Below are positions 1-64,000 of a DNA stretch of 64,000 bases, in pieces. The notes beneath the pieces were generated by a model. That model saw nothing but the letters and a program-made list of their open reading frames with translations, was not told where the DNA came from and ran no database searches. Made by a program: the position numbers and the translations under genes. Position 1 is the stretch's first letter. Each line of letters begins with the position of its first letter. Location of the stretch: the NCBI GenBank assembly GCA_963826115.1, contig CAWGVS010000003.1, positions 145,211 to 209,210 of the forward strand. The letters run 5' to 3'. The stretch is from an uncultured Candidatus Rokubacteria bacterium (lineage in GTDB: Bacteria; Methylomirabilota; Methylomirabilia; Rokubacteriales; DASRDR01).

Positions 1-744
1 GCGGAAAGAGGACTGGATCGCTTGCTCGGCAGCGTGGCGGGCTCGGGCCTCAAGGTCCGCCTCCGCCTCGAAGAGGGACCGCCGGCTCCACGGATCCTCG
101 ACATCGCAAGCCAAGAGGCCGCCGACATTCTCGTGGTCGGCACGCACAGCCGCACGGGTCTCCGACGGGCCATGCTCGGGAGCATCGCCGACCGGATGGT
201 CCGCCAAGCGAGGTGCCCGGTCTTGACGGCCCGGCCTCAACCGGATGCTGCGCCTCCTGTCCAGATTCGTCGGATCTGCTACGCCACCGACTTCTCCCCG
301 ACCGCCCGCGCCGCCTGGTCGTGGGTGGTCGCGATCGCCGGTGCCGCGAACGCCGAGGTCGACCTCGTTCACGTCACGTTCGAGCCGGTGGCCGACCGTC
401 ACATGCCCGCGGAGATGACCGGGCGCATGGCCCGGTTCCTCCGCGAGCAGGGCCACATGGAAGTCGAGCGGTTCCTGCAGCGGTCCACGCTGCCACGTGA
501 GCGGATCCACGTGCACCTGTCCCCCGGAGTCCCGGGGGAGCAGATCGTCCATCGCGCTCTGGAGCGAGCCGCCGATCTCATCATCATGGGTACCCACGGC
601 TGGTCCGGGGTCGTTCGCTGGGTGCTCGGTTCAGTCGCTCACTACGTGATCCAGACCGCGCCGTGCCCGGTGCTCACCATCGCGCCGGCCGGGGCACCGG
701 GGGAATCGGGCGCAGGGACAGCGGCGGCGGGGATCACGCGATGA
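1..744 (+). CDS. Tandem universal stress protein, 5' end outside the window
   Basis: Two USP signatures (DILVVGTHSRTGLRRAMLGSIA; DLIIMGTHGWSGVVRWVLGSVA...APCPVLT); frame open to the window edge. Confidence 0.9.
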   Translation, partial: AERGLDRLLGSVAGSGLKVRLRLEEGPPAPRILDIASQEAADILVVGTHSRTGLRRAMLGSIADRMVRQARCPVLTARPQPDAAPPVQIRRICYATDFSPTARAAWSWVVAIAGAANAEVDLVHVTFEPVADRHMPAEMTGRMARFLREQGHMEVERFLQRSTLPRERIHVHLSPGVPGEQIVHRALERAADLIIMGTHGWSGVVRWVLGSVAHYVIQTAPCPVLTIAPAGAPGESGAGTAAAGITR

Positions 745-1169
745 AGCCCATGCCCCATCACTACACGGTCCGGATCGCCGGGGGCCCGAGCGGTCCCGCG
801 CTCGCCATGGCTGACGGTCTGCCCGACCTCGGAAGCGCACCGCCCCCCGAGTTCGGTGGCCCCGGCGGCGCGTGGAGCCCGGAGCACCTCCTGTTGGCTG
901 CCGTGGAAGCGTGCTTCCTGTTCACCCTGCGAGCCGTCGCGCGGGCCTCGCACGTCGAGTTCGAGACGTGCGAGGTGACCGCCGAAGGGACCGTCGACCG
1001 CACGGACGGTGTGACGCGCTTCACGGACATCCTCCTGCGGCCGCGTCTCAGGCTCGCGACCGGGACGGATCCGGACCGGGCACGGCGGGCCATGGAAAAG
1101 GCCGAGAAGGCGTGTCTCGTCTCGGCTTCGCTCGTGACGCCGGTCCGGCTCGAGGCTGAGCTCGCCTAG
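741..1169 (+). CDS. OsmC/Ohr-family protein
   Basis: PPEFGGPGGAWSPEHLLLAAVEACF and a second Cys in ACLVSASL; ATGA overlap with the USP stop. Confidence 0.9.
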   Translation: MKPMPHHYTVRIAGGPSGPALAMADGLPDLGSAPPPEFGGPGGAWSPEHLLLAAVEACFLFTLRAVARASHVEFETCEVTAEGTVDRTDGVTRFTDILLRPRLRLATGTDPDRARRAMEKAEKACLVSASLVTPVRLEAELA

Positions 1170-1223
1170 CGCTGACCAGCCTTCTGTCCCCTCGCCCGTC
1201 TCGCGCCGCCAACGCCCGTCGCG

Positions 1224-1985
1224 TCACTCCAGAACCGCCAGAAGCCCCATCACACCCATCCCCAGCGTCATGAGGCCGATCTGCAGGAGCGCCCCGCGGC
1301 CGGTCCGGTCGTGCTGGAGCTCCGGGATCAAATCGGCGGCCGCAATGTATACGAAGCCCCCGGCCGTGATCGGGACCAGCAGCCCCGTCACCGCCGCCCC
1401 AAAGACCGCGCCCAGCAGCAGCGCGGCGACGGCTCCCAGGATGGCCGCGCTGGCCGACCCGAGGTTCAAAAGCACCGCCCGTCGCACGCTGAGTCCGCTG
1501 TGAATGAGGATGCCGAAGTCGCCGAGCTCCTGCGGGATCTCGTGGAAGAGCACGGCGACAGTCGTCGCCAGGCCGAGAGCTGGGCTCACGAGATAGCTCC
1601 CCGCGATCAGGACGCCGTCGATGAAGTTGTGGATCGCGTCCCCAAGAACGTTCACGGCAGCCAGCTCCGGGCGCGCGATCGACTCCGGATGATGGTACCG
1701 GTGGAGCAGGCCGTGCTCGTGCCGCAGCAGCTTCTCGACCGCGAAGAACAGCAGCATCCCGCCCAGAATCAGGAGCGATGGCCGCAGCGTGGCCGCGTCC
1801 TGCTTGAGGGACTGTGGGATGAGGTGGATGAACGCATCGCCGAGCAGCGCGCCCACCGCGAAGCTCACGAGGAAGGCGGCGAGACGGCGCGTACGCGCTT
1901 CGTCAAGGGACAGGGTCACGAGACCCACCAGGGAGACCAGGCTGACGACTCCCACACTCACCAGACTCAAGATGGCGTTGGTCAT
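1224..1985 (-). CDS. ZIP-family metal (zinc) transporter
   Basis: HNFIDG and HEIPQE motifs, His-rich loop, several TM segments. Confidence 0.93.
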   Translation of the reverse strand: MTNAILSLVSVGVVSLVSLVGLVTLSLDEARTRRLAAFLVSFAVGALLGDAFIHLIPQSLKQDAATLRPSLLILGGMLLFFAVEKLLRHEHGLLHRYHHPESIARPELAAVNVLGDAIHNFIDGVLIAGSYLVSPALGLATTVAVLFHEIPQELGDFGILIHSGLSVRRAVLLNLGSASAAILGAVAALLLGAVFGAAVTGLLVPITAGGFVYIAAADLIPELQHDRTGRGALLQIGLMTLGMGVMGLLAVLE

Positions 1986-2163
1986 CGCATGCCGCAGTGA
2001 AACGGCCCCTGCGAACACGCCGCCGTCCCAGCATGCGCCTCGGGGACGATGGCCGACCGCGCCGGGCTCGTCACCGCCCCCGCCGAGCTGGGCCGAGCTT
2101 TCGGTCGGGGCGCCGGTCTCGTCGCGGCCTGCGCATCCATCCCCCCGAGGCTCTCGAGTCCAT

Positions 2164-3114
2164 TCAGCTGGCCCGTCGTCCCGTCCGACTCGGCGGCCCT
2201 AGTTCGCCCTTCGCGCCAGAATCCCCCTCCCTGGGCGTGTCGGGTGCCAGCCCAAAGAGCCTGCCCGCAGTCCGGGCTCGGTGCTGCGGCTTGGCTAGCT
2301 CCCGGACACGCCCGTCCTCGATCAACAGGATGCGGTCGGCCTCCTGAGCGAGGCGGTCGTCATGAGTGATCATGATGAACGCGACTCCGTGCTCGCGGCT
2401 CATCTCCCGCATCAGGGCGAAGACCTCTTCACCGGCGCGGCTGTCCAGGTTCCCGGTCGGCTCGTCGGCCAGGATGATCTTCGGGGCGTTTGCCAGCGCC
2501 CGCACGATGGCACAGCGCTGGTTCTGGCCACCGCTCATCTCGCCGGGTCGCTTGTGCAGCTCCCCCTCGAGCCCGACCCGGCGCAGGAGTCCCACGACAC
2601 GCGCCCGCTGAGCGTCGGTGACGCCTCCGCATCGGATGATGATGGGCATCAGGGCGTTCTCCAGGCAGCTGAACTCGTCGAGCAGGTAATGGAACTGGAA
2701 CACGAATCCGATCTCGTCGCTCCGGAAGTCGGCCAACCCATCGTCGTCGAGCCCACCGATGTCCACGCCGTTGATCACGACCGAACCGCCCGTGGGCGTG
2801 TCCAGGGCTCCGAGGAGGTTGAGAAGCGTCGTCTTCCCACTGCCCGACTGGCCGACGATCGCCACGAATTCGCCTGATCGGATCTCGAGGTCGACGCCGT
2901 GCAGAACCGGCACCGGCACCTTGCCACCATAGGTCTTCCGAAGATCGCGCGTCTCCACCACGACCGGCCCGGCAACCCGCGACTCGTCATCACCGGGGTC
3001 AGAAGACCCGGCGGGATCGACCTCCGAGGGCGCCGGGCTGTCGGCGTCGGCGGGTCGTCGGCCTTGGGGCCCCGGGCCGGGACCGAGCGGGCGGCCTTGA
3101 TCCGATGGCTTCAT
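2164..3114 (-). CDS. ABC transporter ATP-binding protein (LolD/MacB-like)
   Basis: Walker A GQSGSGKT, signature MSGGQ, ILADEPTGNLD; start uncertain. Confidence 0.93.
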   Translation of the reverse strand: MKPSDQGRPLGPGPGPQGRRPADADSPAPSEVDPAGSSDPGDDESRVAGPVVVETRDLRKTYGGKVPVPVLHGVDLEIRSGEFVAIVGQSGSGKTTLLNLLGALDTPTGGSVVINGVDIGGLDDDGLADFRSDEIGFVFQFHYLLDEFSCLENALMPIIIRCGGVTDAQRARVVGLLRRVGLEGELHKRPGEMSGGQNQRCAIVRALANAPKIILADEPTGNLDSRAGEEVFALMREMSREHGVAFIMITHDDRLAQEADRILLIEDGRVRELAKPQHRARTAGRLFGLAPDTPREGDSGAKGELGPPSRTGRRAS

Positions 3115-4376
3115 CGCATCACGTCCACCGGGTTCAGCCGCGCGGCTCGGCGGGAGGGCAGATAGGCCGCCAGCACCGTCGCGACGATCGCCGCGCCCAC
3201 GGCCAGGCCGATGTAGGCGGGCAGGATCGCCACCGGGAAGAACTGCTCGGGCAGCTGCCCCGGCCGATACGGGGGCTGTTCGATCCGCCCGAGGAGGAAG
3301 ACGATCAGCGTGCCGACGACCGCCCCGATCGCACTTCCCGCGAAGGCGATCCCCAGGCCCTCGAGTACGAAGATGCGCAGGATCTGGCGCCGCCGAGCGC
3401 CGATCGCCTTCAGGATGCCGATCTGCTTGGACTTCTGCAGCACCGAGACGATGAGCACGGACGCGATGGCGAACGACGAGGCGACCAGGCTGAAGATCGA
3501 GATGAGATACGCGGTCGCGCTCTGCATCCGGAGCCGGTCCAGGAAGACCGGAAACTCGCGCGACCAGGACTTTGCCTCGTACGGCACGAGTCCCATGATC
3601 TGGTCCGCGATCTCGTCTGCGCTGTAGATGTCGCGCAGCTTCACGTACACGATGTTGACGGCGGTCCCCAGTCCGAACAGGCTCTGGGCCGTGCGCAGGG
3701 TGATATAGGCGTCGCCGCGACCCTGGCCGCGACTGTAGATGCCCACGATGGTGAACGTCTCGGACGCCCCGGTGTTCGACAGGAGCCGGATGCGCTCGCC
3801 CATCACCAGGTTCAGGTCCTTCGCGAGCTCCGTGTCCACGACGATCTCGTCGCTTGCGAGATCCCGGAATCGGCCCATCACCATGTACTTCGTGATCGGA
3901 GTGACCTCGTCCTGGAGCACCGGATCCGCCCCGACGACACCGACCCCGACGGCGTGACTGCCCTTGGACGCGAATCCCTGCTGCCGGACGACGGGGTTCA
4001 CGAGGGCCACACCGGGCAGGGCCCGGATCGTCTCGGTCACGCGCGGCCAGTCGTCGATGTCCTTCTGCTGGGGCGCTAGCTGGTCAATGCGGCTCGAGCT
4101 CGGTCCCGGTGGGGCGCCTGGAACCTCGGCCAGCGGGGTCGGCTTGGGATCCTCGACGCGGATGGTCACGTGCGGAATGGCCTCGGTCAGGAGGGCGGTC
4201 AGCTTCCGGTGGAGGCCGAAGATCAGCGCCGTGACGAAGATCACGATGATCACTGCGGCGGCGACCGCGCTGATCGTCAGCCACGTCTGGCCGCCGCCCG
4301 ATCGAAGGTGACGGGCGGCCACCAGGAGCTCGAAGCGAAGCCCCGGCCGGCGCGCCGCGGGCCGCTCCCCGCTCAC
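3111..4376 (-). CDS. ABC transporter permease (LolC/E, FtsX/MacB family)
   Basis: IGILKAIGA and C-terminal PSRRAARLNPVDVMR; GTG start overlaps the upstream stop (GTGA). Confidence 0.9.
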   Translation of the reverse strand: MSGERPAARRPGLRFELLVAARHLRSGGGQTWLTISAVAAAVIIVIFVTALIFGLHRKLTALLTEAIPHVTIRVEDPKPTPLAEVPGAPPGPSSSRIDQLAPQQKDIDDWPRVTETIRALPGVALVNPVVRQQGFASKGSHAVGVGVVGADPVLQDEVTPITKYMVMGRFRDLASDEIVVDTELAKDLNLVMGERIRLLSNTGASETFTIVGIYSRGQGRGDAYITLRTAQSLFGLGTAVNIVYVKLRDIYSADEIADQIMGLVPYEAKSWSREFPVFLDRLRMQSATAYLISIFSLVASSFAIASVLIVSVLQKSKQIGILKAIGARRRQILRIFVLEGLGIAFAGSAIGAVVGTLIVFLLGRIEQPPYRPGQLPEQFFPVAILPAYIGLAVGAAIVATVLAAYLPSRRAARLNPVDVMR

Positions 4377-5785
4377 CGCCCCCCTCGCTCGCTCGAGGAA
4401 CGGATTCGGACGCGGTCCCCAGGATGGATCGCCACGGGGTTCGTGATCACGCGGTCGTCGAGGCCGAGTCCGCCCACTACGGGAACGCCGTCCTTCGTAG
4501 GCGGTCGCGTCTGGACCATCTTCTCGACCGCGCGAGAGTTCTGCACCACCAGCACGACGGTCCGGTCCCCGACCCGACGTAGCGCCACCGCCGGCACCAG
4601 AATTCGTTGCGCGGCCGGGTTGGTCACGATGTTGACGTTGACCGTCTGCCCGGGACGCAGCCACCCCGGTGGCTTGTTCGGCACGACGGTCACCATGATC
4701 GTCCCGCGCGTCTGATCGACAGCGGCGGCGATCTCGGAAACGGATCCCGCGAACGTGGATCCGAGGAACGTGCCAGAGGAGATGACCGCGGACTGGCCGA
4801 CCGCAAGATCAGCGAGATTGGTCTCGTCGACGTCCACGTGGATCTCCAGCTCGTTGCTGACCAGCCGCAGGACGCCCTGGGCTCCCACCGTCTGGCCCAC
4901 CTCGGCATTGATCGCCGTCACCACCCCGCCGAAGGGCGCGAGCACGACCGCCTCCTGCGCCTGGCGACGAGCCACCGCCAGGGCTCGCTCGGATTCCCGC
5001 ACGCGCTCCCGGGCGATCGCGACGTCTTCCGGTCGAGCGCCGACCTCCAGCGTCCGCAGCCGAGCCTCCTGGACTCCGACGTTGGCCTCGGCGGCGGCCA
5101 CTCCTCCGCGGAACGCGCGCACGACGGTCTCGGCGACGGCAACCGCCTGCCGCTGGGCAGCGACCTGCTGCTCCACCACGCGGGAGCGGGTCAGAGCTTC
5201 GTCGTGCTCGGCCCTGGCGACGAGCCCGCGCTCGAGCAGCCGCTCGGCCCGCTCCAGCTGACGGGCAGCCAGCTCCCGCTCAGCCTGGTGCTGAGCGAGC
5301 TGAGCCTGCGCCTGAACGACGGTCTGTTCGGCCTGGGCCAGCGACGACTGCTGCTGAGCGAGTTGGGCGCGGGCCTGCTGGACCTGCGCCGTCGCGGCCT
5401 CGAGCTCGGACGGCAGCGCGCCGCGCGCCACCTGAACCAGCGTGGCCTGAGCGGTCGTCAGGGCCGCCTCCGCCTGCGCAACCCGGGCCTCGGCAACGTC
5501 GCTCTTGATGAGCGCCAGCCTCTGACCCGCCGAGACCCGTTCCCCTTCCTGAACGTAGAGCCGCTCCACGACTCCGGCCGCCTGGGCCCCCGCGAGCGTC
5601 TCGGTGACCCCGCGGACCCGTCCGCTGCTGGCGATCGATTCGATGATGCTGGCGGGCACCGGCCGAGCGACGGACACGTCCTTGGCCCGCTGCCCCCACC
5701 AGATCCCGGCTCCGACCGTCAGGACTCCCAGCAGGACCAGGGACATGATCCAGGAGCCCCTGAGTCTAGGCACAGTCCTCTCCAT
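4373..5785 (-). CDS. Efflux periplasmic adaptor subunit (HlyD/MacA family)
   Basis: N-terminal TM, lipoyl halves (GVVERLYVQEGERV; APFGGVV), long coiled coil. Confidence 0.9.
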   Translation of the reverse strand: MERTVPRLRGSWIMSLVLLGVLTVGAGIWWGQRAKDVSVARPVPASIIESIASSGRVRGVTETLAGAQAAGVVERLYVQEGERVSAGQRLALIKSDVAEARVAQAEAALTTAQATLVQVARGALPSELEAATAQVQQARAQLAQQQSSLAQAEQTVVQAQAQLAQHQAERELAARQLERAERLLERGLVARAEHDEALTRSRVVEQQVAAQRQAVAVAETVVRAFRGGVAAAEANVGVQEARLRTLEVGARPEDVAIARERVRESERALAVARRQAQEAVVLAPFGGVVTAINAEVGQTVGAQGVLRLVSNELEIHVDVDETNLADLAVGQSAVISSGTFLGSTFAGSVSEIAAAVDQTRGTIMVTVVPNKPPGWLRPGQTVNVNIVTNPAAQRILVPAVALRRVGDRTVVLVVQNSRAVEKMVQTRPPTKDGVPVVGGLGLDDRVITNPVAIHPGDRVRIRSSSERGGR

Positions 5786-5799
5786 TCGCGCGGTCAGGT

Positions 5800-5815
5800 T
5801 GCAATGGCTCTGCCA
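5800..5815 (-). promoter_or_regulatory. Sigma-54 promoter motif for the efflux operon
   Basis: TGGCAG-AGCCA-TTGCA (GG-N10-GC), 15 bp before the start codon. Confidence 0.7.
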
Positions 5816-5869
5816 GGAGGTAACCTGGCGTCTCCACTGCGGAACACTCCCCCAGTCGTCACGTGAGCC

Positions 5870-5907
5870 GGGGGTCCCGGCTACCCACCCGAGGCACGAT
5901 CGCCCCA
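5870..5907. promoter_or_regulatory. Putative tandem enhancer (UAS)
   Basis: GGGGGT-N6-TACCCA and CGAGGC-N6-GCCCCA, 20 bp apart. Confidence 0.4.
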
Positions 5908-6039
5908 GCCCTGGGCCGGGCGCCTCGCCAGGACCAGATCCAAAGCAGTGGGCAGCCTAGATGGATGATGGAAGGCGCCGATACCGTTCGGCTTCTCGCG
6001 AGTTCCGGCCAAGGACACCGCCAGCGCGAGCGATCGAGT

Positions 6040-6528
6040 CTAGTTGGGTGTCGTCTGGCCTGGACCTCCGCCAAGACGCCGGAGGAGTTGATCCAGGAAG
6101 CCGCGCTGTCCCTGGATGATCCGGTCCCGGGCCTCGTCAATCAGAAACCAAGCGGCGCGGTCAACCTCGGGGAACTCCTGGACGTGGCCCGAGCGGGGTG
6201 GCCACTCGATCGCGAACGTGTTGCTCCTGATCGCCGCCGGGTCACAGTCCCCCTCGACCGCCCAGGCGTGGATGATCTTCCCGCCGGGTTGCCTGATCGG
6301 CATCAGGGATAGGAAGGCACCCGATATCTCGGCGCCCGTCTCCTCGAGAAGCTCCCGCCGCGCTGCGCCGAGAGGCTCCTCGTCGGGCCGGACCTCGCCC
6401 TTGGGAATGGACCAGGCCCCCAGGTCCCTCGACTGCCAGAAGGGTCCTCCCGGGTGCACCAGGAACACCTCCCAAGCCGCGGGTCCACGCCGGTAGACCA
6501 GAACGCCCGCGCTACGCTTTCTCGGCAC
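6040..6528 (-). CDS. NUDIX hydrolase
   Basis: Nudix box GEVRPDEEPLGAARRELLEETG; HPGGPFW and FPEVDRA family motifs. Confidence 0.9.
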   Translation of the reverse strand: MPRKRSAGVLVYRRGPAAWEVFLVHPGGPFWQSRDLGAWSIPKGEVRPDEEPLGAARRELLEETGAEISGAFLSLMPIRQPGGKIIHAWAVEGDCDPAAIRSNTFAIEWPPRSGHVQEFPEVDRAAWFLIDEARDRIIQGQRGFLDQLLRRLGGGPGQTTPN

Positions 6529-6584
6529 TATTCGAGGACATCGAGGCAGTCGTGGTCGACGAGATCGGTGTCGTGGGTCGCTTC

Positions 6585-6812
6585 CTAAACAGGCTCCCGC
6601 CCCAGGTCCTCCTCGACATCCCCCTGCGAACGCCGACAGTGGTCACACCGCGTTCGGAGCCACAGGTTCCCGTCCGCATCCTCAGGGCCGCGGCTCTCCG
6701 CATGGATCAAGCCGCCACACGGGCAGGCTTCGGGGTACTCCTCGAGACATTCGGGGCATTGGGCATCTCCGACGTGGTGAACGACTTCTTCCTCGACCGC
6801 AAAGAACTGCAT
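6585..6812 (-). CDS. Small Cys-rich, probably metal-binding protein (75 aa)
   Basis: GGAGG RBS; CPEC, CPCGGLIH, CDHC; own sigma-54 motif upstream. Confidence 0.7.
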   Translation of the reverse strand: MQFFAVEEEVVHHVGDAQCPECLEEYPEACPCGGLIHAESRGPEDADGNLWLRTRCDHCRRSQGDVEEDLGREPV

Positions 6813-6838
6813 GGGGACCCCTCCATCCTCATGGGTTT

Positions 6839-6854
6839 CGCAACCGCGGTGCCG
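6839..6854 (-). promoter_or_regulatory. Sigma-54 promoter motif
   Basis: CGGCAC-CGCGG-TTGCG, 27 bp before the 6812 start. Confidence 0.6.
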
Positions 6855-6892
6855 ACAGGTGCGTTCGGCCAACCCTGGCTCCAGATCCGGCG

Positions 6893-7801
6893 TCACCCGG
6901 ACTGGCTGCCCCGCTGAATCAGCTTCCCTGGAAGCAGGGACGAGCATGCCATCACATGCGTGATCGCGTCACGATCATACTCGTCGTTCGAGCGGTAGGT
7001 GGCGAAGTAGCGCTGCAGCGCACGAACCCGCTCAAGGTGGGCCCCCACCGCCTGCAATCCGACCGACACCCCGTGGTTCGTGAACGCGAACCGCACGTCG
7101 CGCAGGCCGGGCTCGCGACAGAAGTACCCGGGTGGATCCACCCACATCCGGTCGAGGGTCGCGAGCGAACGCTCGCGCAGCACCCGCGCCCAGGTCGCGC
7201 CGGGAAAGAAGTGCGACATCCACAGGATCATCCCCAGGCCGAGGTCCTGAGTGACGTCAAGATCCCCATACAGCCGCTGAACCAGCCCCTGCATGTCTCG
7301 GATCTCTCCGGCGAGCTCCGCCTCATCCAGCAGCCGGTAAACCACGTAGCCGTGGAACGGATCCAGTGCTCCATAGCCGAATCCTGGATAAGGAGCGCTG
7401 AGATCCTCGCGCATCTTCCAGATCACGCCGACCCCGGGCCGAACGAAGGCAGGATGGATCTGGCGGACCAGCGCGATGGCCTGCTGGCGATACGCGGGCC
7501 GCTTCTCGGCGAGCACGTGAAGCGCGAACAGCCACATGGCGAGATAGTGGAAGTACTGTCCATCTCGATCGGGCGCCTCCCCGATCCGAATGCCGCGCGG
7601 CCGTCCGAGCACCCGGCCCACGTCCGCCACCACTCCCTCCGCCGCATCCACGTACCGATCGTCGAGCATTTCCGAGGCGAGCGACACGAGCAACACGACG
7701 CCGAACGCATCGGTCCAGAGGTACCGGGGCCCGTTCGGCCAGATGCGCTCGCGGCGCATCCACTCGAGCCTGCGCAGCGTCTCCTCGGCCTCCGGCCGCA
7801 T
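6893..7801 (-). CDS. Conserved-looking hypothetical protein (aromatic-rich, helical)
   Basis: Protein-like composition (RYLWTDAFGV, DGQYFHYLAMW); co-oriented with the operon; function not recognised. Confidence 0.75.
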   Translation of the reverse strand: MRPEAEETLRRLEWMRRERIWPNGPRYLWTDAFGVVLLVSLASEMLDDRYVDAAEGVVADVGRVLGRPRGIRIGEAPDRDGQYFHYLAMWLFALHVLAEKRPAYRQQAIALVRQIHPAFVRPGVGVIWKMREDLSAPYPGFGYGALDPFHGYVVYRLLDEAELAGEIRDMQGLVQRLYGDLDVTQDLGLGMILWMSHFFPGATWARVLRERSLATLDRMWVDPPGYFCREPGLRDVRFAFTNHGVSVGLQAVGAHLERVRALQRYFATYRSNDEYDRDAITHVMACSSLLPGKLIQRGSQSG

Positions 7802-8028
7802 CAGACCGACCCGCCTCCGGACCGCCGACGCGGTGACACGGTTTCCCTCTGGAAAGGCAGCGCGCCCCGAACAGCCGCCAGCACGCGAGCGACGCCGGAA
7901 CGGGTCGCCTGCTCCCGCGCGAAGCCGACGAACGGCAGGTCGTGTCTCGTGACGCGCGCGATCCGCGCCTGCAACGAGAGCAACCGCGACGGCGCCCGGA
8001 GCCCTGCCACTCGAGCCCACCGCGGCAT
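7801..8028 (-). CDS. Possible small hypothetical protein
   Basis: Fills the operon gap and its TGA overlaps the next ATG; no recognisable domain. Confidence 0.25.
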   Translation of the reverse strand: MPRWARVAGLRAPSRLLSLQARIARVTRHDLPFVGFAREQATRSGVARVLAAVRGALPFQRETVSPRRRSGGGSV

Positions 8029-8050
8029 CAGGGGGCCTCGGACAGCGGCC

Positions 8051-10057
8051 TCAGGCCGCGCCGGTGCTGAACGGGTGCAACGCCGGGAGCATCCGCGTCT
8101 CGGCGGCGGTGATGGGCCGCACCGCTTGCGTCTCATCGAACCAGATGTACTCGTCGAACTGGTACGGCAGTGAGGCGTGGAAGTAGTGGCTCTGGAGCTC
8201 CGTGTCCGGCCGGTAGACGACGCCGACGGCGCGCTCGAGTCGAGAGGACGCCAACTCCGCGCGCACCTCCTCGCGCGCCGGAGCGCGGAGATGCAGCCGG
8301 AAGGCCTTGACGCCCGAGTCGTGACACAGGCGCTCGTAGCTCTCGGGATGGGCGGGCCGCAGCTTCATGATCCGCATCGGCCCATCCCAATCATGCGCGG
8401 CGGCAACTGTCCCGTGATCGGTGCCGAACCCGACCAGGGAGACCGCGTCGCCGAATCGTTCCCGGCACAGCTGTCCGAGATTCAGCTCGCCGCGCGCGCT
8501 CATCTCGGTCGCCCGCGCGTCACCGAGATGCGAGTTGTGCGCCCACACGACGGCTTTCGAGGATGGCCCGTGGAACGCGAGCAGGCGCTCGAGCGTGTCG
8601 AACATGTGCCGGTCGCGCTGATTCCAGGACTCGGCCGCTCCGTAGTACATCGACCGGTAGTAGCGCTCGGCGTCAGCGACGAGGCGCGCATTCTGCACGG
8701 CGTCGAGGAACCGCTCGCCGTCCCGTTCCGCATAGTCGAGCTCCCGGCTGAGCATGTCGCGCAACATCGCCACCGCCTCCTTCTCGCAGACGCGGTAGCG
8801 CCCGCTGATGGCGGCACGCCCATAGGCTTGCGGATCGGCCTGCCAGGGCGTCAAGCAAGAGTACCGCTCGCGGGCAAGGCGGGCGGCCGGCGGATCCACC
8901 CGCTCCAGGTACTCGAGCACGGAGCGAATCGACGCGAACAGACTGTACAGATCCAGGCCGTAGAAACCGGCCTGCCGCGTCGGCTCGTGGGCCTCGGCGT
9001 TGAAGACCCGCAGCCACTCGACGAAGCCCCACGTCTCGTGGTTCCGCCACATCCAGGTCGGAAACCGCGCAAACACCGACTCCTCGGGACGGTGCCCATC
9101 CGGAAGCGCCTCGACGTAGCGATTGACGCGGCGCGCATCCGGCCAGTCGGCCTCGACCGCGACGATCCGGAACCCGCGGGTGCGGATGAGCTCCTGGGTG
9201 ATGCGAGCGCGCATTCGGTAGAACTCGGAAGTGCCGTGCGTCGCTTCACCGATCAGGACCAGTCGCGATTCGCCGAGCCGCTCGAGCAGCGCGCCGAGAT
9301 CCTGGCCATCGATCGATGCGAGCGGCTCGGCGACTTCACGCAGGAGGTGAACCAAGGTGCCTGGACGGCTCAGGGTCTGCGCGGGACGCCCGTTCCACTC
9401 GGTCGGCTCTGCCGTCCAGCCCTGCGTCCCAATCAGCGGCACGAAGCGCACGTCGCCGAGCTCTTCCTCGCGCAGCCGGCCATCCGCTTCCCGGGTCACC
9501 CGGAGCAGGCGTTGAACGCTTCGGCCCTCCCCTACCGGAATCACGAGACGCCCGCCGGGTGCCAGCTGGTCCAGCAGCGCCTCGGGGACTTTCGGGCCAC
9601 CTGCCGCGACGACGATCGCGTCGTATGGGGCATGCTCGGGCCAGCCGAGCGTGCCGTCACCATGCAGCACGAGGACGTTCGAGAATCCAAGCCGGGCAAG
9701 ACGTTCGGTCGCGACGCGGGCCAGCTCCTCGTGCCGCTCGACCGTATAGACCTCGCGAGCGATCCGGCCGAGAATCGCCGCCGCGTAACCAGAGCCCGTC
9801 CCCACCTCCAGCACGCGATCCCCGGGGCGAAGGGCCGCCGCCGCGGTCATGAGCGCGACGATGTAGGGCTGCGAGATCGTTTGCCCCCGCTCGATCGGCA
9901 GGGGCGCATCCGCATACGCGAACTCCTCGAGCTTCGGCGGTAGGAACGCCTCCCGCGGGACATTCCGCATCGCCTCGAGCACGGCCGGGTCACGGACGCC
10001 TCGAGCGGCGATGTGGGCACGAACCATGCGCACTCGTTCGTCGACCAGGTTCATCAT
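8051..10057 (-). CDS. pcm: Protein-L-isoaspartate O-methyltransferase fused to an erythromycin esterase-family domain
   Basis: GQTISQP and VLEVGTGSGY (PCMT); GEATHGTSEFY, VEADWPD, WAHNSH (Ere family). Confidence 0.92.
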   Translation of the reverse strand: MMNLVDERVRMVRAHIAARGVRDPAVLEAMRNVPREAFLPPKLEEFAYADAPLPIERGQTISQPYIVALMTAAAALRPGDRVLEVGTGSGYAAAILGRIAREVYTVERHEELARVATERLARLGFSNVLVLHGDGTLGWPEHAPYDAIVVAAGGPKVPEALLDQLAPGGRLVIPVGEGRSVQRLLRVTREADGRLREEELGDVRFVPLIGTQGWTAEPTEWNGRPAQTLSRPGTLVHLLREVAEPLASIDGQDLGALLERLGESRLVLIGEATHGTSEFYRMRARITQELIRTRGFRIVAVEADWPDARRVNRYVEALPDGHRPEESVFARFPTWMWRNHETWGFVEWLRVFNAEAHEPTRQAGFYGLDLYSLFASIRSVLEYLERVDPPAARLARERYSCLTPWQADPQAYGRAAISGRYRVCEKEAVAMLRDMLSRELDYAERDGERFLDAVQNARLVADAERYYRSMYYGAAESWNQRDRHMFDTLERLLAFHGPSSKAVVWAHNSHLGDARATEMSARGELNLGQLCRERFGDAVSLVGFGTDHGTVAAAHDWDGPMRIMKLRPAHPESYERLCHDSGVKAFRLHLRAPAREEVRAELASSRLERAVGVVYRPDTELQSHYFHASLPYQFDEYIWFDETQAVRPITAAETRMLPALHPFSTGAA

Positions 10058-10120
10058 TTCACTCCGCCTCGGGAGCCCGGCCAAGGAACGCCGGCCATCC
10101 GGTCGGCGTCCCGGGGACGC

Positions 10121-10540
10121 TCATTCCTCGGACACCAGGTCCTGGACCGCCCGCAGCACGTCGATGTAGCTGACGATTCCGACCACTTCACGCGTGTCTG
10201 GCTGAACCACGGGGATCGCGCCCACCTTGTTCTCGATCATCAGGTCGATCACCTCGCCCAGGTCGGTCTCCGGCTCGACCGAGATGACGTCGGAGCTCAT
10301 CGCCTCGACGACCGGCGCGGCGAGCGCCCGCCGGAGGGCGTCCGCTCCCTCCGTCGTCAGCAGGCGCCCCACGTCCAGGGCGGCGAGATCGCGGTCGCTC
10401 AGCATGCCAAGCAGGATTCCACCTCGCGCGACGGGCACGTGGCGAATGTCAGCCTCGCGCATGACGTCCCACACCTCCGCCAGAGTCGCCTGCGGAGTCA
10501 TGGTGATCGGATTCCGCGTCATCACCTCATGGGCTTTCAT
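10121..10540 (-). CDS. CBS-domain pair protein
   Basis: IRHVPV...GMLSDRD and VGAIPVV...GIVSYID. Confidence 0.9.
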   Translation of the reverse strand: MKAHEVMTRNPITMTPQATLAEVWDVMREADIRHVPVARGGILLGMLSDRDLAALDVGRLLTTEGADALRRALAAPVVEAMSSDVISVEPETDLGEVIDLMIENKVGAIPVVQPDTREVVGIVSYIDVLRAVQDLVSEE

Positions 10541-10562
10541 CGGATCGATCCCTCCCGCCCTT

Positions 10563-11501
10563 CTAGCCGGGCGAAGTGATCACCTGAGGATAGAGTCGGT
10601 CGACGTCTTCGCGGCGGCAGAGCGCGGTTCCTGGATTCATCACGGCCGCCGCGCCGGCGGCGACTCCGAAACGCACGGCCTCGCTCAGGGCACGCCCCCG
10701 GGCGAGGGAGAGCACGATGCCCGCCACCAAGCTGTCGCCGGCCCCCACGCTGCTCTTCACCTGGACGGCCGGAGAGGCCAATCGCTCCCGCTCCGAGGCG
10801 GTCACCCACAGAGCACCCCCGGCTCCGAGCGAAAGGACCAGGATCTCGCACCAGCCACGCTTGACGGCCGTGGCCGCGAGACTCGCCAGCTGCGACTCGT
10901 CGCCTCCCTGCTCCCCCGTCAGCGCCCGGAACTCCCGAAGGCTCGGCTTCAGGAGATAGACGCCCTCCTCGACGGCGCGGGCGAGCGGCGCTCCCGAGGT
11001 GTCCAGCACCACCCGGCTTCCGATCTCCCGGCCCACCGCTGCCAGGCGCGCGTAGAAGTCGACCGGGACCCCGGGCGGCAAGCTGCCGCTCGCCACCAGA
11101 AAGTCCGGCGGCGGGCGCAGCTGACGCACCCAGTCCAGGAAGACCGGCCACTCCCGGTCGCCGAGGGCCGCGCCCGGCATGCAGAAGCGGAACTGGCGGC
11201 CGCTCACCTCCTCCAGGACGTTCAGATTCTCGCGCGTCCAGCCGTCCACCGGCATCGGCGCGTGCGGCACGCCTTCTCCGTCGAGCAATCGCTTCAGCAG
11301 CTCGCCGGCCGGCCCCGCCGCGGGGAAGCAGGCCAGCGCGTCTCCGCCGAGCTTCCGGATCGCTCGCGCGACGTTGATCCCCCCGCCTCCCGGCTCGAAT
11401 GTCGGGGCTCGGCACCGGAGCTTCTGCTCGGGCAGGACGTAGGGAACGCTGGTGCTCTCGTCGACCGCTGGGTTCATCGTGAGCGTGACGATCGAGCGCA
11501 T
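10563..11501 (-). CDS. pfkB: PfkB-family hexose kinase (6-/1-phosphofructokinase-like)
   Basis: TLTMNPAVD, PGGGGINVARAI, VGAGDS. Confidence 0.9.
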   Translation of the reverse strand: MRSIVTLTMNPAVDESTSVPYVLPEQKLRCRAPTFEPGGGGINVARAIRKLGGDALACFPAAGPAGELLKRLLDGEGVPHAPMPVDGWTRENLNVLEEVSGRQFRFCMPGAALGDREWPVFLDWVRQLRPPPDFLVASGSLPPGVPVDFYARLAAVGREIGSRVVLDTSGAPLARAVEEGVYLLKPSLREFRALTGEQGGDESQLASLAATAVKRGWCEILVLSLGAGGALWVTASERERLASPAVQVKSSVGAGDSLVAGIVLSLARGRALSEAVRFGVAAGAAAVMNPGTALCRREDVDRLYPQVITSPG

Positions 11502-11527
11502 CGGTGGCCCCTCCGACGAGAGGCGCA

Positions 11528-12547
11528 TCACTCGATTGCGCGCTCGAGCTCGGGCGCGTATCGCCCATCGCGCGCCGCGCTGTTGCAGCGTGCCCGGTGA
11601 TGGAGGGCTCGTTGCCCGGCGGCCACGAGGGCCGGCTTCCCGTGCCATCGCCGCATGGCGTCATCCTGCAAGGCCCGCCCGTAGGAAAAGCTCAGTGCCC
11701 ACGGATGAGGGCCACCCTTGGCATTGATGGCATTCAGGTGAGCGGTCGCGAGAACGGCCGTCTGTCCTCCCGATAGGAACACGATCCCGGGCACGGCAGC
11801 GGGGACGGCGCGCCTGAGACAGCGAATCGTCGACGTCGCGACCTCTTCCACGTCGGCCTGGCGAGGGCAGCTCTTGCCGGCGAGCACCATGCTCGCCTTC
11901 AGGAGCATCGCCTCCGGAACGACGCGCTGATGACGGAGGGCCGAGAAGACCGCGTGCAGCGTGGCCTCGGTGACCTCGAAGCACCGCGCGATGGTGTGAT
12001 CCCCATCCATCAGGACCTCGGGTTCGACGATCGGGACGAGGCCGGCGTCCTGGCACGCCGCCGCGTAGCGAGCGAGCGCGTGCGCATTCGCCTCGATGCA
12101 GCGTGCGCTGGGGATGCCCGGTCCGATGGCGATCACTGCCCGCCACTTCGCGAAGCGCGCGCCGAGAGCCTTGTACTCGCCGAGCCGATCGCGAAGCCCG
12201 TCGAGCCCCTCGGTGACTACCTCGCCGGCCGCGCCGGCCAGCGGTCTCGTGCCCGTGTCCACCTTGATGCCGGGCAGGGTCCCCCGCCGTGTGAGGAGCT
12301 CGGGGAAAGGCGTGCCGTCATCGGCCTTCTGCCGAATGGTCTCGTCGAACAGGATGACGCCGCTGATGAAGTCGGAAATGTCTCGGGTCGTGAAGAGCAG
12401 CTGCCGATAGAGACGGCGATTCTCCTCGCTGTTCTCGATGCCGAGGGCCGCGAAGCGCTTGGCGATCGTGGGATGGCTCTCGTCGGCAGCCAGGATCCCC
12501 CTTCCCGGGGCAACCAGTGCTCGCGCAATCGATTCCAGGGCGTCCAT
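11528..12547 (-). CDS. Class I fructose-bisphosphate aldolase
   Basis: GILAADES, FAKWR, VPIVEPEV, FLSGGQ, FSYGRALQ. Confidence 0.95.
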   Translation of the reverse strand: MDALESIARALVAPGRGILAADESHPTIAKRFAALGIENSEENRRLYRQLLFTTRDISDFISGVILFDETIRQKADDGTPFPELLTRRGTLPGIKVDTGTRPLAGAAGEVVTEGLDGLRDRLGEYKALGARFAKWRAVIAIGPGIPSARCIEANAHALARYAAACQDAGLVPIVEPEVLMDGDHTIARCFEVTEATLHAVFSALRHQRVVPEAMLLKASMVLAGKSCPRQADVEEVATSTIRCLRRAVPAAVPGIVFLSGGQTAVLATAHLNAINAKGGPHPWALSFSYGRALQDDAMRRWHGKPALVAAGQRALHHRARCNSAARDGRYAPELERAIE

Positions 12548-12576
12548 GTCCGTTTCCTCGCCCGCTCCCGGCCCGT

Positions 12577-13230
12577 TCAGCCCCCGAGCACGAGCCCGTT
12601 CGTGACGCTCGAGACCCCGGGCGACGCCCACGCCACACGCTCGGCTTCCTGCCTCTCGGCCCACGACCGCACGTTGCCCCGCAAGGTGACGGCACTACCT
12701 TCGATCTCCACGGTGACGCGACGGGCGTCAACCTCGGCGCTGCGCCGGAACGCGTCTTCGATTCTCGTCTTGATGGTCTCGGACGTGGGTCGCGGCCTGA
12801 CCGTCACATGATTCCGGATGCCCAGCACGCCGGTGAGCCGTCGCACGGCGTCTTCGGCCGCAGTCCGCTGGTGCCCCCACTCGACGGCTCCCTCCAGGGT
12901 GATCCAGCCTTTGCTCACGACAACCTTGATGCGGTCGGGCGGGATGGAGCTGTTCCACTCGAGAAGCTGGACCGCCGCGCGCGCGAGGTCCACATCCGAG
13001 CGCCGGCTCCCGCCGGGCAGGTGCACCTCGATCTCGCTCGCCATCCCCTTCACGCCGGCCACCCGCAGCGCGGCTCGCTCGGCCTCGATCTTCTCGTGGA
13101 AGTTCTGAACCTCGCCGCTCAGGGTCACGACGCCATCCGTCACCGCCACGCCGATCCCCGCGGACTTGATGCCGGGCTCCCATTCCAGCTCGTCCACCAC
13201 TTGATCCTTCAGGAGCACGTCCGTCTTCAT
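12577..13230 (-). CDS. BON-domain protein (three BON domains, OsmY-like)
   Basis: Three repeats of G.VTL.G.V...A...A....GV. Confidence 0.9.
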   Translation of the reverse strand: MKTDVLLKDQVVDELEWEPGIKSAGIGVAVTDGVVTLSGEVQNFHEKIEAERAALRVAGVKGMASEIEVHLPGGSRRSDVDLARAAVQLLEWNSSIPPDRIKVVVSKGWITLEGAVEWGHQRTAAEDAVRRLTGVLGIRNHVTVRPRPTSETIKTRIEDAFRRSAEVDARRVTVEIEGSAVTLRGNVRSWAERQEAERVAWASPGVSSVTNGLVLGG

Positions 13231-13358
13231 GGCGCCTCTCCTCTCCGGCAGGCCTCAATTTCCCCCCGGCTGGGGCACCTTGCCGCGAGCCTGGGCCCCG
13301 CCAACTGGTCGGAGGACGGCCACGAGCACCACCGCGGCCGGCACGACGCGTGGCAGCG

Positions 13359-14330
13359 TCAGGGCCCACCCCTCGATTCGACCTCCACCAAGCTCCGCTT
13401 CCCTTCAGCCCACTCGGGATGGAGACCCAGCCGTCCGAGCGTGCTGAGCGCCCGATCCGGGTCCCCCCAGTCGCTCCACGAGACTCCCCGAACCGGCAGT
13501 ACTGCGAGATTGCCCGGCCCGGTGCTCAGCACGTCGTCCGAGAAGTTCGTCGAGGGGAGCGTCGCGTAGAGCGATCGCATGGCTTCGCGCTCGCCGAGGG
13601 TCGCATGGCGGAGCCACGCCGCCGTGAACGCGCTGAAGAGATCGGGCACGGACTCCCGAATCAGGCCGAGCAGCGCAGGCACCCGACCCACGAGGACAAA
13701 GCTGTTCCAGAGACAACCGCGCTCGAAGAGCATTTCGGCGACCGCCGCCGTGGGCTTCTCCCAGAATCGCCGGACCCGGTACACCGGATACGCGGGCCGC
13801 TCGATGAGCGGATCCCCGACCTCGATCCAGCCGTACTGCACCTCCGGACTATCCGCGCGAATCCCCAGCAGGATCACGAGGTCGGGACGAGCCTCGACCG
13901 CGGCGAAGGCCGCTTCCACGTGGGCCATGAAGCGCGCGTCGTCCGAGACGTGGTGATCCGAGGGGAATAGGGCCACCGCGTCCGACGATCCTCCGTCCGC
14001 GACGCGCAGGAGCCCGTAGAGGATCGCGGGAGCAGTGCCCCGGCCCTCGGGCTGAAGGGCCAACAACGGACCCGGCGCCCCCTCGGCGAGAAGCGGCGCA
14101 TAGAAGCGCTCGTGGGAGCGGGTCAGGACCAGGCACGTCCGATCCGGTCTCACGGCCCGCGCCACACGCGCTCGCGTCCCGTCCAGCAGCGTCACGCCGT
14201 CCATGAGCGCGCAGAACTGCTTCGGCCGCTCGTCGCCCGCAATCCGTCGCGTCAGCGGCCGGAGCCGCATCCCCTCCCCTCCGGCCAGGATGATCGCCGA
14301 TCGGCCTGCTCGCCCCGTCGGGAAGTCCAT
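13359..14330 (-). CDS. Sugar-phosphate nucleotidyltransferase (mannose-1-phosphate guanylyltransferase-like)
   Basis: IILAGGEGMRL, PKQF, RGTAPA, PSDH, FWEKP, WSDWG. Confidence 0.88.
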   Translation of the reverse strand: MDFPTGRAGRSAIILAGGEGMRLRPLTRRIAGDERPKQFCALMDGVTLLDGTRARVARAVRPDRTCLVLTRSHERFYAPLLAEGAPGPLLALQPEGRGTAPAILYGLLRVADGGSSDAVALFPSDHHVSDDARFMAHVEAAFAAVEARPDLVILLGIRADSPEVQYGWIEVGDPLIERPAYPVYRVRRFWEKPTAAVAEMLFERGCLWNSFVLVGRVPALLGLIRESVPDLFSAFTAAWLRHATLGEREAMRSLYATLPSTNFSDDVLSTGPGNLAVLPVRGVSWSDWGDPDRALSTLGRLGLHPEWAEGKRSLVEVESRGGP

Positions 14331-14397
14331 CCCCCTGCCCTGGATCGACATCTCATCCGCTCGGCCGACTTGAAGGAGGCCCATGTGCGTAATGCGT

Positions 14398-14413
14398 AGC
14401 AACGGCGCTGCCA
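14398..14413 (-). promoter_or_regulatory. Sigma-54 promoter motif heading the long leftward operon
   Basis: TGGCAG-CGCCG-TTGCT. Confidence 0.72.
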
Positions 14414-14496
14414 CTCTCGACATCTGCCATGGGCGGGCGCATCCCCGCCCGGAGGTGGCCGGCAGGCCCATCGGGGTCGCTTGCGCCGAACGACGA

Positions 14497-14534
14497 TGCG
14501 GACTGCCCGCCCCACACGGGGCAGCGATGGGACA
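14497..14534. promoter_or_regulatory. Putative shared enhancer between divergent sigma-54 promoters
   Basis: TGCGGA-N6-GCCCCA followed 20 bp later by a CGGGGC half-site. Confidence 0.35.
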
Positions 14535-14575
14535 CCGCCCGGACCACCGCGCCCATGTCCGATGCATGGCGGCGG

Positions 14576-14591
14576 TGGCACTCGGGTTGCA
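14576..14591 (+). promoter_or_regulatory. Sigma-54 promoter motif
   Basis: TGGCAC-TCGGG-TTGCA, near-consensus. Confidence 0.8.
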
Positions 14592-14652
14592 CCTCGACGC
14601 GGTGGTGCCGCGCCGGCAAGCGTGGAAAGCGAGCGCCAGTAGGGGGAAGACG

Positions 14653-15486
14653 ATGGGGTTGAAAGATCTGCTGGTGCACGTGGACAACGACCCGGCATGC
14701 GGCTCGCGCGTGGACGTCGCGGTCGCCTTGGCCGCGAAACATGGAGCTCATCTCACGGGCCTGCATGCCATGGGACGCCCTCCCCAACTGCCCGGCTACA
14801 TCGAGTTGCAGCTGCCGCCGAGCTTCCAAGAGGAGCAGCAGCGGCAGCGCGAGGAGCTCGCCCGCCGGGCGGAGGAGCAGTTCCACGACCGGACACGGCG
14901 ACGCGGGATCCGTGGCGAGTGGCGGGTCGACGCTGGCGACATCGTCGAGGCAACGAAGCTGCACGCCCGATACGCCGACCTCACGGTCATCGGCCAGGGT
15001 CTCGACCTCGGCAACGCGCCTTACGACCTCGCTTCCCTCCCCGAGAACCTGGTCCTCGGCGTGGGCCGGCCTGTGCTGGTCGTCCCACGCTACGGGGCTT
15101 TCGAGACGGTCGGCGAGCGGGTCATGATCGCGTGGAACGGGAGCCGCGAGGCGACACGGGCGGTGCACGATGCGATTCCGCTCCTGCAGCTCGCGACGAA
15201 CGTCACGGTGCTCTCGGTCGACCCCGAGCGCGACTCAGGGCGCCGGTCGCCGGGTGCGGACATCGCGCTCCACCTGGCACGCCACGGTGTCACGGCCGAA
15301 GCGGCATCGACGGTGGGCCTCGACATGCGGGTCGGTGACCTGCTCCTCTCCCGCGCAGCCGATCTCGGAGTCGATCTCATCGTCATGGGCGCCTATGGGC
15401 ACACGCGCATGCGCGAGATGGTGCTGGGCGGGGCGACCCGAGACCTGCTCCAGCACATGACCGTGCCCGTGCTGATGTCCCATTGA
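14653..15486 (+). CDS. Universal stress protein (tandem type)
   Basis: KDLLVHVD...; IAWNGSREATRA; DLIVMGAYGHTRMREMVLGGAT...VPVLMSH. Confidence 0.93.
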   Translation: MGLKDLLVHVDNDPACGSRVDVAVALAAKHGAHLTGLHAMGRPPQLPGYIELQLPPSFQEEQQRQREELARRAEEQFHDRTRRRGIRGEWRVDAGDIVEATKLHARYADLTVIGQGLDLGNAPYDLASLPENLVLGVGRPVLVVPRYGAFETVGERVMIAWNGSREATRAVHDAIPLLQLATNVTVLSVDPERDSGRRSPGADIALHLARHGVTAEAASTVGLDMRVGDLLLSRAADLGVDLIVMGAYGHTRMREMVLGGATRDLLQHMTVPVLMSH

Positions 15487-15700
15487 GATTCGCTCCGGAC
15501 AATGGTGCCGATGCCCGAGATCTCGATGATCCGGACCCAGAGGAGTCAGAAGTCCGGAGGCATCGCTTCCCATGTTGGGGCGACGTCCGAGGAGACCTTG
15601 CGGAACCGGGGCCCGCGCTACCGGGACCTCGAGCGGAAGGCCACCGACGGCAACCGGTCGAGCTGACCACCGAGAGCCGGAAGCGACGTCTCGAACTGCC

Positions 15701-18385
15701 ATGGGGCCGCGACCACCGAGCCTGACCGACGTTGCCCGCGCTGCGGACCTGTCGGCAAACGGCCCGTCGGCCGCCGACGAGAGTCCCCCGATCAGTCGCG
15801 AGTGGCACGCCCTCTCTCCTTCGGAGGTCCTGGCGCTCCTGACCGTCGATCCGGAATCGGGACTCGGAGCCGACGAAGCGCGCCGCCGGCTCGCGCGCAT
15901 CGGTCCAAACGCCGTTGGCGAGCACCCCGACACGCCCCTGTGGCGTCTCGCGCTCGCCCAGTTCCGCAGCCTCGTCGTCCTGCTCCTCCTGGCCGCCTCG
16001 GCCGTCGCGGGCTCGCTCGGGGAGCATGTCGAAGCGCTCGCGATCCTGGCCGCGCTCGGGCTCAACGCGGGGCTCGGGTTCTTCACCGAGTGGCGGGCCC
16101 GCATCTCGCTGGCGAAGCTGCGTGCCCTGGCGGTGCCTCACGCCCTCGTGCGGCGGGATGGGGACGTCGTCCGGATCCGCGCCGCCGAGGTGGTGCCCGG
16201 CGATCTGCTGATCCTCGAGGCGGGAGCTCATGTCCCGGCGGACGCGCGGCTCGTCCGGAGCAGCCGTCTCCGCACCGCCGAGGCGACATTGACCGGCGAG
16301 AGCGTGCCGGTCGACAAGGACGCCGATGCGCGCCTCGCCCCCGAAACAGCGCTCGCCGACCGCCGCACGATGGTGTACCTCGGGACCACGGTGGTCGCCG
16401 GAAGCGGCCTGGCCGTCGTGACCGCGACCGGCGTCGCGACGGAGCTGGGCCGCATCGGCCAACTGGTTGCCCTCGCCGAAGAGCGGACCACCCCGCTCGA
16501 AGGGCAGGTCGAGGGGCTCGGTCGCCGCCTGATCGGGTTCGCGCTCGGGACGTGCAGCGTCGTCGCCCTGACGGGAATCCTCCGTGGCCTGCCGGTTGGG
16601 CTCATGCTCGAGACGGCCATCACGCTGGCCATCGCCGCAATCCCGGAGGGCTTGCCCGCCGTCACGACGGTGGCGCTCGCCGCCGGTCTCTGGCGCCTCG
16701 CGCGCTCGGGGGCGCTCGTCCGGCGGCTTCCGGCCGTGGAAACCCTCGGCTCGACGACGGTGATCTGCACCGACAAGACCGGGACCATGACCGAGAACCG
16801 CATGACCGTGAGCCGCCTCCACGTGGACCAAGAGACGATTGCCGTCGTCTCGCGCACACCGGGAGCGGCCCGGGAGTTCATTCGCGACGACGTGACTTTC
16901 GATCCCCTCGCCGATGCCCGGCTCGTGCGCCTCCTGACGGTAGGCGCGCTCGTCAACGACGCCAGCGTGACCCACGGCCCGGATGGTCTCGAGTTCCAGG
17001 GTGATCCGACGGAGATCGCCTTGCTGGCGGCCGCCTTGGACGCCGGGCTCGACCCTGTGGCCCTCGGCCGCGGGTGGCCGCGGCGCGGAGAGATCCCCTT
17101 TGATCCCACGGTGCGACTGATGGCCACCCTCCACGAGACGGAGGAGGGCCGCGCGCTCTGCGTGAAGGGGGCGCCCGCCGCCGTGCTCGAGGCGTCGATC
17201 CAGTACGACACGCGGAGGGGCCCGGCGCCACTGACCGAGGAGACCCGGGCCGCTCTCCTCGAGGCGAACCGGGCGCTCGCCCGCGAGGGGCTTCGTGTGC
17301 TGGCAGTAGCCTGGCACCCCGAGGGCTGGCCGGAGCGCGGCCGCATCGAGGGGCTGACGTTCCTCGGATTCGTGGGGCTCGAGGACCCGGTGCGGAGCGG
17401 CGTCCGGGAGGCGCTCGCGCGCTGCGCCACCGCCGGGATCCGCACCATCATGCTCACGGGCGATCAGCGCCTGACGGCGGAAGCAGTCGGTCGCCAGCTG
17501 GGCCTCACGCCCGAATCGATCCGGAGCCGCGTCAGCCCCCAGGACAAGCTCGACCTCATCATGGCGCTCCAGGCCGAAGGCGAGATCGTGGCCATGACCG
17601 GGGACGGCGTCAACGACGCCCCGGCCTTGGCTCGGGCGGACATCGGAGTCGCCATGGGTCGCCACGGCACGGACATCGCCCGCGAGGCGGCCGACGTGGT
17701 CCTCACCGACGACAACTTCGCGACGATTGCCCGGGCGGTCGAGGAAGGCCGGGTGATCTACGCCAACCTGCGCAAGGTCATCCACTTCCTGTTCACCTGC
17801 AACCTCTCCGAGATCCTGGCCGTCTTCGTCGCGATCCTGCTGGGCTTCCCCGCCCCGCTCCTGCCACTCCAGATTCTGTGGGTGAACCTGGTCACGGACA
17901 TCCTGCCCGCGATGGCGCTGATCCGCGATCCGGCCGAGCCCGACGTCATGCGTCGGCCGCCGCGGGACCCCCGGGACGCCCTCGTCACGTGGCGCTTCGG
18001 GCGGCGCATGCTGGCGGAAGGCGCCCTCCTGAGTGCCGGCGTCCTGGGCGCCTACCTCTGGGCGGTCTGGCAGGACGGCCCGGGCCCCCGGGCCAGCACC
18101 ATCGCATTCGTCGCGCTCGTCCTGATCCACCCGCTCCAGGCGATGAACTGCCGCTCGGATCGGCTCGGATGGTGGCGATTGCCCCCGAACGGCCTCTCCT
18201 GGGCCGCGGTCGCGATCCTCTGGGCCGTTCAGTGGGCGGCCGTGTCCTGGGCCCCGCTCGCGCACCTCCTCGGAACGGTGAGCCTTTCAGCCGGCGACTG
18301 GGGCCTAGTGACGCTGTGGGTGCTGTCCCCGGTGGTGCTCCTCGAGGCCCTCAAGGCCGCTCAGGCCCGAGCGGGCCGGCGATGA
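15701..18385 (+). CDS. Cation-transporting P-type ATPase (P2A, CtpF-like)
   Basis: TGES, IPEGL, DKTGT, MLTGD, TGDGVNDAPAL, QILWVNLVTD; start uncertain. Confidence 0.95.
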   Translation: MGPRPPSLTDVARAADLSANGPSAADESPPISREWHALSPSEVLALLTVDPESGLGADEARRRLARIGPNAVGEHPDTPLWRLALAQFRSLVVLLLLAASAVAGSLGEHVEALAILAALGLNAGLGFFTEWRARISLAKLRALAVPHALVRRDGDVVRIRAAEVVPGDLLILEAGAHVPADARLVRSSRLRTAEATLTGESVPVDKDADARLAPETALADRRTMVYLGTTVVAGSGLAVVTATGVATELGRIGQLVALAEERTTPLEGQVEGLGRRLIGFALGTCSVVALTGILRGLPVGLMLETAITLAIAAIPEGLPAVTTVALAAGLWRLARSGALVRRLPAVETLGSTTVICTDKTGTMTENRMTVSRLHVDQETIAVVSRTPGAAREFIRDDVTFDPLADARLVRLLTVGALVNDASVTHGPDGLEFQGDPTEIALLAAALDAGLDPVALGRGWPRRGEIPFDPTVRLMATLHETEEGRALCVKGAPAAVLEASIQYDTRRGPAPLTEETRAALLEANRALAREGLRVLAVAWHPEGWPERGRIEGLTFLGFVGLEDPVRSGVREALARCATAGIRTIMLTGDQRLTAEAVGRQLGLTPESIRSRVSPQDKLDLIMALQAEGEIVAMTGDGVNDAPALARADIGVAMGRHGTDIAREAADVVLTDDNFATIARAVEEGRVIYANLRKVIHFLFTCNLSEILAVFVAILLGFPAPLLPLQILWVNLVTDILPAMALIRDPAEPDVMRRPPRDPRDALVTWRFGRRMLAEGALLSAGVLGAYLWAVWQDGPGPRASTIAFVALVLIHPLQAMNCRSDRLGWWRLPPNGLSWAAVAILWAVQWAAVSWAPLAHLLGTVSLSAGDWGLVTLWVLSPVVLLEALKAAQARAGRR

Positions 18386-19452
18386 GGAAATCGCCGATCC
18401 GCGTGCCGTCGACCAGATCGCCCCTGCGCCTGGGCAAGCTTCCGCCCGCCTTGCTCGATCGGCTGCTGCGATGGGGCGGGGCGAGAGACGACCGCGTGCT
18501 GGTGGGACCCGGCTGTGGCGTGGACGCGGCGGTCGTCAGGGTTGGCTCTCGGGGGCTCGTGCTCAAGAGCGATCCGGTGACGTTCGCGACGACCCACCTC
18601 GGCTGGTACGTCGTCCAGGTGAACGCCAACGACATCGCCGTCATGGGCGCCCGGCCCTGCTGGTTCCAGCCGACGATCCTCTTGCCGCCGGGCACCCGGG
18701 CTCCGCAGGTCATGGCCATCGCCCGCGACATTGACCGGGCGTGTCGGACGCTGGGCATCGCCGTGACGGGAGGACACACCGAGGTCACGGACGGAGTCAC
18801 CCGGGCCATCGTGGCCGGCGACATGCAAGGCCTGCTGCTCGGGCGCCGGCCGATCACGGCGGCGGGCGCTCGCCCGGGCGACGTGGTGCTGCTCACCAAG
18901 GCGGCGGGCATCGAAGGCACCGCGATTCTCTCGCTGGAGCGGGCCCAGGAGCTCCGGCGAGCCCTCCCGGCTGCCATCCTTCGCCGGGCCCAAGGCTTCC
19001 GCCGCCGACCCGGAATCTCGGTGGTGAGAGAAGCGACGGTCGCGGCCCGGCACGGAGCCTCGGCGATGCACGACCCGACGGAAGGGGGCGTGCGCGCCGC
19101 CCTTCACGAGCTGGCGCACGCGTCCGGCGTGCGTCTTCGGGTCGACCTCGATCGCGTGCCGATCCGTCTCGAGACCGATCGCCTCTGTCGCCACTTCGAC
19201 ATCGACCCGCTCGGTCTCATCGGATCTGGCGCCCTCCTGGTGGCGATCGGGTCGAGGCGCGTCGCCGCGTTGCGGCGCGCCTGGCGACGGGACGGCATCG
19301 TCGGCCACGTGATCGGTCAGATCGAGCGCGGGCACGGCGTCGTGGCGCGGCGGGCTGGACGACCGGTGCCGTTCCCCTGGGTGGCGCAGGATGAGATCGT
19401 CAAGGCGCTCTCCCGACGCCGCGCGCGAAGGCTCACCGCGCGACGACCATGA
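18382..19452 (+). CDS. AIR synthase/PurM-like protein (HypE/ThiL/SelD fold)
   Basis: GVDAAVV, SDPVT, NANDIA, GGHTE, GARPGD, MHDPTEGG; ATGA overlap. Confidence 0.85.
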   Translation: MRKSPIRVPSTRSPLRLGKLPPALLDRLLRWGGARDDRVLVGPGCGVDAAVVRVGSRGLVLKSDPVTFATTHLGWYVVQVNANDIAVMGARPCWFQPTILLPPGTRAPQVMAIARDIDRACRTLGIAVTGGHTEVTDGVTRAIVAGDMQGLLLGRRPITAAGARPGDVVLLTKAAGIEGTAILSLERAQELRRALPAAILRRAQGFRRRPGISVVREATVAARHGASAMHDPTEGGVRAALHELAHASGVRLRVDLDRVPIRLETDRLCRHFDIDPLGLIGSGALLVAIGSRRVAALRRAWRRDGIVGHVIGQIERGHGVVARRAGRPVPFPWVAQDEIVKALSRRRARRLTARRP

Positions 19453-19485
19453 CCGTGCGCGGCACGGTCCCTCGGAGGGGCCCGC

Positions 19486-19523
19486 TGGGGAGGGACCGCC
19501 TCTGCTGAGGCACGGGCGGGACA
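19486..19523. promoter_or_regulatory. Putative enhancer
   Basis: TGGGGA-N6-GCCTCT plus a TGAGGC half-site 20 bp later. Confidence 0.3.
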
Positions 19524-19563
19524 GCGAACGTCGCGAATCGCCTTTGTTTCCGTCGCTTTCCTC

Positions 19564-19579
19564 TGGCACTTCCGTTGCA
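19564..19579 (+). promoter_or_regulatory. Sigma-54 promoter motif (hpf-usp-groL)
   Basis: TGGCAC-TTCCG-TTGCA, near-consensus. Confidence 0.82.
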
Positions 19580-19650
19580 GTTGCCGCAATGGGCGCGATC
19601 GACGCGCCCCCGACTGCGGACCAGCGGAGGACCGAACGAGGAGCAAGACC

Positions 19651-20070
19651 ATGGCGATCGAGATCCGAGGCGTCCCGACCGACTCCGCCTTACGCGCGCA
19701 CGTGACGGCCCGGCTGACGCCCAGCCTGGCGCACCTGGCCACGAAGCCGATCACCGCGCAGGTGACCTTCTTCGACGAAAACGGGCCGAAAGGCGGAGTG
19801 GCCATGCGCAGCGCGATCACGGTGCGTCTGCCATACCGGCCCCACGTCCACGCCGAGGACACTGCCACGACGCTGCGGGCGGCCTTCGATGGCGCCTTCG
19901 CGAAGCTCGAGCGGGAGCTCGAGCGATATCGGGACCGAGACCGGGAGAGCAAGCGGCATCCGAAGAAGTACTACACCGCCATGCGACTCATGACGACGGA
20001 CACGGGAGCCGCGAGCGCGCCGCCCCAGCGCCGGTCCGGTCGGCGGGCGCCCAATCGCGGTCGGCCCTGA
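19651..20070 (+). CDS. HPF/RaiA-family ribosome-associated protein
   Basis: S30AE-like pattern IEIRG...DSALRAHV...DENGPKGG...AAFDGAFAKLEREL; GAGGAG RBS. Confidence 0.8.
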   Translation: MAIEIRGVPTDSALRAHVTARLTPSLAHLATKPITAQVTFFDENGPKGGVAMRSAITVRLPYRPHVHAEDTATTLRAAFDGAFAKLERELERYRDRDRESKRHPKKYYTAMRLMTTDTGAASAPPQRRSGRRAPNRGRP

Positions 20071-20112
20071 CGGGACAGCGCGGGAATGGCGGGGCCGCTC
20101 GCGGACGCAGGC

Positions 20113-20550
20113 ATGATCCGGAAAATCCTGGTGGCGATCGACGGCTCGGAGCACGCCCTGCGCGCCACCAGGCTGGCCGCAGACCCCACGCTGAGGTACG
20201 ACGCCGACCTCCACCTCGTCCAGGTCGTCCCGCGGCTCGTGGTCTCCAAGGAGCTCGAGGAGTTCGCGGAGGTGGAGGAGATCGACGTCCCGACGTCCCT
20301 CGACGTGGCCACCCGCCACCTCCTTGGCCCCGCCGAATCGATCGCGGAAGCGGCGGGTGTGCGGAGGGTATTCAGAGACGTGCTGACTGGAGACCTCGCA
20401 GAACGCCTGCTCGAGCACACGAAGGACAAGGAAGTCGATCCCATCGCGCTGGGTCGGCGAGGCCTCGGGCGCGTCAGCGGACTCCTGATGGGCAGCGTTT
20501 CCTTCAAGGTGAACAGTCTTGCGGAGTGCCCCGTGCTGACCGTGAAGTGA
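20113..20550 (+). CDS. Universal stress protein
   Basis: KILVAIDGSEHA...LGRRGLGRVSGLLMGSVS...CPVLTVK. Confidence 0.9.
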   Translation: MIRKILVAIDGSEHALRATRLAADPTLRYDADLHLVQVVPRLVVSKELEEFAEVEEIDVPTSLDVATRHLLGPAESIAEAAGVRRVFRDVLTGDLAERLLEHTKDKEVDPIALGRRGLGRVSGLLMGSVSFKVNSLAECPVLTVK

Positions 20551-20653
20551 TCTCGCTGCCCGGGTACCCCGGCTGATCCACGGCATGGATCAGGGCACGG
20601 AGCGGAGAACCTTCCCGGAGACGCCGATCGCGGCATGACAGGAGGAATGACCG

Positions 20654-22270
20654 ATGCCTGCAAAGCAAGTGCTGTTCAGATCCGAAGCGCGAGAGAAGCT
20701 CCTGCGCGGCGCGACGGCCCTGGGAGACGCGATCCGAGTGACGCTCGGGCCGAAGTCGAAGTGCGTGCTCATCGAGAAGACGTACGGGTCCCCGGTCGTC
20801 TGCAACGATGGCGTCACCATCGCGAAGGAGATGCAGCTCAAGGATCATGCCGAGAACCTGGGCGTCCAGATGCTGCGTCAGGCGGCCGAACGGACCGGCG
20901 ACGCCGTCGGAGACGGGACCAGCACGTCCGCGCTACTCGCCCATGCGATCTTCGCGGACGGCGTGAAGAACGTGGTGGCCGGGGCCAGTGCCATCGATCT
21001 CAAGCGAGGGCTGGACAGGGGCGTGAAGGCGGCCGTCGAGGCCCTGCGCGCCCAGTCGCGGCCCGTGCGCAGTCGTCTCGAGAAGGCCCAGGTCGCCACC
21101 ATCTCCGCGCACAACGACCCGATCACCGGCGAGCTCGTAGCCGAGGCGATGGAGAAAGTCGGGGGCGAGGGCGTCATCTCCGTCGAGGAATCGAAGACCA
21201 TCGAGACGCAGCTCGAGGTGGTGGAGGGCCTGCAGTTCGACCGAGGCTATGTCTCGCCGTACTTCGTCACCGACGGCGAGAAGATGGAGGCAGCGCTGGA
21301 GAACACGCTGATCCTCCTGACGGACAAGCGGGTGGGAGTCATGAAGGACCTCTTGCCCTTGCTGGAGCAGGTCGCGCAATCGGGCGGGTCGATCCTCGTC
21401 GTCGCGGAGGACGTGGAGGGAGAGGCTCTGGCGACGCTCGTCGTGAACAAGCTGCGGGGCTCGCTACGATGCGCGGCCGTCAAGGCTCCCGGATTCGGCG
21501 ACCGGCGGAAGGACCTCCTGGAGGACATCGCAGTCGTCACCGGCGCCCAGGTGGTTGCCCAGGAAGTCGGCCTCCGCCTCGAAGACGTCACCCTCACTCA
21601 TCTCGGGCACGCGGCGCGGGTCGTCGTCGACCGCGAGCACACGACGATCATCGGAGGCCGCGGCGACAAGAAGGCGATCGAGGCCCGTGCCCAGCAGATC
21701 CGACAGCAGATCGAGAAGGCGACCAGCGACTACGACCGGGAGAAGCTGGAGGAGCGCCTGGCGAAGCTGGCCGGCGGCGTCGCGGTGATCCGAGTCGGAG
21801 CCCCGTCCGAGGCGGAGATGAAGAGTCGAAAGGAGGCGCTGGATGATGCCATCAGCGCCACGAAGGCGGCGGTAGCCGAAGGCATCGTCCCGGGCGGCGG
21901 CCTTGCTCTGCTGCGAGCGACCGACGCCATCGCGAGCGAAGAGACGAAGGTGGACGGCGACGAGCGGACGGGACTCCAGATCCTACGGCGGGCCCTGGAG
22001 ATCCCCACGCGGCAGATTGCGGAGAACTCGGGAGTGGACGGCGGCGTAGTGGTGAATCAAATGCGTGCTGGCAGCGGGAACATCGGCTTCGATGCCGCCC
22101 GCAAGGAATACGTCGACTTGGTTCAGGCGGGGATCATCGATCCCACGAAGGTGGTCCGGGTCGCGCTGGAGAATGCGGTCTCGGTGGCGAGTCTCCTTCT
22201 CCTGAGCGAGGCCACGATGACCGAGGTCCGCGAGCCCAAGGAAGAGCGCGTGGCGCCCCCCCTGGAATGA
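20654..22270 (+). CDS. groL: Chaperonin GroEL paralog (no adjacent groES)
   Basis: [54 protein letters not shown]. Confidence 0.97.
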
Positions 22271-22461
22271 GCCACTGGATTACCCGTGCCTGCGGGTCGG
22301 AAATGGAGGCGGGAAAGACGGCGTAGCGATCCGGAAGCTACAGGGGGTTGGCCGGCAATGCGTCCAAGCCCGGTAGCCCGGTCCCGGCAGAATGCCCAGG
22401 ACCAGCGCGCCTTGCGCGGCCATCACCGTCTCGCCCGCACGATGACCACCGTCTGACGTCG

Positions 22462-25128
22462 ATGCCCCCGCTCTCGACGCTGATCGAGCTCGCCGACCGG
22501 CTGGGGGGGTTCACGGACCGGCCGGCCATGGTCGTCTTCGGCGCCCGAGAGCGCCGCGAGTGGAGCTACGGGCACCTGGCCGGAGCCGTGCGTGAGATGG
22601 CGGCGGGGCTCGCCGGCACAGGACTCGAGGCGGGAGCCCGGGCGGCCCTGTTCGCACCGGACGGGCCGGAGTGGATCGTCGCGGCGCTCGCGATCATCCG
22701 GGCGGGCGCCGTGGTGGTTCCCCTGGACGCCCAGCTCACCGACGATCCCCTGGCCCATGCCCTGCTCGACAGTGCGGCGCGTCTCGTGTTCACCACGTCG
22801 GACCGGTCGCAGCGCGTAGCCCGTCTGGCGCCGTCGGCACGCGTCCTCTTGTTGGACGTGCCGGAGGGTCCCGGCAGCTGGCGAGAATTGCGCGGCTCCG
22901 GGGAATCCCTGACCGAGCGCCGGGACACTGATCCCGCCGCCCTCTTCTACACGTCCGGCACGACGGGGCCGCCGAAGGGCGTTCCACTCACCCACGGCAA
23001 CCTCGCCTTTCAGCTCAACACGCTGGCAACCCTCCGGCTCGTGACCACGGGTGACCGAGTCTGCATGCCTCTCCCTATGCACCACGTCTATCCCTTCGTG
23101 GTGGGCGTGCTCACCCCCCTGGCCCTCGGACTTCCGCTCGTCGTGCCATACGCCCTCACGGGTCCCCAGATCATCCGAGCCCTGAGAGAAGGCGAAGCCA
23201 CAGTGCTGGTGGGAGTACCCCGCCTGTACGACGCTCTGCTGTCCGCCATCGAGCTGGAGCTGGCCGGTCGCGGGCGCGTGGTGGCGGTGTCGGTCCGTTT
23301 GGCGCTCGGCCTGTCCATCTGGATGCGTCGGCGACTCGGCCTCGGCGGGGGGGCACGGATGTTCCGCGCCCTTCGGGCCCGGCTCGGCCCGCAGCTCCGC
23401 CTGCTGACGTCGGGCGGCGCCGCGCTGGAGCCGACCGTCGCCCGGAAGCTCGAGGGCCTCGGCTGGAAGGTGGCGAGCGGGTACGGGCTCACCGAGACCT
23501 CGCCACTGCTCACGATGAACTTGCCGGGGAGCGGTCGCCCGGAGAGCGCGGGGCACCCGATTCCCGGGGTCGAGCTGCGGGTCGCATCGCCAACGGGCCA
23601 AGAACGTGCGGAAGGCGAGATTCAGACACGCGGTCCCGGCGTGTTCGCCGGCTACCTGAACCTGCCCGAGAAGACACGAGACGCGTTCACCGCTGACGGC
23701 TGGTTCCGAACCGGCGACCTCGGCCGCCTCGACGCGGATGGCTTCCTCCACGTCACGGGTCGCGTGGACGAGATGCTGGTGATGCCCGGGGGCGAGAACG
23801 TCAATCCCGAGAACGTCGAGGCCGCCTTCCTCCGGCACGCCTTGCTTCGCGATTTTGCGGTGCTGCAGCAGAACGGCCGCCTCGTGGGCCTCGCCCTGCC
23901 CGACGTCGCGGCCATCGAGCGCGCGGGCCGCACCGACGTGCTCCAGACGGTACGCGACGCCGTCGGCGAGATCAATCGGGCGCTGCCCTCGTACCAGCGT
24001 GTGAGCCACGTGGCCGTGACGCGGGACCCGCTGCCCCGGACTCGGCTGGGGAAGCTCCAGCGCCGAGGGCTCTCCCATCTCTATGCCGATGCCGATACCA
24101 GCAGCGGCCAGCCCGGGGGCGGCCCGATCGCAGTCGCCGAGATGGCGGAGGCGGATCGGCTGCTCCTCCAGCACGGTCCGGCAAAGGTAGTCTGGGAGTG
24201 GCTCTCCCAGCGCTATCCAGGACGCCGGCTCACCATGGACGTGAGTCTCGACCTCGACTTGGGCGTGGACTCCTTGGAATGGCTCGGCCTGACGCTCGAA
24301 GTCCAGAGGCGGGCCGGGGTGGAGCTCGACGAAGCGGCGATCTCCCGCGTCGCGACGATCCGTGATCTGCTCCGAGCGGTGGCCGACGCCCCCCGGGCTG
24401 GAGTCAGCGTGTCCGGCCTGCCGTGGGACGAGCCCGAACGGCTCCTGTCACCGGCACAGTCTCGGTGGCTCGCGCCGCTGGGGCCCGTCCTGACGTTCCT
24501 GTCGCGGAGCTTGATGGTCGCGAACGGCGGGCTCATGCGCTTCGTGTTCAGACTCCGGACGGTGGGGCGTGAACACCTCCCGACTGAACCTTGCGTCTTC
24601 GCCCCGAACCACACGAGCTTCCTCGACCCGTTGGTCCTATCGGCCGCCTTGGGACGGCAGTGGCTCGCGCGGAGTTACTGGGGCGGCTGGACGGGGGTGG
24701 CGTTCGCAAACCCCATCATGCGAGGTGTGAGCCGCCTTTGGCGCGTCCTTCCCGTCGACCAAGAACGAGGCGCCGGATCCAGCCTGGCGCTCGCGGCCGC
24801 GGTCTTGAAGCGAGGCCAGTGCCTGATCTGGTTCCCGGAGGGGGAGCGCTCCACAATGGGGACACTGCTACCCTTCCGCCCGGGTATCGGGCTTCTGCTC
24901 GCGCGGTTTCCGCGCCCGATCGTACCCGTCTTCATCCGGGGAACGTTCGAGGCCTGGCCGCGGGGCCGCTGGTGGATCAGGCCCGGCCCCGTGACGGTGA
25001 CGTTCGGGGCCCCGCTCGACCCTCGGCAACTGGTCGGCCCCGGAAGCCCACCGGACGAGGCGGCCCGCCGGATTGCCGAGGCGCTCCACGTGGCGGTGGC
25101 CGATCTGGGGCGCCGAGGGGGGACATGA
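22462..25128 (+). CDS. Acyl-CoA/ACP ligase + acyl carrier + PlsC-type acyltransferase fusion
   Basis: YTSGTTGPPKG, GYGLTE, WFRTGDLG; carrier LGVDSL; NHTSFLD and FPEGER. Confidence 0.9.
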   Translation: MPPLSTLIELADRLGGFTDRPAMVVFGARERREWSYGHLAGAVREMAAGLAGTGLEAGARAALFAPDGPEWIVAALAIIRAGAVVVPLDAQLTDDPLAHALLDSAARLVFTTSDRSQRVARLAPSARVLLLDVPEGPGSWRELRGSGESLTERRDTDPAALFYTSGTTGPPKGVPLTHGNLAFQLNTLATLRLVTTGDRVCMPLPMHHVYPFVVGVLTPLALGLPLVVPYALTGPQIIRALREGEATVLVGVPRLYDALLSAIELELAGRGRVVAVSVRLALGLSIWMRRRLGLGGGARMFRALRARLGPQLRLLTSGGAALEPTVARKLEGLGWKVASGYGLTETSPLLTMNLPGSGRPESAGHPIPGVELRVASPTGQERAEGEIQTRGPGVFAGYLNLPEKTRDAFTADGWFRTGDLGRLDADGFLHVTGRVDEMLVMPGGENVNPENVEAAFLRHALLRDFAVLQQNGRLVGLALPDVAAIERAGRTDVLQTVRDAVGEINRALPSYQRVSHVAVTRDPLPRTRLGKLQRRGLSHLYADADTSSGQPGGGPIAVAEMAEADRLLLQHGPAKVVWEWLSQRYPGRRLTMDVSLDLDLGVDSLEWLGLTLEVQRRAGVELDEAAISRVATIRDLLRAVADAPRAGVSVSGLPWDEPERLLSPAQSRWLAPLGPVLTFLSRSLMVANGGLMRFVFRLRTVGREHLPTEPCVFAPNHTSFLDPLVLSAALGRQWLARSYWGGWTGVAFANPIMRGVSRLWRVLPVDQERGAGSSLALAAAVLKRGQCLIWFPEGERSTMGTLLPFRPGIGLLLARFPRPIVPVFIRGTFEAWPRGRWWIRPGPVTVTFGAPLDPRQLVGPGSPPDEAARRIAEALHVAVADLGRRGGT

Positions 25129-25181
25129 CACGGGAGGGGCGAACTGGTCCGCGATGCCGCGCGGGCCAGACGTCGCGCCGG

Positions 25182-25619
25182 TCAGCCTAGGTAGAGCTCG
25201 GGGGGCAGGCGCTCGCTGTCCGTACCGAGCGCTTCGAGGATGTCATGTTCGGTCACCAGGCCGACCAGCGTCCCGTGGTCCGTCACGGGGAGGCTTCCGA
25301 TGCGCCGCTCGAACATCAGGGCGGCAGCCCGGACGACGTCAGCGTCCGGCTCGATCGTCACGACCTTCCACGTCATGATGTCCCGAACCCGCGGCGCCTT
25401 CAGCCACCGCTCCTCCCACGCGAAGTGTCGCGCGAGCGCCGGCAGCAACGCCGAGTGCCGAAGGTCGCGGTCGGTCAGGATCCCGATCAGCCGGGTCCCC
25501 TCGTCGGTCACGAGGAGATGCCTCACCTGACGGCTGCGCATGACCTCCACTGCGCTCCGGGCCGGAGCGTCGGGACGGACCGTCACGAGCGCCTGCCGCA
25601 TGATCTCCCGCACTTTCAT
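25182..25619 (-). CDS. CBS-domain pair protein
   Basis: VRHLLV...GILTDRD; IGSLPV...GLVTEHD. Confidence 0.88.
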   Translation of the reverse strand: MKVREIMRQALVTVRPDAPARSAVEVMRSRQVRHLLVTDEGTRLIGILTDRDLRHSALLPALARHFAWEERWLKAPRVRDIMTWKVVTIEPDADVVRAAALMFERRIGSLPVTDHGTLVGLVTEHDILEALGTDSERLPPELYLG

Positions 25620-25623
25620 GGCG

Positions 25624-25938
25624 TCACCGCCTGGCCCGACGGGCCACGATCCCCTGCTGCATGAGCCGCTTGGCCTTCTCGAGCTCGGCTCGCCGGGAGG
25701 GCGAAGGCTGCCGGCCGGCTCGATTGATGAAGAAGGACAGCATCCGCAAGCCCGAAACCGGCCCCTTGGGGCTGACCCGCGGGGAGGCGAGTATGCGTGC
25801 GATGAGGGCGACATCCCGGGTGAACAGCCCCGGCGGGGTCGTCGTGGAGCCGGTGGTCACGTCCTTCACCCAGCGCCGAGGAGCTCGCCGTCGAGTTTGG
25901 CCGCGAGGCCTGCCCGGCCGAGATCGCTTCCGGACCAT
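25624..25938 (-). CDS. Small basic protein, DUF3175-like
   Basis: RRWV..VTT.S....PGLFT...IA..L......MLSFFINRAGR.....R.ELEKAK pattern. Confidence 0.7.
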   Translation of the reverse strand: MVRKRSRPGRPRGQTRRRAPRRWVKDVTTGSTTTPPGLFTRDVALIARILASPRVSPKGPVSGLRMLSFFINRAGRQPSPSRRAELEKAKRLMQQGIVARRARR

Positions 25939-25963
25939 GTTCCATCGCCCCGCTCCGGTGTCC

Positions 25964-25979
25964 TGCGATCCTCGTGCCG
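25964..25979 (-). promoter_or_regulatory. Sigma-54 promoter motif
   Basis: CGGCAC-GAGGA-TCGCA (GG-N10-GC). Confidence 0.5.
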
Positions 25980-26044
25980 GGGCCAGGCAGCGCGCCTGGG
26001 CGCCGAGGCCCGATGCTCCGGGAGCTCCAGCGCCCTTTCTTCGC

Positions 26045-26081
26045 TGGGGCGAAGCACGCCCGCTGGGGCAGAGCCGCCCCA
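26045..26081. promoter_or_regulatory. Putative tandem enhancer between divergent sigma-54 promoters
   Basis: TGGGGC-N6-CGCCCG and perfect TGGGGC-AGAGCC-GCCCCA, 19 bp apart. Confidence 0.55.
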
Positions 26082-26141
26082 ACTGAGGCGCCGGGGCGTC
26101 GTTGGAGGCTAGCAAGCCCTGCTTCGCGGGGGTTAGCACAG

Positions 26142-26157
26142 TGGCACCATGGATGCA
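26142..26157 (+). promoter_or_regulatory. Sigma-54 promoter motif
   Basis: TGGCAC-CATGG-ATGCA. Confidence 0.65.
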
Positions 26158-26237
26158 CACGGGAGCGAGACAGGAGTGAACAGGCGTTGCACTTCGGGGT
26201 GGCGACCGCGTCACCCGTCCAACAAGGAGAGAGCCCG

Positions 26238-26684
26238 ATGAGCACGTTCCGCCGCATCTTGTACGCCTCGGACTTTTCCCCGGCATCGCGCCCTGCGTTT
26301 CGCCGTGCCCTCGACCTCGCGCGGGCGAACCGGGCGCGCCTTACCCTCGTTCACGTCTCTTCAGCCGTGATCCCGTTGATGGGAGAGGGCTACACTCCCG
26401 CGCAGGTCTACGACAAGTGGATTGCCGACGTCCGGGCCGACGCCCAGCGCCGACTCGGGCGGCTCGTGGCCCAGGCCAAGGAGCGCGGGGTTCGGGCCAA
26501 GGGGCTCGTTCTCGAGGGAATTCCCCACGAGCGCATCTTGCGGGCGGCCCGATCGACACGGGCGGATCTCATCGTGCTCGGGACCCACGGCCGCACCGGT
26601 CTCGGTCGGGTGCTCCTGGGAAGCGTCGCGGCGCGTGTCGTCACGCTCGCTCCCTGCCCGGTTCTCACCGTCCGGGCGAGATAG
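26238..26684 (+). CDS. Universal stress protein
   Basis: RILYASDFS...DLIVLGTHGRTGLGRVLLGSVA...APCPVLTV; AAGGAG RBS. Confidence 0.93.
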   Translation: MSTFRRILYASDFSPASRPAFRRALDLARANRARLTLVHVSSAVIPLMGEGYTPAQVYDKWIADVRADAQRRLGRLVAQAKERGVRAKGLVLEGIPHERILRAARSTRADLIVLGTHGRTGLGRVLLGSVAARVVTLAPCPVLTVRAR

Positions 26685-26757
26685 CTCACCAAAGCCGCGG
26701 ATCGAGTCAAGCGACGTCGACCGATCGGCGAAGCTCGTAGGCGCCGGGGAGAACGCC

Positions 26758-27226
26758 ATGCAGGTCAAGGACATCATGACCCGGAATCCGATCACGATCG
26801 ATCCCGAGGCACCGCTCGCCACGGCGATGGCGGTAATGAAGAAGAACGGGATCCGTCACTTGCTGGTGACCGACGACGACCGGCCGTCTGGTCGGGATCA
26901 TCACCGACCGGGATCTCCGCAGCGCGGCCTTTGCCCCCGCGCTGATCGAGCATCTCTCCGGCCGTGCCGAGCGCCGCGCGCATGGACTGGGTCAGGTCCT
27001 GGAGGAGCTCCGGGTGCGCGATGCGATGACCTGGGACATCGTGACCACGCATCCCGAGATCGGCCTCGGGCACGCAGCACGCGTACTGTTCTTCGGGCGC
27101 TTCGGGAGTCTTCCGGTCGTGGATGGTACGAAGCTGGTCGGGATCCTCACCGAGCGAGACCTGCTGAAGGCCGTGTCGATCCTGATGCCGGATCCACCCG
27201 TCGATGTCGAGGGCTTCCTCTGGTAG
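26758..27226 (+). pseudogene. CBS-domain pair protein with a frameshift near 26881
   Basis: MQVKDIMTRNP...IRHLLVTDDD continues as GRLVGIITDRDLR...VEGFLW in another frame; real lesion or sequence error. Confidence 0.85.
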
Positions 27227-27395
27227 GCTCCGCGACGAATCGGTGCCCCCGCCGCCGGGGTCCCGCCTCCCCGAGCCTGGCCGCCCTCGGTGACGGCCCG
27301 CGCGGCCGGACTCCCGATGGCGCGACCGGGCACCGGGACGTCGGGCAGGCAATCCGTAACCACGGGTCCCATCGGTCACCCTCGGGGGGCTCGTG

Positions 27396-28421
27396 ATGCC
27401 ACGCAGACCCATGGCGCTCGTCACCGGGGCGAGCGGCGAGATGGCGCACGGGCTGATCAACCGCTTTGCCGAAGGCGGCATGGTCGATGTGCTCGCCCTC
27501 GACGTGCGGCCGCTCGATCCCGAGCTGGCGCGTCGCTGCGCCGTCAGCCTCACGGGTGACATTCGCGATCGTCACCTCCTCGAGCGCCTCCGCAGCGAGT
27601 TCGAGATCCATGCGATCTACCATCTCGCCGCCATCCTATCCACCCGAGCGGAGTTCGTGCCGGAGACCGCCCACGAGATCAACGTAGGGGGGACGCTGAA
27701 TCTGCTGAAGCTGGCCGTCGAGGAGGCGCGCTGGCACGGTCACCGCGTCCGGTTCCTCTTCCCGAGCTCCATCGCCGTCTACGGCTTGCCGGACGTCGAG
27801 ACGAAGGAGAAGACCGGGCCGGTCACGGAGAACACCTGGACCCTGCCGATCACCATGTACGGGTGCAACAAGCTCTACGCCGAGCATCTCGGGCGCTACT
27901 ATGGCCGGCACTACGGGCAGCTCGCGGCCGAGGAGGAACCGCGCGCCGTCGATTTCCGGGCGATTCGGTTCCCCGGGCTCATCTCGGCCTTCACGATGCC
28001 CAGCGGGGGGACGAGCGACTACGCGCCGGAGATGATCCACGCCGCCGCCCAGGGTCACCCGTATGCGTGCTTCGTTCGCGAGGACACGCGGATCCCGTTC
28101 ATGGCGATGCCCGACGCCGTGGACGCGCTTCTGGCGCTCGCCGACGCGCCGGCCGAGCGCCTGGCCAGTCCGGTCTACAACGTGACCGCCTTCAACCCGA
28201 GCGCCGGCGAGCTGGCCGAGCTGGTGCGCGCCGCCTTCCCGGGAGCGGCGATCACCTTCGCGCCTGACCGGCGCCGGCAGCGAATCGTCGACTCCTGGCC
28301 GGCGGACCTGAACGACAGCCAGGCGCGACAGGACTGGGGATTCCGTCCCAGGTACGATCTCGACCGGGCGCTGCGCGAGTACCTGGTGCCGAGCATCCGG
28401 CGGCGCTACCACGGAGCGTGA
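27396..28421 (+). CDS. SDR-type L-threonine 3-dehydrogenase (NAD-dependent epimerase family)
   Basis: [33 protein letters not shown]; directly upstream of kbl. Confidence 0.85.
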
Positions 28422-28422
28422 C

Positions 28423-29607
28423 ATGGACGAGACAGCGCGGCGGCGATTCCAGGTCGAGCTGGACGAGATCGAGGCCGCGGGCCTCACCAAGCGCGAGCGG
28501 GTCATCGACAGCGCTCAGGGAGCGGTCATCTCGGTTGGTGGTCGGTCCGTCCTCAACTTCTGCGCCAACAACTACCTCGGCCTGGCCGACGATCCCCACC
28601 TCGTCCAGGCCGCTCGGGAGGGATTGGAACGCTGGGGCTTCGGCCTGTCGAGCGTCCGGTTCATCTGCGGCACGCAGGCGATCCACAAGGAGCTCGAGGC
28701 CGCGCTCACGCGGTACCTCGGCACGGAAGACACGATCCTTTACACGTCCTGCTTCGATGCCAACGGGGGGCTGTTCGAGACGCTCCTCGACGAGCGGGAC
28801 GCCGTGATCTCCGATGCCTTGAACCACGCCTCCATCATCGACGGTGTTCGTCTCTGCAAGGCGCAGAGACACCGGTACGCCCACGGTGACATGGACGAGC
28901 TCGAGCGGAGGCTCGTGGAGACAGCCGGGGCGCGGACGCGGCTCATCGCGACCGATGGCGTCTTCTCCATGGACGGGGATGTCGCGCCGCTGCGCGAGAT
29001 CTGCGCGCTCGCCGGTCGCCATCACGCGCTCGTCATGGTCGACGACAGTCACGCCACCGGCTTCTTCGGGCCGACCGGCCGGGGGACGCCCGAGCACTGC
29101 GGAGTGTCAGGGCAAGTCGACATTGTGACCTCGACCCTCGGCAAGGCTCTTGGCGGTGCCAGCGGGGGCTTCACGACCGGCCGGCGAGAGATCATCGCGC
29201 TCCTGCGTCAGCGATCGCGGCCCTACCTGTTCTCCAACACCCTCGCCCCGGCGATCGTGTGCGCCTCGCTCGCCTGCCTCGACCTCCTGTCCCAGACGAC
29301 AGAGCGCCGCGACCGGCTCGCCGCCAACACTCGCTGGTTCAGGGAGGCGATGACGAGCGCGGGCTTCCGGATCCGCGCCGGAGAGCATCCGATCGTCCCG
29401 ATCATGCTGGGCGACGCCCGCCTTGCCGATGCGGTGGCTTCCGACCTCCTCGGCGAGGGAATCTATGCCGTGGGCTTCTGGTACCCGGTGGTTCCCAAAG
29501 ACCAGGCCCGGATCCGAGTCCAGATCAGCGCGGCCCACTCACGCGATCACCTCGAGCGCGCCGTCGCGGCGTTCGTCAAGGTGGGCCGTGTCCACGGCGT
29601 CGTCTGA
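28423..29607 (+). CDS. kbl: 2-amino-3-ketobutyrate CoA ligase (glycine C-acetyltransferase)
   Basis: [54 protein letters not shown]. Confidence 0.96.
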
Positions 29608-29711
29608 GGGCTGTGGGTCGTCTCCAGTGAGGCGGTGGCAGGCCACACCGGCGACACGTGAGCGCGCACGACGCCGGGCCGCGCACGGTCGCCTCGCACC
29701 CCGCTCCAAGC

Positions 29712-29727
29712 AGGCACTCGGGATGCG
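29712..29727 (+). promoter_or_regulatory. Sigma-54 promoter motif (weaker)
   Basis: AGGCAC-TCGGG-ATGCG upstream of the 30-aa ORF. Confidence 0.45.
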
Positions 29728-29785
29728 CATGCAGTCGGCACAATCGGAACGCTCCACTCGCCCAAGGCGGATCGAGGAGGTATCG

Positions 29786-29878
29786 ATGGTCGAAGCCATT
29801 CAGGATCAATGGGCGATCGTCATCGCCGTGGTCGTGGTCGTCGTCGCCGTGGTCGTCTGGGTCTATGCGCGGCGGTGA
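29786..29878 (+). CDS. 30-aa single-pass membrane peptide
   Basis: GAGGAGGT RBS; MVEAIQDQWAIVIAVVVVVVAVVVWVYARR. Confidence 0.7.
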   Translation: MVEAIQDQWAIVIAVVVVVVAVVVWVYARR

Positions 29879-30046
29879 ACCGAGACGCGGCGCCCGACTC
29901 AGGCCGGGCCGCGGACCGGCGGCGTGAAGCCCCCAGTGTGCTGAACGACTTGGAAAGGGCGTCCCCGTTGGCCTGGCTCGCCGAGCCCGGACTCGCTCGC
30001 GTGGAAGGCCGCGCCACGTGGACCTGGTGACGCCGGCGGCCCGGGC

Positions 30047-30715
30047 GTGACCGGGCGACCGGATCCGGTGACCGCGCCATCGGGAGCGGCCCCCGGGCGA
30101 ACGCCCCCGGGCAAGTCCGCCCCGGGGATCGATCGGACGCGGGAGCAGACTCCCGCCTCCGGCGCCGTGAGCCTATGGCTGGACACCTACGAGGACATCT
30201 TCTCGGACTTCGATCCGCGCCCCTATGGTCAGCGCGCCTTGTCCGAGGACTTCATCGCCGAGGCCAAGCGCGCGGTCCGAGATCGCCGCGATGACGTGCC
30301 CGAACTGCGCTTCCTGGTGCCGACGCAGGTGCGCGACCACAACGACGAAGCCACCATTCGGAAGCGTCTCCGCGAGCACTTCCGGAGACACGCCGATCGG
30401 CTCAGACGCGAGCGCCGGCGATCCATCTGGGGGAGCCTCGGCATCGCCGCGGCAGGGTTCGGGGTCATGACGGCGTCGGCGCTGCTCCGACGACAGCCGG
30501 ACACCGTCACCCTGACTGTCCTCCATGTGCTCCTGGAGCCTGCCGGGTGGTTCGCGGTGTGGTTCGGCCTGGATCAGCTCTTCTACGGAACCCGGGAGCT
30601 CGCCCGCGAGCACGCCTTCTACCGGAAGATGGCCCGCGCCGACGTCGTCTTCTCCGCCTACGCGGACGAGGGACACGGCGAGGTCTCGGCGACCGAGACG
30701 AATCGGACCGAGTAG
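30047..30715 (+). CDS. Hypothetical membrane protein (two TM segments)
   Basis: LWLDTYEDIFSDFDPRPY N-domain, then two hydrophobic helices; start uncertain. Confidence 0.75.
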   Translation: MTGRPDPVTAPSGAAPGRTPPGKSAPGIDRTREQTPASGAVSLWLDTYEDIFSDFDPRPYGQRALSEDFIAEAKRAVRDRRDDVPELRFLVPTQVRDHNDEATIRKRLREHFRRHADRLRRERRRSIWGSLGIAAAGFGVMTASALLRRQPDTVTLTVLHVLLEPAGWFAVWFGLDQLFYGTRELAREHAFYRKMARADVVFSAYADEGHGEVSATETNRTE

Positions 30716-30739
30716 GTCGCCCCAGGGACGTACTCGATC

Positions 30740-30776
30740 TGGGGCGCCGGTGCCCCGCTGGGGCGACCACAACCCG
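30740..30776. promoter_or_regulatory. Putative tandem enhancer
   Basis: TGGGGC-N6-GCCCCG and TGGGGC-N6-AACCCG, 19 bp apart. Confidence 0.55.
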
Positions 30777-30861
30777 GTGCCCGTTTCCGCGGCGACGCGC
30801 ATCGGCCGGTCTGTGAACGCAGCTCAGCAGCCTGATTCACCTCTCGGGCCCGCCTTGTCCG

Positions 30862-30877
30862 TGGCATCGGCGTTGCA
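30862..30877 (+). promoter_or_regulatory. Sigma-54 promoter motif (usp-ppsA)
   Basis: TGGCAT-CGGCG-TTGCA. Confidence 0.8.
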
Positions 30878-30905
30878 CCGTGACCCCAAGGAGGGGTCAA
30901 CCGCG

Positions 30906-31352
30906 ATGAAGATCATCCATTCGACCGACTTCTCGGACTGCGCCGAGCAGGCCCGGGGACTGGCGGTGCAGCTGGCCCGCGCCCTGGGCGCCGAGTTGGT
31001 GCTACTCCACGTCGGCGTGGAAGCGCCCCTGTTCCGCGAGGGGCTGATGGGACCGCGCGAGCTGGAACGCATCTTCGAGGAGCAGCGGGAATGGGCCACG
31101 AAGGCGCTCGAAGAGCGCGCGGCGGAGTGCCGAGGGCAAGGCGTCCCGACACTCGCCCGCGTCGTCACCGGCGTCCCCCACCGTGAGATCGTGGAAGCCG
31201 CCAAGCAGGAGGGCGCAGCCTTCATCGTCATGGGCACGCACGGACGCGGCATCATCGAGCGGTTCCTCCTCGGGAGCGTGGCCGACCGGGTCGTCCGGAC
31301 CGCACCGTGCGCCGTGGTGACGAGACGGCCGACGGAAGGAGCCGCCCCCTAG
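30906..31352 (+). CDS. Universal stress protein
   Basis: KIIHSTDFS...IVMGTHGRGIIERFLLGSVADRVVRTAPC; AAGGAGG RBS. Confidence 0.93.
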   Translation: MKIIHSTDFSDCAEQARGLAVQLARALGAELVLLHVGVEAPLFREGLMGPRELERIFEEQREWATKALEERAAECRGQGVPTLARVVTGVPHREIVEAAKQEGAAFIVMGTHGRGIIERFLLGSVADRVVRTAPCAVVTRRPTEGAAP

Positions 31353-31437
31353 TGCGCTGGACGCCGCCGGGTCCCACCGGAATCCTTGCCGGCGCATCTC
31401 GGGTGAGCCAACCCGGCGCCGCGTCGAGGACGATACG

Positions 31438-33913
31438 ATGACGGGGTACGTCGCGTGGTTTCGGGATATCCGCCTCGACGATCTGCCACGCGTCGGGGGC
31501 AAGAACGCCTCGCTCGGCGAGCTCTACGGCGAACTGACCGCCGCGGGCGTCCAAGTACCGAACGGCTTCGCGGTCACCGGCGAGGCGTACGCCGCGCTCC
31601 TCGACGAGTCCGGACTCCGGAGCCGGGTGACGGCCCTCTTGAAGGACGTGTCGGGCGAGGACGTGACCGTCCTGGCCAAGGCCGGGGCTGCCCTTCGCCA
31701 GCTCATCCTGGAGGCACCGTGGCCAGCCGGACTCGAGCGGCAGATCCGCGACGCCTACGGCGTCCTCGGGAAGGAAGGCGGGCCGGATCCGAGCGTGGCC
31801 GTCCGCTCGAGCGCGACGGCCGAGGATCTCCCCGAGGCGAGCTTCGCCGGACAGCAGGAGACGTACCTCGGCGTGCGAGGCGCCGACGCCCTCATCGCGG
31901 CCTGCCGACGCTGTTTCGCCTCGCTCTTCACCGATCGCGCGATCGTCTACCGAATCCAGCATGGATTCGATCACCTGGACGTCCGCCTCTCGATCGGCGT
32001 CCAGCACATGGTCCGAGCCGACCTCGGCGCCGCCGGCGTCATGTTCACGCTCGACCCGGAGAGCGGCTCCCGGGACGTGGTGGTGATCAACAGCGCCTAC
32101 GGTCTGGGCGAGGCCGTCGTCCAGGGACAGCTCGACCCCGACGAATTCTGGGTCTTCAAGCCGACCCTCCGCTCGGGCCACCAGGCCATTCTCAAGCGAG
32201 CCATCGGCCGGAAGGACTGGAAGCTCGGGCTCGGCGCCGACGGCACACCGGCGCGGGTCGATGTGCCAGCCGAGGCACGTCTCGCGTCCCAGCCTGACGG
32301 ATCCGGAGGTACTCGAGCTCGCACGTCTCGGCATGGCGATCGAAGCTCACTACTCGGCGAAGGCGGGACGGCCCACGCCGATGGACATCGAGTGGGCGCG
32401 GGACGGCGCGAACGGTCGCCTCTACATTCTCCAGGCACGCCCCGAGACGGTGCACGGGGCAGAGCGCCGGCCAACGATGCAGGTGTTCTCTCTGGGGCCA
32501 ACCGCGGGCTTCGAGCGGCTGGTCTCGGGCAAGGCGATCGGCCAACGCGTGGGTGTCGGGCGCGCCCGCCGCCTCAGGGATCCACGGGACCTCGCCCGGC
32601 TCGCCCCGGGTGAGGTACTCGTGGCGCCGATGACCGATCCCGATTGGGAGCCGGTCATGAAACGCGCGGCGGCGATCGTCACCGACCGCGGCGGCCGCAC
32701 CTGCCATGCCGCCATCGTGAGCCGGGAGCTGGGTGTTCCTTGCGTCGTCGGCACGGGGCGAGGCACGGAGCTCATCCCGGAGGACGAGATGATCACCGTG
32801 AGCTGCGCCGAGGGCGAGCTCGCCTCCGTCTACCGGGGGGCCGTGCCCTTCGAGCGGCGCACCGTCGATCTCACGAACCTGTCCCCTCGAGCCACCAAGG
32901 TCATGCTGAACGTCGGGAACCCGAGCGAGGCGTTTCGCCTGGGCGTCCTCCCGACCGACGGCGTGGGGTTGGCGCGGATCGAGTTCATCATCGCGAGCGT
33001 GGTCCGGGTGCACCCTCTCGCCCTGCTCCATCCCGAGATGGTCTCCGAGCCGGAGGCCCGCGCCGCGATCGATGCGCTCACCCGCGGGTACGCCGACCTC
33101 GCGGAGTACTTCGTCGACCGCCTGGCGGAGGGCGTGGCCGTGATCGCCGCCGCATTCTATCCGCGGGACGTGATCGTCCGTCTCTCCGACTTCAAGTCGA
33201 ACGAGTACGCGGGGCTTCTCGGCGGCAGGGCGTTCGAGCCCGTGGAGGCCAACCCGATGCTGGGCTTCCGGGGCGCGTACCGCTACGCGCATCCGCGCTA
33301 CCGGGAAGGTTTCGCCCTCGAGTGCCGGGCGATGCGGCGAGTGCGCGACGAGATGGGGCTGACCAACGTCAAGCTCATGGTCCCGTTCTGCCGGACTCCC
33401 GAGGAGGGCGAGCAGGTCGTGGCCCTGATGGCCGAGCACGGACTCCGGCAAGGCGACCGGGGGCTCGAGATCTACGTGATGTGCGAGATTCCATCGAACG
33501 TCCTCCAAGCACGCGAGTTCGCTCGGGTCTTCGATGGCTTCTCGATCGGATCGAACGACCTCACCCAGCTCGTCCTGGGCGTCGATCGGGATTCCGAGCT
33601 CGTGGCGCCGATCTTCGACGAGCGGAATCCCGCCGTGCTGGCGATGGTGGGATCGGTGATCGCGGCGGCGCGAGCGGCCGGCCGGAAGATCGGCATCTGC
33701 GGCCAGGCTCCCAGCGATTACCCGGAATTCACCCGCTTTCTGGTCGAGCGAGGGATCACGAGCATCTCGCTGAACCCGGACGCGCTGATCCGAGGGCTCG
33801 AGGCGATCGCCGAAGCCGAGCGCGGTACTGCCGCCCCCGCCGGTAGTCTCCCGCCACCTTCCGCGGCGCCGCCTCCGGTGGCCGGGCCCACCGCCCAGAG
33901 CCAGCCGAGTTGA
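31438..33913 (+). pseudogene. ppsA: Phosphoenolpyruvate synthase with one frameshift near 32283
   Basis: VGGKNASLGE, VAVRSSATAED in one frame; DIEWA, QARPETV, GGRTCHAAI, GSNDLTQ, GICGQAPSD in the next. Confidence 0.92.
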
Positions 33914-33954
33914 TGGGTGAGCCCACCGAAATCCCGCGGTGGCCGCTGCGGGAG

Positions 33955-33979
33955 TGGGACGCCGCCGCCTCACTGGGGT
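33955..33979. promoter_or_regulatory. Putative enhancer
   Basis: TGGGAC-N6-GCCTCA plus TGGGGT 19 bp later. Confidence 0.45.
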
Positions 33980-34052
33980 GACGGAGGGACGGGATTGCCG
34001 GATGTTCTGGCTTGATCGGGCATCATCCGAAGGCGGGACAGGGCTCTCGTCG

Positions 34053-34068
34053 TTGCACGGTCCTTGCA
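34053..34068 (+). promoter_or_regulatory. Degenerate sigma-54 promoter motif
   Basis: TTGCAC-GGTCC-TTGCA; the -24 GG is TG. Confidence 0.45.
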
Positions 34069-34123
34069 CGATCTGGTCCTCTTGGTCCTACTGACAGCCT
34101 GCACACCCAAGAGGAGATCGACG

Positions 34124-34552
34124 ATGATCGGACAGATCTGCAGCAAGCCTCCAGTCACCGCCTCGCTCGACACCACGGTTCGGGAAGCCGCCCATCGGAT
34201 GTGGAGCCGGAAGGTCGGCGCCCTCGTGGTCGTCAACGGTCGCGGCAAGCCGATCGGCGTCGTGACGGATCGAGACATCGCGGTGAAGGTCGTCGCCCAA
34301 GGGGGTGACCCGGCTTTGGTCCGGGTGGGCTCGCTGATCACGCGGAAGCCCGCCGTGATTCACGAGCGCGCCGGAATCCTCGACGCCACCAAGCTCCTGA
34401 GCCGCCGAGGGGTTCGACGCCTGCCGGTGGTGAGCCAGTCAGGCAAGCTGGTCGGCATCATCTCCCTCGATGACCTGTTGATGCTGATCGGCAGCGAGCT
34501 GAGCCACATCGCCTCCACCCTGGCGAGCGAGCTCGGACGCAGCCGGATCTGA
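34124..34552 (+). CDS. CBS-domain pair protein (Hrp1-like)
   Basis: VGALVVV...GVVTDRDI; VRRLPVV...GIISLDD; GAGGAG RBS. Confidence 0.92.
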   Translation: MIGQICSKPPVTASLDTTVREAAHRMWSRKVGALVVVNGRGKPIGVVTDRDIAVKVVAQGGDPALVRVGSLITRKPAVIHERAGILDATKLLSRRGVRRLPVVSQSGKLVGIISLDDLLMLIGSELSHIASTLASELGRSRI

Positions 34553-34603
34553 CGCCTCCCCGGAGCCCCTGCCGGAGCGAGTGGAGAGGGACCGCAGGCT
34601 CTC

Positions 34604-36313
34604 ATGACAGCTGAAGGGATGATCGCCTATTTCTCCATGGAGATCGCCCTCGACAACCGCATCCCCACGTACAGCGGTGGTCTCGGTGTGCTGGCCGGGG
34701 ATACGCTCCGGGCCGCCGCCGATCTCGAGGTGCCGATGGTCGGCGTGACCCTCCTCCACCGCCAGGGGCACTTCACTCAGCGCCTCGACGCGGATGGCAC
34801 GCAGCACGAAGAACTGGTCACCTGGTCCGTGGCCGATCGGCTCGAGCCCAGGGAGGGGGTGTGTTCCGTCGAAGTCGAAGGACGTGATGTCATGGTGCGA
34901 GCGTGGCGCTACCTCATCCGCGGGGTGACGGGAGCCACGGTACCGGTGTTCCTCCTCGACACCGACATCCCCGGCAACGATCCGCTCGATCGACGCCTGA
35001 CTGACCGGCTCTATGGCGGCGATGCTCACTACCGGCTCTGCCAGGAGCTGATCCTGGGGGCGGGCGGGGTCCGGATGCTCCGGGCGCTCGGCTACTCGCG
35101 CGTCTCGAGATACCACATGAACGAGGGCCACGCGGCGCTGCTCGCCCTCGAGCTTCTGGCCGAGGAAGAGGCGCACACCGGCGAACCGCCCCACGAGGCA
35201 ATCGACCGGGTGAAGCAACGATGCGTGTTCACGACGCACACGCCCGTGCCGGCCGGACACGACCAGTTCGAGCTGCCTCTGGCACGAGCGGTGCTCGGCC
35301 CGTCCCGGATTCAGGTTCTGCAGACGCTCAAGTGCTGCGACACCGTGCTGAATCTCACGCTGGTCGCCCTCGAGCTCTCTCACTACGTCAACGGGGTGAC
35401 GCGGCGCCACGGCGAGGTGTCGCGGTCGATGTTTCCCGGTTATCCGATCGGGTCGATCACGAACGGGGTGCACTCGACGACCTGGACCGCTCCACCCTTC
35501 GCCGCCCTGTACGATCGCTACATCCCGGACTGGCGGCGTGACAGCTTCGCCCTGCGCTACGCGCTGGGGATCCCCGTGGCCGCCATCCAGAGCGCCCATC
35601 GGGCGGCGAAGGAGCAGCTGGTCCGGACCGTGAACGAGCGGACTTCCGTGCCTCTCGATCCCGAGCGCTTCACCCTGGGGTTCGCGCGCCGAACCACCGC
35701 CTACAAGCGGCCCACGCTCTTGCTTCGCGACCCCGGCCGCCTTCGCCGACTCGCCGCCGCCCGCGGCCCGTTGCAGGTGGTCTTCGCCGGCAAGGCGCAT
35801 CCGCAGGACGTCGAGGGTAAGCGCTTGATCCAGGAGATCGTCAGCCGTGGAATCCAGCTCGCGCCCGACATTCGGATCGCGTATCTGCCCGACTACGACC
35901 TCGACCTCGCCCGGCAAGTCACAGCAGGAGTCGACCTCTGGCTGAACACGCCGAGACCTCCCTTGGAGGCCTCGGGAACCAGCGGCATGAAGGCCGCCCA
36001 CAACGGCGTCCCGAGTCTCAGCGTCCTCGACGGCTGGTGGCTCGACGGTCATGTCGAAGGGGTCACCGGGTGGTCGATCGGGCGCCGGGACGGGGGAACC
36101 TCCGAGGCCGCCGACGACGACGACGCGCGACATCTCTACGAGACGCTCGAGCAGACGATCCTGCCGCTCCACGCCGACCGGCCCGCGAGCTGGGCCGAGG
36201 TGATGCGGCTGACCATCGCGCTCAACGCCTCGTTCTTCAATGCCCATCGGATGCTCCAGGAGTACGTCATCCACGCCTACCAGGACCAGAATCACGCGGG
36301 CCCCGCCCCGTGA
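34604..36313 (+). CDS. glgP: Alpha-glucan (glycogen/maltodextrin) phosphorylase
   Basis: YFSME, YSGGLGVLAGD, HMNEGH, FTTHTP, ITNGVH, EASGTSGMK. Confidence 0.95.
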   Translation: MTAEGMIAYFSMEIALDNRIPTYSGGLGVLAGDTLRAAADLEVPMVGVTLLHRQGHFTQRLDADGTQHEELVTWSVADRLEPREGVCSVEVEGRDVMVRAWRYLIRGVTGATVPVFLLDTDIPGNDPLDRRLTDRLYGGDAHYRLCQELILGAGGVRMLRALGYSRVSRYHMNEGHAALLALELLAEEEAHTGEPPHEAIDRVKQRCVFTTHTPVPAGHDQFELPLARAVLGPSRIQVLQTLKCCDTVLNLTLVALELSHYVNGVTRRHGEVSRSMFPGYPIGSITNGVHSTTWTAPPFAALYDRYIPDWRRDSFALRYALGIPVAAIQSAHRAAKEQLVRTVNERTSVPLDPERFTLGFARRTTAYKRPTLLLRDPGRLRRLAAARGPLQVVFAGKAHPQDVEGKRLIQEIVSRGIQLAPDIRIAYLPDYDLDLARQVTAGVDLWLNTPRPPLEASGTSGMKAAHNGVPSLSVLDGWWLDGHVEGVTGWSIGRRDGGTSEAADDDDARHLYETLEQTILPLHADRPASWAEVMRLTIALNASFFNAHRMLQEYVIHAYQDQNHAGPAP

Positions 36314-36332
36314 AGCCGGTCTGACACGGGCT

Positions 36333-36740
36333 CTACCGAGCCGAGCCGTCGGTCGATCCGGGCGTTTCGTCCCTCAGAAGACGCTCCACAGCCTGCCGGA
36401 AAGCGGCGTTCGCGAACGGCTTCGCAAGGAACGTGTCGACCCCGATCTTCTTCGCGGCATCCCTCGTGCTGACGGAATCGTCGGCGCTGATGAGGAGCAC
36501 CGGGATCGGCGGGACGCGGGTACGCGCATGCCGTGCCACCACGAGTCCATCAGGTCCAGGCAACCGCAGATCCGTCACGACGAGGTCGGGAGCCTCCCGG
36601 TCGATGACGGCGATCGCACCCGCGGCCGTGCTCGCGCTCAGAGGGACGTGCCCGAGCGGCCGGAGGAGTCGCTGGCAGTTCGTCACCAGGTCCGGCTCGT
36701 CGTCCACGACCAAGATGGTTGCCAAGATGTGATGCCTCAC
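36333..36740 (-). CDS. Single-domain response regulator
   Basis: ILVVDDE, VTDLRLPG, FLAKPF; true start may be TTG at 36725. Confidence 0.9.
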   Translation of the reverse strand: MRHHILATILVVDDEPDLVTNCQRLLRPLGHVPLSASTAAGAIAVIDREAPDLVVTDLRLPGPDGLVVARHARTRVPPIPVLLISADDSVSTRDAAKKIGVDTFLAKPFANAAFRQAVERLLRDETPGSTDGSAR

Positions 36741-36749
36741 TGAACGGAA

Positions 36750-36765
36750 CGCAATCGAGGTGCCA
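36750..36765 (-). promoter_or_regulatory. Sigma-54 promoter motif
   Basis: TGGCAC-CTCGA-TTGCG. Confidence 0.75.
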
Positions 36766-36825
36766 ATCGTCGTGGGTGCGATTCAGCTCTCCACGCCCCG
36801 CCCGCCAATCCCGGACCCCGCGGGA

Positions 36826-36863
36826 TGGGGCATCATCGGCCCGATCGAGGCGCGCGGGCCACA
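36826..36863. promoter_or_regulatory. Putative tandem enhancer
   Basis: TGGGGC-N6-GGCCCG and CGAGGC-N6-GCCACA, 20 bp apart. Confidence 0.5.
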
Positions 36864-36936
36864 GAGGCGCGCAGGGAGCCGCGACCGGCGATCCGGACTT
36901 GACGCGGCCCTGGCCACCCGGAAGAATGGCATCGGA

Positions 36937-38643
36937 ATGGCGGACGGCAAGCCGAGGGCACGGGAAGCGTCCAGTCCGGCCGGGCGCCAACGGCGCGGGA
37001 GCGGAGGAACTCACTCCGGCGCGCTCCCGGAAGGGGCATCCCGCAACCCCTCGGCGCTGGCCGATGCCGCTCTGGAGAACTCCCCTCTCGGCATCGTCAT
37101 TGTCGACCACACCGGACGGATCGTGCGGGCCAACAGTCGTCTGGACGACATGTTCGGGTACGCACGGGGCGAGCTCGCCGGCGTGGTGCTGGAGACCCTC
37201 CTGCCCGAGCGCTTCCGCCCCAGCCACGTGCGGCACCGCGCAGGCTTTTTCAGCGACCCCCGGGTCCGCCCCATGGGACTCGGCCTCGACCTCATGGCCC
37301 GTCGCAAGGACGGTGGTGAGTTCCCCGTCGAGATCAGCCTGAGCTTCATCGAGGCGGAGGAAGGTCTCCTCGCCCTCGGCTTCGTCACCGACATCACGCC
37401 GCGCAGGAACGCGGAGCGGCGACTCCACGCGGAATTCCTGGTGACGCGCGTGTTTACGGAGCCTTACGGAGCGAAGGATCTCCCCACGAGCCTACTCCAG
37501 GCGCTGTGCGAGAGCCTCGACTGGGAGCTGGGCGAGCTCTGGCGCCCAGACGGCGAGGTGCTGCGATACGAGGTCGGATGGCATCGACCCGAGCTCGACA
37601 CGAGTGAGTTCGACGCCTTCAGCCGCGAAGTCGTCTTGCCACGCGGAACTGGGCTGGCCGGCAGGGCCTGGGAGACGGAGCGCACACTCTGGATGGGGAT
37701 CGACCGGGGTGCGAATCCCCGGTCCGCGGTTGCGGCGAAGATCGGGCTCAGGTCCGGCTACGCGGTCCCGATCGTCGGGGGCAGCGCAGTGACCGCCGTC
37801 GTGGTGCTCCTCAGCCGGGAGCCGCGTGAGCTGGACGAAGCGCTCCTCGCCATGCTGACCGACATCGGCAGCCGGATCGGCCAGTATCTCGATCACCGGC
37901 GCGTCGAGGTGGAGCTCCGGCACCAGCGCGAGGTGCTCTATCAGACCGAGAAGCTCAGCGCCCTCGGCCGTCTCGTGGCCGGGGTCGCCCACGAGATGAA
38001 CAACCCCCTGGGCATCATTTCGTCACGGATCGAGCTGATGCTGGGCGAGGCGGAGGGCCAGGCCTTCCCGGCCCAGCATCTCGAGGACTTGAAGGTGATC
38101 CACCGCAACGTGCTGCGCGTGGCGGGGGTCGCCCAGGCCCTCCGGTCGTTCGCCCGCCAGTCCACGGGAGAGCGGCGCCCGGTCGACCTGAACGCGGTGG
38201 TCGCGGAGACGCTCCTCCTCGTGGGAAAGCCGCTGAGCACGGACAACATCCGCGTCGTGACGGGGCTCGACCAGACCCTCCCGTCCATCCTCGGCGACGC
38301 GAACGCGCTCCAGCAGGTCTTGCTGAACCTTCTCGCGAACGCGCGTGAGGCCATGACGGGTGAAGGCGAGATTCGCATCCAGTCCGGGCGCGACCCGGCA
38401 CGGAGCGGGCGGGTCCGTCTCGTCGTGACGGATACCGGACCCGGGATCCCGGCGGCGCACCTCCCCCACCTGTTCGAGCCGTTCTACACGACGAAGCCCT
38501 CCGGAACCGGGCTCGGGCTCGCGGTGAGCTACGGGATCGTCCAGAACCACCTCGGCACGATCGACGTCCACTCCATCCCAGGCCAGGGTGCGACCTTCAC
38601 CCTGAGCTTCCCAACCCTGGACGATGCCGCGGGGTCCGCGTGA
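36937..38643 (+). CDS. Cytoplasmic PAS-GAF sensor histidine kinase (NtrB/FixL-like)
   Basis: PAS MFGY...LLPERFRPSH...RRKDGGEFPVEISLS; GAF; H-box VAHEMNNPL; N, G1 (DTGPGI) and G2 (GTGLGL) boxes; no TM; start uncertain. Confidence 0.93.
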   Translation: MADGKPRAREASSPAGRQRRGSGGTHSGALPEGASRNPSALADAALENSPLGIVIVDHTGRIVRANSRLDDMFGYARGELAGVVLETLLPERFRPSHVRHRAGFFSDPRVRPMGLGLDLMARRKDGGEFPVEISLSFIEAEEGLLALGFVTDITPRRNAERRLHAEFLVTRVFTEPYGAKDLPTSLLQALCESLDWELGELWRPDGEVLRYEVGWHRPELDTSEFDAFSREVVLPRGTGLAGRAWETERTLWMGIDRGANPRSAVAAKIGLRSGYAVPIVGGSAVTAVVVLLSREPRELDEALLAMLTDIGSRIGQYLDHRRVEVELRHQREVLYQTEKLSALGRLVAGVAHEMNNPLGIISSRIELMLGEAEGQAFPAQHLEDLKVIHRNVLRVAGVAQALRSFARQSTGERRPVDLNAVVAETLLLVGKPLSTDNIRVVTGLDQTLPSILGDANALQQVLLNLLANAREAMTGEGEIRIQSGRDPARSGRVRLVVTDTGPGIPAAHLPHLFEPFYTTKPSGTGLGLAVSYGIVQNHLGTIDVHSIPGQGATFTLSFPTLDDAAGSA

Positions 38644-38679
38644 CATGCCTCGTGCGGCCGCGCCGGAGCCACGGCGCAG

Positions 38680-39228
38680 TCAGAGCTTCAGCGGCGGGAT
38701 CGAGCCGTGGCCCGGCGCCGTCAGTTGGGGGGGCCCGGGCGGTGCCAGGAGCAACGAGAGCACGCCCGACTCCAGGTTCCGGTCCACGATCGTCGTGACG
38801 CGCCGGATCAGCTTCAGCATCCGCACGTTGTCCCCCAGGACGTAGGCCCGGAGACGGTCAATTCCCTTTCCCTTCGCATAGTCGACCAGCTCCCCGAGCA
38901 GCAGCGTCCCGAGACCCCGGCCCTGCCACCGATCCTCGATGACGATGGCGATCTCGGCCTCCCGGGCCCGCTCGTCGTAGATGTAGCGCGCGACCCCGAT
39001 CAGGTCGCCCTCCGGGCCGATAGCGGCGATCGCCATCCGTCGATCGTAGTCGACGTTGGCCAGGATGTGCGCCCAGTTCGGCGGCAGCCGGCGCGTCACC
39101 GTGAAGAATCGCTGGTAGGCGGTCTGCGGGCTCAGTCGCTCGTAGAGGGCCGTCAGCGCGGGCTCGTCCCCGGGATGGATCGGCCGCAGGGCGACCTCGG
39201 TGCCATCCGCCAGCGTGACGGCTTTCAT
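38680..39228 (-). CDS. GNAT-family N-acetyltransferase (Pat-like GNAT domain)
   Basis: LRPIHPGD, YQRFF, IGVARY, AEIAI, WQGRGLG. Confidence 0.88.
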   Translation of the reverse strand: MKAVTLADGTEVALRPIHPGDEPALTALYERLSPQTAYQRFFTVTRRLPPNWAHILANVDYDRRMAIAAIGPEGDLIGVARYIYDERAREAEIAIVIEDRWQGRGLGTLLLGELVDYAKGKGIDRLRAYVLGDNVRMLKLIRRVTTIVDRNLESGVLSLLLAPPGPPQLTAPGHGSIPPLKL

Positions 39229-39265
39229 GGGGCAGGAGCGCCCCACCGACCCGGTCAATGCCCCA
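39228..39265. promoter_or_regulatory. Putative tandem enhancer
   Basis: Perfect TGGGGC-AGGAGC-GCCCCA (39228-39245) plus a GCCCCA half-site 20 bp later. Confidence 0.55.
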
Positions 39266-39318
39266 CTGTCGGCCTGAGAGCCCGCGCATATCCCACGATC
39301 CGGCAGGCTTTTCTCTTC

Positions 39319-39334
39319 TGGCATCGCAGTTGCT
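39319..39334 (+). promoter_or_regulatory. Sigma-54 promoter motif
   Basis: TGGCAT-CGCAG-TTGCT. Confidence 0.78.
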
Positions 39335-39530
39335 CCGTGATTGACCGACTAGACCACCAAGAGGCGGGGATGAGCAGGCCATGCACGCACTCGACGGATT
39401 TCTCGACGATGAAGAAGGTGGGGCAAGGCTCTTCATCGCCATGCGTGGCCGGACTCCCCGACCATCTCGTCGACCACGGCGCCAGCACATGAATGACGCC
39501 TGTCCCCTTGCCAGCCAATAGGGCCCCAGG

Positions 39531-40664
39531 GTGGCCCATGCCATGACGCTTGCCGAACAAATCGCACGCTTGTCGAAGCTGGAACAGACCGGTGCACCGG
39601 TGGTGAGCGCTTACCTGAACACGCAATGGACGGACGAGCACCAGCGCGAGCGGACGCGGCTCTTCGTCAAGGGCGAAATCCGCCGCGCGCGGGCGACAGG
39701 TCTGGCTGGCCTGGCGAAGGCCCTCGACTGGATCGAGGCGCAAGCGGAGGCGATCCTCAGCCCGAGCCACGCCAAGGCCCACGGCGTCGCGCTCTTCGCC
39801 TGCCCCGACGTCGGCCTCCGGGAGATGATCTCGGTTCGGGCGCCCCTGGAGAACATGGTCGTCGTGGGCGATCGGCCTTTCCTCGGCCCGCTCGCCGCCG
39901 CGCTGGCGGAAGCTCCTCCCCTGCTGGTGGTGTTCGTCGACGAGGAGAGCGCGCGACTGATCCCCGTTCTCGATGCCGGACCTGGCGAGGAGATTCACCT
40001 GAACAGCGAGGTGCCCGGCCATCACCGGCGTGGCGGCTGGGCGCAGCTCGCCCTGGGCCACTATCAGCGCCACATCGAGGAGCGCCGCGGCCGGCATCTC
40101 GAGGCGGTGGCGGAAGCGCTCGGCCGAGTCGTGGAGGAGCACCATATTGAGCGGATCGTGATCGGCGGGACCAGCGACAGCACGGCGGCCCTTCGCCGAG
40201 CGCTGCCCGCGGCGGTCACCGCGAGGGTCGCGGGGGTCGTGTCCGGGCGTCGACATGAGCCGGCAAGCGAGCTCGTCGCCCGGGCCGTTGAGCTGATCGG
40301 CCGCGTCAACACCGAGGAGGTCGCGGCTGCCGTCGATGGGCTCCTGACCCAGGCGGCCAAGGGTGGCCATGCTGCGGCGAGTCTCGAGGGCGTGCTGGAA
40401 GCCGTGCAGCGCGGGGCCGTCGATCGGCTCTATCTCCTGCGGACCTTCCGGGAGCGCGGGCGAGCGTGCACCACATGCCCCGCCCTCCAGCCGGGAGACG
40501 TGGCGACATGCCGGATATGCGGCCAGGCTTCGATCGCGGTCGAGCTCGACGAGGCAATGGTGAGCCGGACGATCGCGGCGGGCGGAGGCGCCACGATGGT
40601 CGACGCCCACGCCGCGCTGGGGGCGGTCGGTGGCGTCGCCGCTCGATTGCGCTTCGTCTCGTAG
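39531..40664 (+). CDS. Bacterial archaeo-eukaryotic release factor (baeRF/aeRF1-like) protein
   Basis: VVSAYL, GVALFA, HRRGGWAQ at the GGQ-loop position, CxxC...CxxC insert, C-terminal GGVAARLRF. Confidence 0.82.
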   Translation: MAHAMTLAEQIARLSKLEQTGAPVVSAYLNTQWTDEHQRERTRLFVKGEIRRARATGLAGLAKALDWIEAQAEAILSPSHAKAHGVALFACPDVGLREMISVRAPLENMVVVGDRPFLGPLAAALAEAPPLLVVFVDEESARLIPVLDAGPGEEIHLNSEVPGHHRRGGWAQLALGHYQRHIEERRGRHLEAVAEALGRVVEEHHIERIVIGGTSDSTAALRRALPAAVTARVAGVVSGRRHEPASELVARAVELIGRVNTEEVAAAVDGLLTQAAKGGHAAASLEGVLEAVQRGAVDRLYLLRTFRERGRACTTCPALQPGDVATCRICGQASIAVELDEAMVSRTIAAGGGATMVDAHAALGAVGGVAARLRFVS

Positions 40665-40673
40665 CGGTAGCCC

Positions 40674-41984
40674 GTGCGGTCTCCCGTTCGTGTCCTGATT
40701 CTGGGAGCCGCGGGTCGAGACTTCCATAACTTCAACGTTGTCTACCGGGACGACCCGGCGACGGAGGTCGTGGCGTTCACGGCGGCCCAGATCCCGGGCA
40801 TCTCGGGTCGCCGATACCCGCCGAAGTTGGCCGGGCCGCGCTATCCGGCCGGTATTCCGATCGAGCCGGAAGAGGCCCTCGACAGGCTGGTCCGCGAGCA
40901 TACCGTCGACCTCGTGGTGCTTGCTTACAGCGATCTCAGCCACGAGCAGGTCATGCACCTCGCGAGCCGCGCGCTGGCGGCCGGTGCCGACTTCGCCCTC
41001 CTGGGGCCGCGGAGGACCATGCTCCGCTCCGCGCGGCCGGTCGTCGCCGTCACGGCCGTCCGGACCGGTTGCGGGAAGGGAGCCGTGAGTCGACGGGTCG
41101 TGGACATCCTCCGGGGGCGGGGGCGGCGGGTCGCGGTCGTGCGGCACCCGATGCCTTACGGCGATCTCGGAGCCCAGCGGGTCCAGCGCTTCGCCACGCT
41201 CGCCGATCTCGACCGAGCCGAGGTGACGCTGGAGGAGCGTGAAGAGTACGAGCCGCACCTGGAGAAGGGGGTGGTGGTGTGGGCCGGCGTCGACTACGCG
41301 GCGATCCTGGCGCGCGTGGAGGCCGAGACGGACGTCATCGTCTGGGACGGCGGGAACAACGATCTGCCCTTCTTCACCCCCACGATCCACATGTGTCTGG
41401 TCGATCCGCACCGCTCCGGGCATGAGTCGCGTTTCCATCCCGGGGAGACGAATCTCCGGCTTGCGGATGTCGTGATCGTCGTCAAGGAAGACACGGCGGA
41501 CCCCGTCCAGATCGAGGCGGTCAGAGTGGCGGCTCGGTCCCTCAATCCGCGCGCCCGGCTCGTCGACACACGGTTCCCCCTCCGGGTCGAGGCACCCGAG
41601 CGCCTCCAGGGCCGCCGGGTGCTCGCCGTCGACGACGGCCCCACCCTGACGCACGGCGGCCTGCCGGCGGGGGCGGCCGAGCTGGCGGCCCGACGATTCG
41701 GCGCGATCCTGGTCGATCCCCGCCCGTACGCTCGGGGCAGCATCCAGCGAGTGTTCGACGACTACCCGATGCTCGGAGCCGTTCTCCCCGCCGTCGGCTA
41801 CGGTGCCCAGCAAATGGCGGAGCTTCGCGCCACGATCGACGCGGTGCCATGCGATTTCGTCCTCCTGGGGACGCCGATCGATCTCGGCCGCGCGCTGGCG
41901 CTGCGCCATCCTGTGATCCGGGTGCGCTACGAGGTCGAGGAGGTCGGACGCCCGACCCTTGACGAGGTCCTCGGAGACCTCTAG
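40674..41984 (+). CDS. P-loop protein of the ArcE arginine synthetase / cyclic 2,3-diphosphoglycerate synthase-like family
   Basis: ILGAAGRDFHNFN, AFTAAQIP, AVRTGCGK, RHPMPYG, EEREEYEPH, WDGGNND, DGPTLTHGG. Confidence 0.82.
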   Translation: MRSPVRVLILGAAGRDFHNFNVVYRDDPATEVVAFTAAQIPGISGRRYPPKLAGPRYPAGIPIEPEEALDRLVREHTVDLVVLAYSDLSHEQVMHLASRALAAGADFALLGPRRTMLRSARPVVAVTAVRTGCGKGAVSRRVVDILRGRGRRVAVVRHPMPYGDLGAQRVQRFATLADLDRAEVTLEEREEYEPHLEKGVVVWAGVDYAAILARVEAETDVIVWDGGNNDLPFFTPTIHMCLVDPHRSGHESRFHPGETNLRLADVVIVVKEDTADPVQIEAVRVAARSLNPRARLVDTRFPLRVEAPERLQGRRVLAVDDGPTLTHGGLPAGAAELAARRFGAILVDPRPYARGSIQRVFDDYPMLGAVLPAVGYGAQQMAELRATIDAVPCDFVLLGTPIDLGRALALRHPVIRVRYEVEEVGRPTLDEVLGDL

Positions 41985-42012
41985 TAGTCGCCGGGTGCCC
42001 GCGGGCCTCCGA

Positions 42013-43395
42013 TCAGGCCTTGATGCCGTGCTTGGTCAGCAAGCGATGAAGCGTCTTCCGGTCGATGCCGGCCGACTTCGCGGCCTGCGAGATGTTGCCC
42101 CCGTGTCGTCGGAGCAGGTCGGTCAGGTACCCCTGCGCGAAGGTATGCAGCCAGGCCTCGCGAGCCTGGGCGAGAGGCAGGTTCGTGCCCGGAATCGCCG
42201 GGCCCGGGCGACCTCTCCCGCGAATGTGGTCCGGGAGATCCCGGACCCGGATCATCGGCCCGTCCGTGAGCGCGCAGGCGCGCTCGATCACATTCTGGAG
42301 CTCGCGGACATTGCCCGGCCAGGCGTGGGCCTCGAGGCGCGCGAGCGCCTCCGTCTCGATTCCCTCGAGCGGCCGCTCGCGGTTCCGCCCGTAGCGGCGC
42401 AGGAAATGGTGCGCCAGAAGGCCCACGTCACCTGCCCGCTCGCGCAGAGGTGGCAACATGATCGTGATCACATTGACCCGGTAGAAGAGATCGTCGCGAA
42501 ACTCGCCCTTCCGGACGAGCTCCGCAGTGTCGCGGTTGGTCGCGGACACGAGCCGAATGTCCACATTCACGAACTTGATCCCGCCGACGCGGCGGATCTG
42601 CCGCTCCTGGAGCGCCCGGAGAAGCTTCGACTGGAGCGCCTTGGGCAGCTCGCCGATCTCGTCGAGAAAGAGCGTGCCCCGATCGGCGACCTCGATCATC
42701 CCCGGCTTGCTGCGGTCCGCACCGGTGAACGCGCCACGCTCGTGACCGAACAGCTCGGATTCGAGCAGGGCATCGGGCAGCGCGGCGCAGTCCACGGGAA
42801 CGAACACCTCGGCGGCCCGCGCGCTCTGGGCATGGATCGCCCGGGCAATCAGCTCTTTCCCGGTCCCCGACTCGCCCTGGATCAGGATGTTGGCCTCGGA
42901 TCGGGCCGCCTTCTGGACGAGCTCGAACACCGCCGTCATGACCGGGCTCTTGCCAATGACATTGTCGAACCCCGCGCGTGGCGCGAGCGGCTGGCGAAGC
43001 CGGCGATTCTCTTCGATCAGACGGCGCCGCTCGGCTGCGCGCTCGACGGCGATGCGGAGCACGTCATTGGACGGTAGTGGCTTCAACAGATAGTCGAACG
43101 CCCCTGCCCGCATGGCGTCGACGGCAGACTCCACCGTCCCGTGCCCCGTAATCATGATCACCACGACGTCGGGATCGAGCTCGAGGGCGCGAGCGAGCAC
43201 CTGCATCCCGTCGACCCGCGGCATCTTGAGATCGGTGAGAACGACGTCCGGGCACTCGCTCTCGAGGAGCGCCATCGCCCGCTCCCCGTCGGTCGCCGTG
43301 ATGCAAGGATAGTCCTCACGGCCGAGGAGCCTTGCCCAGTTGGCGACGACGTCCGGCTCGTCGTCCACGATCAGTACTCGTGGCTTCGTGCTCAT
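42013..43395 (-). CDS. Sigma-54-dependent response regulator (NtrC/AtoC-type enhancer-binding protein)
   Basis: Receiver; GESGTGKE; ESELFGHERGAFTGA; LFLDEIGE; WPGNVRELQN; Fis-type HTH. Confidence 0.97.
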   Translation of the reverse strand: MSTKPRVLIVDDEPDVVANWARLLGREDYPCITATDGERAMALLESECPDVVLTDLKMPRVDGMQVLARALELDPDVVVIMITGHGTVESAVDAMRAGAFDYLLKPLPSNDVLRIAVERAAERRRLIEENRRLRQPLAPRAGFDNVIGKSPVMTAVFELVQKAARSEANILIQGESGTGKELIARAIHAQSARAAEVFVPVDCAALPDALLESELFGHERGAFTGADRSKPGMIEVADRGTLFLDEIGELPKALQSKLLRALQERQIRRVGGIKFVNVDIRLVSATNRDTAELVRKGEFRDDLFYRVNVITIMLPPLRERAGDVGLLAHHFLRRYGRNRERPLEGIETEALARLEAHAWPGNVRELQNVIERACALTDGPMIRVRDLPDHIRGRGRPGPAIPGTNLPLAQAREAWLHTFAQGYLTDLLRRHGGNISQAAKSAGIDRKTLHRLLTKHGIKA

Positions 43396-43464
43396 GGCGC
43401 GCCCACGAGGGATCAGGGTAGCACGGCACGGCCAAAACTGGCCGCGCCGCACGTCGGCGGGCCG

Positions 43465-43707
43465 TCAGGCGGGAAGGTTCTCCGGGACCGCGAGCGTCGT
43501 GTAGTCCACGAACCCGTAGTCGACGGGTCGCTTGAGCTTCCAGACGTCCCGATCGGTGAGGAAGACCCAGGAGATGCGCGTCATGACCAGCGCGACGCCC
43601 GACGGCCGGAGAGCCGGATACGCGTCAGGGGACCGAAGGTCCGCGAGCATCGAGCGCGCCGGCTCATCGCTCGCCATGGTGTCGTCCAGCTTGCCAGACC
43701 CCCTCAT
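43465..43707 (-). pseudogene. N-terminal fragment of an Rv2004c-like (APH-kinase/AAA) protein
   Basis: PDAYP...TRISWVFLT...KLKRPVDYGFVDYTTL resembles the family N-terminus, then stops. Confidence 0.7.
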
Positions 43708-44087
43708 CCACCTCCATCCGTCACCAGCGGGGGTAAAACTCGTTTGATGGCATCGAGGAACGCCCCGTTCGAGAACGGCTTCGCCAGGTAGACCTCAGCG
43801 CCGCTCTCCGTCGCCGCCTGCCTCGTTTGGGGGGAGTCGTACCCAGTGATCAGGATCACCGGGATCGGCGGCACCTGGCGGCGGGCGTGACGGGTCACGG
43901 CCAGACCGTCCGCCCCGGGGAGCCGGAGATCCGCCACGACCAGATCCGGCCGTTCCCGGTCGATCATCGCCATCGCGTCGGGCCCCGTGTGGGCCCGAAG
44001 GGAGGCGTGACCGATCCTCTGGAGAAGGCGTTCACAGTTCGCGACAAGATCCGGCTCGTCATCGACAACCAAGATGGTTCGAGGCAT
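43704..44087 (-). CDS. Single-domain response regulator, paralog of 36333-36740
   Basis: TILVVDDEPDLVANC, VADLRLPG, YLAKPF; alternative start 44099. Confidence 0.9.
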   Translation of the reverse strand: MPRTILVVDDEPDLVANCERLLQRIGHASLRAHTGPDAMAMIDRERPDLVVADLRLPGADGLAVTRHARRQVPPIPVILITGYDSPQTRQAATESGAEVYLAKPFSNGAFLDAIKRVLPPLVTDGGG

Positions 44088-44107
44088 CGTCACCGCCATG
44101 CGATGAA

Positions 44108-44123
44108 AGCAATCAGGATGCCA
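44108..44123 (-). promoter_or_regulatory. Sigma-54 promoter motif
   Basis: TGGCAT-CCTGA-TTGCT. Confidence 0.78.
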
Positions 44124-44184
44124 CTCCCGGCAGGGTGGACTGACACCCCAGCGGCCCTTGCCAGCCGCGCGCGCGGGCGCCCTC

Positions 44185-44221
44185 TGGGGCGCCGCCGTCC
44201 CTATGGGTGCCCATCGCCCCA
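44185..44221. promoter_or_regulatory. Putative tandem enhancer between divergent sigma-54 promoters
   Basis: TGGGGC-N6-GTCCCT and TGGGTG-N6-GCCCCA, 19 bp apart. Confidence 0.55.
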
Positions 44222-44273
44222 CCAGTACCCTGACAGAGCGCTACCAAGCCTCTGAGTCCAGCCGAATCCGCGC

Positions 44274-44289
44274 TGGCACCGCCGTTGCT
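44274..44289 (+). promoter_or_regulatory. Sigma-54 promoter motif
   Basis: TGGCAC-CGCCG-TTGCT. Confidence 0.8.
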
Positions 44290-44463
44290 CCCGGAGCAGT
44301 CTGACGATCAGCAGGGGCCCGGCCGGGCGAGGTACCATGCTGGTGACCGGTGGCGAGATCATGGCCCGCGCGGTCATCCGGGGCCGGTTCGAGATCGGGC
44401 TCGGCAACCAGCCTCACGCGCCTGCCGAAGCCGTGGATTCTCCACCCAGGGAACCCGGAGGAG

Positions 44464-44810
44464 ATGATGACGCGCGCCGAAATCTCCCGCATTGCTCTGA
44501 TCTGCCTGTTGGCCGCGGGTCTCTGGACTCATCGGTGACCCGGCTCGACGCGCAGAGCCGAGCGGCGCTCGTCACGCAGGGACGGCAGCTCTACACGGAC
44601 AAGGGCTGCTACGGCTGTCACACGGTGGGGGCCACCGGGACGCCCATCGCCCCGGACCTCCGCCGCGCGGCCACCCGCTATCCGGAGGCCAGTCTGGCGC
44701 GGTGGCTGCGTGACCCATCCGCTCAGGAACCAACGCGCCACATGCCGAATCTCGACCTGAGCGAAGCCGAGGCGAGCGCCCTCGCCGCTTACCTGGCCAC
44801 GCTCCCGTGA
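44464..44810 (+). pseudogene. Monoheme cytochrome c with a frameshift in the signal peptide (near 44528)
   Basis: GGAGGAG RBS + MMTRAEISRIALICLLAAGLW in one frame; CYGCH...HMP domain in another. Confidence 0.85.
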
Positions 44811-45142
44811 GAGCGACGCCCGCGAGGGCGCGTCGACATGTCCACGACAGGCCATGCGGACAGGTTCCGCGTGTGGCCTGACGGCAGCCCACAAGCTGAT
44901 GGTGATCGAGGAGGGAACGATGCCACGTCCACGAAGCCCGCTTCAGCCGCCCCGGTCGAAGAAGGCCGGTCAACCGCCTCAGGAGCTCGCGGTCAGCCCA
45001 CGGGTTCGCCGACGACAGAAGACTGCCACGACTGCGGTCCGCAAGGACACGACGATCTCTCAGCCCGCGCAGGATCCTCGCGCGCGCTGGCCGGCGTCGA
45101 AGCCGAAGTTCTCGAAGCGGTGACGGTCTCCCCCGTCCGGCC

Positions 45143-46355
45143 GTGATCGTCCTGGCCCTGAACTGCGGGAGCTCGTCGCTCAAGTTCCAGGTCTTCGCCC
45201 ATGACCCCGCGGCGTCGTCGGGAGATGCCCGGCGCCTCGCCCGCGGCGGCGTCGACCGCATCGGGGACGAGGCGACCCTCGCCTTCCAGGCGGAAGGAAG
45301 CCCGGCGACTCGGACGCGCGAGCCCATCCGGGATCATGAGGTCGCAGTCCGCCAGGTGCTCGGCTGGCTGGCCGCGGGCGGGGCGTCACCGCACGGAGAC
45401 GCGATCCGGATCGACGCGGTCGGACACCGTGTAGTCCACGGAGGCGACCGCTTCAGGGAGTCCGTCCTGATCGACGCAGGACGTGCTGGACGCGATCCGG
45501 GCGCTCGAGACGCTGGCGCCGCTCCACAACGCCCCGAGCCTCGTGGGCATCGAGGCCGCCCGAGCCGCGCTCGGCCCCGACGTCCCCATGGTCGCCGCCT
45601 TCGACACGACCTTTCACGCCTCGATGCCCGAGCACGCGTATCGCTATGCCATCCCCCACGAGCTGGCCCTGACGCATCGCGTCCGACGCTACGGCTTCCA
45701 CGGACTCGCCTACCGCTCGGTCCTTGCCCGCTACGCTCAGGTGGTCGGAGGGCCGCGCGACCGCGTCACCATTGTCGCGTTTCACCTCGGGAACGGCTGC
45801 TCGGCGGCCGCGATCAAGGATGGGCGCTCGATCGATACCTCCATGGGCCTCACACCCCTGGAAGGTCTCGTGATGGGGACCCGGTCGGGCGACGTCGATC
45901 CCGCGCTGATCGGCTATCTCGCGCGCGTGGAGGGCGTGCCCGCCCAGGAGGTCGAGCGGTGGCTCAACGAGCGCGCCGGGCTACTCGGCCTGTCGGGCCG
46001 GAGCCGCGACATGCGGGACCTGCTTGCGCACGAGGGGGACGACCCGCGGGCCCGGTTGGCGGTGGACGTCTTCTGCTACCGGGCCCGCAAGTACCTGGGC
46101 GCCTACCTGGCGACGCTGGGCGGGGCCGACGCGGTCGTGTTCAGCGGCGGCATCGGCGAGCACGCCCCCGCGGTGCGCGCCCGCATCTGCGCCGGGATGG
46201 AATGGTGCGGCCTGGTCCTGGATCCCGGGCGCAACGCCGCCGCGGTCGGGCGCGAGGCTCGCCTGACCCCCGACGGGGCCGCCCTCCCCGCCTACGTGAT
46301 CCAGGCCGACGAGGAGCGGATGATCGCCCAGGATGTCGTGGAGCGGGTCGCATGA
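45143..46355 (+). pseudogene. ackA: Acetate kinase with one frameshift near 45479
   Basis: LALNCGSSSLKF, GHRVVHGG; then LAPLHN, FDTTFH, RYGFHG, HLGNGCS, GTRSGD, FSGGIGE. Confidence 0.93.
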
Positions 46356-46528
46356 AGCGGCGGATCCCGCTGCCGATGGCCGCCGTCGGCGGCTTCGCGG
46401 CCCTCGGGCTGGCCCTGGGGCACCGGCGGGCGGGCCGGTGCACGGACGCCTCACCGCCAGCCGTGAATTCGAAGGGCGCCGCGCCCCCTGAGTCCCACGA
46501 AATCGACCCATCCTCACCTAGTCCGTAC

Positions 46529-46544
46529 GGGCATTCCGGTTGCA
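46529..46544 (+). promoter_or_regulatory. Sigma-54 promoter motif
   Basis: GGGCAT-TCCGG-TTGCA; enhancer-like TGGGGC (46416) and CGGTGC-N6-GCCTCA (46436) upstream. Confidence 0.65.
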
Positions 46545-46596
46545 CGGGCGAATGAGGGCGGGGTAGGCCATCAAGCTCCGCGGAAAGGACACGCCC

Positions 46597-47070
46597 ATGT
46601 ACAGGCGCATGCTGGTTCCCCTCGATGGCTCCGAGGTGGCCGAAGCCATCCTGCCCTTCGCCGAGCAGGTCGCCGGCCCACTCGATGCAGAGGTCGTCCT
46701 CCTCCGCGTCATCGAGCCGCTCTCTCCGGTCGAGCTCGTGGCTACCGCCGGGGTCGTTGCCCCGGATACCTTCACGCTCCGAGACATCGAGGCGGAGAAG
46801 TACCTCTCCGAGATCCAGCGCCGGCTATCCAAGAAGGGCCTCCGTGTTCGCACCCGTGTCGCACTCGGCGGCACTCCGGCGGAGGAGATACTCGCGGCCG
46901 TCCAGGCCACCAACGCCGACCTCATCGCCATGACCACACACGGCCGGTCCGGTCTGGGCCGAGCGCTGTTCGGATCCGTGGCCGAATCCGTGCTCCGCGC
47001 CTCGGCGGTGCCGGTGCTGGTGGTGCGAATGCCCGCCACGCACAAGCCCGCACCCGAGAAGACGGAGTAG
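46597..47070 (+). CDS. Universal stress protein
   Basis: MLVPLDGSEVAE...DLIAMTTHGRSGLGRALFGSVAE...VPVLVV. Confidence 0.93.
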   Translation: MYRRMLVPLDGSEVAEAILPFAEQVAGPLDAEVVLLRVIEPLSPVELVATAGVVAPDTFTLRDIEAEKYLSEIQRRLSKKGLRVRTRVALGGTPAEEILAAVQATNADLIAMTTHGRSGLGRALFGSVAESVLRASAVPVLVVRMPATHKPAPEKTE

Positions 47071-47136
47071 CATTTCGATCGGTGGGTGCGCTTTGCACCA
47101 CTTCAGTCACGAGGGACTGATGCCTGAAGGCCAGGG

Positions 47137-47240
47137 ATGAGAGTCAGCGAGCTGATGAGCCGGGGCGTGGTCACGATCGATGCTTCCGCGACGTGTCTCG
47201 AGGCCGTGAATCGAATGTGCCGTCGGAAAGTCCGCCACGG
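47137..47240 (+). pseudogene. Truncated CBS-domain gene marking the island's right edge
   Basis: MRVSELMSRGVVTIDASATCLEAVNRMCRRKVRH, then similarity is lost. Confidence 0.7.
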
Positions 47241-47749
47241 CGCTCTTCATTCTTTCCGGCCTGGCGCGTGCTGTGGCACCCGGCTTCTTCTTCCTGACGG
47301 TGGTCTCCTCCCCGTGGGGATTTCCGACGGGAAGACGAATTCTGCCATCGGGTTGGGGGCCGCCGTCGCTTTCAACGCTCACCGGGACACCCCCGTGGAC
47401 CCGTCGACGTAAGATCGTGGCCGAAATGTGGCGGAGCCTGACCGCGGTGAGAATCGCGTTGATTTGGACACGAAGTCCGGTGCCCGCAGTTTCGGGTGGC
47501 ACGGGGCGCGTTTCGGCCTCTGCAGTGCTCTCGCGCATCGCGCAGGCCGTCATGGTCCCGAGCGGCGGCGCGATGCGGTCCCACCTGCAGAGGCCGCCGA
47601 ACGTCGCGATCCGGCGCGGCGTCATCGCGTTCCGGGCCGCGGCGACCGCCGGCTCGCCGAGGTCCGTCCACACGGCCTCGGAGAGCCGTGCGCTCGCGCG
47701 TCGCAGGATGTGCGACTTCCTCTCGCCAAGCCCACGCTCACGGACGGCC

Positions 47750-47885
47750 CGGCGGCGCTCCGCGAATTCCCGGATCGGCGCCGTGCCCTGGCGAGCCAGT
47801 ACCCAACGCGATCCTGATGGTGGGATACGCGATGGTCGGCCTCTGGCTCCTCGCCAAGCCGATCGTCGAGACGGGGGCCGGATAG
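47750..47885 (+). pseudogene. C-terminal remnant of a membrane protein gene
   Basis: ALREFPDRRRALASQYP / ILMVGYAMVGLWLLAKPIVE split over two frames; no intact N-terminus. Confidence 0.45.
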
Positions 47886-47887
47886 CG

Positions 47888-48982
47888 GTGCCGACGGAGC
47901 CTGCGGGGGCCGACGGGTCCGGCCACGCCGCTGCCCGCGCCCTCGCGTGTCCGTCCCGAGCTGTGCTCGGGGCGGGCCTGGCAGCCCTCGCCCTCGTCCC
48001 GATGCCCGCCCTCCTGCCTCCCTACCCCTTGATCGAGCTGTGCTACGCCTTGGTCCTGGGAATCGCCTGCCTGGGACTCAACCTCGTGTACGGGACGACC
48101 GGGCTCCTCTCGCTCGGCCACGCCGCGTACTTCGGGCTCGGCGCGTACGCGGGCGCGTTCGTCTTCAACGTCGCCGACCTCGCCTCGCTCGAGACATACC
48201 TGCTCCTCGGGGTGATCACCGCCACCGCGGCCGCGGCGGTGGCCGGCAGCTGGTGCGTCCGGGCGACCCGGATCCACTTCACCATCCTGACGCTCGCCTT
48301 CGCGCAGCTCGTCCAGGCGCTCTTCGTCACCGGCGCCGTCTACCGGCCGCTCGGCGACTACGGCAAGGGGCTCTTCTACGTCGGCTACGGGGGCCTCTAC
48401 ATCCCGCGATTCACCATCCTCGGGTCGGACCCCGCGGCCGAGCGGTTCATCCCCGCCTTCTACTACGTCATCCTGGTGGCCTTCTTCGTCGCGCTCGGCG
48501 TCCTGTGGCGGGTCGGCCGATCCCCGTTCGGGATGGCGCTCCGCGCGATCCGGGACAACGACGTCCGGGCGGCGTTCGTCGGCATCCCGGTGCGGGCCTA
48601 CCGCTGGCGGGCCTTCGTCCTCTCGGGGGCGATCACGGGCTTGGCGGGGGGCCTCTACGGACAGCTCGACCGCCAGATCACGCCCGAGCAGCTCGGCTGG
48701 CTCTTTTCCGCCAAGCTCGTCGTCGCCACGATCATCGGGGGGACGCAATGGTTCCTCGGGCCGGTCGTGGGCGCCGCCGTGTTCGTGCTCTTCCAACACG
48801 TCGCAAACCGGTTCGCCCTGTCCCATGGGCTGGTCCTCGGCGGGCTGCTGCTCGCGGTGGTCTTTGCCTGTCCCGGCGGGATCGCCGAGGCGACGGCGCG
48901 AGGGCTCGGGTGGGCCGCGCGGCCCGGCCGGTCCTGGACGCGGCGGGGCGGGCCACGAGGCACCGAGGCTCGGCGACGATGA
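47888..48982 (+). CDS. Branched-chain amino acid ABC permease (LivM-like), orphan
   Basis: GLNLVYGTTGLLSLGHAAYFGLGAY, SPFGMALRAIRDN, IIGGTQWFLGP. Confidence 0.9.
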   Translation: MPTEPAGADGSGHAAARALACPSRAVLGAGLAALALVPMPALLPPYPLIELCYALVLGIACLGLNLVYGTTGLLSLGHAAYFGLGAYAGAFVFNVADLASLETYLLLGVITATAAAAVAGSWCVRATRIHFTILTLAFAQLVQALFVTGAVYRPLGDYGKGLFYVGYGGLYIPRFTILGSDPAAERFIPAFYYVILVAFFVALGVLWRVGRSPFGMALRAIRDNDVRAAFVGIPVRAYRWRAFVLSGAITGLAGGLYGQLDRQITPEQLGWLFSAKLVVATIIGGTQWFLGPVVGAAVFVLFQHVANRFALSHGLVLGGLLLAVVFACPGGIAEATARGLGWAARPGRSWTRRGGPRGTEARRR

Positions 48983-49385
48983 TCGCCCCGGGGGGCTCGT
49001 CGCGCTCGCGATCGGCCTCCCGGCCCGCGACGCGGCGGCGCACGGTGGCCAGGTCGAGCTCGCCAAGGCTGCGGCCGGCCCCTGCCTCGTGTCCGTCCGG
49101 ACCCTGCGCCGCGCTGACGCCCCGGCCCGAGATCGACGTGGTCCTCTCATCCTCGACAACGTGCAGTCCGACGCGACGACCCCAACGTTCCCTCGGGCAT
49201 TCCTGCTGCGCAGTCAGCAGTTAGAGGAGGACATTTCCATAGCGCAGCGAGAGAGCGCCGGAAGCGACTTGACGGCGCAGGCGTCCGGGCAGATTCTCGG
49301 CTCGTCGAGCGCGCCAATCGACCGCAGGAGGAGAGAACAGATGAGCTTCCAGCCCGAACGATTCCGTCCGGACGGTCGAGAGATC

Positions 49386-50045
49386 ATGGAGTCGACGTCC
49401 GACGCGGATCGTCCGGCCTTCTCGCGCCGGACGCTGCTCCAGGGTGCCGCCTCGCTCGCCGGCGCACTCGTCGCCCGGCGCGCCCTCGCGCAGACGTGTC
49501 GGGCCACCGAGCCCGACATTCTCGGTCCCTACTACCGGTTCGGCGCGCCCTTTCGCTCGCAATTGGCCGGGCCCGACGAGCCCGGCGAGCGGCTCGTCCT
49601 GACCGGAACCGTCCTGAGCACCGACTGCCGGACCCCCGTGCCTGGCGCGCTGGTCGAGATCTGGCAGGCCAACCACGCGGGCGTGTACGACACGAGCACG
49701 CCGGGCAACTTCACCGAGGTCACGTCGTTCCACCTGCGGGGGATGTTCTACACGAATCCGCAGGGCCAGTACGCGATCGAGACGATCATGCCCGGCCGGT
49801 ATCCCGTCCCGCCGGGTCTCCCGGGGCTCGAGAAGTACGGGGGCCTGACGCGCCCCGCCCACATCCACTTCCGGGTCATGGAATCGCTCCACGTGCCCCT
49901 CACGACCCAGCTCTACTTCAAGGGCGATCCCTACATCGCCGGCGATCCCTTCGCCAGCCACAAGCCGACCCTGGCGATCGACCTCACGCCCGACGGGTCG
50001 CTCCGTCGCGGGGTGTTCGACATCGTGCTCACCCGGGGTCTCTAG
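49386..50045 (+). CDS. Intradiol dioxygenase-family protein with a Tat-like signal
   Basis: SRRTLL...ALA; GPYY, VEIWQANHAGVY, LRG, PGRY, RPAHIHF, LTTQLYF; alternative start 49341. Confidence 0.9.
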   Translation: MESTSDADRPAFSRRTLLQGAASLAGALVARRALAQTCRATEPDILGPYYRFGAPFRSQLAGPDEPGERLVLTGTVLSTDCRTPVPGALVEIWQANHAGVYDTSTPGNFTEVTSFHLRGMFYTNPQGQYAIETIMPGRYPVPPGLPGLEKYGGLTRPAHIHFRVMESLHVPLTTQLYFKGDPYIAGDPFASHKPTLAIDLTPDGSLRRGVFDIVLTRGL

Positions 50046-50329
50046 GCCCGCCCGCCTCACGAAGCGTGAGTCACCGCGTCCGTACATCTCACGGGAATCG
50101 CCCCCGAGGCCGCCGGCGTCGGGCCGCCCCGTCTCCGCCTGCTCGGCCACTCGCCGATGGATCGCGCGCCGGAGAGGTCCGACGGGCCTGTGGCGGTGTT
50201 ACGCATCGGTCGGTGCAGTGCGCGGTACGGTGTAGGGGCGCGGCGATGGCGGGCGGCACGCCATCAGGGACACTGACTGGCGCGCCGCGCGTCGTGTCAT
50301 CGGTGTCGAACGGATAGCACGGAGGGCCA

Positions 50330-51220
50330 ATGGCTTCTAAGCGGAGCGCGCGGAGGCGGAAGTCGACGACGGCGTCCGGCCGTCTCCCGAGGGGATTCGT
50401 CGAGAAGCGAGCCAACGTCGACGGCGTGACGATCAGCTACGCGATCGGCGGACAGGGACCGGCCGTCCTGCTCCTCCACGGCTTTGGCCAGACGAGCCGC
50501 ATGTGGAGGCCCCTGATGCCGCGGCTCGCGGCGTCGCACACCGTGATCGCGCCGGATCTCAGAGGGGCGGGCGGGTCCGCGCGTCCGCCGGCCGGTTACG
50601 ACAAGAAGACCATGGCCCGGGACATGCGTGGGCTCGCGCGCCGGCTCGGCCACCAGCGCGTGATGGTCGTGGGACACGACATCGGCCTCATGGTGGCGTA
50701 CGCCTACGCGGCGCAGTATCCGGGCGAGGTCGGCAAGGTCGCGCTCCTGGACGCCTTCTTGCCGGGCGTGGGCGACTGGACGCACGTCTGGCTGCTGCGC
50801 GACCTCTGGCACTTCCACTTCTACGGACGGACGCCCCTGGCGCTGGTGAAGGGCCGCGAGCGCATCTACCTGGAGCACTTCTGGAACGACTTCGCTGCCG
50901 ACGAGCGGAAGTCCGTTCCGGAGGCGGACCGGCGCGCCTACGCCGCGGCCTTCGCTCGCGCGGGCGGCGTTCGGGCGGGGTTCGAGTACTTCAAGGCCTT
51001 CGAGCAGGACGCCGGCGACTTCGCGGCGTTCGCGGCGACCAAGCTCGGCATGCCCTTCCTCGTGCTCACCGGCGAGAAGGCATCCGGCACGTTCCTGATC
51101 GAGCAGGCGCGACTGGTCGCGACCGACGTGACGGGGACCGTCGTGAAGGGCGCCGGCCACTGGCTGATGGAGGAGGCCACGGGCCAGGTCGTCTCCGCCC
51201 TCGTCGCGTTCCTCGCCTGA
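50330..51220 (+). CDS. Alpha/beta hydrolase (epoxide hydrolase-like)
   Basis: LLHGF, APDLRG, GHDIG, GHWLMEE. Confidence 0.92.
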   Translation: MASKRSARRRKSTTASGRLPRGFVEKRANVDGVTISYAIGGQGPAVLLLHGFGQTSRMWRPLMPRLAASHTVIAPDLRGAGGSARPPAGYDKKTMARDMRGLARRLGHQRVMVVGHDIGLMVAYAYAAQYPGEVGKVALLDAFLPGVGDWTHVWLLRDLWHFHFYGRTPLALVKGRERIYLEHFWNDFAADERKSVPEADRRAYAAAFARAGGVRAGFEYFKAFEQDAGDFAAFAATKLGMPFLVLTGEKASGTFLIEQARLVATDVTGTVVKGAGHWLMEEATGQVVSALVAFLA

Positions 51221-51308
51221 GCGGGCCACCGGCCGCGTCTGACAGCGTCCAGCTGCTCGAGCGGTGGGCCGACCAGGTGCCGGCTGTTGGGGATCTAGGC
51301 GCCGAAGC

Positions 51309-51572
51309 TCATGGGGCGATGAACCGCCGCCCGCCGTCCGTGAGCGTCGCCATGCGCGTGGCCTCGTCGTAGGCGACCAGATCCTCGGCCACGAAGCTCT
51401 CCATCATCTTGGAAAAGCCTTGGTGCGCGATCAGGAACTTGCTCGAGCTATGCTCGTGCAAGTCGTGCAGGGAGGCAGCCGAGTCTTCCTGGGCCGCCAG
51501 CCAGGTCAGCACCCCCTTGCGCGCCCTGTCGAAGTACGCCCGCTGCCGCTCTTCGGACACCGGCTCTGTCAT
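51309..51572 (-). CDS. Small hypothetical protein, possibly winged-helix
   Basis: GGAGG upstream; ends ATLTDGGRRF, resembling a wing. Confidence 0.65.
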   Translation of the reverse strand: MTEPVSEERQRAYFDRARKGVLTWLAAQEDSAASLHDLHEHSSSKFLIAHQGFSKMMESFVAEDLVAYDEATRMATLTDGGRRFIAP

Positions 51573-52000
51573 GGTCTCGCTCTCCCTCCGTGTCGACTAT
51601 ATCGCGGACGCGCTCATCTCGAGGGCCGGCTCATGGGGCGACTTTCAGAGACGAGGCGGCGGTGGGGCGGCTGTCCGAGCGCGTGATTCTTCCACAGGCC
51701 GTGGTGTCCCCGAAGCGACGACAATGTGAAGGGGCGTGGGTTGCGCTTGACCCTCCGCGGTGTCGTCCGCGCCGTGTAGACCTCGCCGGCTCGGCGCGCG
51801 GCATGTCTCGACCCCCCGAGGACCTGCCCACGGAGTTGCTCGCGTCGCCCGCACGTGTCCCCGCCAGTCCCTGCACCGTCGGGACCTCGCGCCGACCGAG
51901 CGGGCTCGCTGCTCGCGGATAAGGTTGTCCATCGACTGGCGGCCACCCGCGAGCCCACCTCACCATGGTGCGGCGATCGCTGTGGCCATGGGCATGTCGA

Positions 52001-52453
52001 TCAGAGGTAGCGGTGGTTCAGCTCCTGCGACATCTGGCGGAGATGCTTCGCCATGAACCGGCAGGCGTTGCGGTACATGGTCCGCTCGAGCGCGGGGCGC
52101 GCCGCGAGGAGCCCGCCCAGCGCGTCGAACCCGATGCGCTGGACCCGAGTCGACTCGCGGGCGACGGCGGAGGCGGCACGCGGCCCGGGCGCGAAGAACG
52201 CCAGCTCGCCGAGCAGCTGGCCGCTCCCGACGGTCATGATCGGCACCGTCTTGCCCGAGGCGACCATGTCGACGGTCCCGATGGCGAGCGCGTAGAGCGC
52301 GTCAGCCGGCTCGCCGCTTCGGTAGACGTGATCTCCCGACTTGTACGCCCTGGCCTCGGCGAGCGCGGCGAGCGCACGGAGGTCGTCCGGCGAGACCTCG
52401 GCGAACAGGTAGGTCTTTGCGAGCAGATCCTGATGCGGCAGCTCCTTGTTCAT
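52001..52453 (-). CDS. Stand-alone cyclic nucleotide-binding domain protein
   Basis: YRSGEPADALY, LGELAFF..GPRAASA; AGGAGGAG RBS. Confidence 0.88.
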   Translation of the reverse strand: MNKELPHQDLLAKTYLFAEVSPDDLRALAALAEARAYKSGDHVYRSGEPADALYALAIGTVDMVASGKTVPIMTVGSGQLLGELAFFAPGPRAASAVARESTRVQRIGFDALGGLLAARPALERTMYRNACRFMAKHLRQMSQELNHRYL

Positions 52454-52730
52454 GAGCAGGGCTCCTCCTGGGGGCCGTCGACTGCGAGCGCGATCCGGGG
52501 CCGGCGGCCTTCAGAGATCCAGGCGAAGCCGGCGCCGCGAGCGGTAGATCTCCTTCGCGTGAGGTCACCCTCCAGAGATCCACGACTGTCCCGTGCTTGG
52601 CGTGTGGCGCCCGGCGTGTTCGCGAGGTCCGAGGGGCGGGCCGGGGTGACGAGGACAGGCATCGGGGCCGAGAAGTGTGCCCAGCGATTCCTACGTTCTC
52701 TCTGGCTGCCGACGCTTCCCCATCACGGGT

Positions 52731-53141
52731 TCAGGTCCGGGTAGCCCGGAACTTGAAGACGAATGGCGAACTTGCTGTCCCGACGATGATCACATCCTGG
52801 TCGCGAAGGTCGACACGGCCCCCTTTCCGGTCGCCACCGACAGGCCGGCCCTCCACGAGGGTCCCACACGTACTGCCGCGATCCGTGAGGACGAATCGGT
52901 CGCCTTCGTGCTCGATCGCGAAGTGCTCGCGCGAGACGTTGACCATCTCGCCGGGCTCAATGATGTACAGGTCGTTCAACTGAGCGACGCCGACGACGCG
53001 CCGTTCTGGTGAGCGCCACGGCTTCTGCGTGGACAACCGGCTCTCGCGACCGACTTTGAACGGGAAGCGCTCGATGACCCGCTGCTCGCCGTGGAGGGCG
53101 TCTCGCGCATCCGGAGTCAGCGCCACCAGCCATGCGGTCAT
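52731..53141 (-). CDS. FHA-domain protein
   Basis: FKVGR, VSREHF, DRGSTCGT, IIVG; GGAGG RBS. Confidence 0.85.
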   Translation of the reverse strand: MTAWLVALTPDARDALHGEQRVIERFPFKVGRESRLSTQKPWRSPERRVVGVAQLNDLYIIEPGEMVNVSREHFAIEHEGDRFVLTDRGSTCGTLVEGRPVGGDRKGGRVDLRDQDVIIVGTASSPFVFKFRATRT

Positions 53142-53634
53142 GAGCACCTCCGTTCGACGAAGGAGTCCCGAGCGCCAGCGCATAGTAGCATGGGCCCCTG
53201 GATACGGTTCGCCTTACCCCGATCGCGAACATAGGGGGCACCGAGCCTACGCGCACGAGAGTCAGGTGGTCACCGGTCGAATTGTCGCGGGCTTCGCCTG
53301 TGCAAAGTCGCCGACGGGATCTGCCGAATGGGGGCCACCTTCGTCGTGAAGGGCCGCGCCGCCTGATGCGCCCCGCCGAAGGGGGGAAGTCTACTGGCCT
53401 TCCGGTGCCGACCGCCGGCCGCCCTTGCCGACCCCGCCAGGAGCGCCCTATGGCCCCAGTGGCAACCGAGGGGCGCGGGCCGAGGTAACGAGTGGACGAC
53501 GCGGCCGAGGAGCATTTTTCGGCATTGCCTGGACCAAGGCTACGTCCAAGTACACTGCCGTCGATCCCGCCCGCGGGACAAATGCACCTATCAGCCACCG
53601 GGGATCATCGGGTGGAATTCGGCGACGGGAGCGT

Positions 53635-54312
53635 ATGGGACGGGCCCTAGGAGACATCCTGCCGCTCGCGATCGCGGTCGGGATCTTCCCGGTGCCGATC
53701 ATCGCCGTCCTTCTCATGGTCGCGTCCGATCGAGGACCGTCGAAAGGCCTGGCATTCGTTCTTGCCTGGTGTGTTGGCCTCACCGCGATCGGCACGATCG
53801 TGCTCCTGGTTGCCGGGATCGCGGACGCGGGCGGCGCAGGCGAGGCCGCCGCCTGGGTGAATGTGCTGCTGCTCGGCCTGGGCCTGCTCCTGCTGGCCGC
53901 AGCGGTCAAGCAGTGGCGGAATCGTCCGAGGGCGGGCGAAGAGACACGGACACCGGGCTGGATGCGCACCCTAGATCAGCTCACGGTGGCGAAGGCTGGC
54001 GGAATCGGCTTTGCGCTGGCCGCACTCAATCCGAAGAACGTTCTGCTCACTGTCGCCGCCGCCGCGGAAATTGCGGCGGTCGGGGTGCCAGGTCGTCAGC
54101 AGGCCGCGGTCCTGCTCGTCTTCGTCCTGATCGCTTCAGCCGGTGTGTTGACTCCACTCGTCCTTTCCCTTGCGCTCGGAGAACGGTCCGGGGCACTCCT
54201 GGACGGACTCAAGGGCTGGATAGTGCGTCACCACGGCGTGATCATGACCGTGCTCTTCCTCCTCATGGGTGCGAAGTTGATCGGCGACGCCATCGCTGGC
54301 TTCTCGAGCTGA
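53635..54312 (+). CDS. GAP/Sap-family membrane protein
   Basis: LPLAIAVGIFPVPIIAV, PGWM, LNPKN; six hydrophobic segments. Confidence 0.8.
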   Translation: MGRALGDILPLAIAVGIFPVPIIAVLLMVASDRGPSKGLAFVLAWCVGLTAIGTIVLLVAGIADAGGAGEAAAWVNVLLLGLGLLLLAAAVKQWRNRPRAGEETRTPGWMRTLDQLTVAKAGGIGFALAALNPKNVLLTVAAAAEIAAVGVPGRQQAAVLLVFVLIASAGVLTPLVLSLALGERSGALLDGLKGWIVRHHGVIMTVLFLLMGAKLIGDAIAGFSS

Positions 54313-54422
54313 CGCTGCAACAGCTCAGACGGGATGCGATGATGGCGAGACAGAGCCGGGCGAGTTCAGCGCGACGCTCCGAGCCTTGGCAGCGATCATT
54401 TGAACATGGACCTGGCTGTCAA

Positions 54423-54522
54423 CGACGGCGCAGGATTGGGGTCGCGTGAGGCCGTCACACAGGGCGAGCGTTGTCCGCCAGCCCCCATGGGACCCGACCG
54501 AAGGGGCGTTATGTCGACTACC
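54423..54522 (+). repeat. About 100-bp repeat, copy A1, ending in a dif-like 28-mer (54492-54519)
   Basis: Near-identical to 56432-56533; core ACCCGACCGAA-GGGGCG-TTATGTCGACT. Confidence 0.9.
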
Positions 54523-54599
54523 ATCGCGCCGCGTCGAGGAGCGGGGCCGGCTACAGGAGCGACTCGCCCCCTGGGAGGGGGAGGTCCGCGGGGAATCAG

Positions 54600-55505
54600 A
54601 TGCGGGACGCGCCGACCGCTGACCTGGTAAGCGTCGCCCTGTGCGCGCGGGACGCCGCGGCATTCGTTGTCGAGGCCGCGCGCAGCGTGCTCGGGCAGAG
54701 CTGGATGCGGCTCGAGCTCTTCATCGTGGACGACGGCAGCGCCGACGACACATCGCGCCGCGTGCGGCAGGAGATCGCGGACTCCCGCGCCACGCTGATC
54801 CGGCTCGAGAAGAACATCGGCACCTATGCCGCCAAGAACCTGGTCCTCGACCGATTCGCCCGCGGCGAGTTCTTCGCGCACCAGGATGCGGACGACCGGA
54901 GCCTGCCCCGCCGCCTGGAGCGGCAAATCACCGCGCTGCGCGCGTGGGGCCTCGAGGCCTGCGGCACCGGCATCGACGAGTTCTACGCGGACCCCGCCCT
55001 CGAGCCGCGCTTCTCGAGACAGGTACCCGCCCGCTTCGAGCCACTCGACGGCTGCTTCCACAAGCAGAACCTTTACCCCGAGCGGCTCGACCCGCGCGCG
55101 CTCTGCGATCCGGGCACGCGCGTCGAAGATCTCGTGCTCGCGATGAATGGCTCGTTGCTCTTCCGCAGCGAGACGCTCCGCGCGCTCGGCGGCTTCGAGG
55201 GTCGCACGCGCGTGGGAGCCGACACGGATCTGCTGCTGCGGCTGGCCTGCCTGCATGCCGTCGGGAACGTTCCGGAGGTGCTCTACGTGCGCCGCTTCCA
55301 CCCGGCCTCACTCACGGCCGCGCCCGAGACCGGCTTCGGCTCGAGGATCCGCCAACGCGCGATCCGGGAGATCGAGGCGCTGCGGGCAGAGCTGGGTCCC
55401 CTGCTCGAGGCGGGAGAGACCGCAGAGCTGCGCCGCGCCGCCGTGCGCGACCTCTACTACCCGGAGGTAGCCTGCGAGGTACGACCCCTCGCACCCGGCC
55501 ACTAG
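54600..55505 (+). CDS. Glycosyltransferase family 2
   Basis: ELFIVDDGSAD, GTYAAKN, HQDADD, GADTD. Confidence 0.9.
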   Translation: MRDAPTADLVSVALCARDAAAFVVEAARSVLGQSWMRLELFIVDDGSADDTSRRVRQEIADSRATLIRLEKNIGTYAAKNLVLDRFARGEFFAHQDADDRSLPRRLERQITALRAWGLEACGTGIDEFYADPALEPRFSRQVPARFEPLDGCFHKQNLYPERLDPRALCDPGTRVEDLVLAMNGSLLFRSETLRALGGFEGRTRVGADTDLLLRLACLHAVGNVPEVLYVRRFHPASLTAAPETGFGSRIRQRAIREIEALRAELGPLLEAGETAELRRAAVRDLYYPEVACEVRPLAPGH

Positions 55506-55508
55506 CCC

Positions 55509-55600
55509 ATGTGCAGCATCGCCGGAGTCGCAGGCGCCATCGACGAACGCGAGCGGCTCGCGCGGGAGATGGCGCAGGCCATGCACGACCTTCGAGATCC
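55509..55600 (+). pseudogene. N-terminal fragment of a class II glutamine amidotransferase (AsnB-like)
   Basis: MCSIAG start directly after the GT2 gene; similarity lost after about 27 aa. Confidence 0.55.
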
Positions 55601-55859
55601 TGCTCACGTTCACGGCGCTGGATCTGGCGCCACGGATTTCAGCCCCAACGAAAACTTCAACTTCCGGGGTCGCCGAGCTGGCCTTACGCGGAACCGGCTG
55701 CCGAACAGACGCTCCACATTCCCGACTGGTGCAGGTGCACGACCGAGTATCCGCCGTGCCCTTGGAGGATGGCTGGGCCGGATGATCCCCATCTGGGACG
55801 CCTGTCAGACGGCGAACCCGCTCCGTCGGTACCGCCCGCCCGAGCCGCGGTGATGCCGG

Positions 55860-56138
55860 ATGGCGATCTGGCGAAGCCGGCAGCCACCTCATCCGGTGAC
55901 GCAGGCCTCCCAGACCCTGTACGAGTTCGAGCTGAGTCAGGCGCCCTCGGCGGCCTGGCAGGCCGCCTTTCTGCGTCCCTCTGTGGCCCTCACCACGGCC
56001 AAGCACATGCCCGAGCTCGGCCGCGTCAGCCTCGATGGCGCCCGGGTCACCTTCCAGACCAGTCCGTCCCAACTCCACCAGTGGGTCCACTGGATCGACC
56101 GCTGGATCGCCTACGCCAACTCGGTGGCGGACGAGTGA
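55860..56138 (+). CDS. Hypothetical protein
   Basis: Protein-like composition (LYEFELS...WIDRWIAYANS); start uncertain. Confidence 0.6.
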   Translation: MAIWRSRQPPHPVTQASQTLYEFELSQAPSAAWQAAFLRPSVALTTAKHMPELGRVSLDGARVTFQTSPSQLHQWVHWIDRWIAYANSVADE

Positions 56139-56431
56139 CCCTGGCTGGCGCCCGATGGCGGAGGGAAGACTGAGACGACACGCGGTGCTCGCGAAGGTCG
56201 GGAACTGGCCCGGGCTGATGGGACCGGCGGATCGGTCATGCGCGACAGATCGTGCGCGCGGTTCTGGTCGGGCGCATCGGGTTCACCCCATCGCGCCCTG
56301 ACGACCCCTGGTCTCACGGGGGCGCTCGATCTCTAGACTCGCTGTGGCGGATCGGGCCCGCCCGTGCTTCCCCGCGCCGAAGTCGTGAACGCCGCGATCC
56401 CACCCCGTGCCGTCCTTGACACCCTCCGCGC

Positions 56432-56533
56432 CGACGGCGCAGGCTTGGGGTCGCGGGAGGCCGTCACGCAGGGCGAGCGTTGTCCGCCAGCCCCCATGGG
56501 ACCCGACCGAGAAGGGGCTTCATGGCGACTACC
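56432..56533 (+). repeat. About 100-bp repeat, copy A2, ending in a dif-like 28-mer (56503-56530)
   Basis: Core CCGACCGAGAA-GGGGCT-TCATGGCGACT. Confidence 0.9.
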
Positions 56534-56556
56534 CACGTTCCCGGGGAGGTGTGCCC

Positions 56557-57015
56557 GTGCCAGTCGATCGCACGTATGCAACTGAGAACGATGCACAGCG
56601 GGAGCGGCTTCGCGCCCTTGTCCGGAGTCTCGGCGACCAGGACCTCGCGCGCCCCATGGAGGCCGGCTGGACGGTGGCAGCAGTCCTCGCGCACGCCGCC
56701 TTCTGGGATCAGCGGATCGTCGTCCTGCTCGACCACTGGGAGCAACGGGGTTCCTCGTGGACCCCGCCCATCGAAGTGGAGCGCGATGGCGACTGGATCA
56801 ACGATGCCGCGAAGGCGCTCTGCCTGGCCCTCCCGCCTCGCGTGGCGGCCGACCTCGCCGTCTCGGTCGCCGAGGCGGTGGATCGGCGGGTGGCCGCGGT
56901 GAGCGACGCCATCATCGAGGCGAATGCGCGGGCTGGCTCTCCGCTCAACTGGCACCGCGCGGAGCACCGGCGCGAGCACCTGGACGAGATCGAGCGAGCG
57001 CTCCGCGGCGCCTGA
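56557..57015 (+). CDS. DinB / mycothiol-dependent isomerase N-terminal-like protein
   Basis: GGAGGT RBS; GWTVAAVLAH..FWD; HRREHLDEI. Confidence 0.8.
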   Translation: MPVDRTYATENDAQRERLRALVRSLGDQDLARPMEAGWTVAAVLAHAAFWDQRIVVLLDHWEQRGSSWTPPIEVERDGDWINDAAKALCLALPPRVAADLAVSVAEAVDRRVAAVSDAIIEANARAGSPLNWHRAEHRREHLDEIERALRGA

Positions 57016-57035
57016 TCCCCCGATGCGCTTCTCCG

Positions 57036-57081
57036 GGCCCCCCGGGGGAAACAGCTCAAAACGAGCTTCATGTCGACCACC
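57036..57081 (+). repeat. About 45-bp repeat, copy B1, with a dif-like 28-mer (57051-57078)
   Basis: Core ACAGCTCAAAA-CGAGCT-TCATGTCGACC; near-identical to 57645-57688. Confidence 0.9.
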
Positions 57082-57099
57082 TACCGGTAGTCTTACGTA

Positions 57100-57688
<589 letters not shown>

Positions 57689-57983
57689 CTCAAGCGTGTT
57701 TGCGGCGCCTCGAGTGCCGGCCCGTCGTCGAGCCGGACGGGACGCGCGCCCATGGAGCCTCGCGGGGAAAGAGATCGTGGGCGAGGGCGGCGAGGTCCGC
57801 CCCGTCGCCGCCAGTAGCTAGCTGGCGACTTACGCCCACGAGCGGGGATTCTACGCCGCACGGCCCGTGACGCGGAACCCCGCCAACGCCGGGCCAAACC
57901 CGTCCGGGAACTGCCCAGCGCCCCGCCGACCCGCGCCGACCTCGGGCGGCGGCGGCCCTCGGTGTCGAGTCAGGTGGGCGGGG

Positions 57984-58958
57984 TCACTGGATCAGCTCAT
58001 CCGCCCGGGCCAGCACCGCCGGGGGGATCGTGAGGCCGAGCGCCTTCGCGGTCTTGAGGTTGATGACCAGCTCGAACTTGGTCGGCTGCTCGACGGGCAG
58101 GTCGGCGGGTTTGGCGCCCTTGAGGATCTTGTGGACGTAGATGGCGGCGCGCCGGGCGAGGTCGGCGCTGCTCGGGAAAAAGGCCATGAGGCCGCCGGCC
58201 TCAACGGCTCGCCGGTCGTCGAAGATTGTCAGGAGCTTGTGGGCGCGAGCCAGGTCACCGACACGAGTCCGATGGGCAAAGGTCACCGGGTCCCACATGA
58301 CATAGACTGCCTGGATGGAACGATGCGTCAGCTCCGCGAACGCGGGCGCGATCTCCTCAGACCGTCGCACCTCGACGGGGTGCAGAGCTAAGCCCAGAGT
58401 CCTCGCGGTGCTCCCCAAGACCGTCAGGTAGGCTGAGACCCAGGTGCCGGCGTCCCGGTTCCACAGCACTCCCACGCCGGAGAGCCCAGGATATATGTCC
58501 CTGAGTAGCTCCAACATCTTTCCTGCGACGGCAGGCGAGACGTCCCACGTCAAGCCCGTGACGTTGCCGCCGGGCCGAGCGAGGCTCGCCACCAGACCAG
58601 ATGCCACCGGATCGGCCGCGCCGACCATGACGATTGGGAGGGTGCGGGTCGCATTCCTTGCGGCGGTAGGCGCTGGATCGGAACCGGTGACGATCAGCTC
58701 CACTTGCGAACGGACTAAGTCGGCGGCAAGGTCCGGAAACCGGCTGGCGTCGCTCCCGGCGAAGCGCCCCTCGATGACAATAGTTTTCCCCTCGACGTAG
58801 CCGAGGCTTTGCAGTGCGTCTCGGAACGCTTGCCATCCCGGCTCTTCGTATCCGAGAACGCCAATACGAGGCATACGGCCAGTCGGCTGTGCCTCGGCGG
58901 CGAGCGGCGCGGCGAGCACGCTGACCGCGCCGGCGATGAACCGTCGCCGGTCCATCAT
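57984..58958 (-). CDS. ABC transporter substrate-binding protein (orphan)
   Basis: DRRRFI signal; DPVASGLVASLARPGGNVTG; GAKPADLPVEQPTKFELVINLKTAKALG. Confidence 0.93.
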   Translation of the reverse strand: MMDRRRFIAGAVSVLAAPLAAEAQPTGRMPRIGVLGYEEPGWQAFRDALQSLGYVEGKTIVIEGRFAGSDASRFPDLAADLVRSQVELIVTGSDPAPTAARNATRTLPIVMVGAADPVASGLVASLARPGGNVTGLTWDVSPAVAGKMLELLRDIYPGLSGVGVLWNRDAGTWVSAYLTVLGSTARTLGLALHPVEVRRSEEIAPAFAELTHRSIQAVYVMWDPVTFAHRTRVGDLARAHKLLTIFDDRRAVEAGGLMAFFPSSADLARRAAIYVHKILKGAKPADLPVEQPTKFELVINLKTAKALGLTIPPAVLARADELIQ

Positions 58959-59965
58959 TGAATCACTTCATCCGCCCGCGCCAGCACTGCCGGCGGGATC
59001 GTGAGGCCGAGGGCCTTCGCGGTTCTCAAGTTGAGAACCAGCTCGAATGTGGCGGGCTGCTCCATCGGCAGGTCGCTTGGCCGTGCACCTTTCAGAATCC
59101 GGTCGACGAACAACGCAACGCGCTTGTAGAAGTCACGCCGATTCGGCCCATACGCGACAAGGCCTCCGACCTCGGCAAAGTCTCTGAACGACGACACCGC
59201 CGCGATCCGATTGGTGAGTGCCAAATACGCAATCCGGGAGCCATGTAGATAGTGATTGATGCTCGACAGCACAACGAGGGCACGAATTCGATCCTTCGTC
59301 ATCGTCGAAAACTGGGTCTGGTAGTTCGTAGGTCCGGCCACGGTGATAGCCAGAAGGCCGATGCCCGAAGACCGCACTGCCCCCTCCAGCTCCTTGAACG
59401 TTCGAGTATGCACCGGATCGCCGGGATCGAGGAGCACAGCCACGCGGGAGACACCAGGAACCATCGCTCTGAGAAACTCGAACCCTTTCACGGCCAACGC
59501 CTCGCGAACGGAGGTCATGCCGGTGACGTTCCCGCCCGGGCGAGCGAGGCTGTGGACGAGCCCCAGGCCCACGGGATCGCCGGACACGGCAACGATGATA
59601 GGAATCGACTGCGTTGCGTCCTGGGCCGCCTGCACCGCCACCACGTCACCGACGACAACGATCATGTTGACTTCGAGGCTTACGAGCTCGCGGGCGAGGA
59701 GCCGAAGTGGCTCGGGTTCGCTCTGTGCGCTGGTGCGGTAAACGAGTTGGATGTTCCGGCCGTCCACGTACCCTAGCTCCTGCAGAGCCTCGACGAGCAG
59801 CAGTCTCCAACCAGATGACCGAACGGTCCCCTCGTCGGAACACGTCACCGCGCACAGCATTCCGATACGGGGCACCTTCCCGGCCGGCTGCGCCTCGGCG
59901 GCGAGCGGCGCGGCGAGGAGGGCCAAGGCGAGGGTGGCTCGGGCCGTGAGTCGAGCGAACCTCAT
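58955..59965 (-). CDS. ABC transporter substrate-binding protein (orphan, paralog of the neighbour)
   Basis: DPVGLGLVHSLARPGGNVTG; GARPSDLPMEQPATFELVLNLRTAKALG. Confidence 0.93.
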   Translation of the reverse strand: MRFARLTARATLALALLAAPLAAEAQPAGKVPRIGMLCAVTCSDEGTVRSSGWRLLLVEALQELGYVDGRNIQLVYRTSAQSEPEPLRLLARELVSLEVNMIVVVGDVVAVQAAQDATQSIPIIVAVSGDPVGLGLVHSLARPGGNVTGMTSVREALAVKGFEFLRAMVPGVSRVAVLLDPGDPVHTRTFKELEGAVRSSGIGLLAITVAGPTNYQTQFSTMTKDRIRALVVLSSINHYLHGSRIAYLALTNRIAAVSSFRDFAEVGGLVAYGPNRRDFYKRVALFVDRILKGARPSDLPMEQPATFELVLNLRTAKALGLTIPPAVLARADEVIQ

Positions 59966-60210
59966 AAGGGCCTCCCGTCGTCCAGTAGCCGCAGCGCGGT
60001 CTCCAGGAGTCGCCGGACTTCCGCGTCCCGCTCAGCTAGTCGGGCGGCCTGCCGCTGCCGACTCCGTGTCCGCCGGCAGGCGGCCGAGCAGACGGTCTGC
60101 CGGCCCTGCAGGACGGCCGTCCGACACACCGGACAGGTTCGCGGGGAGCCTACCAGAAGCGTGCGCACGCTTCCTAGTGGGACGTCGGGCCGGAAGACGG
60201 GGCGCGGCAT
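59962..60210 (-). CDS. Small zinc-ribbon/coiled-coil hypothetical protein
   Basis: CPVC...CSAAC followed by a charged helix; overlaps the downstream start. Confidence 0.55.
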   Translation of the reverse strand: MPRPVFRPDVPLGSVRTLLVGSPRTCPVCRTAVLQGRQTVCSAACRRTRSRQRQAARLAERDAEVRRLLETALRLLDDGRPL

Positions 60211-60441
60211 GAATCAGCGGCCGGCGGTGGCCTGAGGCGGGCGCAGCGCGACGAGCGCCGTTTGTGGCGGGGGTCGCCCGGACCGGGCCCGGCCCCGTCG
60301 CCCGCGCCGGTCCCGCGGCCCGCACGCTCGACACCCAGGGCCGCCACCCTCATCGCCGGCCGGACGCCGATTCGAGTCTTCCGTGGGCGTGGCCGTTCCG
60401 GGCCGAGGGGAGTTACGCGGCGGTCGGGTGGCCCTCGACGG

Positions 60442-60519
60442 TGGTGTCCCCGACGGGATTCGAACCCGTGTTGCCAGATTGAAAATCTGGAGTCCTAGGC
60501 CTGCCTAGACGACGGGGAC
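60442..60519 (-). tRNA. tRNA-Glu (anticodon UUC)
   Basis: Reverse strand GTCCCCG...CCAGA-TTTTCAA-TCTGG...GGTTCGAATCC-CGTCGGGGAC-ACCA: acceptor stem, T-loop and encoded CCA. Confidence 0.97.
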
Positions 60520-61003
60520 ATCTCCGTAAGTACCCGCCACGCAACGCTATCAGCACATGCATTCCAAAAGCAAGCGCTGGGGGCGGCGATTCACTCCGCT
60601 CGGAGATCATCCGCGCGTGGTCCTTCTCCCGGACACTCGCCACGTGGTTGAGGCGCCTGATCCGAACGTCCACCAGCTCGATCCCAGTCGGGCGTAGGAA
60701 CGAGCCATCCCGAGGGAGCCACGCTCATGGACACCCGCTTCCGGCCACTGGTGGCAAGCACCGCGATCCTCGGGCACACCACTCGTACGATCGCCGAGGT
60801 CCGGCAGCGCTTCTGGGTTTCGTTGGGTCGGTGCGGTCAGGTGATCCGGGCTGTGGCTCCTGAGAGGAGCGCCAGCCGCTGCAGGCGCGCGATCGATGAA
60901 CGAGCCTGAGGCTCCCGGCGCCGCGAGGAGGATCCGGGCCGCCCACGTCCCATGATTCGCGCGAGCGGCCCGGATGCCTGCCGGGATGCTTCGCGGAGAG
61001 GGT

Positions 61004-62176
61004 CTAGGCCCGCCCGCCCTTCTGGAAGGGCTCCTTTGCGACGACCTTGACCCCGGAGATGACCCCGGTCGCCGCCCGAGTGACCTGGTCGACCGCGGCA
61101 TGGCTGATCTCGCCAGCCGCCTTGAGGGCCCCGGTGGCGGCCGCGGAGGCCGCTTCCTCGGTGCTCACCCCGACCTCCTTGGCCCCCTGGATGGCACCCT
61201 CGACCGCGTTTCTGGCCGCGGTGCCGACGTCACCCCCCACGGCTGCGACGCTCTTCACGATCTGACTGGCGGTGGCGCTGGTCGCGGAAATCGTCTCAGC
61301 TCCAACGTCCTTGGTTCCGCGCACCACACCGACGACCGTCGCCTTGGCCGCCGCGCCCACGTCGCCGCCCGTCTTCGCGGTGGTCTCGATGATGCCGTCC
61401 ACCGCCCCCCGGACGGCCGCGCCGACATCGCCGCCCACGGCCGACACGCTCTTCACGACCTGACTGGCGGTGGTGCTGACTGCGGAGATCGTTTCCCCAC
61501 CGACGTCCTTGGTTCCGCGCAGCACCCCGACGATCGTCGCCTTGGCCGCCGCGCCCACGTCGCCGCCCGTCTTCGCAGTGGTCTCGATGATGCCGTCCAC
61601 CGCCCCCCGGACGGCCACGCCGACATCCCCGCCCACGGCCGACACGCTCTTCACGACCTGACTGGCGGTGGTGCTGACTGCGGAAATCGTTTCCCCTCCG
61701 ACGTCCTTGGTTCCGCGTAGCACCCCGATGATCGTCGCCTTGGCCACCGCGCCCACGTCGCCGCCCGTCTTCGCGGTGGTCTCGATGATGCCGTCCACCG
61801 CCCCCCGGACGCCCGCGCCGACATCGCCGCCCACGGCCGACACGCTCTTGACCACCTCGCGGGCGGTCGTGCTCACCGTGTCCAGCGTCTGGACCCCGAC
61901 CTCCTTCGTGCCCCGCAACACGCCCACGGCGGCGCCCTTGGCCACCGCGCCGACGTCGCCACCGACCTGCGAGGTCCCCTGAATCGCGCCGCGCACCACG
62001 TCCGCGAGGGTCGAGGTCAGCGCTGTGCCGACAGTCCCCGTCCCCTTGATCAGCCTGACGAGGCTCCCGCTCACGGTGTCGACGACCGCGTTCGCGATGT
62101 TTCCGACCCCCCGGATACCCCCGACGATCTCCCGGGTCACCGCATCGGCGATGGTCTTGTGCTCATCGGCCATCAT
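61004..62176 (-). CDS. Gly/Ala/Val/Thr-rich repeat protein (22-aa units, 66-aa super-repeats)
   Basis: GGAGG RBS; repeated GGDVGAxAKATxxGVxRGTKDV / GGETISAVSTTASQVVKSVSAV / GGDVGxxVRGAVDGIIETTAKT. Confidence 0.88.
   Translation of the reverse strand: MMADEHKTIADAVTREIVGGIRGVGNIANAVVDTVSGSLVRLIKGTGTVGTALTSTLADVVRGAIQGTSQVGGDVGAVAKGAAVGVLRGTKEVGVQTLDTVSTTAREVVKSVSAVGGDVGAGVRGAVDGIIETTAKTGGDVGAVAKATIIGVLRGTKDVGGETISAVSTTASQVVKSVSAVGGDVGVAVRGAVDGIIETTAKTGGDVGAAAKATIVGVLRGTKDVGGETISAVSTTASQVVKSVSAVGGDVGAAVRGAVDGIIETTAKTGGDVGAAAKATVVGVVRGTKDVGAETISATSATASQIVKSVAAVGGDVGTAARNAVEGAIQGAKEVGVSTEEAASAAATGALKAAGEISHAAVDQVTRAATGVISGVKVVAKEPFQKGGRA
61280..61880. repeat. About three tandem 198-bp intragenic repeats
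   Basis: Shadow ORFs recur at 61272, 61470 and 61668 (period 198); boundaries approximate. Confidence 0.9.
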
Positions 62177-62349
62177 GGCCTCCCTTCCCCTGATTCCCCG
62201 GACGCCGAAGTCGGGTCGCCAGAGGGAATCGCGACGTGGCGTCGCTTACCAGTGGAGTTTCATCGTTTGCCGCGCGAGCGAAAGCACGATAGGGAAAGAG
62301 CTTCCGCCTGTCAAGGGCGCCCTATCACCCCGGCCTTGGAGAGATAGCG

Positions 62350-62450
62350 GGCCCCGCAGGCGACCATGGCGCCGATGTCGTGCCCGACGACAGCCGCCCG
62401 ATCGATGCCCAGGTGGGTCAGGACGGTCCGCATGTCGGCCCGCGCCGGGG
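62350..62450 (-). pseudogene. Alpha/beta hydrolase remnant
   Basis: ADMRTVLTHLGIDRAAVVGHDIGAMVA only; resembles 50330-51220. Confidence 0.6.
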
Positions 62451-62669
62451 CCGCCGCGCCCGTCGGCAGGTGTTCACCCTGCCGAGGCACACGCATCCGG
62501 CGGGGAGCGGGGCGGCGCCGAACCGTGACGTGGCCATCGACGCCCTCGGCCGGCCGGGGCGGTGATCCGAAGGTACCAAAACGGTCGTGCCCCGACAGGA
62601 TTCACCCACTCGGGGCTACCTTCGTCGTGGGGGGCTGCGCCGCCTGACACCGGCGGCACCCGGCCGGCG

Positions 62670-63998
62670 CTATTTGGCGAGCGTGTTCTTGTAGATCCTT
62701 CCGTCCTTCACGATCACGAGGAAGTTTCGGGTCGGGTTCGCGACCAGCTCGATGTCTTCGATTGGATTGCCGTCGACAAGGATCAGGTCGGCAAGCGCCC
62801 CTTCTTCGACAACGCCAAGCTTGCCGGCGTAAGGACTCCGCAACCCGGACATCGCTAGCAATTGGGCGTTGGTTCCCGTCGCCATGGCCAGCGCTTCTGC
62901 AGGGGTGTACCAGCGAACCAGCTTGGCCAGCAGCCCGCCCTGCCGCTGCGCGAGGGCCGGCGAGAACAGGATGTCTGTGCCGAAGGCCGTCTTGAGCTTG
63001 TACTTCTTCGCGAGCGCGTAGGCATTGTCCGTTCCAGCAAACACCTCCTGCGCCTTCTGCCATTCCCCGGAACCGACCGGGAACGCGGCCGCCAGTTCGT
63101 CGGGGAAGGGCTGGATGCTGAGCCAGATGCCACGTTCCGCCATCAGCTTGGCGGTCGCCTCGTCCATCAGCTGCGCGTGCTCGATGCACTGTACACCGGC
63201 GGCGATTGCACCCTGGATCGACGCCGGCGTATACGCGTGGACAGTGACGTACGTACCCCAGTTTGCGGCAGCTTCCACGGCCGCGCGCAACTCCGCCTGG
63301 GTGAAGGTCGTCACGTCGAGCGGACTGTGGGGAGATGCGACGCCCCCGCCTGCCGTGAGCTTGATCTGCGACGCGCCTTGCATCAACTGTTCCCTCACGC
63401 GCAGGCGAACCTCATCGGGACCGTCGGCAACCATGCTTGCGCCGAGCGTCTCCATCCGGGACAGCGGGCCGCCGACGACGCGAGGCAGTTCGTGCAACTG
63501 TCGAAAATCGCCGTGGCCACCCGTGACGGTGATCACTGCGCCCGACGGAAAGATGCGCGGCCCCGCGACAATTCCTTCGTCGATCGCGCGCTTGAGCCCG
63601 AACGATGGTCCCCCGACATCGCGAACGGTCGTGAACCCCCGCAACAGCGTGTCCGTCGCTTCCGCGCCCGCAACCAGGTTCGAATAGCCGGCGTCTGACG
63701 CCAGGGCCGAGGCCGGCGTTGGCCGTACCAGCATCGCGTGCCAGTGCATGTCGATGAGGCCCGGCATCAGCGTGCGCCCGCCGCCATCGATCAGCACCGC
63801 CCCCGGCACTTGGTCGGCTGGGATTGCCGTCGACGAAATCCGCTCGATCTTGTTCCCACGGACAAGAACGGACGCCGGCCCGGACAGCTCGCTGCTCTTG
63901 CCGTCGAAGATGCGGACGTTCTGAAAGATCGTCACGGCCGGCGATGGCGTCTGCGCGGCCGACGGCACCGCCAGCACAACGAGGAGAATGGACGCCAA
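62670..63998 (-). CDS. Exported amidohydrolase-family protein (Xaa-Pro dipeptidase-like); start probably beyond the window
   Basis: PGLIDMHWH, GFTTVRDVGG, GGHGD, HAYT, IEHA, FGTD, ADLILVDGNP; signal-like N-terminus. Confidence 0.92.
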   Translation of the reverse strand: MASILLVVLAVPSAAQTPSPAVTIFQNVRIFDGKSSELSGPASVLVRGNKIERISSTAIPADQVPGAVLIDGGGRTLMPGLIDMHWHAMLVRPTPASALASDAGYSNLVAGAEATDTLLRGFTTVRDVGGPSFGLKRAIDEGIVAGPRIFPSGAVITVTGGHGDFRQLHELPRVVGGPLSRMETLGASMVADGPDEVRLRVREQLMQGASQIKLTAGGGVASPHSPLDVTTFTQAELRAAVEAAANWGTYVTVHAYTPASIQGAIAAGVQCIEHAQLMDEATAKLMAERGIWLSIQPFPDELAAAFPVGSGEWQKAQEVFAGTDNAYALAKKYKLKTAFGTDILFSPALAQRQGGLLAKLVRWYTPAEALAMATGTNAQLLAMSGLRSPYAGKLGVVEEGALADLILVDGNPIEDIELVANPTRNFLVIVKDGRIYKNTLAK

Positions 63999-64000
63999 TG

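Follow-up and report, generated by a model that had tools for sequence, protein, structure and literature searches.

The locus described here raises the question of whether a large cluster of stress-survival genes in an uncultured soil bacterium, a Rokubacteria-type organism (Methylomirabilota), is controlled as a single unit and, if so, by what. The window, a stretch of 64,000 nucleotides, holds most of a chromosomal block of about 50 kb with about 46 such genes. A phosphoketolase gene about 3 kb outside the window marks the left end of the block, and the last gene on the right encodes a USP (46597..47070, +). From the motifs, at least 16 sigma-54 promoters are predicted to drive the block, 15 listed in the window and one at w-299 (window coordinates). 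The initial annotation had proposed a self-contained regulon. The clustering under sigma-54 was supported but the containment is not complete, as the block begins to the left of the window and the regulon extends to at least one satellite locus on another contig. The satellite has promoters of the same architecture and genes for a haem-copper oxidase, cytochrome c, ADP-forming acetyl-CoA synthetase, a formate/nitrite channel and further CBS proteins. The genes of the whole block appear to share one switch, made up of sigma-54, a single dedicated activator and a haem-based gas sensor.

Results

Sigma-54 promoters

A -24/-12 motif of the GG(N10)GC type, oriented towards the next gene, was found at all 15 intergenic positions reported in the initial annotation, and the site at 34053 does carry TG where GG is expected. 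Mismatches were counted against the 16-mer consensus TGGCAC-N5-TTGCW; there was at most one in 11 of the 15 sites, two at 6839, 25964 and 46529, and three at 29712 (manual count on the printed sequence). The motifs were in excess over background. At one mismatch or fewer, the window had 12 matches where 0.86 (sd 1.07) were expected, a number reached in none of 100 shuffles; the twelfth, at 35280, is inside a gene and absent from the listed 15. Across the genome there were 93 intergenic, correctly oriented sites (at most one mismatch, GG and GC required, gene calls made for this analysis), nine of them in the island, which makes up 0.76% of the genome and had an expectation of 0.70 (Poisson p = 6e-8). 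The nine omit 34053, which is without GG, and 14576, because the start codon chosen by the gene caller was too far upstream.

To the right of 47.3 kb, where no motif had been seen by eye, the window had no site at one mismatch or fewer; at two or fewer the only sites were 55570, intergenic and weak, and 59228, within a gene. A search upstream of the kinase gene at up to three mismatches gave no sigma-54 site, nor was a convincing sigma-54 promoter found for the GNAT acetyltransferase gene (38680..39228, -). The genome has an intact rpoN, a 508-aa open frame (Sigma54_DBD, E = 8e-60).

A phased upstream dyad

An 18-bp palindrome, TGGGGC-N6-GCCCCA, was located 61-115 nt upstream of 11 of the 15 promoters and of the sixteenth at w-299 (12 of 16), and often another full site or half-site lies about 20 bp from it. 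In 2.5 kb of DNA upstream of the promoters the half-site (GCCCCA/TGGGGC) was counted 15 times, where its frequency in 625 kb of other intergenic DNA predicts 1.8 occurrences (p = 9e-10). Only four perfect dyads exist in the genome, all intergenic, two in the island and two at C6:956-959 kb, a region that also holds three sigma-54 sites. With up to two mismatches allowed, a dyad lay 40-200 nt upstream of 11/15 listed promoters versus 26/1191 control intergenic segments. A scan independent of gene models, at the same tolerance, found it at 11/21 sigma-54-like sites in the island versus 17/595 elsewhere; on the wrong side of the sites the counts were 0/21 and 10/595.

The distances between dyad and promoter cluster near 61, 70, 81, 92 and 113 nt, with about 102 nt added in relatives. 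The dyads thus sit on one face of the helix relative to the promoters, in register (Rayleigh R = 0.71 at 10.5 bp for 18 pairs; R = 0.68 for 19 pairs in relatives), a degree of phasing reached by 0/5000 random sets in either case. At two mismatches or fewer the dyad was missing from four of the 16 promoters (6839, 19564, 29712 and 46529). Two of these, 6839 and 29712, also match the sigma-54 consensus poorly and are the least certain promoters.

Organization of the block

Protein families between the left edge of the window and 36713 were assigned with Pfam. The tandem USP gene (1..744, +; two Usp matches) starts outside the window at C3:145007 (w-203), and is served by the promoter at w-299, with a one-mismatch dyad 113 nt upstream. 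It is followed by genes for an OsmC-like protein (741..1169, +) and a ZIP metal transporter of uncertain operon membership (1224..2018, -). The MacAB-like efflux operon (2164..5785, -) encodes an HlyD-type fusion protein (4373-5785), an FtsX/MacB permease (3111-4376) and an ABC ATPase (2164-3114); its start at 5785 is 15 nt past the motif of a one-mismatch promoter (5800..5815, -), with a two-mismatch dyad (5890..5907) 83 nt from the -24 box. Beyond a NUDIX hydrolase (6040..6528, -), a 75-aa Cys-rich small ORF with GGAGG in front (6585..6812, -) lies directly past the weak site at 6839..6854 (-), where the best dyad had four mismatches.

The long operon at 6893..14384 (-) encodes an NTP-transferase (13359-14384), a BON protein (12577-13230), a class I aldolase (11528-12547), PfkB (10563-11531), a CBS protein (10121-10540), a PCMT+erythromycin-esterase fusion (8051-10084) and an unnamed protein with no Pfam or NCBIfam family (6893-8020). 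Its ATG is 14 nt past the motif of a one-mismatch promoter (14398..14413, -). This promoter shares a two-mismatch dyad (14497..14514), at 92 nt, with the divergent and perfect promoter at 14576..14591 (+), for which the distance is 70 nt. The latter precedes by 14 nt the GTG start of an operon (14605..19452, +) encoding a tandem USP (14605-15486), a P-type cation ATPase (15572-18385) and an AIR-synthase-related protein (18403-19452). Another perfect promoter (19564..19579, +; best dyad three mismatches at 69 nt) is followed by the operon 19651..25128 (+), with the HPF/S30AE ribosome hibernation factor (19651-20070), a USP (20086-20550), Cpn60 (20654-22270) and, last, an acyl-AMP ligase-carrier-acyltransferase (22348-25128).

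A perfect dyad at 26064..26081, with an extra half-site at 26045, is common to a two-mismatch sigma-54-like promoter (25964..25979, -; 93 nt) and a one-mismatch promoter (26142..26157, +; 69 nt). To the left are a CBS protein (25182-25619) and DUF3175 (25624-25869), both in 25182..25869 (-); to the right, all on the plus strand, are a USP (26238-26684), a single CBS (27014-27226), an NAD epimerase (27393-28421) and an aminotransferase (28423-29607). The weak site at 29712..29727 (+) had a best dyad with four mismatches, and the syntenic position in the related genome G014 carries a one-mismatch promoter with a perfect dyad. An unnamed protein (30047..30715, +; no Pfam or NCBIfam family) has a 79% identical copy in G014. 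A half-site cluster (30719..30776) includes a one-mismatch dyad (30740-30757) 113 nt from a one-mismatch promoter (30862..30877, +), which is followed by a USP (30906-31352, +) and a PEP synthase read in two frames (31438-33913, +) that overlap at 32261-32613. The TG-bearing promoter (34053..34068, +), with a two-mismatch dyad at 89 nt (33955..33972), precedes a CBS protein (34064-34552, +; probable start 34124) and an alpha-glucan phosphorylase-like protein (34604-36313, +).

A receiver-only response regulator (36333..36713, -) has a one-mismatch promoter (36750..36765, -) and a two-mismatch dyad at 69 nt (36826..36843). The kinase gene (36937..38643, +) probably starts at ATG 36937. Upstream of the operon at 39531..41984 (+), a perfect dyad (39228-39245) and a half-site (39260-39265), together spanning 39228..39266, are invariant in a four-genome alignment; the dyad is 82 nt upstream of a one-mismatch promoter (39319..39334, +). 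The operon encodes a baeRF family 10 protein, a distant Rv2629-family (Balon-type) ribosome hibernation factor (39531-40664, +), and a predicted GTPase (40674-41984, +). The regulator operon (42013..44093, -) consists of a receiver-only response regulator (43704-44093), an 80-aa unnamed protein (43465-43707) and the activator (42013-43395). Its one-mismatch promoter (44108..44123, -) and the divergent perfect promoter (44274..44289, +) share two adjacent dyads (44185..44221) with two mismatches each. Cytochrome c (44337-44810, +) is followed by acetate kinase (+, end 46355). The Pfam match of the latter was limited to the N-terminal part of an ORF starting at 45143; the remainder is probably the strongly coding frame 45483-46355, therefore implying a frame change near 45480. 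A two-mismatch sigma-54-like promoter (46529..46544, +; best dyad three mismatches at 84 nt) precedes the final USP gene.

The activator and its co-occurrence with the dyad

The annotation of 42013-43395 as an enhancer-binding response regulator proved correct: the protein has the NtrC-type REC-AAA+-HTH_8 architecture and a GAFTGA motif. No other protein of the block was given a DNA-binding domain by Pfam annotation, and the palindrome is its likely binding site, judging from sequence. Its own operon bears a sigma-54 promoter and dyads, and the activator is therefore predicted to drive its own transcription. Cross-talk from other activators of this family, to which the genome has about 27 matches, may also occur.

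The anticipated conservation was observed in relatives. When two promoters were aligned across four genomes, the dyad and the -24/-12 boxes were invariant and the spacers had diverged. Near the activator orthologue in G014, G008, G007, G019, G036, G031 and L027, dyads were perfect or had one mismatch and were phased with sigma-54 sites. In a survey of 40 relatives, the composite in its exact form (a perfect dyad followed, after 50-108 nt, by TGGCA-N6-TTGC) was present in 18/24 genomes with an orthologue versus 0/15 without; within the same genus the split was 9/10 versus 0/4. The reversed pattern had no matches in any of the 41 genomes. Among the orthologue-bearing genomes, the exact composite was not found in six (G005, G020, G030, G031, G032 and G036), of which G036 and G031 have one-mismatch versions. 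The orthologue in G005 and G010 is surrounded by a variant of the dyad and by another upstream motif unlike it, so in these genomes either the specificity has shifted or a further factor acts. Mere presence or absence of the whole island would give the same co-occurrence, and the related genomes are not independent. The predicted sigma-54 wiring of the entire block is supported by four independent lines: the enrichment, the phased dyad, boxes that are conserved across four genomes amid diverged spacers, and the co-occurrence of composite and activator.

The kinase

The product of 36937-38643 has PAS-GAF-HisKA-HATPase domains, and inspection of its translation by eye revealed no hydrophobic segment, in agreement with its annotation as a soluble PAS-GAF kinase. 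Of the 15 solved chains matched by the PAS domain, 13 were DosP/YddU or FixL (E 3e-12 to 4e-8), and a histidine is retained at the position of DosP His77. Kinases with the same sensor lie on the same contig, less than 20 kb from the activator, in 12/24 orthologue-bearing genomes, at about 1.6 kb or less in G022, G023, G030 and G032; this proximity of kinase and activator is maintained throughout the order. Low oxygen as the inducing condition is suggested by the DosP/FixL-type haem-PAS domain, a domain that could instead report NO, CO or redox.

Discussion

In the proposed mechanism, the soluble kinase would respond, through its haem-PAS and GAF domains, to the disappearance of O2 (the signal may instead be a different haem ligand or the redox state) and then phosphorylate the activator. 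The activator would assemble on the dyads, loop to sigma-54 RNA polymerase and open the promoters, including that of its own operon, giving positive feedback. The two receiver-only proteins, themselves under block promoters, may be phosphate sinks or relay steps. The genes would be induced together, and the output would be a survival programme that includes nucleotide-sensing USP and CBS proteins along with ribosome hibernation factors of two kinds, namely HPF and the Balon/Rv2629-like factor with its GTPase. Glucan phosphorylase, PfkB, aldolase, phosphoketolase and acetate kinase could yield ATP from stored glucan without respiration; PEP synthase, chaperonin, ion pumps and efflux would be further components, and the satellite locus would add its oxidase, channel, acetyl-CoA synthetase and CBS genes. 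We consider this explanation, from kinase through activator, dyads and sigma-54 promoters to survival programme, to be probable as a whole, and the interpretation in the initial annotation to be largely supported.

The DosR-like cargo recognized at the outset, six USP genes (two tandem), four CBS genes, PfkB, the PCMT+erythromycin-esterase fusion, the P-type ATPase and the baeRF/Rv2629-like protein, resembles that of the Mycobacterium tuberculosis regulon at the level of protein families, but not of orthology. The block CBS protein tested did not have Rv2626c among its matches at E<=1e-5, a block tandem USP matched Rv2623 at E = 1e-8 only, and the baeRF protein scored 79 bits against a 320-bit cut-off. 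The likeness to the Burkholderia lxa cargo is also limited to families. The closest regulatory precedent is NmpRSTU of Myxococcus xanthus, where CBS and USP genes belong to a low-oxygen regulon under sigma-54 and an activator (PMC11841059). The system in the block is not demonstrably orthologous to NmpRSTU. Thus, the initial view that the system was undescribed holds for the system as such and for its binding site, sensor and scale, but the principle of a low-oxygen regulon run by sigma-54 and an activator is already known.

Tuberculosis bacteria use DosR to run a comparable programme. The block appears to be a differently wired counterpart of the DosR-type programme, built on sigma-54, a dedicated activator and a haem-based gas sensor.

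Sigma-54 promoters

Genes were called with a codon log-odds model trained on the genome and were named with Pfam. The initial annotation had listed 15 intergenic -24/-12 motifs in the window, and all 15 were present, each on the strand facing the next gene. At every site (15/15) the GG and GC dinucleotides of the consensus, TGGCAC-N5-TTGCW, were ten bases apart, upstream of a gene and oriented towards it, with TG in place of GG at one site. Eleven of the listed sites had at most one mismatch to the consensus, three had two mismatches and the site at 29712 had three; the promoters at 6839 and 29712 were weak sigma-54 matches. A sixteenth promoter was found by a scan made without gene models at w-299, to the left of the window, where it preceded a tandem USP gene that starts outside the window and was accompanied by a one-mismatch copy of the palindrome described below. 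No convincing sigma-54 promoter was detected, at up to three mismatches, for the phosphoketolase, kinase and GNAT genes.

The density of the motif was far above background. The window contained 12 matches with no more than one mismatch, compared with 0.86 expected, and none of 100 shuffled sequences reached 12. When intergenic, correctly oriented sites with at most one mismatch were collected over the 6.24-Mb genome, 9 of the 93 fell in the block, which represents 0.76% of the genome (0.70 expected, Poisson p = 6e-8). The initial annotation had seen no motifs to the right of 47.3 kb; this held at one mismatch or fewer, but one weak intergenic site was found there at two mismatches. The rpoN gene was present as an intact, 508-aa open frame with a Sigma54_DBD match (E = 8e-60). 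The window (C3:145211-209210) was about 70% G+C, with no shift in composition at the borders of the block, and its right end was the end of the contig.

Elsewhere in the genome, dense clusters of good sigma-54 sites without the palindrome were seen at 86-135 kb of contig C10 and at 12-20 kb of contig C3, and these probably belong to the regulons of other activators. A separate observation concerned the start codons. Of the 117 sigma-54 sites in the genome that had no more than one mismatch, 23 were followed after exactly 13-15 nt by an ATG or GTG opening a reading frame of at least 80 codons, compared with a background of about 1.9 per offset (a hand count over offsets 19-60). In the window this arrangement occurred at 5800(-), 14398(-), 14576(+) and 44108(-). 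A distance of 13-15 nt leaves no room for a Shine-Dalgarno sequence, so that roughly a fifth of the sigma-54 transcripts of this organism look leaderless. No paper tying leaderless mRNAs to sigma-54 was found in a literature search that included the accessible part of PMC3616915.

The upstream palindrome

A shared sigma-54 motif alone does not make one regulon, so a common activator site was sought. The words GCCCCA and TGGGGC occurred in 15 copies in the 2.5 kb of DNA upstream of the promoters, where their frequency in 625 kb of intergenic DNA from elsewhere would predict 1.8 (p = 9e-10), and were found to pair as an 18-bp palindrome, TGGGGC-N6-GCCCCA, designated the dyad. The genome contained only four perfect dyads, all of them intergenic: two in the block (26064 and 39228) and two at 956-959 kb of contig C6, where they coincided with three promoters identified by an independent sigma-54 scan. 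With up to two mismatches allowed, a dyad was located 40-200 nt upstream of 11 of the 15 listed promoters but of only 26 of 1191 control intergenic segments. The same was true when gene models were disregarded: a dyad lay upstream of 11 of the 21 sigma-54-like sites in the block and 17 of the 595 elsewhere, while the wrong-side control, in which the dyad was sought downstream, gave 0/21 and 10/595, respectively. Altogether, 12 of the 16 promoters had the dyad in phase, and four, among them the weak 6839 and 29712 promoters, did not have a good dyad. At several promoters the first dyad was accompanied, at a distance of about 20 bp, by a second dyad or a half-site, which is the arrangement that assembly of an activator from dimers would produce.

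The dyad lay 61-115 nt upstream of the promoters with a periodicity of about 10.5 bp; NtrC-family activators use inverted repeats some 70-150 nt from the promoter, in a manner that depends on the face of the helix. In this genome the distances from the dyad centre to the -24 box clustered near 61, 70, 81, 92 and 113 nt, and in the related genomes also at about 102 nt. The Rayleigh statistic at 10.5 bp was 0.71 for the 18 pairs in this genome (best period, 10.7 bp), 0.68 for 19 pairs in the relatives, with none of 5000 random sets as high in either case, and 0.77 for the eight pairs of the more distant relatives alone (p = 0.006), although these p-values are optimistic since orthologous promoters are not independent. 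A period of about 10.5 bp is what is predicted for DNA looping between an activator and the sigma-54 polymerase.

The activator and its relatives

The GAFTGA loop reported for the response regulator encoded at 42013-43395 was present in the translation, and the protein had Response_reg (E = 1e-27), Sigma54_activat (2e-69) and HTH_8 (2e-6) domains. It fell below every NCBIfam equivalog cut-off, those of ZraR and GlrR included; the best score was for AtoC (464 bits versus 714), and those for NtrC and NtrX were 391 versus 559 and 388 versus 600, respectively. A Pfam scan of the block proteins identified no other protein with a DNA-binding domain, and the operon of the activator itself bears a sigma-54 promoter and dyads. 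For these two reasons we infer that the activator is the protein that would bind the dyad. The genome contained about 27 matches to the activator family. The closest named relatives of the block's activator, at 77% identity, were in Rokuibacteriota and Methylomirabilota assemblies, and the other matches were at the level of paralogues (<50%), apart from one contig at 87% that is labelled Gemmatimonadota and one Binataceae sequence at 58%.

The distribution of the activator was compared with that of the composite element, defined as a perfect dyad, a spacer of 50-108 nt and TGGCA-N6-TTGC. Among 40 related genomes an orthologue (61-95% identity) was present in 24, only paralogues of about 48% identity were found in 15, and one genome, G029, was ambiguous. 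Of the 24 genomes with the orthologue, 18 had the exact composite, as against none of the 15 with paralogues only; within the genus of the window's genome the corresponding figures were 9/10 and 0/4. The 15 include an unpublished genome, G038, on which no positive claim depends. In G029 the single copy of the composite was on the same contig as a partial activator match of 60% identity, and the reversed pattern was absent from all 41 genomes. Many of the composites adjoined the orthologue, for example in G002, G003, G004, G006, G008, G009, G014 and G023. The presence or absence of the whole block would yield the same co-occurrence of element and activator.

Conservation extended beyond the element. 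In the related genome G014 nearly the whole block was syntenic, with a one-mismatch promoter and a perfect dyad at the position syntenic to the weak 29712 site, and a core of USP, CBS and receiver-only genes was retained beside the activator across the order. Perfect or one-mismatch dyads were in phase with sigma-54 sites around the orthologue in G014, G008, G007, G019, G036, G031 and the contig L027. When the promoter of the baeRF gene from four genomes and that of the regulator operon from three were aligned, the dyad, the extra half-site and the -24/-12 boxes were invariant, while the spacers diverged. The genome is a metagenome-type assembly, 99% complete with an estimated contamination of 5.3%; its architecture is found again in relatives, which speaks for a block native to the lineage.

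Several sequences in the orthologue clade were unusual. L027 (DASZOP010000203.1) is a 12-kb contig labelled Gemmatimonadota, yet its activator, 87% identical, nested within the clade of the window's genus, and a perfect dyad and promoter were present; the label may be a binning error. The Binataceae contig L030 (DATLRA010000082.1) encodes the activator of 58% identity, which nested among Rokubacteria sequences, and no sigma-54 site with one mismatch or fewer was found within 13.7 kb. Around the orthologues of G005 and G010 (loci L121-L124) a second conserved motif, CTCACTGCGGTG-N5-TTCCyCA, occurred 80-92 nt before the promoters, which had the form TGGCTCG-N4-CTTGCT, and the dyad was a variant, TGGGGA-N6-(A/C)CCCCA. 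The activators of these two genomes have V or S in place of R in the DRKTLHRLL segment of the C-terminal HTH region; the co-variation of this substitution with the variant dyad, seen in two lineages, is only a lead. Taken with the second motif and with the failure to detect a haem-PAS kinase, it suggests that the circuit is rewired in the G005/G010 lineage.

The predicted sensor kinase

The PAS-GAF histidine kinase noted in the initial annotation is encoded in the block at 36937-38643 and appears to be soluble. The start is probably the ATG at 36937, which was preferred because the longer open frame begins with low-complexity sequence. When the PAS domain was compared with solved chains (E ≤ 0.01), 13 of the 15 matches were haem domains of E. 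coli DosP/YddU or rhizobial FixL, with E values of 3e-12 to 4e-8; the best match was a histidine kinase (E = 3e-20). The histidine in RPSH of the query aligned with RPAH of DosP at residue 77, as counted by hand on the alignment, and His77 of DosP is the proximal haem ligand. The PAS domain would thus be of the FixL/DosP type with the position of the proximal histidine conserved, and haem binding is predicted. The kinase core was a weak match to the NCBIfam FixL model.

Full PAS-GAF sensor orthologues were located 4-9 kb from the activator in G002, G003, G004, G007, G008 and G014 and within about 1.6 kb in G022 and G023, while in more distant genomes kinases with the same type of PAS domain were found within about 1 kb in G030 and G032 and at 15-18 kb in G036 and G019. 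In all, 12 of the 24 genomes with an activator orthologue had a haem-PAS-type kinase near it. No match was obtained at 1e-25 in G005, G009, G010, G015, G024 or G025. The lack of a detected sigma-54 promoter for the kinase fits a sensor that would be made constitutively.

Extent and gene content of the block

The initial annotation had described a self-contained island at 1-47240. The genes do form one block, but it is not wholly self-contained. The phosphoketolase gene (C3:142116-144470, minus strand) and the w-299 promoter lie to the left of the window; the phosphoketolase gene is divergent from the tandem USP gene, with a dyad between the two. A satellite locus, L002 (C6:951751-962106), is on another contig, and its three sigma-54 promoters are accompanied by perfect dyads. 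Its products are haem-copper oxidase subunits I and II, a cytochrome c, three CBS proteins, a formate/nitrite channel, an ADP-forming acetyl-CoA synthetase, a 528-aa AAA_33 protein and a cyclase-family protein. Candidates with a one-mismatch dyad were also found at C2:56076, at C5:626525 and at C11:4509 (L003), the last being a sigma-54 site about 250 nt before kdpA/kdpB with the dyad 81 nt upstream, which could be a further member of the regulon or a chance match.

The cargo families were those named in the initial annotation. The USP family has six genes, of which two are tandem, and the CBS family four. Carbon metabolism is represented by PfkB, a class I aldolase, PEP synthase, a glucan phosphorylase-like protein and acetate kinase, and stress and envelope functions by OsmC, ZIP, a MacAB-like pump, NUDIX, a PCMT-erythromycin-esterase fusion and BON. 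The remaining cargo includes an NTP-transferase, a P-type ATPase, an AIR-synthase-like protein, HPF, Cpn60, an acyl-AMP ligase/acyltransferase, an epimerase, an aminotransferase, GNAT, cytochrome c, a baeRF protein and a predicted GTPase. The signalling genes encode two receiver-only regulators, the PAS-GAF kinase and the REC-AAA+-HTH_8 activator.

Several individual genes merit comment. At 39531-41984 (+) the Balon/Rv2629-like baeRF gene is co-transcribed with a gene for a 436-aa protein (40674-41984), which has no Pfam or NCBIfam family but has thousands of homologues named 'predicted GTPase' by JGI and NCBI. The arrangement is reminiscent of eRF1 with eRF3 and of Pelota with Hbs1, and the two proteins may, by this analogy, constitute a dedicated hibernation module. 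The gene at 8051-10084 (-) encodes a 677-aa fusion of a protein-L-isoaspartate O-methyltransferase (residues 20-220) with a full erythromycin-esterase domain (300-652), an arrangement that suggests a role in protein repair for the esterase-family domain. A 75-aa ORF at 6585-6812 (-), which was missing from the automatic gene calls, has several CxxC-like cysteine pairs, is preceded by GGAGG and directly follows the weak 6839 promoter. The PEP synthase (31438-33913) is split into two overlapping frames, each with Pfam support, and both parts are present in G014 at 88-91% identity. For acetate kinase (45143-46355), the Pfam match to the ORF from 45143 was confined to its N-terminal part; there is an apparent change of frame near 45480, and the strongly coding frame at 45483-46355 is presumably the remainder. 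Either the assembly contains frameshift errors at the breaks in these two genes or the genes are real pseudogenes.

Comparison with known systems

The closest regulatory precedent is NmpRSTU of M. xanthus, for which the accessible text of PMC11841059 describes an NtrC-type activator acting with sigma-54, induction by hypoxia and a regulon of seven promoters and 23 genes whose cargo includes CBS, USP, P-type ATPase and cbb3 (high-affinity) oxidase genes. The block shares with it the NtrC-type regulator, the sigma-54 promoters with upstream inverted repeats and the CBS, USP and P-type ATPase cargo, and the regulation of its own operon, the haem-based kinase and the extra receivers described there for NmpRSTU have predicted counterparts in the block (PMC11841059). 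There are also clear differences. The NmpR box given in that text, GCGCA-N5-TGCGC (PMC11841059), is unlike the dyad, TGGGGC-N6-GCCCCA, and gave eight matches versus 9.17 expected, none of them in promoter regions. The Nmp sensor is, in the same account, the protoglobin kinase NmpU, whereas that of the block is a putative haem-PAS and GAF-type kinase; no protoglobin domain (PF11563) was found in the 99%-complete genome, although control genomes responded. In two myxobacterial genomes the activators encoded on the same contigs as protoglobin, which by gene linkage would be NmpR orthologues, were 46-49% identical to the block's activator, no closer than the genome's own paralogues, and formed a separate clade (100/100) whose join to the clade of the block fell among those paralogues without support. 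The scale is also different: Nmp has seven promoters and 23 genes that are scattered, whereas the block unites about 46 genes under at least 16 promoters and, unlike the Nmp regulon as described in the accessible part of PMC11841059, carries ribosome hibernation and fermentative modules. The two systems are not demonstrably the same.

DosR is a NarL/LuxR-type regulator that works with the housekeeping sigma factor, and the haem of DosS and DosT sits in a GAF domain. The regulator of the block is instead a sigma-54 activator and its haem-type domain is a PAS domain; no NarL/LuxR-type domain was found among the island proteins scanned. The gas-sensing haem kinase and self-induced regulator of the DosR system nevertheless have predicted equivalents in the block. 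The cargo had been likened to that of the DosR regulon, and the protein families do match, but the likeness is at the level of families only. The tandem USP aligned over its full length with the 2jax and 3cis chains ('TB31.7', presumably Rv2623; E = 1e-8), but other USPs scored better. The CBS protein tested had no match to Rv2626c at 1e-5, and the baeRF protein matched the NCBIfam Rv2629 ribosome-hibernation family end to end (E = 3e-22) but at 79 bits versus a cut-off of 320. The DosR regulon includes Rv2029c/PfkB, Rv2030c, Rv2626c, Rv2629 and Rv2004c (PMC5309233, available portion). It shares with the block several USPs, some tandem, and CBS, PfkB, erythromycin-esterase-domain, P-type ATPase, S30AE/HPF-type and Rv2629-type proteins, but is scattered over several loci, whereas the block is largely a single locus. 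Rv2629 and Balon are described in the accessible sections of PMC10901736 as ribosome hibernation factors that are often encoded in stress operons and often beside RaiA.

The kinase resembles FixL and DosP in its homologous PAS domain (E = 3e-12 to 4e-8) and in the conserved histidine at position 77, but it has an added GAF domain, and its putative partner is an NtrC-type sigma-54 activator, while FixL is paired with FixJ, which is of the LuxR type. In the NtrY/NtrX system, which responds to low oxygen, a haem-PAS kinase is coupled to a regulator of the NtrC family; the kinase NtrY is a membrane protein, and NtrX is not known to have the GAFTGA contact to sigma-54. The kinase of the block, by contrast, looks soluble, and its activator has an intact GAFTGA and scored well short of the NtrX cut-off (388 bits versus 600).

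The lxa locus of Burkholderia cenocepacia comprises about 50 genes, is induced by low oxygen and is needed for anoxic survival, and an Anr/FNR-like motif (TGA-N6-TCA) occurs at 17 intergenic points, with regulators of the CRP/FNR family as candidates (PMC3721108, available part). As described there, it resembles the block in its organization as one large block and in its repeated intergenic motif, and its genes likewise include those for several USPs, a cation ATPase, ABC transport and two-component proteins (PMC3721108). The motif itself is different, Anr/FNR-like in lxa and a sigma-54-type promoter with an activator dyad in the block.

Alternative explanations

The similarity of the lxa cargo and its 17 Anr-like motifs (PMC3721108, available part), together with the control of CBS and USP genes by NmpR (accessible text of PMC11841059), raised the possibility that the main control is exerted by an FNR/Anr-type factor or by an NmpR orthologue acting on the GCGCA-N5-TGCGC box. 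This is highly improbable and is largely refuted. With the consensus TTGAT-N4-ATCAA, no FNR box was found at one mismatch or fewer. There was an excess of two-mismatch matches, 17 versus 4.65 in shuffles, but none was in the 12 promoter regions; 16 were in coding sequence and one was in the gap between the cytochrome c gene and ackA, and the excess would reflect codon structure that dinucleotide shuffles do not keep. As for NmpR, its box was at chance frequency, protoglobin was not found in the genome and the Nmp-linked activators formed their own clade. A second alternative, that the block's sigma-54 promoters are real but are served by several activators as separate regulons, with the dyad belonging to a subset of them or to another factor, is improbable. 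The four promoters without a good dyad, the some 27 activator-family matches and the second upstream motif near the orthologue in G005 and G010 speak for it, but 12 of the 16 promoters have the dyad in phase, the G014 position that corresponds to 29712 by synteny has a perfect one, the composite follows the orthologue in its distribution (18/24 versus 0/15), and no other DNA-binding protein was found in the block. That the motifs are functionless chance products of 70% G+C sequence, in which G+C-rich words are common and to which three weak sites on the list would lend some colour, is refuted and retains virtually no probability given the shuffles, the genome-wide enrichment, the orientation of the sites, the pairing with the dyad and its wrong-side control, the phasing, the conservation and the absence of the reversed pattern from 41 genomes.

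An alternative that we regard as unlikely, but that carries more weight than the others, accepts the single activator, dyad and sigma-54 and places the difference in the signal, which would be NO, CO, redox or energy status perceived through the haem-PAS or the GAF domain, and the block would then serve growth arrest or starvation in general. Several gases can be bound by haem-PAS domains. The USP, CBS, HPF, chaperonin, OsmC and BON proteins and the Balon-like factor are general stress cargo, and Balon genes occur in varied stress operons (PMC10901736, accessible sections). The named solved relatives of the PAS domain, however, are the oxygen sensors DosP and FixL; moreover, the C6 satellite contributes a terminal oxidase, a cytochrome c and fermentative ATP-forming enzymes, and phosphoketolase and acetate kinase point to the formation of ATP without respiration.

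Biological implications

The observation made in the initial annotation was confirmed and its interpretation supported, with corrections to the extent of the locus and to its novelty. The system had been thought to be undescribed, and no description of it was found: among the papers listed in literature searches, none linked Rokubacteria to sigma-54, USPs, dormancy or hypoxia and none, judged by its title and the opening of its abstract, concerned such a block, and the available part of PMC12316311 reports USP genes in predicted sigma-54 regulons in Planctomycetia only and does not mention Methylomirabilota, hypoxia or dormancy. A low-oxygen regulon run by sigma-54 and an activator is, however, already known in NmpRSTU (PMC11841059, accessible text). 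The evidence supports the interpretation of the block as a predicted regulon of this kind, notable for its size, its compactness, a clean enhancer grammar, its DosR-like cargo and its occurrence in an uncultured phylum.

The separate results can be joined in a broader reading that is tentative, and which we put somewhat below an even chance. Rokubacteria may have assembled a programme of the DosR type independently, in a single block spanning some 50 kb. Control would rest with a haem-PAS kinase, an NtrC-type activator and sigma-54, acting through an enhancer that is lineage-specific and strictly phased, and this would be a third solution beside DosR (NarL) and lxa (FNR). The programme would comprise USP and CBS proteins as nucleotide sensors, ribosome hibernation factors of two classes, a glucan-to-acetate supply of ATP and ion pumps; sigma-54 would make the switching all-or-none, about a quarter of the units would be leaderless, and the Balon-like factor would act with its co-transcribed GTPase instead of, or besides, EF-Tu.

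Very similar cargo is found under three unrelated classes of regulator (NarL, FNR and sigma-54 activator) in three phyla, which argues that selection acts on the set of survival genes itself, as a module. With 16 promoters here and dozens more in related genomes, the block is also an exceptionally clean natural set for work on the limits that enhancer distance and helical phase place on sigma-54 activation. Rokubacteria are abundant in soils and aquifers, but to our knowledge they have never been cultured. To the question of how they survive long periods without growth the block offers a concrete and testable answer, which comprises a sensor and a regulator, a binding site whose spacing follows a rule, and about 46 genes with satellites. 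In metatranscriptomes from soil this list of genes can be read directly to show where oxygen or energy is limiting.
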